A stretch of DNA of 64,000 nucleotides, taken from contig NC_081360.1 of NCBI RefSeq assembly GCF_030684315.1, positions 43,781,424 to 43,845,423 of the forward strand. The letters run 5' to 3'. Positions 1-64,000 of the stretch are shown here, piece after piece. This DNA comes from Stegostoma tigrinum. Lineage: Eukaryota. How positions within the stretch are numbered: the first letter of the stretch is position 1; every line of letters starts with the position of its first letter. The translations under genes were made by a program, and so were the position numbers. The notes under the pieces are model-generated. The model did not search any database, was not told the origin of the DNA, and saw nothing but the letters and a program-made list of their open reading frames with translations.

Positions 1-212
1 CCACTATGGGGGGGGGATGTTGAGGTCCTTGAAATACGAGGACATCTGGGATGTTCGGAAGTGGAATGGCTCATCTTGGGAGCAGATTCGGCAGAGGTGA
101 AGGAATTAGGAATAGGAGATGGCATTCTTGCAGGAAGGTCGGTGAGATGAGGTGTAGCCTAGGTAGTTGTGGGAATCAGTGTCCTTGAAACAGATATCAG
201 TTTCGAGGTCAA
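1..212 (-). mobile_element. Penelope-like element, RT C-terminal fragment
   Basis: Minus-strand translation TDICFKDTDSHNYLGYTSSHRPSCKNAISYS*FL..RICS resembles the PLE RT thumb motif. Homologous to the copy at about 13277 on the + strand. Confidence 0.8.
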
Positions 213-740
213 TTGTATCTGCTGTTCCTGATGTGGCCTTGTCTACATCAGTGAGACCAAGCAGAGGCTCAGATATCGTTTTATAGAGCACCTACACTTG
301 GCTCATGACAAATGACAACACCTCCCAGTCGTGAACCCCTTCAACTCCCCCTCCCACACCCTGGACGACATGTCCATCCTGGGCCTCCTCCAGTGTCACA
401 ACAATGACACCCGTAAACTGGAAGCCTACAACACAATGGTCTCAATGTGGCGTTACTAGCTTCAAAATCTCCCCAGCCCCCTCATCCCCACCCCCTTGAA
501 CTGTCTGTCTTCTCTCCACCTATCCACTCCTCCCACCTCACTGACCAATCCCCACCACTATCACCCTGCTATCACCAATCCTCCTCTCTATTTATTTCAG
601 AGCCTGCTTCGCCTCCCCTATTTCTGAATAAGTGTCCCTACCACAAACATCAGCTTTCCTGCTCCTCTGATGCTGTGCGCTCTGTTGTGTTCCTGCAGCT
701 CCACACTCTGTTAACATCTGCAGTTCTTACTGTCTTTCAT
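213..740 (+). mobile_element. Penelope-like element: GIY-YIG endonuclease remnant plus pLTR end with a degenerate hammerhead (624-651)
   Basis: Translates CIC.S*CGLVYISETKQRLRYRFIEH (GIY-YIG CxxC..YIGET.R.L..RF.EH). The 3' end is shared with the other pLTR copies. Confidence 0.8.
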
Positions 741-754
741 TGAAATATTCATAG

Positions 755-1720
755 AGTGGGCAGATAGGTTGCAGATGAAGTTTGATGTGAAGATGTACGA
801 GGTGAGATATTTTGGGAGAACAAACACAGATACTGTATAAACTAAAAGGGACTACCCTAGATGGTGGGCAGAGAGACTCCAGTGTATGAGTGCATAAGAA
901 TTAAAGGTGGCAGAGCAGGTGGTCAGAATAGCTAATAAAGCACACAGTATCTTTGGCTTTACTAACAGTGGTTTCCTGTACAACAGCACATGGGTTACAC
1001 TAAATCTGTGTATGATACCAGTTAGATGTCTGCTGAAGTATTGTTCCAGTTCTGGAAGCCACATTTTAGGAAGATCTGGAAGCATTGGTGACAGATCTCA
1101 AGTGGTTTGCAAGAAGTGGTTCCAGGGAGAGAAACTTCAATTATGAAAATAGAAGTTGGGACTGTTTTTCTTGGAGAGGAGAAGGCAGAAAAGAGATTTG
1201 TTTCAAGTTTTCAAAATCACGATAAGTTTGGACAGAGTAGAAGCAGATAAGCTATACCCAGTGGTGAAAGAATAAAGAATGAGAAAGCGCAAATGTTAGG
1301 AAATTCGATGTGAAAAGTTTCTTCTCAAACAGCAACTGTCCGTGTGGGGTTTGCACGTTCTCCCAGTGTCTGCGTGGTATTCCTCCCACAATCCGAAAAT
1401 GAACAGATTAGGTGGGTTAGCTGTGGTTAATGCCGGGTTACGGGGATGGGGTGGAGGGAAGGTGGGTCTTGGATGGGACACTCTTGGGAGGTTCGTTGTG
1501 CACTCGTTGGCCGAATGGCCTGCTTCCGTACGGTAGGGATTCTTTGTGCTACCTAAGTGTACCCGGAAGACAGGTTCCATTGAGGCATTGAGGAGGTCAT
1601 GAGATGAATATTTAAATAAAATGATGTGAAAGGGTACAGTCAAAGGACAGGATAATGGCATTTAGTCATGCTCCTCATTTGGAGAGCTATTGCAGACACT
1701 ATGGGAAGACTTCTGCACGG
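755..1720 (+). mobile_element. CR1 LINE 3' fragment, interrupted by an HE1 SINE
   Basis: Decayed CR1 RT C-terminus (W.M.F..KCEV..FG, LEYC.QFW.P) and CR1 3' UTR. Confidence 0.7.
1335..1543 (+). mobile_element. HE1-type (V-SINE) SINE, 5'-truncated
   Basis: V-domain sequence GTGTGG.GTTTGCACGTTCTCCC.GTGTCTGCGTGG and a CR1-like tail. Confidence 0.75.
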
Positions 1721-2462
1721 TTATTCTGCAATTCTTGAAACATCCGAGGGAAACAACTTGCAGGATTGTGGGGATAGAGCAGGAGAATGGGACTGACTAT
1801 TGTTTTTCAGAGGCGACATTGACCACCGTGTTTCTAATGGGCTCTTCCTTTGTTTTAATGACTCAATGACTTGGACAAAATATTGCAGGGCAGCTTGGAA
1901 ATTATACTTCAGTATATTTAGAGTAGAAAAAGGTGAAACATTTCTCCTTTATTGATATTAAACAGTTTTCTACGAAATATTCCTAAAAAATCAAACATTT
2001 TCAACAGTGAATTGACAAACTGTAATAAAATTTCGTCTATATTGCTATTTTTTCTAGAATAAAACACTTTGAGAGAGATCTTATATCATGTTCACTGAGC
2101 ATTTACACTATGATCGATGATATGCACCGCAAAAATGATGAATGGTTAGTTGATCCCTTGGTCAGTAACGCGGTTTAAAAGCTGATTTCTAAAAGCTCTC
2201 TAAAATTTATCGGGCAATATCAGCTCTAGTACCTTGGGCTGACAACCATATTTTAAAGGAGAAGAAAGAATTTTGATAAAATATCGCAAAGCCGTGAAAA
2301 CTGAATGTATTTGATATACTTCTGCTCAATCTCAGATTTAAATCTCCATGTTGTTGTGACATTTCGATGAGGTTAATTTCCAGTTGTTCATTGATCTCAT
2401 TAGAAGGTGCTGCACTGCTTTTTTTGGCGGGGGGGAGGGTTGGAAGGAGTGCTGGTGGTGTG

Positions 2463-2482
2463 GGGATGTTGAGCTTTGTAGT
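2463..2482 (-). promoter_or_regulatory. ZNF143/Staf (SBS)-like site, ACTACAAAGCTCAACATCCC
   Basis: The minus strand resembles the ACTACAnnnCCCAnnATGC SBS motif typical of CpG-island promoters. The match is imperfect and binding is inference. Confidence 0.3.
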
Positions 2483-2579
2483 GCAAGTGGGATCTCCGTT
2501 TGTGCGTGCACGATTTATTTCGTAGCAGACGTGAATATGTGAGACGCGCTGGTGGGAGCTGTGAGGCATCTCTGCTTGA

Positions 2580-2713
2580 CATGCCTCGTACGGCGAGGGT
2601 GCCGCTACCGTTCTGTGTGAGCCGCCGCTGCTGCTGAGATCGGTCTCTCCTTGGGAAGAGGAAGTCGGCGGCTGGGAGGGAAGGAAGGAGCAGTGGGCAG
2701 CTCGCGTCCTCAG
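2580..2713 (+). other. SESTD1: Probable non-coding exon 1 (5' UTR) of SESTD1; start approximate
   Basis: Consensus donor tcctCAG|GTGAGC inside the CpG island. Vertebrate SESTD1 has a non-coding first exon. The TSS cannot be fixed from sequence. Confidence 0.65.
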
Positions 2714-4002
2714 GTGAGCGGGGGCTCGTGCTGCCTCACCTGTGCGCGTGGCTGAGGCTGAGTGGGGGTGCAGGGCGGGCTGTCTCCCTGGGCAACAAAA
2801 GGAGTTATGTCTGCCCCGGGCAGCTGAATCTGTGTGAACGGTTCATCCTGGACGACCATCGGTACTGGAGCTGGAAACCTCGTCTTTCTTTCTTTCTGTG
2901 TGTGTGAGAGAGACCAAAAATCACGATTGCGGCGGCTTACTGGGCTGAAGGCTTTGAGCGGACTGGGGGGAAAGGTAGGCCCGAGGTGGGGTGGACCGAG
3001 CTTTGTTCAGTGGCAGCGCCCACTACCAGGTCGCTGTTCCTTCCCAATCTGATTTATTTTATTAGAAATAACTTATCGGGTTTTTTTTTGGTTTGTTATT
3101 TTCTTTGTTTTTTATCTTTAAAAAATAACTTGCAATCTGCGTTTCCCACTGCACTTTTTTTTTGGTTCCAAAGCGCTGCCCCGTAGAGTGTGTACCGTTC
3201 GTTGCACTCCAGCCATTTTCAAAAAAAAGACGGGCTGAGTACTTCCTGTGGGTTGGGAAAGAAGCGCAAATAATTAACGGTATATGCTACTCTTGAAGCA
3301 CTCCTGCTGCAGCCCTCCGCTTAAAGATGAAAGCAGCGGTAGAAAGTAGATCATTTCGCAAGATGGGCTGATGTGGTTTGAAAGCTTTTTGTTGTCAGCT
3401 GGATGCCTGATGTGTAAACCCTCCACGACGCTTGAAGGACTAATCCGAGTAATCTACATAGGTGATCTCCATCGTGGAACGTGAGTGTTGTGGTTCTGCC
3501 AAAAAAGGGGCTTCCTAGGATGAAACAGGTCACCGTTGTCAAAATTCAAAGATATGCAGTTTGCAAATACTTACTAGGATGGTGATGAGATTCAACCCAC
3601 TGAAGGTACACTGGTTATCATCATGGAATGTAATGTTTTGCACTGCTTAGTCAGCTACATGTTGGAGTAGTAGTTTACAGGGTTGTTTGGAACTGTGAGA
3701 ACACAATCCTGTGCTGATCCCACTCCTGCCCCACTCAAGCCTTATTCTTTCATTGTTCCAGTCAATTACCTGATTTATCTGCTTAGTTACAAATGGTACA
3801 CGAGATGCTTTAGTCACACAGACTTGGGCGTTGTCTTAGTTCATTCGGTCAGATTACTGGTCTGAGTCAGAAAGCTACAGGTTCAGGATTTACTCTATGG
3901 AATTTTGCAAATAATTTAATCTTGCATTTAAATATAGTGGAAAGGTATGTTAATAGGGGATCTTCAGGCTGTTGCATTAATTGAGGCATTTGCCAGTTTT
4001 AT

Positions 4003-5017
4003 ACAGAAGGTGGTGATGGAGGGTTGTTTTTCCATCTGGAGGCCTGTGACAGCAGTGTTCCCCATTACTGGGTCTAGTTTTGTTTGTCATTTATATAAAC
4101 GGTCTGAATTCAAATTTAGGGAGCATGATTAGTAAGTTGTGATGACACCAAAACTGGTATAGTTGACAGTAAAGAAGATTATCAAAGACTACAAAGGGAT
4201 CTTGATTGACCCAATGAGCTGAGCAGTGGCAGATGGAGATTAATTTGGATGAATGCAAGGTATGGCATTTTGATTAAATAAACAAGGGCAGGACTTCTGC
4301 AATTAATGGTAGGGCCCTAGGTCATATTCTAGAACAGAGACCTAGGGGTTCAGGTATATAGTTCTTTGAAAGCTGCATCAGGGGTAAATACAGTTAAGGT
4401 ACAGTAGTTAAGGTACTCTGCAAGGTTACCTTCATTGCTTAGATCATAGGAGTTGCGATGTCATGTTGATGTTATAAAGGACTTTGAGGCCAGTTTTGGA
4501 GTAGTGTTTACAGGTCTGATTGTCCTGCTTATAGAAAGAATGTTATTAAATTGAACATAGTTCAGAAAAATTTACCAGGTTGTTTTCAGGATTGGAGAGT
4601 TTGAGTTACAAGAAGAGGCCGGATAGGCTAGGACTTTTTTCACTAGCATGTCATAGGTTAAGCAGTGACTTTGTAGATGTTTATAAAATCATGATAAGGT
4701 GAATAGCAAAGGCCTTTTCCCTAAGGTGGGGCATTCAAAACTAGGAAGCAAATTTTAAGGTGAGAGCAGTATGATTTAAAACGGACCTGAGGGGCAACTT
4801 TTTCCACATGGAGAGTGGTTTGTTGGTGGAATGAACTACCAGAGGAAGTGTTACAGTTCCTGTATTTAAAAGACATTTAGATAGATACATCACTAGGAAG
4901 GGTTTACAGGGATATGAGTCAAATGCAGGCAAGTGGGACTAGTTTACGTTCGGGAATCATGGTCAGCGTGGGCTTGTTAGACCAAAGGGTCTGTTGCCAT
5001 GCTGTTTGACTCTATGA
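4003..5017 (+). mobile_element. CR1 LINE 3' ~1 kb
   Basis: RT motifs VVMEGCFS.WRPVT, DDTK and WQME.NLD.C, ending in the CR1 tail GGGTCTGTT.CCATGCTGT.TGACTCTATGA. Confidence 0.85.
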
Positions 5018-5104
5018 TGTACTAGAGCGTTTGATACAATTTGAGGAGCAGGGACTTGTTGGCAATATTTCTTCTGTAAAGGCTAAAAGTCTATGTGGTT
5101 AGCC

Positions 5105-5430
5105 CATGTGAGATGTAGCTCAGTGATTAATTTTCTCATTTCTGAATCCAATTTAAGTGAGTTCAAATTCCACTTAAGATGCATGTAACCTAGGCTGACA
5201 TTTCTGTGCAGTATAGGGGAAATGTTGATCTGCCAGTTAAGAAATTTAAAGGACTTAGATGGTCCAACAATTGAGATATAGGATCTCATTACTTATTTCA
5301 TTGCAGCATTGTGGGAGCCTGCATGTGTAAATTAGCTGCTGTTTACCACGTTGAAATAGCAACTGTTTAATTTGGTATAAAATACTTTTGGACATTGAGG
5401 TTGAGGGTGTAATGTAAACATCAGTCATTT
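5105..5430 (+). mobile_element. DeuSINE (SacSINE1/AmnSINE1-like) remnant
   Basis: tRNA-like head (TAGCTCAGTG..GAGTTCAAATTCC), Deu-type segment CATTGCAGCATTGTGGGAGCCTGCATGTGTAAATTAGCTGCT, and an L2-like tail. Confidence 0.6.
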
Positions 5431-7079
5431 CCCTATTCTCTCTTGTTCCTGGGTAATCTTTGTTTTGGGACAGTCTCTCCTGAAATTCAGTTATTCTTTC
5501 AAATTGAAAATTTTGTTTTTTTTCAAGTTTCATTTTCTTTTGAGCTTAGCAGCAACAAACAAGTCGTAATAAAGTCTGAGTATAATGCAATTAACTGACA
5601 CATAGGTCACAGGAATAATGTTTTGAAACAAAAACAAGCTTTATCGCTTATAAGAATTAAATCAAGTGCTAGTAGCATAATGCTGTAGTTTATGATAGCG
5701 CTATGAATTTTACTTTTATTTTACTATACCTGCTAAACAATTCCTTTCCTATTACAAGAATCTTGAAGGTTGAACCACATTTTGAGGGGCCAGCTTAAAG
5801 GTGTGACAGTGGACTCTGGAATTCACTACATATTCATTTAGGCTCACTGCTGATTGCTTTATGCCACATGGCTCTTTGAGAACCATTGTAGAAGTTTTCC
5901 TCAAGCTGCAAGCTAGTTAGATCATCCATCGTTTCCTTCAAAAATACAAACAGTTTAAGTTCTACCCACATTCTACTTGTTGAGCAATAAAGATCATACT
6001 TATCCTGCATAAAGCCTGATGTAGGTTACACCGAAGCAAAACGTCAACAGCCAATCTTTCGAGTAAACACCCAGATTAAATTAAGCAAAAGACTGTTTGA
6101 CCCAATAGCCTAAGCCTATTTCTATGTGGCATTCATTGGGTAGTCATTAAATTGACATGTAAAAATTACCTTCAACACAGTTCATTTGATTCTGTTAAAA
6201 AGTGCAGAGAGGTTTTAGAATCTCCACACCTATCCAGGAGCTCCCCTGTTGATCATCTTTCCCAACTTTTCATTTTGGTAACTGCTTAATTTAAAACTTT
6301 TGAGGTAAGTGGAGACCTTCAGGTCTACCTGAAACCCAGTGTTTGGTGTTAGTATTAGAAATGCGGATCCATTTGAGGGTCAACCAGAACAACTTGAGTT
6401 GATTGAGAGTAGATGATGCACATTGAACTTCATAGCTCCATGTGCATCCCCCTGAAGCTCAGAATTCTATCAGAGGATGGCCCCTAGAGGACCACCAACA
6501 GTCTAGGATATATGACATAGCTGCACTGTCCTGCTCGACTGGATTTAAGACAATTTGATAAACAAGGATGATGTTGGGATGACCATCTCCAAGATTTAAG
6601 ATGCATCCAAGTCGGGCATTGCTTGTGACAATCTCCTGTAATTTTTGGAAAAATAAAAAGCAGGGTTCCTGAAATAGGTGATTATTTGTGGTGACTTAAT
6701 TTTTTGAAGAACGAGCTAAGTTCAACAATTTTTATTTATATAAAAATTAAGGGTGGGTTCTTCCCTACGTACGAGTTGGGTTCAGGGCAGGTAAAGGAAT
6801 TGTCTTTGTGCTAAACTATAGATTTACAATAAAATCGCTTACTAACTTCTTTAATTTCAATATCTTGGGATATTGATCTGTTAAATAGTTGATCCTTCTT
6901 TATTCAACTGTCCCTACTGTTAATTCTAACCTATTGTATAATTTATAAACTACATTTTGAACATACAATCTAAGCAAGGCTAGGTTTGTTATTAATCAGT
7001 TTCTCAGCCAGGTGCTTCTATTTATTGCTAGTTCAAGCTTTAATTCCAAAAATTAGAAGTTCTATTATTTGTGGGAAAT

Positions 7080-7600
7080 TATAGTCATAGAGATGTACAG
7101 CACGGAAGCACACTCTTCGGTCCAACTCGTCCATGCCAACCAGATATCCTAGATAAATATAGTCATTTGGCCTGGTGTCTTTTAGTGAAGGAGTACACGC
7201 TGTGTCAGCCATACCCTCTAAGCAGTTAGCCCATATCCTTCTTAAACCCTTCCTAATCATATACCCATCCAGAGGCCTTTTAAATGTTGTAACTGTACCA
7301 GCCTATCCTTACCCTGGAGAAAAGACCTTGTCTATTTACCCTATCTATGCCCCTCATAATTTTGTAAACCTCTATAAGGTCGTCCCTCAGCCTTTGATGC
7401 TCCAGGGAAAATACCCCCAGCCTATTCAGTCTCTTGCTTTAGCTCAAACCCTGTAATCTTGGCAACATCCTTGTAAATCTTTTCTGAATCCTTTCAAGTT
7501 TCACAATATCCTCCCTATAGCAAGATGATCAGAACTGCATGCTTTATTCCAAAAGTGCCTAACCAATGTCCTGTACAACCGCCACGTGACCTTCCAACTC
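7080..7600 (-). mobile_element. CR1 LINE 3' fragment
   Basis: Reverse-complement CR1 tail (ATAGTCATAGAGATGTACAGCACGG...) and RT C-terminus. Confidence 0.85.
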
Positions 7601-9217
7601 TTATTTATGAAGCAGATATTCACAAAAACAAGACAGAACACCTGAGATACTAAGCAAGTCATCTTTTAAACACAAAATATCCATGGGTCTGTCTATTCTG
7701 AGTACAAACTTGATTTTAACACAGTTTAATTTTCAGCTATTTTCACCATTATTCTACAGACTTTGTTTGATGGAATTAATTCTGACATGAGTTTCTTGCA
7801 CATTATTATTGCCTTACAGAACAAGAGTTGGTATGTTCCAACTGATCTAACACCTGTTGTGAAAGATGACATGACGTTTGTTTGTTTGTTTATCTTTGAA
7901 GTGCTGCAAAAGTTTGGGGCATGTTGAATACTTGATTGCTTATTTAGGTAATCTCTTTCATTCTGGATCCATATCAGAATTGAGTCAATATGTTTAACAT
8001 GTATCTAATTTTCTATATGTGATAATGTATGAAACTATTGCATTTAAGATGTTCGTACACTGTAGAACTAATGTACAAAAGCGATGTTTGAATTTGTGAC
8101 TGTATAGGACCAAAGTATTAGCTGATCACCTTTTTTGAAAGTGGTTTGGATTTGATTTAGTTAATGCACCAAATCACTGACGTATTTCTCGAGTGACATT
8201 CCTTAGTCCCAAGATCATTGATTATAGCCTGCCTTTGTCAGCAAATAGTTTGTCAGTGTGGCAGCAGTTCTCTGATGCAGAGCATGGTTACAGCATCAAA
8301 TCAAGGATATCAGGCATATTTTAGTTAACAAAAGCAGAAAACAAAATTACTGTCTGGGATGAATTTTGATATAGACCAATAACAAGAAAATCAAAAAGCT
8401 GTTGGTAGCCATCTTTTAATTGTTTTGGAACTTGGCCAGCTTTGTTAAAATTGATTTTACTGTTTGTAAATTTTCTTCTTGTTGAATACTTTAGCTGGTG
8501 TAGTTTCACTTGGATCATGGCTGTTGTTGTTGTGGCTGTTGTCAGACAATCCTATGTTGTGCTTGGAAAAACGAATAATTCAAGGAGTGTTCTGCAGTAC
8601 AAATTGCATACTCTGTGATATTTTAACTACATTAATTTTAGTCGCAAGTGCTTTTGTGCATATATTTAACCATATGAGTGTATATTTAATTAACAAACAT
8701 CCAATAATCTATACTGCAAAACCTTGCATTGCAGTCTTTCTCTTCAAACATTTTGAAATTTAGCCATGAATATCTTAGGCACAACCTATCTAGTGCAGCT
8801 TGAGATTTGTCCAATAGTTGCAACTGATGCTTTGTGTTCATCAGTATTGTAGGAACATTGTATCTTCTTAACTTATGGACCATATGTTGTTTGTTACTTC
8901 TACATTTTCACTCCTTTGCATGCATCATGGTGTAAGATTTGCAGATGTCCAATCCTCTGGTACTTGCTTTATTTCATAGTCCTCAAGAATGTCTAGTATT
9001 TAGGAATTTATCTACCTGTAATGCTGCAGAAAAATGTACCTTGTCCATGACACTCCAGACCAAATATCTCTGCCCAGGCAAGCACTGCTGAGTTTATTTG
9101 TCCTCCATGGGGGCTATTTGTAATAGATTCTTATCACACCCCTCTCCAGCATGGATGCAAATGGTAAATTAGTCTTTATCCCCATGCTCTTATTCTCCTT
9201 ATTTAGGCTTCTTACGT

Positions 9218-10360
9218 TTTTCATTCATGGGATGTATGTGTCACTGGCTGGCTGGTATTTATTGTCCATCTCTATTTCACCTGGAGAAGGTGATGGTGAG
9301 CTGCCGCCTTGTACAGCTGCACTCCACACACTATTGGTTAACCTGCAATGCCACAAGGGAAGAAATTCTAGGAGTTTTGACCCACCAACACTGAAGGAAC
9401 AATGATACATTTCCACGTCAGGATGGTGAGTGGTTTGGAGGGGAACTTGCGCGTGGTGGTGTTCCCCTGTATATGCTGACCTTGGCCCTTCTAGTTGGGA
9501 GTGATCGTCGTTTTGAAAGATCCTGTCTAAGGGTCTTTGAATTTCTGCAGGGTACGTTGTGATAGTAACAGCAGTGTGCACTGACCTTTGGTGGCGGTGG
9601 GAGTGGATGTGGTGCCAGTCAAGCAGACTGCTTTGTCTTGGATGGTGTCAAGTGTCGTGAATGTTGCTGAAGCTGTACCCATCCAGGCAAATAAGGAGTA
9701 ATCCATCGCCCTCCTGACTTGTGTGCTGTAGTTGATAGACTTTCGGGAGTCAGGAGGTTGGTTACTCGTTGCAGTATTCTGACCCTCTGACCTGCTGTCG
9801 TAGCTATTGCTTATGTGGGGAGTTTTTAATGAATTCAGTTGAGTTTCTGGTCAGTGATAACCCTCAGAATGTTGATACTGGGGAATTCAGTGATGGTAAC
9901 ACTATTGAATGTCAAGAAGCAGTGTTTAGTTTGTCTCTTATTGGAGACAGTCATCACTTGGCATTTGAGTGGCAGGAATGTTACTTGCCACTTGTCAGCC
10001 CAAGACTAGATATTGTGTAGATCTTGTAGCATTTGAACATGGACTGTTTCAGTATCTGAGGAACTGTGAATGGTACTGAACAATTATGCAATCATCAACA
10101 AACATCCCCACTTCTGACCTTATTGATGAAGTGAAGGTCATTTTGATGAAGCAGCTGAAGATCTAAGGCACTCTCCTGACAAACTCCTGAGGAGATGTCC
10201 TGGACTTGAGATGACCATCTTCCTATGTGCCAGGTATGACTCCGACAACCGGAGAGTTTGTCCCTGATACCATTGCTTCCAGTTTTGCGAGGACTCCTTG
10301 ATGCTGCATGCAGTCACATGTGGTTTGATGCCAAGGGCTGTCAGTTTCGCCTCACTACAA
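9218..10360 (-). mobile_element. CR1/L2-group LINE 3' fragment (family with AATAAATGCTGGC...CATCCCATGAATGAA tail)
   Basis: The same tail and RT body recur at about 14835, 30110 and 62600. Confidence 0.75.
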
Positions 10361-12030
10361 TGAAATAGAACCTTTGTGAAACCATGAATATTTGAATATT
10401 TTGTTGGTCTTGCGAACGAAGTATAAATTTGTTTAGATGAATTATGATGAAGGTTCACCAAACTAATTCCTGAGATGGAAGGATTGTCCTATCAGGTTAA
10501 TAGACTGGACCTGTATTGTCCAGAGGTTTAAAGAATGAGAGGTAATCAAATGCACAAAGTTCCTACAGGTGAGATCCAGGAAGGGTGTTTCTGTTGTGGA
10601 CCTGAAACCTGAGGTTAGGTGTCTCATTAAGGGCAAGCTGTTAATACAGAGTTGTAGAGTTTTCATGGTATGAAAAGAGCCCCATTGACGAGTTTTTTTT
10701 TTATCCATACTGATCATGAAACATCCACCTTTCTAGGAAGAGCTGGAGAATTTCTTTACTTAATGGTAAACATTTCAGAATTCATTGCTACAGTTTGGAA
10801 GCTTTTCCTTGATTTTGTTAACATCTGTGATAGATTTTTACATATTAAAATATCAGTGGATACAGGGAATGTATGGGAGAGTTGTATTGAAGTATGATGT
10901 CATCTGTGAGCTCAGTGAATTATGGACTAGCTTTGAAGAGTCAGATGATCTGCTCTTTTGCTCTTGTTTGTCTTATGTGACAACACCCTCCTGCACGTGG
11001 AACTTAAGAGGTCTGTAGACTAAAAGAAATATTGCAGGGAATTTTGATGAGGCCCAACTGTGTAAACCATGACATATCTTTGGATGAGGAACATCTCTCC
11101 TATGTTTAGCAATAACTGGGCTAAAACATGCATTTTGCTCGCTGCAAATAACTTGTGAGAAACACAGAGGTGGTCAAGTGAACTTGGGCTGTACCAGTTA
11201 TAGTGTCAGCACAACCAACCTAACTGATCAGTGTTGGTAGAGCCACGTTGCTCATTAACCAGTGGTGATCTCTGTGCTCTTCATCTGTAGATTGAGTGAC
11301 CATATGACCCTGCCTTTTGATTAAACTTTTTCTACTGTTCCCCAGGGATTGTGAGATGGCACCTCTGCAGTCTCCATCCGTCTCTTAGTGGTCAGTATGT
11401 GTTGCTGTGGCACTCTGTTGCTATTCTGACTCATCTATCTGGAATTATGCACTTTTTCTAAGCATGTAGACACAGAACTGCAGTTCCTCATCTATTCCAG
11501 CACAATGTTCATTGCGTTCCTTAGTGATGCTGTTTGTGCATGTATTGGTATACCGCATATGAGGATTGTCATTATCTTTGCTCTGGCAATATAAAGGAGA
11601 AGCAGGCACACTCAGCCTGCTTAGCTCATGTGCATGTTGTTCAACAATTCTAAAGCCCTGTTATTTGGGTGTTGCATATCACTCACTCTTTCCAGATTCT
11701 TCCTGATCATTGAAGTGCTTTCCACATGATCTCTGTGTTCAAGCCAACTTGGCTGCTCGCCCCTGTGGCTAACTCCATTCATATCCATTTCATATTGCTT
11801 AGAGGATCCCTTCTTTTTGCAATGGTTTCTGAAAGTTGTCTGTGTGTTCTAGTATCCTAGTTATTATTAATTCCTTTTCTTTCCACACTTTTCATAAAAC
11901 AACAGTTTATTGACATTGTGGAGTGTGTGCCATTGTTTCATTGCAAGATGGATAGGTGCAGGTGACTTTCCATTTCTCGATCTGTCAGGATATCATGAAT
12001 GTGAGTAAAACAAGCCATACAAATTTCTAG

Positions 12031-12150
12031 TGATAATGGGAACTGCAGATGCTGGAGAATCCAAGATAACAAAGCGTGAAGCTGGATGAACACAGCAGGC
12101 CAAGCAGCATCTCAGGAGCACAAAAGCTGACGTTTCAGGCCTAGACCCTT
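12031..12150 (-). mobile_element. Short Penelope pLTR-derived insertion ending inside the hammerhead, with 11-bp TSD
   Basis: Minus strand reads ...AAGGGTCTAGGCCTGAAACGTCAGC. The direct repeat CAAATTTCTAG lies at 12020-12030 and 12151-12161. Confidence 0.85.
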
Positions 12151-14094
12151 CAAATTTCTAGACTCCTTACTGAGTATCAGTGTCTCTTGATTAAAATGGT
12201 AATTCCCATTCGGTTAATTTTGTATATCCCATGTGCATTGTTTTGGGCTTGTCAAGTGACTACAACATTTTAAGTCAATAATGTCCTTTTATTTACCATT
12301 TTAAGTCTGTCAAAGTTTCAGGTATTAATGTCAAATGATTAAGATTAAATATTCATAATGAATTTTCATTAGTCCTAAAAAGATGGCCAATGTCACAACA
12401 GCAAGTCTCAATGAAAAAGCCAAGAGTGGCAAAGAGGCCAGAGGGACCAGTCCAAAACACTGAGGCTGATTTTCACTGGGGAATGTAGAGCACGAGAGCA
12501 TAACCTAAGAATATTATTAAGGGATTAGTCAGCGCTGAGCGTTGAAATTTCACTACTTGTAGAACTTTGAATCTTCAGAATTGTCTGTTTCAGAGAGATG
12601 TGGCTCCAGTCTGTTTATTTTCATGCTGAGATCAGTTTTTGTTGTTTTAGTGAATAAAGATCGGGGGAGCAGGCAGGTCAGTTGAGGTAGAAGATCAGAT
12701 GTGAATGTATTGAATGACCGAGCAGCTTCAAGAGCTACTTATTCTTCGCATTCATTTTGGTTTTGCATTCTTGTGATATGCCAGTTATAAGGCAAATTCA
12801 TTTGTATCTTTCTGGAGAGTCTGTTTCTCTTTCTACACTCGCTGTACACTGAAGTTTGTGAGAGTTGGAAAATATAAAAGACAAAATATGCTTTCGAGAC
12901 GTACAGTACTTATCATGTTGCATATCGGTTTCAGAAATCTATTGTGAAAATCACTAAGATTTACTGTTGTAGATGTATGTAATGATACTAAAAATGAAAG
13001 GAGTGCGCATCCTCAGTGCCTTGTTTAACCAAAAGCTAAAGTTCAAACTTCACATGGATTCATTAATATGAATTCAATAAAAAGTCTGGATCTGTTGCTG
13101 TTTTTTCTGTTTTGTCCTGCCATCTCTTCTGAAACTGTCATTCTGTACTAAAACAGCCATGAACTTCAAACATTTCTTACTGGTATCCTGTGCAGTACCA
13201 TTCATAACTACCTCTTGCCAAAAATGTTACTGCTCCTATTAAATTGTGTAAAGGTAGCACATTGCAGTCTTCTCAAAACTGATATCCATTTCATGCCCAG
13301 CGACTCCCACAGCTTCCTAGACTACACCTCCTCTCACCCACCTTCCTGTAAGAATGTGATCCCCTACTCCCAATTCCTCTGCTAGGTCTGCTCCCAAAAT
13401 GGGGCATTCCACTCCCGAATATCCCAGAGACAGAATCACCCTTATCCTCACATTGCCCCACTAACCTCCGGATTTAAAATATCATTCTCCGCCACTTGCA
13501 ATCTGACCTCACAACCAAGGATATATTTCCCGCCCCAACCCTACCTGCCTTCCGTAGGGACTGCTCTCTCCGTGACTCCCTTGTCCACTCCACACTCCCC
13601 ACTAGCCTCGGCACCTTTCCCTGCAACCGCAGGAAGTGCTACACCTGCCCTGACACCTCTTTCCACCGCCACCCCTCTTTTGCACCCCCCGCCACCTCCA
13701 ATCCAACGACCCAAATAAACCTTCCACACAGATATTCACATGCACATCCGCTAATGTCCAATGAATCTGCTGCTCCTGATGTGGCCTCCTCTGTATTGAT
13801 GAGACCAAGCGGAGGCTCGGACACTGCTTTGTAGCGCACCTACGCTCTGTGTTCATGACAAATGACAACATCTTCCAGCCGCGAACCACTTCAACTCCCC
13901 CTCCCACTCCCTGGATGACATCTCTATCTTGGGTCTCCTCCAATGTCACTACGACGCCGCCCGGAAACTGGAGGAGCAGCGCCTCATGTTCTGCCTTGGG
14001 AGCCTACAACCTAATAGTGTCAATGTGGACTTTACTAGTTTCAAAATCTCCCCACCCCAAGCCTCATTCCATGACCACTGTCCCTCTCATCCCC

Positions 14095-14228
14095 NNNNNN
14101 NNNNNNNNNNNNNNNNNNNNNNNNNNNNNNNNNNNNNNNNNNNNNNNNNNNNNNNNNNNNNNNNNNNNNNNNNNNNNNNNNNNNNNNNNNNNNNNNNNNN
14201 NNNNNNNNNNNNNNNNNNNNNNNNNNNN
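14095..14228. other. Assembly gap (134 N)
   Basis: Run of N inside the C-rich part of the Penelope pLTR. Confidence 1.
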
Positions 14229-14351
14229 CCCACCTCACTTATCAATCCCTACCTCTGCCTCCCTGCACTCCCCTATTGCCACCCTACCTACCTTGCCCAG
14301 CCCCACCCCTCCTCTATTTATTTCAGAGCTCTCTTTCCCCCTCCTCCATTT

Positions 14352-14379
14352 CTGAAGACGGGTCCTGACCTGAAACGTC
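14352..14379 (+). ncRNA. Minimal type I hammerhead ribozyme motif (PLE type)
   Basis: CTGAAGA-C-GGGTC CT GACCT-GAAAC-GTC: intact core, stem II, palindromic ACGT stem III. Stem I is weak. Confidence 0.65.
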
Positions 14380-14832
14380 AGCTTTCCTGCTCCTCTGGTG
14401 CTACCTGGCTAGCTGTGTTCCTCCAGCTCCACACTGTGCCAATGCTGGAGTCAGAGATAACAATCTTAAGAACTGCCAATCATCTGCTTGCCAACTTTCT
14501 CTGAATTGTCACCCTAGTATATTGATTTTATAAACCATACCTTTGTTTCAAAATGTATAACTTTTACCCATTTCCCAGCTTTACCATTGTTTTCATTTTA
14601 GGGCATGAAGCTCTATTAAAATTTGAGAGACTAATGAACCATATATTTGCTAATAAAGGTTCTTGCAGTAAGTAGTAACATTTTTAATGATTCCAAAACA
14701 TTATGTACAAAATAATCCAGAAGAAGGGGTCAGCAATCTAGTTAGATAGCACTTTTTATATATTTAAATTTTGATTCTCTTTTGCTTTGTTTTTGTTTGT
14801 ATCTGCCCTAATTGAGCTCCTTTTTTAATATA

Positions 14833-15600
14833 TTAATTCAGGAATGAGAGTGTACTGGCTGGGCAGTATTTATTGCCCATGCTCAATTATCTTTTTTTAC
14901 TCAGTAGTGAGGACCTGGAATGCCCTGCCTGCAACAGAAGATTTGCCAACTTTAAGGTCATTTAAATGGTCATTGATAAACACATTGATGCTAATGGAAT
15001 AGTGTAGGTTTGATGGGCTTCAGATTGGTTTCACAGGTCAGTGCAACATCAGGGGCCAAAAGGCCTGTACTGCATTGTTATGTTCTATGTTCTATCTTTG
15101 GAAAAGGTGATGGTGAGCTGTTTTCTTAAACTGCTGTAGTTCATTTTGTGTAGGTAGATCCACAATACTGTTGAGGAATGGAGTTCTGGAATTTTGACCC
15201 TGTAATTGTGAAGGAATGCCAATATATTTCAGTTGGGATGGCGAGTGACTTGGGGGCGCGGGGAGATTTCAGGTACAGATTCTCCTATGTATCTGCTGCC
15301 CTTGCCCTTCTTGATTGTTGGCTGTGGTCATCCGTTTGGAAGTGCTGTCTATGGCTTTTTGGTGAATTCTTGCAGTCCACTTTACAGATGATAACGCTCT
15401 GCTGCTGTGAAGCATTGGTTGAGGGAGTAAATGTTGAACCAATTGAGCAGGCTGCTTTGCCCTGAATGGTGTCGAGCTTTTGGAGTTGCACCCCCCACCC
15501 CTCTCAAAGGAAATTGGTGAGTCTTCACAACACTTTTGATTTGTACATTGTAGATGGTGGAAAGGCTGTGGGAAGTCAAATGGTTCATTATCACTCATCC
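14833..15600 (-). mobile_element. CR1/L2-group LINE 3' fragment carrying a nested + strand CR1 tail (about 14893-15095)
   Basis: KLDTIQGKAACSIG peptide and the shared tail. The insert ends in TATGTTCTATGTTCTAT. Confidence 0.7.
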
Positions 15601-16149
15601 GATGTCTTCTTGCAATGTTAACAAATTTCCAGTGAGTCATCCATTTTACATTTTTGAAAAAGAGCTAACTGGGGTATTATTTCACTGCACAACTCAACAG
15701 GACCCCTTGAATATATTGATATAAAGAGACACAGGAATTTGTTTTTATTGATACATTTCTGGAGAAGAATCATAATTTGAGAAAACATTCAGATTACACT
15801 GGCAGTTTGAGAATTTGGATTCACTTCTAACATCTAGAAATTAAGAGCTATCATTAAAATTGATCATGAAGCTGCCAGGTCGATTTGAAAATCTAATTGT
15901 TTTGCTAATGCCTTTAAAAGGAAGAAAGGCAGTTGTTTACATGATCCATGTAACTTAAATATCTTGTAAATACCCTCTGAAGTGACCTAGCTGGTCATTG
16001 AGTTGCTGAAGTCGCGTAAGTAATACCAGGCTTGCCAGTGACACTGAGATCCTGAGAATGAATTCAAAACAAAAATGAAATTTCACCAGTTAGGTCTAAA
16101 TAAAAATAAAGAAAAATGGGAAATGTGTATTATATCTTCACTGAGAGAA

Positions 16150-16388
16150 AACTGGGCAACTTTTTCCACACAGTGAGTGGTACCTGTATGGAATGAGCTG
16201 CCAGATGATGTGGTGGAAGCTGCTACAATTACAACATTTTAAAAGATATGAATAGGAAGGGTTTAGCAGGATATGGGCCAAATGCTGGCAAATGGGACTA
16301 GATTTATTTGGGATGGCTGGTTGGCCTGGATGAATTGGACCACAGAGTCTATTTCTGTGCTGCATGTCTCTCTGATTCTGTCTCTATG
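16150..16388 (+). mobile_element. CR1 LINE 3' end
   Basis: GGGCAACTTTTTCCACACAG.GAGTGG...TGGAATGAGCTGCCAG followed by the CR1 tail. Confidence 0.8.
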
Positions 16389-17569
16389 GCTGCTAAATTC
16401 ATGTGTTAAAGGTTCCTTCTCTTAGTTCAGTTGTATCTGCTGCTGCTGTGAACTGTCTGAATGTCTTCCGCTTAATTGAGCAGTATTGTAGCTTGGGTGT
16501 GACAATAACTCAAACAAATGCTGTGGGGGCAAATTATCAGTATGTTGTCTCAACAACTGTACAGAAAAAGAAACAGTTAATATTTCAGGACAGTAACCTT
16601 TTAGCTATGTAAAATTTTCAGCAAATGGTAGGTGTGATAAGGGTGTTCTTTAATCAGGCTGAAGACAGGGCATAATGACCGATAGAACAAATTAGTGCTG
16701 TTGGCCTAAAAGGAATGGAGTTGGGACGAGTAAAGAAATGAAAGAAACAGAAGTTGTGCCTAGATCAGGTGTATTGCTGTTTGGCCCAAAAAAAAATGTG
16801 CTTGCAGTACAAAGATAGCATCCCTACCCCTGGGTTACAAGGCCCAGGTTCAAGACCCACTTGATCTAGAGGTGTGTAATGACACCACTGAGCATGTTGA
16901 TTAGAAAAATCTAAACTTCAAACAATCAAAAGGAAGTAAATTGGGGGAAAAATTTACAATCTGAAATTATTAAAATCAATATTGAGTGACGAAGACTGTA
17001 AAATATCTAATTTTAAAGTATGGCTGTCCCTGAAATTGGATTGCAGCACGCCAAGGACAAAGATGTAAAGTGGAAAATTTAAATAGCACATCACTATAAG
17101 CTCAGGGTTGTGGCTGTGAACAAAATAGAGGTGTTTGAAAAGTGATCACCTAATTTGCTTTTGGCTTCCTTTTCATGTTGAAGAGTCCACATTGTGAGCA
17201 AGAACTACAGTAAACTTCCCGACCCACCAGCCTTTGTATTAATTGAATCACTTTCCACCATTTCCACTGTATGTCAGCTTGTAGCAGCCTCCAATACAAC
17301 TTGTCCTTAACTCCTCTTTTCAGCATTCTGAAGTAACCATTCCATTTGAGGTAACCTTGTCTACTCATTTAATCCAAATAAACTTCCCCACAGTGGCTTT
17401 CCAGGCCTCCCGTGCCCAAGGCATGAAATACTCTGTAGTAGTTATTTGCATGCACTTCATCCAATCTATTTTACTACGTTCGCTGCTCACCACATTTTAT
17501 TATGAAAGTATGGTTTATTCATTAAAAACCTTCATCTGCCTTCACTGAAGTAGTTCTGTACAGTCTGTG

Positions 17570-18210
17570 TATCAAGAAAAACAAACATTAGAATTTGATG
17601 TTCCCTGCATTTGCAAAAACTAAAGACACTTAGTCATGCAAGACAGTATTTGCATACATTGAGGCAACGAGAAAGTTGGATAACTGAACAGACACTTGTT
17701 CTTCTATGTCTCTATGTTTCCACGTATGTACTTCGGCAGGAAAGACCTTAGATGGTAGTCTTTCCCCATGGTGCCTTGGTGGCATTTGCCCCAAGCTTTA
17801 GCAAATCTCTCAGCAACTAGTCCTGCATCTTGGAATGAGGTCAGCTGTTAACACTGGAAGACTAGTAAGTTTCAGGCAGACCAAAGAGCATCTTTCTTAG
17901 AGTTTATGGCCCTCTAGGTGCAGCCAATGTTTGTTTGTCTTGGCGTGTGTCTCAGCACGTAGAGCATAGAATCCTGCATCATGGAGCTTCTGGGGATGAA
18001 CTTCAACAAAAACTACTGTATCATTCTCCAGAGATTCTTGACAAAGGCAAACTTCAGAAGGAGATCTACGATAGTTCCTTTGCCTCAAAGTGGATTTTTT
18101 TGGCAGTGTACAGTGGTGCATAGCATGTATGAAGGACCAGATTGGCAGTATCCTTTCCACTACAGGCCAAGCTATGTCTTGATGCTTGTGGGAAAGTTCC
18201 AGTGATGAGG
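17570..18210 (-). mobile_element. Tx1/L1-clade LINE 3' remnant
   Basis: The minus strand gives fragments such as KDALWSA.NLLVFQ, SK.QD..LRD.LKLGA.ATKAPWGKTT, recalled as a Tx1-type ORF2 C-terminus. Confidence 0.55.
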
Positions 18211-18227
18211 CCAAAGAACCACCTGTA

Positions 18228-18473
18228 TTAGCGAGTTTTGAGAAGATTTGTAGCTCGGGTTGAGTTTCTGGATGTGAGTTTGCTCGCTGAGCTCGAAGGT
18301 TAGTTTTCAGACGTTTCGTCACCATTCGAGGTAACATCAGTGAGCCTCCGGTGAAGCGCTGGTGTTTATGTCCCGCTTCACTGGAGGCTCACGGATGATG
18401 TTACCTAGAATGATGACGGAACGTCTGAAAACTAACCTTGCAGCTCAGCGAGCAAACTCGCATCCAGAACCTC
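18228..18473. mobile_element. Palindromic Penelope-derived insertion (second pLTR family) with a hammerhead motif in each arm
   Basis: Arms 18262-18358 and 18374-18473 are near reverse complements with a 15-nt loop. Flanks AGAACCACCTGTA and AGAACCTCCTGTA. Confidence 0.8.
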
Positions 18474-18930
18474 CTGTACCTTATGGTCTTATAGGTAGGT
18501 TGGTGATGATAAATTTGCTTTTCCCACCTGTTGATTCTTTTGCCTCCTGCCATGGACTCAACCTAGCAGCTGTTTCCTTTGTGACTCTGCCAGCTTGGCC
18601 AGTAGTGGTGTTGCTGAACCACTTGTGGCAATGGATGTATTGAACTCATCCACCCAGATGTCTGGTATTCACTTATGCAAGGTTTATTTTTGTTGAATTG
18701 GATAGCTTCTGACATTCTTTCAATTGGCAGAAAATTCAATTTGATGTCGCATATGTTCAATATGTACTCAAAGATTGAGGCAATGTGGTTGCACTTTTTT
18801 GGAAAATCATGCTCATTCACTTCTGCGGAGGAATTCTTGGTACTACTTGTCTGGTGAGTGAATAGATTTGCGCAGTAGTTTTATGCAGTTAGAGAGGTGA
18901 CCTGCACCTAACAAGATTTGTGTGATTTTT

Positions 18931-19243
18931 GAGATAACAAAGTGTGAAGCTGGATGAATACAGCAGGCCAAGCAGCATCTCGAGCACAAAAGCTGACGTT
19001 TTGGGCCTAGACCCTCCTTCAGAGAGGGGGATGGGGAGAGGGTTCTGGAATAAATAGGGAGAGAGGGGGAGGCGGACCGAAGATGGAGAGAAAAGAAGAT
19101 AGGTGGATTACAAGAGAGTTGCAGTGGGAGAGAGATTCCCTGAGGTTGGTCCGGAGGAAGGAGGGTAACTTCTTCAGGTTCGGCATCCCTGGAAGAGGCT
19201 TCGCAGTGAGGTTAAAATTGTATCAGAGATTATGGGAACTGCG
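18931..19243 (-). mobile_element. Solo Penelope pLTR unit with a mutated hammerhead (18995-19022)
   Basis: Same family as 12031. Imperfect flanking repeat ATTTGTGTGATTTTTGAG / AATTGTGTAATTCTTGAG. Confidence 0.8.
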
Positions 19244-19538
19244 GGAATTGTGTAATTCTTGAGCCTTGATAAGGCTTGAAACTTCCAAAAAGGGTGTTAT
19301 TCCAAGCTGAGTCTTGGATAGTTATATTTTTGCTGAAAAATCAGAATTTTTTTAACAAATTAGTACTGGTAATATTGCCAGACTTAGTTGTTGTGCTCCA
19401 ATCTGTTGAAGTTAATTGGCTAATCTAAGGTTTATGTTGCAGATCTAATTTTATAAATTTAATTTTTTTTGATAAGGTGCTGACTCAGTGTTTTATATTG
19501 CAGACTTAGACACTGCTGACTGTTCTAGTTCTGAAACT

Positions 19539-19593
19539 ATGGAAGCCACAAGCATGTTGCCCATACTGAAGAAAAGGCTAGCCTTTCTCTCAG
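19539..19593 (+). CDS. SESTD1: SESTD1 first coding exon (exon spans 19504-19593): MEATSMLPILKKRLAFLS(G)
   Basis: Acceptor ttttatattgcag|, branch-like CTGAC at about 19480, ATG at 19539 in ACTATGG Kozak context, phase-1 donor CAG|gtatag. Matches the SESTD1 N-terminus MEASVILPILKKKLAFLSG. Confidence 0.95.
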
Positions 19594-20203
19594 GTATAGT
19601 ATTGTGTATGTTACTTGAGAGCTTCATGAAAGATTGTTTTGCATTCTTGGTGTAAGTTTGCCGACCTATGAATTGAGCGTTTCCAATGATGTTACTTTTT
19701 GATTTGTCATTATGGTATTTTGAAAATTATTAATACTGCATGAACAACAGACTAGGGCTACAAAGAAATTATGAAAATGTATTTTATTGATGTCTTTATT
19801 AATCAGCATTTTCTTCTTAAAATTATTGTAAGTATCAGAAATTTTATTGCTAGCATTGGAGGAAGGTTAAAACTTGGAGTAATCAATCTAGTTGTGTCCA
19901 TTATATGATTTACAATTACAGATTTCAAACAATCAGTTTGTTCAACCGTTCAAAAATTGAATCTGGTCATACCTATTTTTTCGTTGATTAACGGAAATAA
20001 TGAACGCACTAGTCCACCTTGTGTGACCATTTCTGGTGAACGGTGTTAGCTACTGCACCCACCCACACCCCCCAACCGTTTTCACCTGTCTGACAAGAAT
20101 AAGTATCCTACCATCATCCACTGTGTCAAGTTGCCTCAGACTTTTGCATATTCCAGGAAGATGATCACTCACTTTACTCAACTCTCTTGGATCTGGGTAT
20201 AAC

Positions 20204-20393
20204 ATCTGTGAAGAACAACACAGTGTTAACCTTTCGGGTCCAGTGACCCTCCTTCAGTCCCTTCCTCCTCACTGGGCCTGAAACGGTGACTCTTTCTCTA
20301 TTTTCTTCACAGATGCTGACAGACCTGCTGACCTATTCCAGCAACTTTGTTTTTGTTCTCGATTTACAGCGTCTGCAGTTCTTTCAATTTTTG
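20204..20393. mobile_element. Fold-back Penelope pLTR fragment (third subtype) inside a LINE tail
   Basis: Arms about 20204-20246 and 20269-20314. The minus strand has CTGAAGG-AGGGTCACTGGACCC-GAAAGGTT. Confidence 0.7.
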
Positions 20394-22328
20394 CCACCTT
20401 GAGGGCAATTTGAAACTGGCAACAAATGCTGGCTAAGCCAGTCACACACCCATATCCCGTGAATGAATTTTAAAAATTCAAATGTTTTTTGATACCTGAA
20501 ACTGTGCATAGCACAATTTCAGGAACACACATGCAGAAATTCAAATATGGCAAGGCATCACAGAATTTATGTGACAACATATGCGAATGCAATTCTGCAC
20601 CTGTGCTGGAAAATAGTGTTAATTGGGACCGAGGATGCAGACTGGGAAGGAATGAGAATCTCCTGGAGTGATGAAGGAAGGGGGCCTAGAGGCCAGGGGT
20701 CATGGGGGCATGACAAGTGTGCCCAACAGCCAGAAAACCCTGTCCCCATCTTTTCTCCTGTGCTCCCCTGGCATTCTGCCCCTGTCATGACTACTGCCCC
20801 ACCCATTCCAACAACGATCTTGATCTTCCCCTCATCCTCTTTCCCGATTTCTTTTCCTCACATTCTGGATCCCGATCTTGCCTCAGGGCTGCGTCCTCCT
20901 GAAACTTTGTATGCATACATACTATTGTTAACAAATGCAGCCTTAAAAACAATGCTAAGGACCTGCACAACCACAGTAAGACTTACAATCTTTTAAGTTC
21001 TGTTCCTTTTTTCTTCTAAGGGAGATGAAGTATTAAGTTGTGGGTTCCTGTAGAAGATGGATTTCTGATGAACTATTTGATTTTCAGTGAATAATCATGA
21101 GATTAAGTTGTCTGAGATGAAAGAAGGTTGATCAATAAGCTAACTTCTTGGGCTTGAGTATCTGTATGTGTGTGTGTTTGCACTTCACACCAGTCTAGCT
21201 GCAGAGCAGAGAACGTGACTTTGCAGCAGATTTCGTTTGAAATTTGGTATACTCACTGAGAGTGTTAAACTTGTTAAGATATTGCAAAAAAAAATTAAAC
21301 TTGTTAACTGAAGGATTCTTACAGTCACTTAGACCTCCCAAGTTACCCAATCTGAGGACTGGAGAGAGAGTGTTTCTAGATATAAGACTCCAGATTTAAG
21401 GTGGCTTGGAGATTTCTGACCTGAGAGGGCCATGCTTAAGATGCTACTTTGGCTTGTTTTAACTTGGAGTGTATGACCGTGGGATGGTTGGACGTGTTTG
21501 AACCTCCTGATTCTGGTTTGAATTTTGTGAGTGAAAGTCAAATGTGTGTGAAGTAAATTTGAACAAGAACTTCAGTTTAAAGTATAAGCATTTGGGATTT
21601 TAATGAATGGCCAGAAATGTGAAATACAAAATATTATAATAATGCATGTTCACTTTGTTTTGAATTAAATGGTGAACCCCAGGACAGCTTCATTTGAACA
21701 AGTGCCTGAGATTTTAGATTATATAAAAAAAGTCCAAATAAGCACATTAGTAAACTGTATAGAGATCATAAGTCTTTTCAGGATTGTCGTTGTTGATAAC
21801 AGATGATTACAGGGCAAAGAAGTTTCGGCTTTTATATATTTTCTCCCCCTAACTTTAGGTTTTGCAGGAGTTAAAATGCAAATTCCTCTCCTAGAAATTA
21901 GTTTGCTCAGAGAACTTTAAACCTGTCAAACATGATGAATTGGACTGCCCTTTTATTATTTTGCAATGACTTTGAAAAAGTGCAGTTATCAGCAAATCTT
22001 CAATGGCTTTTGTAGGAAATCTCTCTTGATTATCAGCAAACTGCATGCAACAATATTGATTTTTTTTTTCAAAAGGCCAAAATCCTGTTGTAATCTGTGT
22101 AAGGCTGTTCTTTTGCAGTATAAAGATTACATTTTTTTTTAAATTTGCAAGTCTTTTATATGAGATTTAAATTTTAATTGTACTCATAAAATGTATTCTG
22201 ACTTAATGTTAAAGTAATTCTCAGATGTACTAACCGCTTGCCCCTTGTTTACTTTCTGCAGAATAAAATTAGATCCAAATCTGTGCAGAAATGTTGAATG
22301 TCTTACTGTAGCTGATTTTTGTCACAAT

Positions 22329-22618
22329 TTAGATTAGATTAGATTCCCTACAGTGTGGAAACAGGCCCCTTGGCCCAACAAGTCCACACTGCTCCCTGAA
22401 GCATCCCACCCAGACCCATCCCCCTATAACCCACGCACCTCTGAACTTTTTGGGCAATTTAGTATGGCCGATCCACCTAGCCTGCACATCTTTGGACTGT
22501 GGGAGGAAACCGGAGCACCCAGAGGAAACCCATGCAGACATGGGGAGAATGTGCAAACTCCACACAGACAGTCGCCCGAGGCTGGAATCAAACCACGGGT
22601 CCCTGGCGCTGTGAGGCA
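22329..22618 (-). mobile_element. HE1 SINE with 8-bp TSD
   Basis: tRNA B-box GGTTTGATTCC, V-domain and (AATCT)n tail. CAATTTAG at 22325-22332 and 22617-22624. Confidence 0.92.
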
Positions 22619-22794
22619 ATTTAGGTGTTTAATTTTATTTCAACTTCATTTTAGTTTTGAAAGGACAGGTCCACTATTGCTGATGGCTATCACCTTGGGC
22701 CATTGAATCCTTGATCCAGTTCTGTGTGTGGAGTGAGACCTGGAAACACTTGTATTATTTTGCTAGATAGAGGTCCCTTGACTTGATTTCTACA

Positions 22795-22995
22795 TGATTT
22801 CTGTGGGCCAGTTGGCTGGTTTGTGTTGCAGAGTGATGCCAACAAGGTGGTTTAAGTTTCCACCAGCTGTGGATAACATGAAAGACACTGCTCCTCAATC
22901 TCTCTCCCCTAGCCTGAGCTGTGATGACCCTTGAGGTAAAGCACCATCAGTTGCCTCTCTGTAATGAGAGAGCAACCCTATGATCTGGTACTTAT
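22795..22995 (+). mobile_element. Old tRNA-derived SINE remnant
   Basis: Degenerate tRNA-like head and a GAGAGAGCAACCCTATG.TCTGGT tail recalled from shark SINEs. Confidence 0.4.
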
Positions 22996-23689
22996 TTACA
23001 TGATTCCTGAAGTCGATCTCTATTATTATCCAATCACCACACCCCACATACCTGCCAGTTTCCTGCTTTTGCACCCTACTGTGTCGCTGTTTGAGTTTCA
23101 TTTATTTTGTGGCTGGTTCTTCCATACTGTACTGAGAAAACAATTTAAGATGTTTCTTATCAGTACAATACTAAGGTCCTTGATTTTGCTTTCGTAGGCA
23201 TCACTTCCCTGGGCTGAATTCCTTGATTTATCTGTTGTTCTCCTGTCCTTTTTTCCAACACTTTTTTTCTTATGCTTTGAAATCATTTTTTTTCCCCTTC
23301 GAGCTTCTTTATTCTTGTGCCAAACAAATACCTGTAATAGTTTTAACCTCCACCAAAACTCCAACTACTCTTTCTGTGACTTTCCTGAAACTCTGTCAGA
23401 GTTTCAGGCAATGACAAGGGTGTGATTTTTATGGAGGGCCTTAAAGAAGGAAATTAAAGCAGAGAGATTTTAGAAGGGAGAGAGAGTGAACATAGATTGG
23501 AAAGGAATTGGTTGCTCGGGAATGGAGATAGTGGCAAGTGAATACTAATTCATTGCAAATGTGGAGGTGCTTCAGTTGAATATGCAAACAAATAATTGCT
23601 TACTTGCTGTGTTGAAGGAATTAGTGATGTGAGTAACCAACAGCAAAGGTGTATCTGAATCTCTAAAAAGAAAAAGGAAGCCAAATTGA

Positions 23690-25330
23690 AAATCGACCTC
23701 TTAGAGAATGAGGATGGGGAAATCATAACTGGGAACTAGGAAATAGCAGTGGAATTGAATAAATACTTTGCATTAGTAGGACTCACCGAGACTATTCCAA
23801 GTATTAGAAAAAATACTCAGAAACAAATGGGGCTAAAGACTGATTTTCCCAAACTGATTGGATGCATCCTACGTTATGAAAGGAAGAAGCTGCAAAGATC
23901 ATGGATGCACAGGTAGTAATCTTCTAGGAATCCTTGATTTTCTAATCCTCTTTCCAGAATTTGTCGATGTAACACCCTTATTTAAACGGGTAACTAAAGG
24001 CCAGTTAGCTAGTGTTTGTTGTTGTGAAAATATTAGTCTATTATAAAATATCTACCAGCAGAGCATTTAAAAATGCATAAAATGATCAAGCAAAGTCAGC
24101 ATGGCTTATGAAGGGAAAATCATGCCTGACAAATTTTCTAGAATTCTTTTGAGATAACAAGCATGTTAGATAACAGTGAATCAGTGAATGTGATATGTTT
24201 GTTTTTTTGATAAGGCACCACACATTAGGCTACTTAAGAAGAAAAAGGCCGATGGTGTTGGAGATAATCGTTTTGGTAGTAGTAGTATTAGCATGAATAG
24301 AGGATTGGTGAACTAATAAAAGACATAGGATAAGGGGAGCATTTTCAGGATGGCAACCTGTAACTAATGGTACCCCACAGCTCACTGCTGGGGTCACAGT
24401 TATTTAAATATATATGGACTTGGATGAGGAAAGTGAATGTACTATTGCCAAGTTTGTGGATAATGCAAAAATAAGTGAGAAGACATGTAGTAGCATTGAC
24501 ATTGAAAATCTGCAGCGGAGGTATAGACAGGTTAAGCAAATGAGAAAATTTTAGCATCTGGAATATAATGTGGGACAGTGTGAGATTATGCAGTTTGGCA
24601 GAAGGAATGAAGTGCTGGATACAATTTAAATGCAGAATGGTGGATTTGGGAGTATTTGTCCATGAATCACAAAATGCTAGCATCCAAGTTTTCTAGGTAA
24701 TAAGGAAGGCAAATGAAATGTTGGCCTTTTGTTTAAAAGGGCATGGAGTATGATCCATAAAGGAGATCTTGCTAAAACTATACATGGAAGTAGTCAGACA
24801 ACAGCTGTAAAACTGAACAGCTTTGTCCCCTTATCTAATGAAAGATAGATATACTAGCATTGGAGGCAGTCTAGAGAAGGCTGTTAGGACTGATACTGAT
24901 TATGGAGGAAATGTTATGAGTAAAAGTTGAATAGGTTGGGCTTGTACTCATTAGAATTTGGAAAAGTGAGAGATGATCTTGCTGAAGTCACCCAAGAACC
25001 TTTTGTGTTTGACACATTGGATGTGGGAATATTGTTTTCCCCTTTGGGAGAGGCTAGGATGAGAGGGCATAATTTCAGAGTAAGGGTTTGCACAAATAAA
25101 CTCAGGATGAGGAGGAGTTTCTTCTGAGGGTAATGATTATGTGGATCTCTGCACTGTTTAACTTTGGTCATTAGGTATGTTTTAAGGCTGAGATACACAG
25201 GCTTTTAATCAGTAAGAGAATGAAAGGTTGCGGGGTGGAAGGCAGAAAAGTGGAGTTGAGGATTTTCAGCCTTGATCTCATTGAGTGGCATAATGTAGGC
25301 TGTTTGTCCCATTGATTCTATGCGTTGTGG
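23690..25330 (+). mobile_element. CR1 LINE ORF2 fragment
   Basis: VTPLFK, SQHG..KGKSCLTN, AKF.D..K and NRLGLYSLEF motifs. Many stops and frameshifts. Confidence 0.85.
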
Positions 25331-26811
25331 TATTTTTGTCTGGATCAGGTGTTTTGGGACTAAGTTAGGGTTGATGCAGTTATCTTAAAATTCCCCTATT
25401 CGTTTTGTACTTAAAATAAATAGATGACTACTAACACCAAAGAAACACTATTTTTAAATCAAGGCAATGTCAACTGATTGTAGTTATCGTGGAGTGCCAG
25501 TTAAATGTGGGGAAAGCTGTCCTGTGGTGGAGCTACACCTGATCCGTTTTAAAAATGATTGATTTTGGAGGCTAATCATTGCAGCCCAGACATTTGCTGC
25601 AGGATTTCTACAGGACAGTGTTCTTGGCCTAACCATCAATGTCCGTAATCTTGACTCTTTTTTAATTGGATATGTTTACTAATAAATGCCACTACCGCCA
25701 TTGAGGGGAAAGAGTCGAGCTTGCTTTCACCAAAATTTGAATGAAGCTCAGGATTGGAATGGAAAGTGAAAGGTAACGTTATCAATTGTCATGAGTGCCA
25801 ATACTGTTGCCAAAAACAAAACACTGTTGCCTTCCCAGCCTTTGTAGTACTATTGCTGATCTCCACACTATTAACACCTTGGTTAATAGTGTGGCAAATT
25901 GTTGACCAGAATTTTAAATGTACCAGCGGTCGTGCCAATATTAGAAGATCAAGGCAGTGGCTGTGTACTTTGTGTCAACTTTCCCACCACCAGGTACCAC
26001 AAGGCTTCATTAATTTTTCCAAGACTTAAGCTTGGAGTGAGATGGAATGCATCCCATTTCAATTTGTGTAACATGAAAGAAGCTTGTAGAACAAAGCAAT
26101 TTAATTGATACATAGCCTCCCCCTGGAATTAGTATTTTCCTGCTCCATCTCAAGTGTATTTGACAAGATACACCACAAACTCACCAAGCTTCGAACGCTT
26201 CCCTACCCTGAAATTCAAACACTTTTTGTCAAGTGCAATGTTTTATGGGAACATTCAAAACAGGAGCAGATGATGCAAACTAGATTTTTTTTCAGTATAA
26301 CCTTATGAGAGAATCTTGTCCTTCCTTTTATGTTATTAAAATACTTGCTGAAAATTTTATTAGTCATCCATTGGTCTGGGCAGGAATCTGCTTTATTTTT
26401 TCTGAATTTGAATTGTGCAGAATGAGTGCATGAATGTGTAACCAGTTTTCCAGGAAGACTATCTGTAGTCTTCAGACTGTGTGTATATTTTTGAAAGTTG
26501 TAGACATTTCTTTTGTAAGTAATAGAAGAAAAACTGCAAAATAATTTTAAAGGAAATTGTTAATGAAATTTGATTTGGGCATATTTCAAAAACAGATTAT
26601 GTGCCAAATTTTCTTGTGGGCCAAAACTCTCCATGAAAGTTTCTGAAATTGACACTTCCCCAAACTATGGGAATGTAGACCTATGTTTACATGAAGACAA
26701 GTAAAAAGATGCACTTCTTATAGCGGAGATAGCAGGAACTGCCGATGCTGGAGAATCTGAGATAACATGGTGTGAAGCTGGATGAACACAGCAGGCCGAG
26801 CAGGAAAGCTT

Positions 26812-26839
26812 GACGTTTCGGGTTGGGACCCTTCTTCAG
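26812..26839 (-). ncRNA. Minimal type I hammerhead ribozyme motif, intact core
   Basis: Minus strand CTGAAGA-A-GGGT CCCA ACCC-GAAAC-GTC. Confidence 0.7.
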
Positions 26840-27059
26840 AAATGGGGGAGGGGAGGGGATTCTGAAATAAATAGGGGAATGAGGGAGGCGGATAGAAGAT
26901 GGATAAAGGAGAAGATAGTGTGAAAGGAGACAGACAGGTCAAAAAGGCGGGGTTAGAGCCTACCCACTAACCTCATCCTGCCCCCCGACCTGTCCGTCCT
27001 CCCTGGACAAACTTATTTCCCCCCACCCCCCCAACTACATTCACCTTTACTGGCTCTAA

Positions 27060-27083
27060 CCCCCCCCCCCCCCCCCCCCCCCC
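27060..27083. repeat. Poly-C tract (24 nt)
   Basis: Direct read. It is an expansion of the short C run that mirrors GGCGGGG in the left arm. Confidence 0.95.
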
Positions 27084-27181
27084 GCCTCTTTGATCTGTCT
27101 GTCTCCTCTCACCCTATCTTCTCCTTTATCCATGTTCTATCTGCCTCCCCCTGTTCAGAATCCCCTTCCCCTCCCCCATTT

Positions 27182-27209
27182 CTGAAGAAGGGTCCTGACC
27201 CGAAACCTC
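27182..27209 (+). ncRNA. Minimal type I hammerhead ribozyme motif (CUC triplet; ACGT palindrome broken)
   Basis: CTGAAGA-A-GGGTC CT GACCC-GAAAC-CTC. Confidence 0.5.
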
Positions 27210-28685
27210 AAACTTTCCAGCTCCTCTGATGCTGCCTGGCTCCTGTGTTCATCCAGCTTCACACCACTTCTTATAGCCTTTGTTTTGTGATGCAAGCTAC
27301 AGAAAATGCACAAATGTAATTGCATGCGATCGTGGTCATTATTTTGCATTGAACTTTGAAACCTAAAGAAAGTCAGTAACTTTCTCACTTCTCTTTTTAA
27401 TGGCTAGAAAGTGTTCTCATGCTAACTTTTTTAATGCAAGACAGAGAGAACAAAGCTCATGGACCAAATCTTTTTGAAAAGGATAACATCTCTGAGGGAT
27501 ATGGATAAAAGAGAGGACTCCAGCTGTTAATGTATGCTTTCCCTGACAACTTCCCTCCAACTGGAAAAGAAGACAGACAAGGACAGAAAAGAAACAAAAA
27601 TAATTGGGAAAGAAAAAAGCAGGAAAGGAGAGTAGAACCAGAATAAATGTCAGCAGTTTGAAGGCTGTAGCGATATCAGAGAGATGCTGTACTGTCCCCC
27701 TTCGTGTGTATAAACTCCACTAGCCTATTAAAGTTTCACATAAAATAAATTTTACTTGCATTAAACTGAGGATCTCAGGATTGCAGGTTTAATTATATTA
27801 AAGCATTTTAAACGTTTGACTGGGCCAATATGTTTTTAGTCCCATTTCTCGTCTTTGGAGAATGTGTGTGGTTTCTTTCTGTGTAGTCACTGTTTTATTT
27901 TGAATTTTCTTCTGTGCACCCACGTCCACAAGGATTTTGCTTCTGACTAATTAAAATCTTACCATAAACATGAAACATTTAGTTAAAATTTTTTGCATTA
28001 TGTCAGAATAACATTGTAACTATTTTTAAAAGAATATAGCAGCTTTTAAGATTTGAAACTTTCATTCTTTGCAGAGAGTTGACATCATATTTTTTCTAAA
28101 CTGACAATTAGCTGACTGTAGCAAACAGAAAATGGCAGTAATGTTTAATTTTGCAGTTCATTGTCCTGATCTCTGTTCACTTAACTGTAAAGAAAGCAAA
28201 CTTAATATAACAGCTAGTTTAACTTTCCATTGCCAGACTTGGCTGGAACACTTAAAACATTTCTGGGACCTGCTCTTATCTGGGCACCCTGGAGCGCAAA
28301 GATAACTTTCATCTCTTTTACGGAAACACCTCTGCCTTATCTACTGCACATTCACCTGCAGCAACAAGTGCAACGACCTCTTGAACAACTATATCAATAT
28401 GATTGAGAAAATCCAATCAGCTATATCTGCAATGATCATCTCTTTCATGAGTTGACTTGCCCAACTGTATTTCATGCTGACTCCTTTCCTGGACCTGATC
28501 TTTCTCCTCTCTCCCTCATGCCATGTTCCCTTGATCCTATTTTCACGAAACTGCTAATTGCACAGCATCCTGTTTTGTCCCTCGTATTAACTGATGTAGG
28601 AAATGGTTCTTTCTCTTTCAAATATGAAGTTACTGCATGAAGCAAGAACACAGGGTATTGGGGGTAGTATGTTAGCACCATAACT

Positions 28686-28997
28686 TAGTGGTTAGCACTG
28701 CTCCCTCACAGTGCCAGGAACCCAGGTTTGATTCTACCCTTGGAGAACTTTGTGCGAAGCTTCCACATTCTCCCCATGTGCTCTGCTTTTCTCACACAGT
28801 CCAAAGATGTGCAAGTTAGGTGGATTACCCGTGCTAAATTGTCCATGGTGTCCGGGAGTGTGCAGGCGAGGTTATTTAACCATGGGAAATGCAGGGTTAC
28901 AGGGATGGGGTTAGGTGGTGTGGGTCTGGATGGGATGCTTTTCAGCAGATTGTGTGGACTACTTGGACATTGTAGTGATTTTATGATTCTATGACTC
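28686..28997 (+). mobile_element. HE1-type SINE (diverged)
   Basis: AGTGGTTAGCACTGCT.CCTCACAGTGCCAGG head, V-domain and TATGATTCTATGA tail. Confidence 0.85.
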
Positions 28998-29009
28998 TAA
29001 TTGAGGTAA

Positions 29010-30012
29010 TAGGTGAATTTTCAAGATGGCAACCTTAAACTAGTATAGTACCAGAGGGATCAGTGCTTGGGCCATGATTTTATATGTATGGGTATATTGA
29101 CTTGGATGAGGTAAAAAAGTGTACTGTTGGTAAGATTGCAGGTGAATCAAATAGGTGGGAAGGCAAATATTGAGGATGATACAGGTGATCTACTATGGGA
29201 TATAGGCAGATTAAGTGAGTGGACAAAAGCTTGTTGCATGGAAAATGTGTGATTTTGCTCTTCTGCAGAAGAGTAGAGGAGCCGAATATTGTTTAAATGG
29301 GGGGGAAAAGAACATCTGCAGCACACGGGCTTTTGGGGCTTCTGCAGAAATTACAAAAGCTACCATCCAAGGTTAGCAGTTAATAAGAAAGGCCAATGGA
29401 ATGTTGGCCTTTATTTCAAAGTGAATGGAGTATAAAAATACAGCATCCTTGGTACAACTGCAAAGCAAAAGTTAATCCGCAGCAATAATTCTGTGCACAA
29501 TTTTGGTTCCCTTTAAAGAAAGATATTGGTAATATGGGTGGCCCAGAGGAGTTTCACTAGGTTGACCTTGGTCACTGAGGAATTCGCTTAGGGGAAGCTT
29601 CTTAAGTTAGGTCTGAACTCATGCAATTTAGAAGAATGCATGACCATTATATTGAAATGTATAAGAATCTTTGGGGGGTTGACAAGATTGATGCTGAGTG
29701 GTTGTTTCCCCTTGTGGGAGGGTGTAGGAACAGTGGGCATAATTTCTGGAGTAAATGGTCGTCCATTTAACTCTGTGAAGGAATTTGTTCTGAAGGTAAT
29801 TAATCTGTGGGATTCTGTGGAAAGCTGTAGGAACTGGATTGTTAGGTATAATCAAAGCTGAGATGGATGTGGTTTTAATCAGTAAAGTAATCAAGGATTA
29901 TAGGGAAAAGTCAGGAAAGCGAGGATGATGATAATCTAATCAACTACAATCTCATTGAATGGTGGAGAAAACTTGGTGGGCCGAATGGTCTATTTCTCGT
30001 GTCCTATGGTTT
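29010..30012 (+). mobile_element. CR1 LINE 3' fragment
   Basis: VPEGSVLGP motif through to the CR1 tail. Confidence 0.8.
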
Positions 30013-30109
30013 TGTAATCTTCAAAAGCAGAATTTTATGGACCCCTGCTGGTCGGTTGCAAGTATTGTGGGTCATAAAATTCCCTGGGTGAATTTCCTGC
30101 AATTTGTTT

Positions 30110-32560
30110 TTTACATGGGATCGGGCATTGCTGGCTATCCACCTTTTTATTGCCATTTCGTAATAGTCTTAGAGAGCATTAGAGGGACAACTATAGCACT
30201 GTTAGGAAGGCAGTTTCAGAATTTTGATCAGTGACAGTGAAGGAACAAAGATACAGTCTCAAGTCCGGATGGTGTGCAGCTTGGATGGAAACTTTCATGT
30301 CACTGTGTTCTGACAGCATCTGTTGCTTATGCCTTTTAAGTGGTAAAGGCCTCCAGTTGGTTGCTGCATTTTAAAAAGTGTTGCTGAGCTATTGCAGGGC
30401 ATCTTGCAGATGCTCCACACTGCCCCAGTATGCGTCAGTGATAAAGGGTATGCATGTTGATAGTAGTGGATATGACACTTAAGTGAGCTGCTTTGTCTTC
30501 GGTGTCAAGCTTCTTGAGTGTTATTGGAGCTGCATTCACGTGGCACGTGGAGAGTGTTCCATCTCACTCCTGACTTCTGCTTTGTAAATAGTGGACAGGC
30601 ACTGGGGAGACAGAAGGTGTGTTACTCACCATAGCATTCTCAGCTATTAACCTGGTTTTGTAACTGCAATGTATATGGCTGAGCAAGTTCTGTTTCTAAT
30701 CGATCGTAAACTCCAGGATAAAAGTAGTGGCAGATTTAGCGATGGTAATATCGTTGAATGTTGAGGAGTGACAGTTAGATTCTGTAATTGGAGACTGTCA
30801 TCGACTGGCACTTGTGTAGCACAGTGACTTGTTCCTTATCAACCTTATCTGGGCACTTCACTTGTCCACTTATCAAGACTTTTAAAAAGCATTTAGGTCA
30901 TGCTTGAAATGCCGTAGCATACAAGGCTGTAGGTCAAGTGCTGGGAAATGTGATTAGAATAGATAGATGATTGATAACTAGCCCAGACAAGACCATCCAA
31001 AAATCCCTTTTCTGTGCTGTAAAAACTTTCCATAACCCAAGAACAAAAACAAAGTTGCTAGAAAAGCTCAGCAAGTCTGGCAGCATCTATGGAGGAGAAG
31101 AACCCAAGACTTGCAGTTGTCTAGGTCCTGGTAGTTATGGATGTTTTCCATATCTGAAGTGCTGCAGAGATACTGAACATCATGCAATTATCTGTAGAAA
31201 GAAAGTCAGCGATGAACAGTTGGAGATAGTTGGACTAATTTTGAGGAATTCCTGCAATGATGGCCTTGAGCTGACATGATGGATCTCCAACAACCATTGC
31301 CATCTTCTTTTGTGCTATATATGACTGTCCAGTAGAGGGTTTTACTCTGATTTCCATCGACTCCAGTTTTTCTAAGCCCTCTTGATGCCATATGTGGTTA
31401 TATGGACCTTTTTATTGCAAAGACATCACTCACATTCTGAATTTCAGCTTTTATCTTGTCCATCCTTGGACCAAGGCTACAATGAGGCCAGGAACTAAAT
31501 ACCCTTGGTGGAACTCAAACTAAGTATCAGCAGATTATTCCTTTGTATGTTCAGTCTGATATGTCTTGATCCTTCCGTTCCCTTTGCTGACAATGGAGAG
31601 TAGGCTGATTGGCTGGCTGGTATTTTGACCTTGTTGGATTTTTCCTGATTGTTGTGCCCAGGACGAATTTTCCCTCTAAGCTGTATATTTGTATACCTGA
31701 GTAATATTCCATGTTGTTAGCTAGATGGCAGTGATGAGCTGTATCATTACAACTGGCTAGAGATTGCTCGTTCTGGAGCAGAGTCTGCAGTACTGTTGCT
31801 GGAATGTGATCGGGGTCCATAGCCTTTGCAGTATCCAGAGCTTCCAGCCATTTCTTTCTGATATCAGTGCATCATTTGGTTGAAGGCTGGATTCTGTGAT
31901 GCTGGTGATATCTGAATGCAACAGACGAATCATCCACTTGCAAATCTGGCTAAAACAAGCTCTTTACCTGGCGCTAATGTGCCAATCTCCTCCACCTTTG
32001 AGGTTGGGAATATTTGTGGAGCTTTCACCAACTGTTAGTTCAGTTTCCCACCATCATGGCAGTGGTTCAGAGCTTAGGTAGAAATCAACAGAGGGATTTA
32101 TTGCATATATTTGGACATGAGATTTCAGGGTCCAGTCTGGATATTAAAGACTCCAATTATAACTCCTTTCCAGTTCTATGTCGTTGTGCTGCTGTGTCTA
32201 ATGAGCCTGACCCACCAGTGGACAGGACATGCCCAGGGTTGGGAATGGCAGTGGTGGCATCTGAGACATTGTCTGCAAGGTATGATTCTGTAAGTATGAC
32301 TAAATTAGGCTGATGCTTAAATAGTCTTTGGGACAACAACCTCAATTTTGGAACAAGCCCCCACATGTTAGGAAAGGGGTCTTTTCAGGGTCGCCTTGGC
32401 TGTGTTTGCACTTGTTTTGCCATCTACTCTGGTTTCATTCTTTTCATTAAGCTCTGTAGTGGTTTTGTAGAACTGAGTGGTTGACTGTGCTGTTTCATAG
32501 GGCATTGAGAATCAACCACACCACTGTGGGTCATCTGTCATATGGGCCAGATTAGGTAGG
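30110..32560 (-). mobile_element. CR1/L2-group LINE, internally deleted, spanning APE endonuclease to the 3' tail; interrupted at about 30860-31110
   Basis: N.WGLVPKL...QPNLVILTESYL (APE start) at 32157-32366, DPDHIPATVL RT entry, and the shared tail near 30110. Confidence 0.75.
31043..31100 (-). mobile_element. 58-bp Penelope pLTR fragment with 9-bp TSD
   Basis: AACCCAAGA at 31034-31042 and 31101-31109. The body matches the 20320-20355 and 36565-36612 sequence. Confidence 0.7.
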
Positions 32561-32821
32561 ATGGTGAATTTCCTTCCCTTAAAGACACACAAGACGTGTA
32601 CTTGTGACAATGATTATTTGGTTGCCATTAGGGTAACATTTAATTCCAAATTCAGTGAAAATATGAATGTCCCCCTCTGCTGTGGTGAGATTCAAAACCG
32701 TATCTCCAGAACATTAAAGTGGCACTTTGTATCAGTAATCCAGTGACATGACCAATAGACTACCATCTCCTGTATTACTTTACTGTAAAATTCCAGAGAG
32801 CTTCTCCTTTTTTATTTTTTT

Positions 32822-33130
32822 TTAGATTACCTACAGTGTGGAAACAGGCCCTTCAGACCAACAAGTCCACACCGCCACTTGAAGCATCCCTCCCAGACCC
32901 ATCCCCCATAACCCACACACCCTGAACACTATGGGCAATTTAGCATGGCTGACCCACCTAGCCTGCACATCTTTGGACTGTGGGAGGAAACCGGAGCACC
33001 CGGAGGAAACCCACGCAGACACTGGGAGAATGTGCAAACTCCACACAGACAGTCGCCTGAGGCTGGAATCGAACCCACGTCCCTGATGCTGTGAGGCTGC
33101 AGTGCTAACCACTGAGCCACCATGCCACCC
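32822..33130 (-). mobile_element. HE1 SINE, full length
   Basis: A box GTGGCTCAGTGG, B box GGTTCGATTCC, V-domain and tail. Confidence 0.93.
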
Positions 33131-33140
33131 TAAATGTCAT

Positions 33141-33406
33141 GGTAGGTATGGTGGCTCAGTGGTTAGTGCTGTTGCGTTACAGTCCCTGGGACTCAGGTTC
33201 GATTCTTACCTTCGGGTGACAGTCTGTGTGGAATTTGCACATTCTCCTCGTGCCTGTGTGGGTTTCGTGGACTGGCCATGCTAAATTGTTCAGGCTAGGT
33301 GGATTAACCATGGTAAATAGGGGATAGGGTGGGCTGGGAGGCATGCTGTTTGGTGTGGATCCGATGGACCAAATGACCTGCTTCCACACTCTAGGGATTC
33401 TACAAT
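33141..33406 (+). mobile_element. HE1-type SINE, head-to-head with the preceding copy
   Basis: GGTGGCTCAGTGGTTAG..GGTTCGATTC head, internal deletion, CR1-like tail. Confidence 0.88.
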
Positions 33407-33619
33407 TCCTTTACTCAGTTGAAGTCCTTAAGTGGCCATGAAGTTTCAGTTCATGCCCCAGTCTTTAGCAAAGGGGCCTGGCATGGAGGAAAGCTTGGCA
33501 CATTGCCCTCAACAGTCCTCAGGTGAGGGATTGAGAATGCCTCCACTGTTGGCCCCTTTTCAAGACCAGGTGCTTTAGCTGAGGCATCAGTTTCTCCTTC
33601 CTAGCACAGTTTCCTAATT

Positions 33620-34985
33620 TATAGTCACACAACATGAAAACCTACCCTTCGATCCAACTAGTCCACGTCGACTATGTTCCCAAGCTATAACTAGTTACAC
33701 CTGCCTGTGTTTGGCCTATATTGCTCCAAACCTTTCCTATTCATGTACTTATGCAAATGTATTAAACATTGAAACTGTACCTGCATCTACCTCTGGCAGT
33801 TCATTGCATACACTAATCATTCTGTAGAAAAACAGTTGCGTCATGTCCTTTTTAAATCGTTCTCCTCTCACCTTAAAAATATGCTCCCTCGTTTTGAACT
33901 CCCCATCTTAGAGTAAATAGCAAAGGTCTTTTCTCTATCTATGCCCTCCTGATTTTACAAACCTCTTAACCTCCTATGCTCTCGTGAAAAAAGTGTCAGC
34001 CTATCCACCCTTATTTTTTAAACTCAAATCCTCCATTCCTGGCAACATCCTGGTAAATCTTTGCTGAATCCTCTCCAGTTTAATAGCAAACTTCCTATAA
34101 CTGGCTGACCAGAACTGTGCACAGTACTCCAGAAGATGTGTCACCAACGTCCTTTGTAACCTCAACATGACGTCCCAACTCCTATACTGAAAGGTCTGAG
34201 CAATGAAGGCAAGTCTGCTAAATGCCTTCTTAACCACCCTGTCTACCTGCGACACAAACATCAAAGAACTATGTTAGATTAAATTCCCTACGGTGTGGAA
34301 ACAGGCCTTTCGGCCCAATAAGTCAACACCGCCACTTGAAGCATCCCTCCCAGACCCATCCCCCTATAACCCACACACTTCTGAACACTATGGGCAATTT
34401 AGCATGGCCGATCCACCTAGCCTGCACATCTTTGGACTGTGGGAGGAAACCCACACAGACACGGGAAGAATGTGCAAACTCCGCACAGACAATTGCCCGA
34501 GGCTGGAATCGAACCCGGGTCCCTGGCGCTGTGAGGCTGCAGTGCTAACCACTGAGCCACTGTGCCGCCCCATACCTGAATCCCTTGGTCTGTTTGTTCT
34601 ACAACACAACCAAGGCTCCCACCGTTAATTGTATAAGCCTTGCCCTTGTTTGTTTTATCAAAATGCGATACCTAACATTTATCCAAATTAAACTCCATCT
34701 GCCACCCCTCAGCCCATTGACCCAGTTGGTTAAAAAGCTCTTTCTGCAATCTTAAATAGCCTTTTTCACTGTTGACGATATCACCAATTTTGGTGTCATT
34801 CACAAGTTTACTAACTCTGCCTTCTATATTCTCATCCAAATCACTTCGATAAATGACAATCAAAAGTGAATCCAGTACCGATCGCTGTGGAGCATTGCAA
34901 ATCACAGGCCTCCACTCTAGAAAGTGACCGTCCACTACCACCGTTTGTCACCTACTGGAAAGCCAATTTCGTATCTGATTGACAA
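33620..34985 (-). mobile_element. CR1 LINE 3' fragment interrupted by HE1
   Basis: VVVDGHFLEWRPV, NDTKIG, WQMEFNLDKC and LLEYCAQFWS peptides. Confidence 0.9.
34275..34571 (-). mobile_element. HE1 SINE, full length
   Basis: GGGCGGCACAGTGGCTCAGTGGTTAGCACTGC head, B box, V-domain and tail. Confidence 0.93.
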
Positions 34986-35469
34986 GCTCACTATACTGCT
35001 TATGCAAAGCACCTTAGGACATTTCATTACACTAAAGGCACTTAAGTTGATTACACATATTGTGTAACATTAGCTGGCATATGCTGATTGAAAATATTTC
35101 TGTTTGTTCTGGTGGGAAAGTTTGTTTGTTGGATAAAATGCGGTAAATTCAGACCTATTCCGTTCCCAGCAGAAGTATTTCTACAAAGGAAGAAAGTAAT
35201 CTTTAAGAAATGATGATGAGTTCAGAAACAAACAATGAATATATATCAAGAGCTGCACTCTGTACTAGATGCAAGGCATTTTTTTAAGAAAAAAAGTGGT
35301 AACATTTAAATAAAGAATAATGACCCAGTCGTTGAAAATCTCATTATACCTAACAAAGGATTGGAATGTCCAAATTTTTTAGAATCACATGGGACAGAAG
35401 AGACCCTTCAGCTCACCAAATCTGCACCAACATACAGGTAATCTAATTATAGACTAGTTCCACTTTCGT

Positions 35470-35944
35470 TGGAGGCACTTCAGATAGGGTTCACAGGGAT
35501 GACCCCCAGTATGGGAGGATTGTCTTATGGGCAAAGACTAAACAAGTTGAGTCTCTACTCACTGGAGTGAGTGAAGTGATCTCATGGAAACATGCTGGAC
35601 TCTTAAGGGACTTAATAGGGTAAATGCTGACAGGATGTTTCCCTCATGGGAAAGTCTACGGCTAGAGGATGTAGTCTCAGAATAAAGAGGTGCCAGTTTA
35701 AGACTGAGATGAGAAATTTTGTCTTTCAAAGGTTGTGAACCTTTGGAATGCCTTGCTGCGGAAAGGTGTGTATATTTAAGGCTGAGATAGATAAATTTTT
35801 GATCAGTCAGGAATTCAACAGTTGTTGAGAAAACATAGAAAAGTGGACAAGAGGAATACCAGATTAGCTGTGATTATATTGAATGGCAGAGGAGGTTGAA
35901 GGAGCTGAACAGCCTACTCCTGTTCCTGTTTCTTATGGTCTTAT
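35470..35944 (+). mobile_element. CR1 LINE 3' end
   Basis: LNKLSLYSLE region and the CCTACTCCTGTTCC...TCTTATGGTCTTAT tail. Confidence 0.8.
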
Positions 35945-38130
35945 ACTTTCCAGCACCTGACTCATAACCTTCAATGTAAAGACATTTTGAATGTCCGCTT
36001 TTAAAGGTTGTGAGCTTTCCCAGCTCAACTACCCTCCCAGGCAGTGCTTTCCAGATTCCCACCAGACCAGGCAGTGCATTTCAGATTCCCACCATCCTCT
36101 GGTGAAAAAAAACATTTTCCACAAATCGCTGCCTTTCAGCGTAAAATTATGCCCCCCTTGATATTGAGCCTTCAACTAAGAGGGACAGCTGCTTTTTATT
36201 GTCCATGCTGCTAATAATCTTTTATACCCAAGTCAAGTCCCATCAGCTGTCTTTGCGCCAAAAAGCAACCTGAGTTTATCCAGCCTCTCCCCACAGCTAA
36301 ATTGCTCCATCCTGGCAATATCTTGGTTAATCTTCTGCACCTGCTCAGAGCAATCATATCCTTTCAATAGGCAGTGACAAGAACTGCATACAATATTCCA
36401 GTTATGGTGCAGCCAAAGTCCTGTGCAGCTCCGTAATAACCTCCCTGCTCCTATAATCCATAACCGATTAAAAGCAAGTCTAATGCATTCCTTCTTAACT
36501 ATCCTATTAACTTAGTTATGAGGAAGGGTCACCGAACCCAAAACGTTAACACTTTTTTTTCTTCACAGATGCTGCCAGACCTGCTAGCTTTTCCAGCAAC
36601 TTTGTTTTTGTTCCTGATTTATAGCATCCACAGTTCTTTCAGTTTTTATCCTATTAATTTGACCTGCCTCCTTTATCGATCTGTGGACAAGCAACCCCAA
36701 GATCTAAGCTTCCTAGTGCCCTGCCATTCATTGAATACTGCCTTGTTTTGTTCCTTCATCCAAAGTGCATCACCTCACACTTATCAGGGTTAAATTCCAT
36801 CTGCCACTGATTTGCCCATCTGACCAATCCGCCTATATCGTCCTGTAACCTAAGACCATCTTCCTCTCTGTCAACCACCCAGCCAATCTTTGTGTCATCT
36901 GTAAATTTCCTTATCGTTGACCACGAACAGGCAATCCCAGCTCCCATGTTTACTCCTATGCCGTTTATGTAAATCATTAGTAGTAAGGGACCCAACAATC
37001 CAAATAGATTGCCCTACTCTTTTTCCCTATTTATCCTCTTCCCCTTGATGTACTTGCAGAATATCTTGGAATTCTCCCTAATCGTGCCCTCTCTTTTTGT
37101 TTCCGGAATGCTTTATAGTCCCTCCCACTCCTCCTCCGCTTCTTCCCCCCCCCCCCCCAAGCCTGCCATATCTTTAAACCTTCACTAGGACCCCTGTTGA
37201 TTTCCTCCCTTTGTCCCTGTTAAAAACCTCTTTTCCTTTTTATCTAGTCATGAATATGCCAAGATTCTGGATTTTCGGGCTTGTTGCTCCTACACTTTGC
37301 CCTAAAAGGAACATATTGGGCCTGGAATCTCACAATTCCATTTGAGCACCCCCAAACTGTTCTACCTTATCCTTACTCAGAAGTAGCTATTCCCAGTCTA
37401 CTTTGGCCATATTCTGCTTTATTTTAATAAAATCTACCCTCCCCTGGTCCAAAATCCTTTTTTCCAGACCATCTTTTTCCTTTTCCTCTTCCATAACAAA
37501 CTTAAAATGTACAATGTTGGGGCCACTATCACTACAATGCTTTCTCACTGCTACCTTGAACATCTGCTGAGCTTCGTTCCCCAGCATAGCAGCATTCCTC
37601 GTTGGACCTTCTTCATGCTAATATAAAAGCTTTCCTGAATATATTTGAATAAATTTGTTGCCACTCCCAACCACCACCACAATCTCTACACTATGACTCT
37701 CCCAATTAATGTTGAGGAAATTGAAATTCCTTAGTATAATTAACCTATTATTGTTTTTACATACCTCACTAAACTGCCTACACGTCTACTCCTATATTGC
37801 CTGCTGACTATTTTGAGGTCTGTAATATATTCCCAGCAGTGTGCCTGCCCCCTTTTTATTCTTGAGCTCTATACTAAGCCTCATCAAAGCCTCATTTGAA
37901 CACATTTATGCGATATTGTCCCTCTTTGCTGCAGTCACCGAATTGTTAATTCATAAGGCAACATGGTCTCTTTACATTCTGTACTGTCCTGCCTGAAGAT
38001 CCTATACGTGGCATGTTGAGCACCAGTCATGCCTGTCCCTCAACCACATCTCTTTGATGGCTACATCGCCACAATTTCACGTGTCAACGCACACCCTTAA
38101 CTCATCTGTCTTACCTATAATACTTGCTTC
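35945..38130 (-). mobile_element. CR1 LINE, internally deleted (endonuclease and RT remnants)
   Basis: LGPLLLMIYIN..KFTDDTKIG..WQMEFNPDKCEVMHFG and the APE C-terminus LGNEAQQ...DS. Ends just upstream of a SESTD1 acceptor. Confidence 0.8.
36511..36646 (+). mobile_element. Short Penelope pLTR insertion starting at a degenerate hammerhead, with 11-bp TSD
   Basis: AGTT-ATGAGGA-AGGGTCACCGAACCC-AAAACGTT-AAC. TATCCTATTAA at 36500-36510 and 36647-36657. Confidence 0.82.
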
Positions 38131-38216
38131 CAATAAATTTTGTTCCATTGTTATAATGATGTTTTTCGGATTGATTTGCCATTGTAATGTGCTGACAAAA
38201 AATATTTGCTTTTCAG

Positions 38217-38325
38217 GTGGCAAAGACAGAAGAAGTGGCCTTATCCTAACAATTCCATTATGTTCAGAGCAAACAAACATGGATGAGCTAAGTGTCACTT
38301 TGGATTACTTGCTCAGCATTCCAAG
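38217..38325 (+). CDS. SESTD1: SESTD1 coding exon: (G)[35 protein letters not shown](S)
   Basis: tttcag| acceptor, AG|gtgatt donor, 109 nt, phase 1 to 2. Near-identical to vertebrate SESTD1 SEC14/CRAL-TRIO sequence. Confidence 0.96.
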
Positions 38326-39455
38326 GTGATTTTTCTTTCATGCATTCTAGCTGTATTTTTTAAAAAGGTGCTGTTATGTTTGTACAAATTATTGCTCAAT
38401 CTGCAATTTTTTGTCACTGATAGCAATTAAATTTGTTTTGTCAGGTGTGATTATCTGTGGAGATTATTTTGTAATGAGTCAAATGCATTGTGAAAATGCA
38501 TTTTATAAGAATTTTTTGCAAGTATTACACTATGAGAACTGTGAAATGAACTGTAGGGATTTCTTATGATAAACGGCTTGTTGGTATTTCATCAAGGGCT
38601 CATGATAGTAAGTGTTATTCAGCAAAGAACTAATATTTTATCCTGATTCATACTGTCTACATTTCTTGCATATTTGTCAGTTGTACATAGGATGTGTGAT
38701 TTTGAAGTTTAAAGCTAAACTGAAGGCAGACTTTTAAATTCTTATGTTTCAAAAATCACTGAATTTTCACTTCAGATGTACATGTGTGTCTGTGCCCAAA
38801 GACGCATACAATGGGCAACTAACGCAAATGTGTGGTATGAAATATTGTGGAAAATCGTGTGTTAATGAGAGAAATGTCTAATTGTCCTGACCCCAAATTT
38901 TTTTCATTGTTAGACCCCATCTGTTGATCTCTCGTCTCACTTCATATTAGATTCTATACACAAACTATTAATTTGTTGTAAGTAAGCTGGTCAAAACTTC
39001 TTTTTTTAAATTAACCTATTATTCCAAATCAACTTGTTCAGAAATGCTACTATACCCCTCCAGATCAGGTGGAACTTGAACCCAGGCCTTTCTGGTCCAG
39101 GTGCAAGGACACTACCACTGTGCCACAAGAGGGCCCCCAAAGAATTTGAGGTGAGGTAATGCTTTCTGAGCCTGATGTGACTTGAATACGCAATCCTCTG
39201 ATCCAGAGTCAGACGAGTTCTTATTAAATTACAAACTGATTTTCAGGTACATAGTTTTCTATAGTCACCTGAACTAGCTGAAACTCAACAATTGAAGGAA
39301 GTTGTGCAGCCATTCTTTTCCCATAAATCCTGACACCTTTTTTCTGGTCTGTTTGAGAAATAAGGGTTATTTTACTGGCACTATGCTGTTAGTGTCATTG
39401 AGTAGAAGAAAGAAAGCCACAGAAAAGAGGCCTAAAGAGTGAAGTTTTTCAGCAC

Positions 39456-39565
39456 TCACTGGACCGGAAACGTTAACTCTGCTTTCTCTCCATTGATGCT
39501 GTCAGACCTGCTGGGTTTCTCCAGCAATCCCTATTTTTGTTGGATTACCAACATCCACTTTTTTT
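39456..39565 (+). mobile_element. Penelope pLTR fragment beginning in hammerhead stem II
   Basis: TCACTGGACCGGAAACGTTAACTCTG...GATGCTGTCAGACCTGCTG. Confidence 0.7.
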
Positions 39566-40644
39566 GTCAATGACAGTACAGTAGTTGTGTTTTTCAAAGG
39601 CCTTTGGCAGATTCTTGGGTATAATTTTTGTTTTGAATTACCCAACAGGGGTGAGTGGTGATGAAACATATGTGCAAACTGTGTTGAATGTTTCCTGTAT
39701 TAGCCAACATGTTTCATCAGGGTAGGGGGAAATGTGACACTGAAAGCCTGCCTGATCCAACCCCCATGGCAATTAAGATGGCTAAAGAGCTTATTTGAGA
39801 ATTTGTTGAGTGGTATATTCAGATTTTAAGTGGGTTGTCCAGATTGTCTGGGTCAGACCAGGCACATACAGCTGGCAATTCAGCAGTCAGCCAGCCATAG
39901 CCCACCACAGGGACTCGGATGGGTTCATTGAGGCAGTAGATGACCTAGGGGGGATCTTGGCAATTAACATACGGGTATTAATAGATCGCCACAGTATTTG
40001 GGAAAGAGGCCAGGAATTAGGTGGGCATTGCAAGAAATTGTCAACCCACTGGCATCATGGATAATACAATGGGGAAAAAGTTGCCAAATCCTATCTGAGT
40101 GTGATTACACTTGACAGCAGGGCCTGGACTTGCAGTGATGTTATTACCAGAAATATCTTTGTCACAGGGCCTTGCTGCACAGTTGCCTTATGCTGGTTCA
40201 GTCAGGGGGATGTGAGAGACAGCTATCATCCTCCAACGCAGTCATGGCTGTTGGCTGGTGCTCCAGATGGCTGGAGTGGCAACCAGCTTTGATACAACTG
40301 GCATTTCAAGTATCACGTGCTAACACTGCTGCCACCTGGTCAAGGTTGTGTAATGTGGCATGCATCCAGTGAATACCCTTACATAGTAACTATGTGCACT
40401 TGAAGTGTTGCACATAGTTCTCCATGAAGTTAGCCACACGCGCTTAGTGGCGAAATTTGTGAACTTGAGCCTTCAGCTTTGTTAGCACACTTGGTGGCTG
40501 GATTCCTGACTGAACATTCTATCAGGGAACTCTAATATGTGGAAGCAAGTCTGTTATTGCTGGTCTAAAAGTACAGTCTCACGTGAGCCTTTATCTGTGC
40601 ACAGATGTTTAGAAGTGTATATGCCCATCTCGAGACTTAGCTAG

Positions 40645-40991
40645 TTCTAAAGGATATATCTGAGGAGATTGTAGAGGCATTGGTGGTGATCTTTCAGGAA
40701 TCACTGGAGTCAGGGAGGGTCCCAGAGGACTAGAAAATGGATAATGTAACAACCCTGTTTAAGAAGGGAAGCAGAAGACCCGAAAGCTATGGGCCGGTTA
40801 GCCAGGTCTTGTTTGTTGATAAGATTTTAGAGTCCATCGTTAAGGATGAGGTTGTAGGGTACTTGGAAACGAATGGTGAAATATGGCTGAGTCAGCAAGG
40901 CTTCGTCAAAGGGAGGTTCTGCTTTACCAATCTGTTAGCATTCTTTGTGGAGGTAAAAAGCATGTTAGACAAAGGAAGCCAGTGGATGTCG
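40645..40991 (+). mobile_element. CR1 RT fragment
   Basis: NVTTLFKKG..YGPVS...SQQGFVKGRFCFTNL. Confidence 0.88.
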
Positions 40992-42850
40992 TAGAATCAT
41001 AGAGATGCACGGCATGGAAATAGACCCTTCAGTCCAACTTGACCATGCCAGCCAGATATCCTAGATAAATCTAGTCCCATTTGCCAGCATTTGGCCCATA
41101 TACCTGTAAACTCTTGGTATTCATATACCCATTCCAATGCCATTTACATGCTGTAATTGTATCAGCCTCCATCACTTCCTGTGGCAGCTCATGCCATACA
41201 CATACGACCTTCTGCATGAAAAATTTGCCCCTTTGGTCCCTTTTAAATCTTTTGCCTCTCACCTTAAACCAATGCCCTCTAATTTCTGACACCCCCAGCC
41301 TTGGGAAAAACCTTGTATGTTTACCCTATCCTTGCCCCTTATGATTTCATAAACATCTATAATGTTTATAAAATCCCTCAGACTCTGATGCTCCAGGGAA
41401 GATAGCCCCAGCCTGTGCGGCCTATCCTTACTGCCCAAACCCTCCAACTCTGGCAACATCATCGTAAATCTTTTCAGAACTCTTTCCAGTCTCACAACAT
41501 CCTTCCTACAGCAGAGGCCAGAATTGCACAGTATTCCAAAAGTGGCCTAACCAATGAACTGTACAGCCTCAATGTGTCCTCCCACCTTCAATCCCCAATG
41601 CACTGACCAATAAAGGCAAGCATACCAAATGCCTTCTTCTCTATCCTATCTACCTATGACTCCACTTTCAAGGAACTGTGAACCTGCACTCCAAGGTCTC
41701 GTTGTTCAGCACACTCCCAGGACCTTAGCATTGTGTATAAGTCCTGCCCTGATTTGCCTTTCCAAAATGCAGCACCTCACATTTATCTAAATTAAACTCC
41801 ATCTGCTGCTCTTCGGCGCATTGGCCCGTCTGATCAAGATTCCATTTTATTCTGAGGCACCTTCTTCGCTGTCCACCACGCCTGCAATTTTGGTGTCATC
41901 TGCAAACTTATGAACCAGACCTCCTATGTTCACATCTAAATCATTTATATAAATGACGAAAAGCAGTGGACCCAGCACCAATCCTTGTGGCACACACTGT
42001 GCAAAGGACTATAGTCTGAAAAATGTCCATATTTCAGAGGAGGAGGTGCTGGACGGTTTAAAATGCATAAAAGGTAGATAAATCCCCGGGACCACCACCC
42101 TCTGTCCGAACTTTGAGGCATTTCTGTGTCCAAATGGCTAGTTCTCGCTGTATTCCATGTGATCTAACCTTGCTAGCCTTGTTGAATGCCGTAATGAAGT
42201 CTTCATAGATCACGTCTACTGCTCTGCCCTCATGAATCCTCTTAGTTATTTCTTCTCAACTCAATCAATATTAGTGAGACTTGAATTCTCAAGCACGAAG
42301 CCATGTTGACTATCCCTAATCAGTCCTTGCCTTTCCAAATGCATGTAAATCCTGTCCCTCAGGATTCTCTCCAAAAACATGTCCACCACTGATGTCAAGC
42401 TCACTGGTGTGTAGTTCCCTAGCTTTTTCTTACCACCTTCCTTAAACAGTGGCACCATGTTAGCCAACCTCCAGTTCTGGAATCTCACCTGTAGCTATTG
42501 ATGATACAAATATCTCAGCAAGGGGTTTAGCAATCACTTCTCCAGCTTCCCACAGAGTTCTAGGGTCTACACCTGATCAGGTTCCAGGGATTTATCCACC
42601 TTCTGTGCGTTTTAAGCTGCCCAGCACCACCAACTCTATAATGTGGACATTTTTCAAGATGTCGCTGTCTATTTCGCTACGTTCTGTATCTTCCATATTC
42701 TTTTCTACAGTAAACACTGATGCACAATGCTTGTTTAGAATCTCCACCATCTTCTGCAGTTGCACACGTAAGCAGCTGGGCTCCTCTTTAAGAGGTCCTA
42801 TTCTCTCTTTTGTCCTTAATATATTTATAAAATCCCTTTGGATTCTCCTT
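40992..42850 (-). mobile_element. CR1 LINE, internally deleted
   Basis: Reverse CR1 tail TAGAATCATAGAGATG, plus WRLANMVPLFKEG..NYTPVSLTSVV and SQHGFV. Confidence 0.9.
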
Positions 42851-42954
42851 GTCTCTGTGGATTATTTAAATTAGGGCAAACCATTCTGAGAATAACACAG
42901 ACCCCACGTCTTAAAAAGAATTTGATCATATAGAATCAGAAACATAATCTTGTC

Positions 42955-43137
42955 CACAACAAAAGCAACTGCAGATGCTGGAAATCTGAAACAAAAACGG
43001 AAATTACTAGAGAGACTCAGCAAGTCTGGCAGCACCTGTGGAGAGAAAACGGAGATACCGTGCCAGATCCAGAAGAAGGGTCACTGGAAAGAAAACAAAG
43101 GCAACATTTCTGGTCCACTGACTCTTCTTTAGGACTG
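42955..43137 (-). mobile_element. Penelope pLTR fragment with an internal inverted hammerhead piece
   Basis: Plus-strand AGAAGAAGGGTCACTGGA (about 43071-43088) faces the minus-strand TGGTCCACTGACTCTTCTTTAG. Confidence 0.7.
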
Positions 43138-43914
43138 TTGTGAAGGAGCCAAATAAACCCAAAACGTTAAATGTGCTTTCCTGCCACACCCATGTCTCTG
43201 CAGAAATCTCTGCCCCTGTTATAAACCTATCTGTGACACCTCAACTCCGTTATCACCAAATAAGTCCGAGAACTTTTTTTTTCTCTCTCTCTTTCTCTCT
43301 GAGATCCCTTTGCCTCTCTGTCCTTCTGTAAAGTCTCTGCAGACGCCATCTCTTCAACAGTCTATTAGTCACTGCGTCATCTTTTCTTATCTGGCTGAAG
43401 TCTCTATACCTTTTCTGAAAGGGAACTTGTGTGGTCTCATCGTATTTGTAATTTTTCTATGTTCTTTTGTGGGGCATATGTGCCACTGCCAGCATTTGTG
43501 TCTATCCTTATTTGCCCTTGAACTGAATTGTTTGCTAGGGCTATTTCTGAGTCAGCCACATTGCTGTGGGTCTGAACTGACATGTAGGCCAGACTTGGTA
43601 AGGAGGGCAAATATCCTTTCCTGAAGGATGGATTTTGACAACAATCACCACTGACTTCCTGTGCACTTTTAATTCTAGCTTTCAATTAATTATTAATTCA
43701 ATTGACACTTCACCAACTGTCATGGTGAGATTTGAACCCGTGTACCCAAAGTGTTGCTCTGGGAGTCTTGCTTAACAGTACAGTCATATGACCATTACCA
43801 TCTGCCTTTATTGCATTCTAGATGTAAATAGTTGTTGACAAAGTGTTGTTATGTTATGTCTACAATTAAATCTCCATTTAAAATGGAATTCCTATTCAAG
43901 TGATTAGATTCAAC

Positions 43915-44480
43915 CATGTGGTCTATTTGGATTTCAGAATGCTTTTGACGAGGTGTCACACAAGAGGCTGCTAAATAAGATAAGAGCCCTTGGTGTTAGG
44001 GGAGAGGTATTGGCGTGAATACAGGATTGGCTCACTGGCAGAAAGCAGAGTAGAGACAAAGGAGTCTTTCAGGATGGCGACCCTTGTCTAGTGGAGTTCA
44101 GCAGAGTGGGTGTTGGGTCCACAGCATTATACATTAACAATCTGAATGAAGAAACTGATAGAAAGTTTGGTGGAGGGGCAAGTTTGTTTGGGAGGATAAG
44201 AGAGTAGGTAAAGTGGCAGATGGGATACACAGTAGGAAAGTGTGAGGTTATGTACTTTAGTAGGAAAGTACTGTGAAACTGTTAATCTGTGGAACTCTGC
44301 CATGGAGGACTGTTGAGGTCAAGGCTTTGAGTGTATTTAAGACAGAGAAAAATAGGTTCTCGCTTGATAATGGGATCAAGGGTTACAAGGAGAAGGCAGG
44401 AGAATGGAGTTGAGAAATATTTCAGCTGTGAGCAAATAGCGGTGCAGGCTCAATGGCCTGCATGGCCTAATTCTGCTCTA
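43915..44480 (+). mobile_element. CR1 RT and 3' fragment
   Basis: VYLDF..AFDEVSHKRLL motif and the CR1 tail. Confidence 0.8.
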
Positions 44481-46574
44481 TATCTTATGGTCTTATGGTG
44501 TGCAAGCAACTTTGTATCAACAGCAAAGAACTGAAAGGAATTGAAAGAAACCAAAAGAAAACAGCACTTCTACTTCTATGGTTCGGACTAGTGCAAGTAA
44601 GCTAGTTCCCAGACTTTCTTTTCCCCATTCCTCCCTAATATGCATGCCTTATGTATCTTTGTATATCTATTTGTAAAGGAGGGAATTTGAAAAGGGTGGG
44701 GTTTAAACTATAAAGAGTTGTAAGTTTGCAATTCATATGTCCTAAATACCATTGGTTAAAGGCAATCAGTTGGTAATAACACTATTTTCATGTTATATGT
44801 GGAAATCTGCTGATTGTTTTCTTTTGACATGAGTTTGTCATCTGGTAAATTGGGAACTTTGGATAATTTCACTAAACTTTTAACTTTTTGTGATAATTTG
44901 GGGAACAGTGGGCTTTATCTATGATGTAGTCTCCCGAGTTGGTTGTGACAAGTAGACCCTTTTTTTGTTTGTTTTGTTCGTTTTGTTCAGGTTTGTATAG
45001 TAAGATTCATTTGGGAAATGGGAAGAGGACTGTTTAAAACCAAGGACTGGAAAAGGAATTGTACATTTCTGAAGGCAGGTTATTGAAACTCATTGTGAGT
45101 TGCATTTATACTGTTGCTTTGGGAAGAGGAGAGATAAGATGGCATGTGTGGGCATGTACATGCACGGTAGGATTTGGTAGGTAGTGGATTGCTGATTGGT
45201 TTGTGCAGTTGTGACCAGTTGTGGATGCTGATGACAGTGCTCTGATTTGATCCTGGACAAGCGACCATCTGGTGAGTGCGAGAGTGGAAGGTTTTCAGAT
45301 TCGAAGAAGCAGGGTCTGCCTCTATCTTTGCAGCAAAGTAACCTGGGTTTGGATGCAATCACGTATTCTCTCTGACTGTTTGTTTGCCTCTAATCAGTGA
45401 CTCTAAAACTAAACAGTGAATCTGTAAATCCCCCAGATCCTTGGCCAAGAATTGAGATTCTAGAAGGGAAGAAGATGATTGGAGAACAAAAGGTCTGGGC
45501 AATAAAAGGAACACTTAATTGAAGACTGTAGTCTGGTGCTTTTGAACTGATATTCCCCAGTACTTTTCCTCCAGTCATCTTGCTACTCATCTTTCTTTCT
45601 TTAAGATGATGCTTGACTTCCACATGGTTGAAATATCTTGTGCCTCAAATATAATTAAATATTCTAATATGTGCTAAGGAGCATTATGAAGTGAAATTAG
45701 ACATCAGATGACATAGGAAATATTGTGGCAGCAGTCTTTGCCTAGTTTTTGTGAGAGAGTTGGGGGTTATGATCAAATAAGATTGGGTTTAAATCATAGA
45801 TATTAATTAGATTACCTTGTAATTTTGAACCATTTTGTTAAACTTTTGCCATTGTGTTTCACCTGTCTTTGCTGCTAAACTCCCCTAGCCCACTCCAGCC
45901 AGTTCTGCCCTCAGCCTTTTGTACTTCCATCACTTTTCATCTCAGCATAGCATTGTGAAGTAATCCAAGGCATCTGTTTATTGATGAACACTGCAGAATT
46001 ATAAGTTAGTAAGAGGAAGTCACTCATTAATTTTACCAGCAGATTGAGTTTTTTTTGCGCTGCCTTCACAATGTTTTTGGGTGTTGTTAAAATCTGATCT
46101 GTGACCTCGATGAATTTGAAGAATTTGGTAAAATCTAATGAAGGACTTGCTACTGTAAAATAGTTGAATTAGTTTTAAGATAAATACACAGGGCAGACCG
46201 TAAAGGGGATTTGTTTGAACTAACTTGAAACCTTAAATTTTATCTTTGGTCAACAGGCTTCATCCAATACCCAATTGCATGTTGAGTTGAAAGCCTTGTA
46301 TGTTTCTGTACATTTAAAAACTCAAGCCTTCTTCTTTAAATTTCATTTATGTGAATGCTTTCTTCTTGCAATAGTTTTACAGTTTTTGAAAGATTTCCAG
46401 AATTGGGAGGGGATTTTTGTAATTATTGCACACGTTACAAGTTAGTTAAAAGGTATGCTGAAGCTCCTAAAACCTTTCAGCATATGGCTTAAGGTTTTCT
46501 TTTGTGGGCCTAAATATTTGTGATATTATTCTGTTTGACCTTCTGTGTTCAAGTTGATATTTTCTTTCTTGCAG

Positions 46575-46665
46575 TGATAAGTGTAAAGCCAGAGGCTTTA
46601 CAGTTATAGTGGATGGCCGGAAATCTCAATGGAATGTAGTGAAGACGGTTGTGCTGATGCTGCAG
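46575..46665 (+). CDS. SESTD1: SESTD1 coding exon: (S)[30 protein letters not shown]
   Basis: tttctttcttgcag| acceptor, CAG|gtaagg donor, 91 nt, phase 2 to 0. Carries the [13 protein letters not shown]14-domain motif. Confidence 0.96.
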
Positions 46666-47738
46666 GTAAGGTTTCCTCACAACTGACAGTCATACATGTA
46701 ACTCAATTCAAGTCTTATCTAGTCTTATTCATTTCTATTAAGATTTATGTAGGAGTGTAGAAGACTCATTATTTTCCTCAAGTACTAATAGCTTCTGAAG
46801 AGTAAACATTGCAAAGAAATTGGACACCTGAATATTTGACAAATTGTGGAGGGTTTTCTGTAATGACTGTGACTTTTTTTTAACCTAATACGTTTTTGAT
46901 TGTATTTTACTCTTTTCAGCTTATTGAAAACATATAAATTAGATTAAATGTGAAATTCATAGAAATGCTTCCTCTGTTTTCGTAAATGTATGAACAGAAG
47001 AGAGGCTTATTTGCTTTTGGAGTGAAGCACTATTATATTGGGCCAAGGTTTATATATTTGGCTCTTGTCCCTTAGTGCTGGGAAACTTGAGCAATATGAA
47101 TTCTTGGCAGCTTAGTATCCACAACTGTTTGCCAAAATTCCACCTCCCAATGACTTCTTAACATTCAACTTTATGGAGATTTAGAACTTCAGCATTTATG
47201 AAGTTATGGGATTTTGTTTAAATTTTGTAAGATCCATTCTATGTCATAGTGAGAGAATTAGTATGATTACAGTAAGTTCTGTTTGTGCACATAAGTAGCC
47301 ATGCTTTATTTGTTATCTGACCTATAGTGCCACGAAAATTAACCGCATGGTGGTAAATCCAATGGATTAAATCAATGACCTCTGTTAAGTAATCTTTTTT
47401 GGAGGAAGATATGAACAATCTGTCAGGCCAGGCATTTTCTTTGGCTATAAAATGTTAATGTTCTTGGGCTCCATCAGATTTGAGCAGAGCAACAATGGCC
47501 ATTCCTATGAATGAACAGCTGCTCTCTGCAAACAACAGCATGACCTTAAACTCTCAGTATCTACTGATGAGCACGTTCAGGATTCGAACCCAAATTTCTA
47601 ATATAATTATACAACTGAATTGACGCAAATCACATCATAGTTTCTGGCTTCTGGGTAGCAAAAATAATTAGCATTATAACTGACATAAAAGAAATCTATT
47701 TGTAATTTAGTACAAGTAAAAATAGACAGTGCAATAGA

Positions 47739-47964
47739 TAACAAGTTGTGGAGCTGGAGGAACACAACAGGCCAGGCAGCATCAGAAGAACAGGAAAGCT
47801 GATGTTTCAGGTTGGGGCCCTTATTTAGAAAAGTTTTCTGAAGGAGGCCCACGCCCGAAACATCAGCTTTCCTGTTTCTGTGATGCTGCCTAGCCTCCTG
47901 TGTTCTTCTAGCTCCACACTTTGTTATCTCTCACTCCAGATCTGCAGTTCTTGCTATCTCAGTC
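47739..47964. mobile_element. Spacer-less palindromic Penelope pLTR element with 10-bp TSD
   Basis: Symmetry centre AGAAAA-G-TTTTCT at 47833. Hammerhead remnants at 47801-47828 (-) and 47838-47864 (+). GTGCAATAGA at 47729-47738 and 47965-47974. Confidence 0.87.
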
Positions 47965-50119
47965 GTGCAATAGACTTAATTTTATTTCATTAGTTGGTAA
48001 CTCAATGAATCAGAAATGCTTATGTAAATGTTGCTAACTCTTGACATCACTTAAGCTACATTGGCAACGTAATATCAAAAAATATACCTCAAGTTTTTTT
48101 TTCCTTGAGGCTAAACATAATGATGCTTCCCTCACTAAGAAAAATAATTTACTACATAAAGGACTGTGTGGAAAGAAATAGCATTTTATTGGTTGATAAT
48201 TTAGTTTTCTGTAGAAAAGAAAAGATGGATTCATTTTTGCTCCTTTCGTCCCCTCTGCTGTTCCCTACATTTCTTTTGCTCCCCCTCACAACTCTCCTAG
48301 CATAACTGTTTTTCATCTTCTAACACTCTTTGCCATCACCTAATCTGATCAGTTGGGTCCTCTTTTCCATTTCTTTGCTGCCTCCTGCTGCTTTCCTCGT
48401 AAGTGGCATTGATTTTTTTTGACTTGTACCAGTTGTTGCTTCTCCTATTCTGAATGCCAGTGAATTTCCTCCTCTTGCCAACTATGATCCTACTCCATGC
48501 TCTGTGACCTTTCTCCATCCTGTGGTTCTGTTGCTACATCTCAATGTCGCCAACCACTGACAAAGATCTGTTCTATTACTGCACAATTAGAGATGCACCC
48601 CAAACTTGTTATTTTCTCTTTCTTTCTTTATCCTCCCAAGTTCACTCCCTGAAATCTTGCATTCATCAATCTAAGCATCTCCAGATCTTGAGGCTTTCCT
48701 TCCAGGTCTCTTTTTGCAGTGCTTCTGAATATAAGCATCACACTCCAGTCCAACTCTCTTAATACTGTCAAAATATAGAATTCCAATTCAACTAATGCTA
48801 CCCTGATGCAGCATTTGCAAGCCTCTGTATCCACATCTGCTATTTTTCAGTTTCCTCAGCATCATTCTTGTGCTGTTACTCCCTGCTAGATCCTTTTTCT
48901 GTGCTTTGATATTCCAGTACAGCTGTTATTTTGTTGTCCTACTTTCCTCTGAATCAAGTCCCTCCCAGTTCCTCAAGACACTGCTTTCTTTTAGCTCTCA
49001 GTACGAGGTCCACCACTGATTTTTTTTGTTTATTTGAAATTGGGTTATAATCCAGTTATAGTTATGCAGTGCCTTCAAGGAGTGCCCGTACCAATGGAAG
49101 ACCCTTATCACTTGAAGACATTTTCAGTAGCTTCAAGAGCAGGGATCAAGTTCAATCATGTTGAGACCTTTAGCTGTAATCATGTTGGATTTGGGTTACA
49201 GTGGCAAGGGAATAAATCTGGCTATGAACGATCATTATTGTCCACTGCCAACACCATGCCCATCTGGCCTACTTGTAACTCTTAACTGCTGTCTAAAATG
49301 GCCGAACGAGCTATTCAGTTCAAGGTTATGAGGGACAGACAGAGAATGCTGGCCTTTCCAGTGATACCTACACTCATGGGGAATTAAGAAAAAAACATAA
49401 CCAATGAGTGCTATCAGAGTCATGCTCCACCTGACTTGGAAATATATTGCTGCTCCTTTATTACCAATTCACATTCCTGGAATGTCCTATGTGAAATCCT
49501 GTAGGCATATTGAAGATTGACAGTAAATGTTGGCCTTTCCAATCTCCTTTAGTTTGTGAACAGTTTTTTTTAAGAAGTCCATGTAAAAAGAAGGAAGGCT
49601 AAAGCATTACCAATTTTTGGTTCAAATTCAGTCTGAATATTGTGTACAATTCAGGCTTTCAGAAGGATATCAAGATCTGGGATAGGACATGAAGGAATTA
49701 CCAGGATGATACCGGTCGTATGGAGATTTTAGAGAAGCTCCGATTATTCTCCTTGAGCAGAGCTCATTGAGATATTCAAAATGCTGATGAGTTTTGATAG
49801 AACAAGTAGGGAGGAACGATTTCCCCTGGTAAACAATGTTCCCTCCAGTCTGTGTGACTGCTCTGCTGGAAAGTCCTGAGCACGTCAATCGTCATGTAGC
49901 TGTGTGATATCTGTTGCATGCAGGAACTTTGGAGATCCATGTGGGAGGAAGGAAATTCGGTAGGAATGTTGCTGGCAAATGACTGGATAGCCAGGGATTG
50001 TAGATTAAATATGTGACAAGAAACTAATGGGAAATGTAGGGAAAATATTTTACGTGAGTGTTGTTTATATCTAGATTGTGCTACCTGAAAAGTCAATTTT
50101 ACATACAAGATTGAGTTCA

Positions 50120-50747
50120 TTTCCAGTTCTGGACCATACTAAACCCCTTCAAACTATATCAAGATGAAAGCCTAGAGCCTAACTTTGTATTATTTTAAAA
50201 GTGTAAGGCATTGTGTTCCAGATGCCATTTGATTGGTCAAACTATTCAACTTTAAGCAAAATATGTTTTGTTTTATACTAGAGTTAAAATAAAGATAAAA
50301 TTAAAAGAAAAAATTGGCTTAACTGTAATTCTATCAAAATGCTTAACAAAATAATATAGAAAAACTACTAATTAACCATTTCAGTACAATAATATCCCTT
50401 TGGCAAAGACAAATGAAGTAAAATAGATTGTCTCACATACAATTCTAGTAGCAGGAAGAGACCCTTGCTTTCAGCTGTAACAGAGAAAGGAATAAGCGCT
50501 TCCACATCCAGATTCAATACCTCAGCAACTGCAGAAAGCTAAATCTAAAAATCGTAGTTCTGTGCAAGCTTTTCCCCACTCATTCAGGCTGTTTCTATTG
50601 TTCTGACTTTTAGAAAGAGAAGCCCTGAAGGCCTCACAAGCTGATTAATTTATTCACTTTGAACAGTCAACTCTGAACCTTTGTCTCAACCTTCCTTATA
50701 TTAAAAAAAAGACAAAAATCACCTATTAAAGCCGTAATATTGTTGCA
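50120..50747 (-). mobile_element. Possible solo LTR inserted in an old CR1 3' end
   Basis: CR1-like 3' sequence resumes on both sides, and the block resembles recalled shark LTRs. Termini are degenerate. Confidence 0.35.
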
Positions 50748-51674
50748 ATGGAAAAGAGTTTGGGTATGAGATTAAATTGGACCAGCACAATGTGACAAAT
50801 GATTGTTTTATTTACTGTAAGATTCCATGAACGTACTACTATACTTTGAAACTGATGACTTGATCTATCCGAACATTCTACTGCAACTGCAACGTGGCAT
50901 TAAGAATGTTTCAAGTATGTGCCAGGGCAAAAATAAACAACCATTTAAATCTGCTGTAAGTGTCTATGCACTGCACATGTCACCATAGAAGATTTATTAC
51001 AATGTTGATCAGCTACAGTAAACTCATACCAGGAAACAATGTCAATTTATTCTGGTATATCTAGGGAATAATATTGACATCTGACTACAGGTCATTGTAC
51101 GCTGATTGGTCAGGATACAGTATGATGAAAGAAGCTTCATTATTTCCACTGTTTTAAAACACATTACTTTGTCTCACTCCGAAGGTATTTGCTATTTGAG
51201 GTAGTATTTTGAGGGAACCAGTTGGTCATCATTCATGTATAAGTGTTGACTGTGAATATTGCAGAAGAACTGAGTCATCATTATAGCTGAGGCTTATCGC
51301 GCCCTCACTGACATTCATGCACATGTGCAAGTCAAAAATAAACAAGAGAAGGACTAGAATGAACAGTAGAGAAGTCGAAGTTTTATTATTTTTGATTTCA
51401 CAACCATGAGGACAACATTGACTAAAGAGAGAAAAGAGGATCCAATCGAGACTTGAGTCTTAATCTAAAATCTTACATTATGCTTTTCTGGCAAAACTTC
51501 CAGAATCAAACCCAGTGTGTGACTTGCACTTTCACTCCTAAGAATTAGAATTAAGTTTTATTGCTACGTGAAAAGCGTACAAAGTCGTCACCTGGGAAGC
51601 CATTCCTGCTGCTGCCGCAGGTGCTTGGAAGTTGTTCCTGCTGCTCCGCAAGCCCTCTTTTTCGTACTGGGGTA

Positions 51675-51874
51675 TAGGTAGTTCTCCTATAACGCAATAG
51701 TTGCGTTCTTGTGTGACCTCGCACTGGAGAAAATCGCTTTATAGGGAAATCACTATGGAAATTCGCTATACCTGACAGCAGAAGGTTTGCATTATCCAAA
51801 CTGCATCCACTGTTCATCGAACACTCTACAGCCAATGTTTGTTAACGAAACACATGCTATAGCAGAATTAGCTA
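51675..51874. mobile_element. Tc1/mariner (Tigger/pogo-like) MITE
   Basis: TIRs TAGGTAGTTCTCCTATAACG and (reverse complement) TAGCTAATTCTGCTATAGCA, with TA on both sides; 200 bp. Confidence 0.7.
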
Positions 51875-52544
51875 TAATTGGATAAATGTCAGATTAATAA
51901 AGCATACAATAGTACTTCAGAATCTGTTGCATTTCAGTCGAGACTAAGGACAAAATCGCCAATTGTTATCGAGTTATGCGACCTAGAGTTATGTGCTTGC
52001 CTGAGAAGTTGCATGTTCAAAGATGATTAATTATTCCTACCCTCAGTCTTCAACATTTTTTTGAGGAGGTTTGGCAACTAATACCTGTGATTTGAGAGTC
52101 TGCAATATTGATTTCCAACAATGTCACCAAAGGTATTCAGTTATTGTACAAATCAGCTTTGGGGCCCTGGTGTCTGAATTCAGGGTGTTGCAAACCGGGG
52201 ATTTTGGTATCTGAAGACCACCATTAGATAAGGCATTGCACTGATTTTAGTGTTCCAGTGACATGAAGGTAGTAGAGGTAAAACTGCCTACCATAAGTTC
52301 GTGAAAGTTAGTCCCATCAAGTTCACTCCTATGTCTCATGATAAACAGGTTTACTCCAGCCATCTTTCATGTTGTTGAATAACTGCAATAAGTTTATTCC
52401 CTTCCTAAAACCCTTCTTCCTCACTGGGATACATCCTTGTTGTGGGACCAGAATTATGTTTTTAAAAGTCTGTCAATGCCATTGCCATTGTTTGTCAGTC
52501 ATCTTTTCTGCTAAACCCCTTTTGTGCATTCCCGTCAACTCTTC

Positions 52545-52980
52545 CAACATTCCCATGAAATTACCCTAATCTTGGTTTAGCCTAGCTTCCAGCCCAAGTT
52601 TCTTACTCTCAAACTGAATGCTGAGTTTTGCCATGTTATGGTCACTATTCCCTAGGGAATTTTTTTATTCTGAGATAATTTATTAAGCATGTTTATTACA
52701 CATTGACAAATCTGAAATAGCCTGATCCCTGATTGGATCCACAATATTGTTCCAAGAAACTGTCCTAAAAGGAAAATAATACATGACCATGTAAGCATTC
52801 TGTGAATTCTTCCTCATGGCTTCCTCTGTCAACCTGACTACCCAACCTACATGAAGACTTAAAGTCACCAATGATTAATGTACTGCCTTTGTTACATGTG
52901 CTCGTTATCTCCTGATTTATTCTCTGTCCCACTGTACTGTTGGGGAGCCTGTAGTCCACTCCTACAGGTGTCTCCTTTCT
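52545..52980 (-). mobile_element. CR1 APE endonuclease fragment
   Basis: YRLPNS...IIGDF and PIRDQAISDLSMCN peptides. Confidence 0.75.
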
Positions 52981-52989
52981 CTTTCTTAC

Positions 52990-53400
52990 CTAGAACTTGA
53001 ACCCTGGCCTTCTGGCTCAGAGGTGGGAACACTATAGCTACATTATAAGATCCCCTTCAGGTGAAACACCCCCAAACAGTTTCCTGATTATGGCATGAAG
53101 TATTCACTTATATTTCTCTGCCTCAAGCATCAGGAGTGAGTCCTGAACCCACCACCTTTCAACTCAGAAGGAAGAGTACTACCAACCTGAGCCACAGCCA
53201 GAAACTATAAGTTAGTTTTCAATCAACCTGTTCAGACACGTCTCCGGGATGGCTGGGACTTGAACCTGGATTTTCTGGCCCAGGCTACAGTGCCATTATG
53301 CCACATGAGCCCAGAGCTAACTCTGAATTACTTTCTAATCAACCTGTTCAACCTATTACACTCCTCTGAAGCAGGTGGAAGTGAAACGCGGCTCTTCTGA
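52990..53400 (-). mobile_element. Cluster of about four short tRNA-derived SINE remnants
   Basis: Repeated reverse B-box (ACTTGAACCC, CCTGAACCC, ACTTGAACCT, GTGAAACG) and AATCAACCTGTTCA ends. Related singles at about 16795-16910 (+) and 39025-39135 (-). Confidence 0.6.
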
Positions 53401-53619
53401 TATGTGCCTTGCAGTTTCCTCTTATGTCTCTAGCAATGCATGTATTGAAGAAATGAAGACAAGGCAGTTGTAAACCGAATTCCCTTAATCATATGTTTAT
53501 TCTCTTTACAGGTAATATGAATGTAAAGTAATATTCCCAGTATCGCAAAATTTTGGGGAAAAGATGTAAAAATGGTCCTCCACACATAAAAGTGACGCAG
53601 ATTTTCTTCTGTTACCTAG

Positions 53620-53733
53620 AATGTGATTCCTGCTGAGGTGTCCTTAGTCTGTGTGGTGAAACCAGATGAATTCTGGGACAAGAAAGTGACTCATTTTTGC
53701 TTTTGGAAGGAGAAAGATAGACTTGGATTTGAG
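53620..53733 (+). CDS. SESTD1: SESTD1 coding exon: [38 protein letters not shown]
   Basis: ttctgttacctag| acceptor, GAG|gtatgt donor, 114 nt, phase 0 to 0. Matches SESTD1. The gene continues past the window end. Confidence 0.96.
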
Positions 53734-54662
53734 GTATGTGAACACTGATGTGTTCTCCAGCATGGGTATTGTGTTCTTGCAATTTTTAATCTGGTTTAAA
53801 GTCTCCAATATTACTTTACTTTCATTAAATGTACTATCAATGTAGAACTCAAAACTTATTTCTGATAGTACTACTGTGTCCAAAAATAGGAAGTCTTCAG
53901 AGTTTTGACATGTTTACAGATTTTTTGGAGTATTTACAGATTAAAACCATCACATTTGTGAAAAATCTACAACAAATGTTTACAGGAAGTAGATTATAAA
54001 TATCATCTTTCTGCGTTCCTGTAGATGACATTGTACAAATAACCTATTGTTGGGGCTGGTGTAAAAAATAGCATTTTAAATTAACTTGATTTTTTTCATC
54101 GTTGTCATTGTTTAATGAATCATGATAGCTTAGTTAAGAAGATATAGGATTGATTCTTTAAATAAGGATGAAGTTAGTGGACGTTCATAGTTTCACGTTT
54201 TTCAGGAAGTTAAACTAATTCTGATTTTCAAATTTGGAAGAATGTGCATACTCAAGCTTTTCTGAAAACTAGATCTATGTCTTAATGTTGGGCATTTTAG
54301 TTTTTTTGTTATTTATGCACTGAAGTGGATTAAATACTGAAGAAAAATAATAGGTTTATTACTTTTACACAATGATCTAAGTTTCATAAACAGCTGTGAA
54401 GCAGCACTACTTACTGTTGACCTTCAATAGAGCTGCAGAATCTAGTGATCTGTATAACACCAAATTCCGGTTTCCTGATGTTGCTTTAAATATGGCTGTA
54501 AGCCAAGAGAATCATCAGGTGTTCAACAACAGTGATATCAAGCAGGGTAAGCAGCCAACCATATTGCAGTATACTTTCAGAAACGAAAACAGGAAGTAAG
54601 AACGACTAAATTCCTTCATTTTAATTTTTAAATTTCATAGCGAGATAATAACTGAACAAGCA

Positions 54663-54780
54663 TCACTAGACCCAAAATGTTAACTCTGCTTTCTCTCCGC
54701 AGATGCTGCCAGAATTCCTGGGTTTCTCCAGCAATTTGTTTTTGCTTCAGATTTCCAGAATTCAGTTTTTGTTTCAATTC
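54663..54780 (+). mobile_element. Penelope pLTR fragment beginning in hammerhead stem II
   Basis: TCACTAGACCCAAAATGTTAACTCTGCTTTCTCTCC.CAGATGCTGCCAGA. Confidence 0.7.
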
Positions 54781-55013
54781 TTTTTATACATGGGCTGAAG
54801 TTAGAAACTGAAATAAACCGTCAAAAGAATAATTATTTGCATACTACATGGGAATTTTTATTGTTTTAGAAAAATGATATTTGACAAATACAAAATTAAT
54901 CTTTTAGAGCCATTGACGCTGTTTTAGAAAAAAAATGAATTTATACTGTTAAAATTGAGTTACACCTCACTTAAACTGTAACAAGATTTTTTACTGTTAG
55001 ACCAAGGGCAGAA

Positions 55014-55332
55014 GATTAGATTAGATTCCCTACAGTGTGGAAACAGGCCCTTCGGCCCAACAAGTCCACACCGCCCCTTGAAACATCCCATCCAGACCCA
55101 TCCCCCTATAACCCACACACCCCTGAAGACTACGGCAATTTTAGCATGGCCAATCCACCCAACCTGCACATCTTTGGACTGTGGGAGGAAACCGGAGCAC
55201 CCAGAGGAAACCCACGCAGACACGGGGAGAACGTGCAAAGTCCACACAGACAGTCACCCGAGGCGGGAATCGAACACAGGTTCCTGGTGCTGTGAGGTTG
55301 CAGTGCTAACCACTGAGCCAATGTGCCACCCC
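55014..55332 (-). mobile_element. HE1 SINE, full length
   Basis: A and B boxes, V-domain and (AATCT)n tail. Confidence 0.93.
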
Positions 55333-55594
55333 TAAAGAAGAGTGTACGTTCTTGTCAGTTCAGTGATTAAGAATAGATTACATTTTAGAGGTCCACAACT
55401 ATGCATCTCCTGGAGTCAAGAAGAATCACTGATAGCTACTTGTGGGCCTCCATGTTTAACTACTTAACAGTTAACTAATCTACAAATTCCAGAAAATGCA
55501 CACTGATAGTTTTGAAATTATGCTGATTACAGCAATGAAGGTGACTCTAGATAGAAATAGATCAAATAGTCTCCCTTATTCTTAACTATTCTTA

Positions 55595-55843
55595 GCCCAG
55601 TTCGTCCCCGCCTCCCTAACCTGTTCTTCCTCTCACCTATCCCCTCCTCCCACCTCAAGCCGCACCTCCGTTTCCCACCTACTAATCTCCTTGACCTGTC
55701 TGTCCTCCCCGGACTGACCTATCCCCTCCCCACCTATACTCTCATCTCCACCCATCTTCTCCTTAATCCATGTTCGGTCCGCCTCCCCCTCTCTCCCTGT
55801 TTATTTCAGAACCCTCTCCCCAACCCCATCTCTGATGAAGGGT
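55595..55843 (+). mobile_element. Penelope pLTR fragment ending in the hammerhead core (CTGATGAAGGGT)
   Basis: C-rich pLTR body homologous to the reverse complement of 19020-19100. Confidence 0.75.
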
Positions 55844-55845
55844 TG

Positions 55846-56075
55846 AGTCTGCACCAACCATCTGAAGAGCATCCCACCTGGACCCAGCCCCTTACCTTAT
55901 CCCCGTACCTCCACGTTTATGTGGCTAATCCTTAGCACTTAGCTTGCACATCCCTAGACATTTAGTATTTTAGTATGGTCAGTCCACCTGACTTGCACAT
56001 CTTTGGACCGTGGGAGAAAACTGGACTTCTGGTGGAAACCCACGCAGACACGAGGAGAATGTGTGAATTCCACTC
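55846..56075 (-). mobile_element. HE1-type SINE fragment (diverged)
   Basis: Reverse V-domain GCACATCTTTGGAC.GTGGGAG...CCCACGCAGACACG. Confidence 0.8.
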
Positions 56076-57039
56076 ATGACATCATAAATGACAAAGCTCC
56101 CTGTGTACATACTTGGGGTTAATCTTACTCTCTGCTTTTCTCACCTTTTCTTCTAGATTCCCTTTATCCCTTTAGGTGTGTTTATTATATGCGCTTATCC
56201 TCCTGAAAGTCTCCATATGCAGGCACAGCCTTTATGTTGGTTTACTATTCTTCCTAATCTGATATAGATTTCACTTTAAAGTTGTTGAGAATGTACATTC
56301 TCTTACTTCTTTCTTACTACCTGAAAGTCATTGTTTCTCAATTCACAAAGACGAAACTCTGTAGGGTTGTTCTGCTGCAGGTCATTGGCTTATCCTGGGG
56401 GTGGTTTTCTGCAGATTGTTATTGAAGCATGGCATTTGAATCTGAAAATATTCTTTTAACCAGGCATGATCTTGGTTGCTGCATCTTCTCAGTGACAGAG
56501 CTGACTCGTTGTTAGCCCTTGACTCAGATCATTTCCGTGGCTGCTAAGTCAGGCAGTTTATGGGCTGTATGGTATAAGCAGGCTTCTCTCCTTTTTTATA
56601 CTTTTTGGTCTTCTGTGGTGGTACGTGGTGTCAATGGAAGTGTGGGAAAGGGGAGCTGGATCTTGAGTCTTCAGCTAATGTGGAGTTCACGGGCTGTTTT
56701 GTAATGGCTTAGAACTGTCTCTTAATGGTGCGAAATCAGAATCTTTGCTGGTTTTGGTTGTGTTTCTCCCCCACCACTCCTCATCAGCCTCTTCATTGGT
56801 CTGAGGGTGTGTTGGGGAGCTTGTGGCACGAACAAAGCAGTACAACTTGGCAAAGGGCTTGAAATAAGTTTGCAAACCATAGCATGTTATTGGAGATGAT
56901 TGTGTGTCTAGGATACCATGTATAGAGAATATTTTCCTTACAGGAGGATGTGATAGCTTCAGAAATGAACCTGTGTAAGCAGTACACTTCAAAGGGAGTA
57001 ATAATGCACTAGGAGGAAAAGCTTTTTTTATTCAAACAG

Positions 57040-59408
57040 CTGTCTCCCTCCTACAAGCGCGAGTTCCCACCTGCTTCAAGAAGACCACCGTTATCCCGGT
57101 ACCTGAGAAAACACATGCAATGCGCCTTAATGACTATCACCCAGTAGCTCTGACCTCCATAATCATGAAGTGCTTCATGAGGCTGGTCGTGGCACATGGC
57201 AACGCTAGTCTCCCAGCCTGCCTCAATCCCCTGCAATTTGCCTATCGACGTAACAGGTCCATAGTGGAGACCATTTCCCAAGCCTTGCATTCATCCCTGG
57301 AACATCTGGACAGCAAAGACAGCTACATCAGACCCCTGCTGATGGACTACAGCTCTGTCTTCAACACCATTATCCCCTCCAGACTGATCTCAAAACTCCG
57401 AGACCTCAGTCTTGGCTCCAGCCTGTGTAACTGGATCCTCAAATTCCTGGCCCAAAAACCACAATTACTGAAGGTAGACAACTGCACCTCCTCCATGATA
57501 GTAGTCAACACTGCCCCCTACTGCACTGTCTATACACCCATGACTGTTGCCAAATTCCGAACAAGCGCCATCTACAAGTTTGCTGACAACACCACTGTGT
57601 TGGGGGGGGGTATCAAACAACAATAAACTAGTGTACAGGATGGGGATAGCGTGCTTGGTGACGTGGTGCAATAATAATGCCTCCCTCAATGTTGGCAAAA
57701 CTAAAGAATTGATCATTGACTACAGAAAGGAAAGGGGAGAACATGCCCCCACCTACATCAATAGAATTGAGGTTGAGAGGGTGGAAAACGTGAAGCTCCG
57801 AGGAGCAACGATAACCAACAATTTGCCCTGGACTTCCCACATAGATGGAACAGTCAAGAAGACACAACAATGCCACTTCTTCCTCAGGTGGCTCAGGAAA
57901 TTTGACATGCCTATCAGGGGCCTCACCAACTTTTGCAGATATGCAATAAAAAGCATACTGTCTGGGTGCGTAACAGCCTGGTACGGCAACTGCTCGGTCC
58001 AGGATCGTACGAAACTAAAGAAGGTTGTGTGCACAGCCCAGACAATCACAGAAGCCAACCTCCCATCCACAGAATCAGTTTACATATCTTGTTGACATGG
58101 AAAGGCTGCCAAAGTCATCAAGGACCCATCCTATCCTGGTATTGCTCTCCAATAACCTCTTCCATCAGGCATATAATACAGAAGCCTGCCGGTTCAAGAA
58201 CAGCTTCTTCCCTGCTGTTATTAGACTGATGTATGGACTCTCTAACTTCAAGTAATGCTGATTTGTTAATGTGATCTTGCCAAGCGCACTATGTAACCTG
58301 TATGCCTTACTCTGTCCGAGATCTTATTCCCCGATGATCTGTATGTCCTTGCATACTATGATTTGCCTGTACTGCTTGCAGACAAAGCTTGCAAACACCT
58401 AGTGGGGTACTACAGGATTCAGTGTTGGGACCCCAGCTATTCACAATGTATATTAATGATTTGGATGAAGGAACAAAATATAACATCTCCAAGTTTGCAG
58501 ATGATACCAAATTGGGTAGGAGGGTGCGCTGTGATGAGGATGCAGAGATCCTTCAGCATGATCTTGACAGGTTGGATGAGAGGGCAAATCAATGGCAGAT
58601 GCAATATAACTTGGATAAATGTGAGATTAATCACTTTGAACGCAAAACCAAGAAGGCAGATTGCTACTTGAATTGCTGTAAATTGGGAGAGGGGAGTGTG
58701 CAGCAGGACCTGGGTGTCCTTGTGCATCAGTCACTGAAGGTAAACGTACAGATACAGCAGATGGTGAAGGAGTTAAATGGTATGTTGGGCTTCATTGCAA
58801 GAGTTTTCGAGTACAGGAGCAGGGATGTGCCTTTGCGGTTATACAGGGCCTTTCTGAGGAGGGATGCACTTGCTGTCAAAGGAATGCAGTGAAGGTTTAC
58901 CAGGCTGATTCCACGGATGGCAGGTCTGACAAATGAGGAGAGATTGACTAGGTTGGGATTGTTTTCGCTAGAGTTCAGATGAATGAGGGAGGATCTCATA
59001 GAGATTTTTAAAATTCTAACAGGGGTAGATGCAGGGAGGCTGTTTTTGGTGGTGGGTATGTCCAGAACTAGGGATGACAGTATGAGGTTTCAGGGTAGAC
59101 AATTTAGGATGGAGATGAGGAGACATCTCTTCACTCAACGAGTGGTGAGTCTGTACAATTCATTACCACAGGAAGTAGTTGATGCCGAAACATTGAATTT
59201 GTTCAAGAGGTGACTGGATATAGCACTTGGGGCGAATGGGTATGGGGAGAAGTCAAGATAAGCTGTTGAGTTGGATGATCAGCTCTGATTGTGAAGAATG
59301 GTGGAGCAGGCTCAAAGGGCCAAATGGTTTCGCCCTGCTCCTATCTTCTATGTTTCTATGTTTTCACTGTACTTAGGTGCCAATAAATCAACTCAAATCA
59401 ATCAAATC
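57040..59408 (+). mobile_element. Rex1/Babar-clade LINE (RT), 5'-truncated; 3' UTR split by a CR1 insertion
   Basis: LNDYHPVALTSIIMKCF, LQFAYRRNRS, DYSSVFNTIIP, KFADNTTV, LNVGKTKELIIDYR. The tail resumes at 59361 (TTTTCACTGTA...CAATAAATCA). Confidence 0.88.
58391..59360 (+). mobile_element. CR1 LINE 3' ~1 kb
   Basis: SGVLQDSVLGPQLFTMYINDLD..SKFADDTKLG..WQMQYNLDKC and the tail CCTGCTCCTATCTTCTATGTTTCTATG. Confidence 0.92.
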
Positions 59409-60024
59409 CATGCCTAGACTGACAGGATGAGACCAAAAGTGGTTGCTTCTAGTCTTGTTTGTTATGGCATAGGTGATGCAGTTGGAAAGCGCCTTTTTCA
59501 ATCATCGTAATATACTTCTCCACCATATTGAGTGCTGTACCATAACCTGAAACTTCCAGAGGATCCCAAGGTGAGGGACTTATGGTACAATCAGCCTCTC
59601 ACCATTGATGAGGAGTCAGTGATCGCTATGCTGCTGAAAAACTGTTTGACTGAGATTATTAAAAACACCTATCAAAACAGAGCGCAGACCTGCATTGATT
59701 TCTCATCTAGCACCTGTACTTGACTGTTTTCTTGTAGCTTCCTTGCTTTTGCAGGCAAGTATTCAGTGGTTTGAGATGGAAAAGCTGAAGCTTTTATAAA
59801 TTCATGTCCGCTTTGTGACTGATCATTAGCTATTCTTGATAATGCATCAGTAGTTATATGATGCTTTCTTGAATATATAAAGGTGTTCTTTATCTACACC
59901 TTGTTTAGTTGATGTTAGAAACCATATAGACTGGCCATCTGATGCAGATTTTATAAATCTTGAACACTTCCTAGTCCCCACAATTCTGAGCTGGTGCATC
60001 CACTGCTACAATGGTTGATCTCCT

Positions 60025-61190
60025 ATTGATTGATTTAATGATTTATTTATTGTCACATGTACCGAAATACAGTGAAAAGCTTTGTTTACGAGTGGTACAG
60101 GCACATCATAGTAAGAAAAAGACGTACAGATCAAAAAGACTTAGAGACATACAGGTTACATCGCGTACGACGTGTGCTAGGCATTACCAATGTTAGCAAG
60201 ATAAACGTTATTTGAGGCTAGAGAGACCATTCATCAGACTAATAACAACTAGGAAGAAGCTGTTTCTGAACATGCTTGTGTGTGTTCAGACTTCTGTACC
60301 TTCTGCCTGACGCAAAAAGTTGTAGGAGATCACTACCAGAATCCGATGGGTCTTTGATGTTGGCAGCCTTTCGCAACAGCAAGCCATGTAAGTGGAGTCC
60401 ACGGATGGAAGGATGGCTTCGATGATGATCTTGGATGTGCACACCACCTTTCGTAGTTTCTTATAGTCCTAGGCAGAGAAGTTGCCATACCATGCTGTTA
60501 TGCACCCAGACAGTATACTTTCAGTGGTGCCTCTGTAGAAGATAGTGAGGGACCTAATGCACATGCTAAATTTCCTGGGCAGCCTGAGGAATAAGAGGCA
60601 TTATTGTGCCTTCTTGACTATCATATCTACATGGGAAGTCCAGGACATATAAGTTATTGTCATTTTGAGGAACTTGATGCTGTTCACCCTCTCAACCTCC
60701 GTTCTATTGACGTAGATGGGGGCGTGTTCTCCTCCTTTCTTTCTGAAGTCAATGATCAGTTCTTTAGTTTTGCCGACATTGCACCATGTCACAAGCCTCT
60801 ACCTTTTGTAGTTTGACTCATCATTGTTAGATACCTGTCCCACAATGGTGGTGTTGTCAGCAAACGTGTAGATGGTGTTCATTAGGAATTTGGCGACATA
60901 ATCGTAGGTAGAAAGGGATTACAGTAGGGGGCTGAGGTTGCACCCTTGAGGATCTCCAGTATTGAGTGTTATTGTGGAGGAGGTGCAGTTACCTATCTTC
61001 ACTGACTGCGACCCGTGGGTCAGAAAGCTGAGGATCCAGTGGTAGAGGGCAGAGCCGTGACCAAGATCATGGAGTTTTGAGATCAGTCTGGAGGGGATAG
61101 GGTTTGAAGGCAGAGTTGTCGTCAATGACTAGGAGTCTGATGTAGGTGTCTTTGATGCGCAGATGTTCCAGGGATGAGTGCAGGGCTAAG
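60025..61190 (-). mobile_element. Rex1/Babar-clade LINE, second copy, inverted relative to the first
   Basis: [32 protein letters not shown] and NVGKTKELIIDFRK. The tail matches 58355-58390 joined to 59361-59408. Confidence 0.88.
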
Positions 61191-61196
61191 TTAATA

Positions 61197-62100
61197 GTGC
61201 TGGATTTTCCAAGAAATGACAATCACATTCATATTGTTATCTGACACTTCTTCTGAACGAATGGAGGGAGCCGTGCATTTTTGAAGAGGTTCTGATCAAA
61301 GCTCGTTGAGAAATGTGGAGCCGTAATTCCATCCTGGCCATTCTTTTGTAGCACATAACTGTCGGGGGAAGGCAGGTAATGCCTCCTTTTGACAGCTCTT
61401 AGCTGGCATATTCTGGAATGTAATGGTCTTGACAGGCACTTTGACAGTTGCTGTCAAACAGTAAGCATAAAAGATAAGTGTTATAGTAGGGTGTTGGGAG
61501 GATAGGGTACCAGGCAAGTGGGAGTGGAGGGTGCCAGTTAAGTAGGCAGTTAAGTAGGATGTCAGGTAGCATGTCAGAAGAGTAGGGAGTAGCGTGCTAG
61601 GTAAGCAGAGCACCTGCGGTCAGAGGCAGGATACCAAGAGGAAAGAGAGTGTAGAGTGTCAAGTCGGTAGGGTGCAAGATGGTAAAGAGGCAGATAAATG
61701 ATGCAGGTTAGGGCTAGTTATGGTGGGTGGGTGAAGTTAAGTCCAGCAGAGGGTTGGGTAAGGATGGGTATCGGATCTTGGGGGTTTCAGGTCTAGCAAT
61801 AATGTGGTGGTCATTTTGTCCTGTTGTCAGGCCTGTTGGAGGAGGTGGAGTTGAATCCAGTGAAGGGGAAAAGAATTATAGGTTAGGGTCTGGGAGTGTG
61901 AGAGTTAAGAGGGTAATTTGAATAGTTATTCAGGAGCTAGACAATGTATGTAATAGCATAACATTTCCTGAGTAACTGCTTGTTTAATTTTATTGAAACT
62001 CTCTGATTTAAATTGGGAGTTTCGGAGGGATTCAGGTATAAAGGTATTGCTCATTGGCACCTTCAGTGTCAAAAGGCTGACCATCAGAAAATCTGGGCCA
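61197..62100. mobile_element. Possible PIF/Harbinger-type non-autonomous element with a G-rich internal low-complexity tract
   Basis: Candidate TIRs GTGCTGGATTTTC and GAAAATCTGGGCC. Degenerate G-rich repeats at about 61485-61910. Confidence 0.35.
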
Positions 62101-62597
62101 TTGAGATCTAGGATCTCAGAAGAAATTAACATTAATTTTATCTCCTCAAATGATTGCCTAAGAAATTTCCTCAAAAGTTTGTTCATCTGAGCTTTTAGAA
62201 AGTTTGGCCACTCGTTCTCCATTCACAGGAGATCCTATAATTCTGTCATATTTCTGGATGGTGAGAAGTCTCCCTGGCTTTTGTTTTCTGAGGGTAGACT
62301 GAGATTCTCATTGCTTGCATAATGTGCCATACATACCTTATTGTGAGTTTTGAGAATGCTCACATGCCATTTATTGTTAATTCTACATTCTGTAAGATAA
62401 TTTGGACTCCTCTTGCTCACTGGCCATATTTTTGTTGAACTGTGGATTAAGATATTGTCCATATGAAAAATGATGCATTCCTAAATACTTGGCAGTGTCT
62501 TCTGGAATAAGTTCAGTGTTGACATGATTCCAATGGGTAGGTGGTTATGGTAGTAACATCTAAATAACTGTTAAAAGGACAAATCTTCCATTTTAAA

Positions 62598-63325
62598 AAA
62601 TTATTCATGGGATGTGGATGCCAACATTTATTGCCTGCCCCTGGTTGCCCGTGAGAATGTGGTCGAGAACTGCCTTCTTGAACTGCTGCATTCCATGTGC
62701 AGTAGGTAGAACCACATGCAATTAAGCAGGGCCTTCCAGCATTTGAAACCAACAACATTGAACAAGCAGTGATATATTTCCAAGACAGGATGTTGAGTGG
62801 TTTAGAGGGGATCTTCTGTTGACATTGTCCTTTTACATGGAGGAGTTCATGAGTTCAGAGGTGCTGCCTGAGGATCTTTGGTGAATTTCTGCAATGCATC
62901 TAGTAGATGGTAAACACTGCTCTAATTGAGCATTGGAGATGAAGGGAATGGATGTTCGTGGGTGTGGTGCCTGGCAGGTATCCTGTGTTGTCCTGGACGG
63001 TGTCAAGCTTCTTGAGTGTTATTGAAACTGTACCCATCCAGACAAGTGGAGAGTATTCTATCACACCCTTGACATGTCTTGTATATGTTAGACAAGTTTT
63101 TTCAGATTCAGCGTATGTTGTCCAGTCTGAATGTTGTCCAGATTCTGCTGCATTTGGACACGGACTGCTTCAGTATCAAAGGAGGTGTGCACGATGCTGA
63201 CCATTGTGCAGTCATTAATGAACATCCGTATTCCTGACGTTAAGATGGAGGGAAGGCCATTGCTGGAATAGCTGAAGGTGGTTGGGTCTGGGACACTACC
63301 CTGAGGAACTTCTGCAAAGATGTAC
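62598..63325 (-). mobile_element. CR1/L2-group LINE 3' fragment
   Basis: AEVPQGSVPDPTTFS...RMFINDCT RT motif and the shared AATAAATGTTGGCATCCACATCCCATGAAT tail. Confidence 0.8.
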
Positions 63326-64000
63326 TGGTACTTTTTGTTTTGTGAGTATGTCAATCTGTGAAAGTTTTACCAACCTTTCATCCACGTTGCCATTGTGTGT
63401 ACTTCTCACTCTGCAGGTTTGTTCAGTTGAGTAAAGCTGGTAGAAATTCATGTAGAACCGAATGGATTTGGAACAGGCAGTATATCAGAACATCGCATCA
63501 TAGATCTGGTTACTAACAAAGTAATGCATTATTGAAGCATTGTGCTTCCCCCCACCATTTCCTTCTCACTTTTATCATAAGTTTTTTTTAATCATAAGGG
63601 CATTTGACATTTCTGCATCAAAAGCCTGATGTGGTTGGCAGTTTCCAAGCTTTCAAACAGTTTCAGGAATGCAGTTTTGAATTCATTTTTTCTTTTGGTA
63701 TCTTCCTCTAATTTTGTTCACCTTACAAATTAATTCATATTCCATCCAGACATTTCTGCTTGATAATGAACATTCTTGGTAAGGGATACAGTATATTTTT
63801 TGAAGATTTTTTTAACACAGTTTTACACTTAGCTGGTTTATAATGTTAGAATTCATCGTTAAGAACAACATGTCAGTCATGGAAGGTTGCACATGACTTT
63901 GCAGTACTTCTCAGTTGGCAGGTCCGAACTGACAACTGAAATGTTGACAAGCATGATTATCCTCCAGAAAGTTGGTGTTAACGCTTTTTATATAAAAGAC

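Follow-up and report, generated by a model that had tools for sequence, protein, structure and literature searches.

Hammerhead motifs in a 64-kb window of Stegostoma tigrinum are probably remnants of Penelope-like element insertions

Minimal hammerhead ribozymes occur in the pLTRs of EN+ Penelope-like elements (PLEs) of the Neptune/Nematis type, and a zinc-finger-like motif in the RT-EN linker is a criterion of the Neptune clade that is common to Nematis. A two-site 'tail' signature is a known feature of PLE reverse transcription (PMC11167929). In PAc, a Poseidon element of Anolis, the ORF begins at stem II and RT 111–118 nt into the ORF, and ribozyme cleavage is not required for insertion in vitro (PMC11167929). 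Non-LTR retrozymes derived from PLEs have already been reported, including in a cartilaginous fish; the mean chondrichthyan consensus length is 363 bp, and eight of nine tested dimers showed no cleavage (bioRxiv 10.64898/2026.07.22.740005).

Here we analysed a window of 64,000 nucleotides of Stegostoma tigrinum (contig NC_081360.1), which includes exons of a host gene for a CRAL-TRIO/SEC14-type protein that we take to be SESTD1. The window holds 21 hammerhead arms across 14 insertion sites, grouped in families A, B and C (Table 1); the arms at ~20270(+), 31100(-), 43084(-), 43132(-) and 43140(+) were added by profile searches. The sites are probably insertion stumps of PLEs with the known minimal hammerhead in their terminal repeat, likely written by the element's own RT and endonuclease from uncleaved RNA, most cores having since been lost through mutation. 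ORF continuity and homology, sense hammerheads in 13 of 33 relatives, staggered long copies and the presence of only two exact motifs count for this explanation, whereas the clustered 5' ends of short arms, the lack of a shown ORF link for family B and the bridged 18995 junction count against it.

Table 1 Insertion sites and host-gene exons in the window, with positions counted from its first letter
Feature	Position	Strand	Details
Inverted arm of family A insertion	1..207	-	RT thumb region of PLE ORF, runs off window; tblastn and profile matches to full-length RT/GIY-YIG proteins; inverted match to 13272–13428
Family A arm	208..740	+	GIY-YIG end, 3' UTR, hammerhead at 624 mutated (G8, G12, G16.2), tail
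Family A stump	12031..12151	-	Starts inside core (~C3+5); long 3' end and tail; 11-bp TSD at 12020 and 12151
Longest family A copy	13272..14463	+	Broken RT thumb, zinc-finger-like linker, GIY-YIG, 3' UTR, exact core 14352–14379, short 3' end at 14438
Family C head-to-head pair	18228..18465	.	Cores 18340(-) and 18392(+), both mutated; ATG within motif; arm ends 110 and ~70 nt into frame
TSD of family C pair	18215 and 18466		13 bp, 1 mismatch
Internally deleted family A unit	18934..19244	-	311 bp of ~330-bp permuted unit; 19-bp TSD with 3 mismatches; hammerhead 19022–18995, A9 and G12 changed
Host-gene exon	19504..19593	+	Other exons near 38215 and at 46575–46665
Family B head-to-head pair	20200..20395	.	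Core 20257(-) with A9 changed; plus arm begins in stem II; TSD not found
Family A head-to-head pair	26725..27264	.	26839(-) exact motif and tail; 27182(+) helix III broken, without tail; arms begin ~120 and 220 nt up 3' UTR; 13-bp TSD at 26712 and 27265
Family B stump	31043..31100	-	Without hammerhead; begins several nt after cleavage site; borderline 9-bp TSD; absent from the initial annotation
Family B copy	36511..36646	+	Begins 7 nt before C3; core mutated (C3, G12); tail; 11-bp TSD at 36500 and 36647
Family B stump	39456..39573	+	Begins in stem II; tail; without convincing TSD
Old composite	42957..43182	.	Four degenerate family B pieces, alternating orientation
Family A head-to-head pair	47739..47964	.	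Arms meet 3–4 nt before each C3; mutations in both cores; only the plus arm is tailed; TSD of 10 bp at 47729 and 47965
Family B copy	54652..54779	+	Degenerate core, begins ~C3; tail; without convincing TSD
Family A 3' UTR with 5' hammerhead half	55590..55843	+	Broken off in stem II beside another repeat family

The hammerhead motifs are real and above chance: a strict minimal-hammerhead descriptor gave 2, 3 and 8 matches in the window at zero, one and two mismatches, compared with 0, 0 and 0–1 per shuffle in ten shuffles. One of the eight two-mismatch matches, at 38775, lies outside any repeat copy and was taken as chance. The initial annotation had listed more than a dozen complete or partial motifs at 16 positions, all of which do fall within hammerhead-like repeats. 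Exact matches to the descriptor, however, are confined to 14352(+) and 26839(-), two of the 21 arms; 27182(+) retains the core, but the C-G of its helix III is broken (one mismatch to the descriptor), and the remaining 13 positions carry core mutations (e.g., G8, A9, G12, U4) or lack half of the motif. Judged by C3-A9, G12-A15.1, the palindromic 15.2–16.2 and U16.1-H17 of a minimal type I hammerhead, the same two arms are intact and all others are not, 27182 being one mismatch away. Stem II G-C pairs are retained in six to nine of ten aligned copies, with a two-sided change in one of four pairs. An Rfam search of the window yielded no hammerhead match at E ≤ 5; it returned 7SK-like and hairpin miRNA matches, which are unrelated to hammerheads. 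No motif was more stable in folding energy than its shuffles, as is expected of minimal motifs, and scanning metagenome contigs with the family A motif pattern gave 0 matches. Weak profile matches at 660, 11463, 14865, 16591, 21180, 30092, 30323, 38620 and 41464 scored within the shuffled range and were left uncounted; the piece at 43140–43182 scored low too and was retained since it adjoins the 42957..43182 composite. Most of the motifs are mutated remnants of a known class of mobile elements, the PLEs, and the decayed hammerhead motifs that such genomes contain in very large numbers represent transposon debris rather than working ribozymes.

Evidence for an ORF with RT and GIY-YIG comes from family A only, which runs on into a broken RT/zinc-finger/GIY-YIG ORF. 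Broken fragments of this single ORF, which carries RT and ends in GIY-YIG, match a profile built from 78 full-length relatives at 13–216, 208–420 and 13263–14036; in a Pfam search of the window's PLE fragments alone, no family reached significance. The linker is 72–79% identical to the eight best protein matches, including a whale-shark RT/GIY-YIG protein, and the closest named relative, P0004, carries RVT_1 and GIY-YIG. In the window, the 13478 frame contains the zinc-finger-like RT-EN linker motif, Cys-x4-Cys-x2-Cys, which is conserved in relatives and would place family A, and family B through homology only, with the Neptune clade. The hammerheads at 14352 and 624 follow the ORF in sense orientation, in agreement with the earlier assignment to Penelope-like pLTRs with minimal type I hammerheads. 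The same hammerhead also occurs on the sense strand, 100–300 nt behind the ORF, in 13 of the 33 distantly related metagenome loci with enough flank, whereas the controls gave 0 antisense hammerheads and 0 within the ORF across these loci, not all of which are independent. In family A, stem I beside the core measures just 2–3 bp, an ATG stands ~170 nt after C3, and the 5' ends of the long copies are staggered along a single 3' UTR/ORF. Most of the motifs had been placed in non-coding insertions, a description that is wrong for three sites: 624 and 14352 run into the end of the PLE ORF, and 18995 carries an ORF start.

The three motif classes that had been proposed all exist, but they are not equally distinct. 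Families A and B cross-match each other's profiles (51–75% pairwise) and are therefore homologous sister subfamilies, with C alone apart. Family C has an ATG inside the hammerhead at 18337(-) and 18398(+), and an arm ends 110 nt into the frame. This layout would ally it with PAc and the Penelope/Poseidon clade, a resemblance to a single element only. An RT or endonuclease for family C is absent from the window, and its 36-residue frame gave no usable Atlas match.

The copies display textbook PLE anatomy, with two 3'-end classes, head-to-head pairs tailed on one arm and target site duplications (TSDs). Their 3' ends fall 83–90 or ~115–138 nt after C3, about 40 nt apart, with one outlier at 58, and family C arms end at 110 and ~70 nt; by eye, the related metagenome loci likewise show two end lengths. 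These fixed ends correspond to the two-site 'tail' signature of PLE reverse transcription (PMC11167929). Each of three head-to-head pairs has a single TSD and a tail on one arm only, and the two end classes, one-arm tail and single TSDs agree with published descriptions (PMC8557442, PMC3846280, PMC11167929). An inverted piece of tail, noted by eye at 14439–14463, directly follows the short 3' end of the 13272..14463 copy. Many TSDs had been claimed; this holds for six of the 14 sites, with TSDs of 10–19 bp at scores of at least 10, reached by none of 150 random position pairs. The 9-bp repeat at 31100 is borderline (its score was reached by 5 of 150 random pairs), but elsewhere the claim fails: candidates at 39456, 43071, 54663 and 55832 fell within the random range and were rejected, as was the one at 624, which also sits inside ORF sequence, and searches at 14352 and 20228 found none.

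The 5' ends of the short copies cluster near the hammerhead core and are non-random. Nine of ten short arms (seven of eight insertions) begin within about -7 to +14 of C3, with binomial p values of 1.6e-4 (arms) and 1.4e-3 (insertions) for windows picked post hoc, and shorter stumps would have been detectable (52 of 54 leave-one-out trials). We found no description of such core-start clustering of short copies in the texts consulted on EN+ PLEs. In family B, none of ten arms reaches more than ~7 nt upstream of the core, and, as no ORF link was shown, B could be a ~135-nt non-autonomous family. It would then be a SINE-like element whose full length begins at hammerhead stem I, its 'truncated' copies being near full length. 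The ten arms that fail to extend upstream would fit this, as would the TSD-bounded copy at 36511–36646, which begins 7 nt before C3, and 454 contigs of run X1 whose loose ends, AT-rich and in low agreement, lie at 19023, a single base ahead of C3, a set that may pool several subfamilies and nearby ends. However, ORF-linked family A has the same start cluster (12129, 47801, 47838), so that a separate element is unneeded, and the X1 depth of A-like sequence does not drop upstream of the core; we regard a SINE-like family B as decidedly unlikely.

Non-random ends, together with TSDs and three sequence classes, would fit the earlier proposal that all of the short units make up a retrozyme-like mobile RNA system, processed by ribozymes and mobilised through the element at 13275–14440. 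Yet a start at the cleavage site was found in no copy among the 21 arms of the window, nearly all cores are broken (two exact motifs), and the long copies run for differing lengths into an ordinary PLE 3' UTR/ORF. The window contains no tandem repeat whose period exceeds 30 and hence no head-to-tail hammerhead array; three same-strand neighbours within 1 kb all have broken motifs. The supposed helper at 13272–14438 is a 5'-truncated fragment broken by stops, frameshifts, deletions and an N gap and is therefore incapable of supplying protein, and PAc inserts in vitro independently of ribozyme cleavage (PMC11167929). The proposal is largely refuted, and we consider it highly improbable.

Insertion of PLE stumps from uncleaved RNA could proceed as proposed for the anole PAc. 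The protein would nick both target strands and prime cDNA downstream of the hammerhead, at either of two sites within the RNA; this could give rise to both the two end classes and the inverted pairs. Synthesis would pass the uncleaved ribozyme and often stop at its start, whether because it stalls on the fold or because an RNA 5' end lies there and it runs off.

Alone of the 14 sites, 18934–19244 is likely, from its arrangement, a non-autonomous, internally deleted mini-element of an already described kind. It comprises a tail end, a 5' UTR and 27 codons of an ORF start (19186–19106), a join to the 3' UTR, the hammerhead and a short 3' end, i.e., a circular permutation with only ~18 nt of the unit missing, and it has a TSD. 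Its likely source is a ~330-bp unit with an internal deletion that was mobilised in trans. Since the cDNA of this copy spans the cleavage site, only an uncleaved tandem transcript or a circle could have served as template. We tentatively entertain, at somewhat less than even chance, that such ~330-bp units, with ORF start joined to pLTR, form a minority family that is tandem-transcribed, cut by dimeric hammerheads, possibly circularised and reinserted by an autonomous PLE protein, which would be compatible with PLE stumps at the other sites. The near-complete, TSD-bounded permutation is consistent with this, as are its 27 ORF-start residues, which share 96% identity with the beginning of P0011 (a protein with an N-terminus that matches 68 of the 78 full-length PLE proteins), and the similar mean length of chondrichthyan retrozymes in the preprint. 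Two other, diverged contigs bridge the junction with at least 31 letters on each side (X1 record 4, with 10 other letters and 13 gaps; X6 record 30, with 13 other letters and 2 gaps), and X5 record 23 shows a different join of ORF start to hammerhead. Contigs of runs X5 and X6 cover only exon and repeat, which gives them an RNA-like look; they are not recorded as RNA. Against such a family stand its single site among 14 with a core broken at A9 and G12, the window's lack of an array, and the fact that none of the 15 joints listed, out of 90, falls at the cleavage site. Many other joints have fewer than 30 letters on one side, lie in purine-rich sequence and were flagged unreliable, differing breakpoints fit repeated one-off deletions equally well, and most dimers tested in the preprint stayed uncleaved. 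Summed contig depth in run X1, which does not give copy numbers, was 11,210 at junction base 19108 vs. 6.7 million at base 19092 and 0.9 million at base 19124, which makes the deleted form a small minority.

A broader and rather doubtful reading is that the hammerhead is a preferred 5' boundary of PLE cDNA, internal priming giving fixed-length run-off copies of 90–135 nt from a 5'-proximal site of normal mRNA and so SINE-like hammerhead minis without a separate RNA, while repeated joining of the ORF start to the pLTR would show ~330-bp retrozymes being born from a Neptune-type element in sharks. Should the 5'-end clustering and the ~330-bp deleted unit prove to hold across the genome, both would offer a testable handle on the end point of PLE reverse transcription and on the origin of non-LTR retrozymes from PLEs.

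Compared with known systems, the locus adds shark examples to known PLE anatomy, and the window copies share with EN+ PLEs an RT/GIY-YIG ORF (family A), a sense hammerhead, an optional tail with two 3'-end classes, truncation, inverted arms and variable TSDs. They resemble PLEs of Neptune/Nematis type with pLTR minimal hammerheads (PMC4209133; PMC8557442) in the RT, zinc-finger-like linker and C-terminal GIY-YIG, in the minimal type I motif, where stem II is preceded by an unpaired base and a palindromic CG replaces helix III, and in 5' truncation, inverted arms, a 30–40 bp tail and variable TSD; they differ in that the window has fragments only, family A stem I has 2–3 bp at the core and short copies cluster at the core start. 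Family C resembles PAc (PMC11167929) in that its start codon lies within the hammerhead, its arms stop 110 and ~70 nt into the frame and only one arm is tailed, but the window provides no RT or endonuclease for it, and the family A ATG lies ~170 nt after C3. Like animal non-LTR retrozymes (PMC7229834; bioRxiv 10.64898/2026.07.22.740005), 18934–19244 is pLTR-derived, ~330 bp long and a solo copy with a long TSD, whereas unlike them it has no tandem array in the window, its core is minimal and broken, and it includes part of an ORF start. Rotifer derivatives of Penelope that have inverted or solo pLTRs and internal deletions (PMC3846280) share the head-to-head arms, palindromic junctions, one-arm tail and microhomology-type internal deletion, although the Stegostoma window is much denser, with 14 sites in 64 kb.

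The hammerhead set of the window is likely to consist of decayed insertion stumps of Penelope-like elements (PLEs), which we regard as its best reading. Self-BLAST and profile searches of the window identified 21 arms (single oriented copies) at 14 sites, with nine in family A, ten in family B and two in family C. Profiles of A and B cross-match, and identities are 51–75% between these families, 71–94% within A and 72–86% within B. The strict descriptor returned 2, 3 and 8 motifs in the window at 0, 1 and 2 mismatches, respectively, against at most one motif in any of 10 shuffles. All 16 hammerhead positions of the initial annotation lie within hammerhead-like repeats, but only the motifs at 14352 and 26839 are exact; 27182 carries one mismatch, and the other arms show core changes or a partial motif. 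Convincing target-site duplications (TSDs) of 10–19 bp occur at six of the 14 sites (score of at least 10, reached by 0 of 150 random pairs), and site 31100 has a borderline one. As a whole, the hammerhead-repeat observation is partly confirmed.

Copies at 624 and 14352 run on into a broken ORF end. The ORF linker shares 79% identity with a whale-shark RT/GIY-YIG protein and carries a zinc-finger-like motif, which marks the Neptune and Nematis clades in PMC8557442. A profile built from 78 full-length relatives matches 13–216, 208–420 and 13263–14036, and the source-named protein relatives come from sharks, so a cartilaginous fish is the likely host. Of 80 related metagenome loci, 33 have an ORF end followed by a flank of 300 nt or more; among these, 13 carry a minimal hammerhead behind the ORF end on the sense strand, and none carries one antisense or inside the ORF. 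Because of this ORF continuity, the linker and profile matches and the sense-strand hammerheads of the 13 loci, the window hammerhead is the ordinary hammerhead of the PLE terminal repeat (pLTR), as described in PMC4209133. Five distantly related metagenome loci (L003, L004, L027, L035 and L069) have in common with family A both the motif and the bases that follow the cleavage site; they likewise display two 3′ end lengths (by eye). P0012, a whale-shark phosphatase-like protein model, has at its end the N-terminal part of the PLE ORF; either the gene model is chimeric or the element has been exonised.

The six long A arms start at differing points of the 3′ UTR or ORF. Random placement of copy ends, named in the initial annotation as the mark of simple truncation, does not hold for the short arms, which cluster at the core. 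Nine of ten short arms start about −7 to +14 from the core base C3 and one further down (offsets partly by eye), with binomial values of 1.6e-4 by arm and 1.4e-3 by insertion for windows set after the fact; of 54 leave-one-out trials with planted stumps of shorter length, 52 recovered the stump. Among the contigs of sequencing run X1, 454 carry AT-rich loose ends located one base upstream of C3, and summed depth shows no drop upstream of the core. No arm in the window starts at the cleavage site, indicating that the templates were not cleavage products. The 5′ ends of short copies near the core could result from stalling of cDNA synthesis on the hammerhead fold or, alternatively, from run-off at an RNA 5′ end within the pLTR, where PLE promoters are located (PMC2377424). 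Literature searches not aimed directly at the question yielded no description of such clustering. Two separate ORF-bearing copies, 207(−) and 13272(+), have starts that fall, to within a few bases, on one position of the ORF; this could be coincidence, or it could point to a preferred stop or to a deleted subfamily of ~1.2 kb. Upstream of 13272, the flank bears a faint likeness to a tail remnant. Tracts resembling splice acceptors occur about 25 nt upstream of the family A core and immediately past the family B motif, and Drosophila Penelope has an intron beside its hammerhead (PMC4209133).

In the mini-element at 18934–19244, the ORF start is joined to the 3′ UTR at 19106/19107. Over its 27 codons, identity to the beginning of the protein P0011 is 96%, and the P0011 N-terminus in turn matches 68 of the 78 full-length PLE proteins (best value of the reversed control, 0.025); with the missing 18 nt the element amounts to a ~330-bp permuted unit. 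Summed X1 contig depths, which are not copy numbers, are 11,210 at 19108, compared with 6.7 million on one side of it, 0.9 million on the other and roughly 19 in the flanks; since the value at 19108 is far below both sides, the deleted form makes up a small minority. The junction is spanned by two diverged contigs (X1 record 4 and record 30 of run X6), record 23 of run X5 has a different join, and the other joints, among the 15 of 90 listed, are short-sided and unreliable.

The proposal that the set forms a retrozyme-like mobile RNA system, perhaps mobilised by the Penelope at 13275–14440, is not borne out: the 64-kb window holds no tandem array, cleavage-site starts are absent from its arms and only two motifs are exact. 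A retrozyme-like subfamily making up a minority of copies is a possibility that we hold somewhat doubtful; the permuted unit and its bridged junction speak for it, whereas the core of this element is broken and the window lacks an array. If present, such a subfamily is of a kind already described. The defining traits of non-LTR retrozymes are tandem units and circular RNA (PMC7229834), and 18934–19244 differs from them in standing without an array in the window. A 2026 preprint (10.64898/2026.07.22.740005) derives them from PLE pLTRs and reports retrozymes in one cartilaginous fish, with a mean of 363 bp; of the nine dimers tested in that study, one cleaved.

The 7SK-like match of the window scores above the Rfam gathering threshold, is degenerate and is probably a pseudogene or derived repeat. 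Hammerhead elements lie around exons of a CRAL-TRIO-type host gene, which we take to be SESTD1. One copy of the ~270-bp SINE-like family, presumably HE1, directly adjoins the broken hammerhead at 55843.

Coordinates of the mini-element, host-gene exons and further features in the window
Feature	Position	Strand	Remark
Single mini-element	18934–19244	−	Tail, 27 ORF-start codons, 3′ UTR, hammerhead, short end
Host-gene exons	19504–19593, near 38215, 46575–46665		CRAL-TRIO-type gene
Splice-acceptor-like tracts	14320–14330, 19045–19055, 36560–36570		Pyrimidine tracts with terminal AG
Assembly gap	14095–14228		134 N, within 3′ UTR of longest copy
7SK-like match	6409–6643		
SINE-like family	22331–22602, 32812–33083, 34271–34542, 55013–55284, others		
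LINE-type RT fragments	56979–61200		Long inverted pair 57270–58262 / 60201–61198

Measured past C3, the 3′ ends of 14 A and B arms lie at 83–90 nt (n = 4), 115–138 nt (n = 9) and 58 nt (n = 1). The head-to-head pairs 26812/27182, 47801/47838 and 18310/18392 each have a single TSD and a tail on one arm, a layout also given in PMC8557442 and PMC3846280. At 14439–14463, directly past the short end of the 14352 copy, its tail sits in inverted orientation (by eye). According to PMC11167929, the anole protein cuts each of the two strands and extends it, and its cDNA begins at two sites within the RNA, with no need for ribozyme cleavage; the two-strand cutting and extension together with the two start sites would account for the paired, one-tailed layout. 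Family C closely resembles the anole element of the same study, with an ATG inside the motif and arms that reach 110 nt and about 70 nt into the frame.
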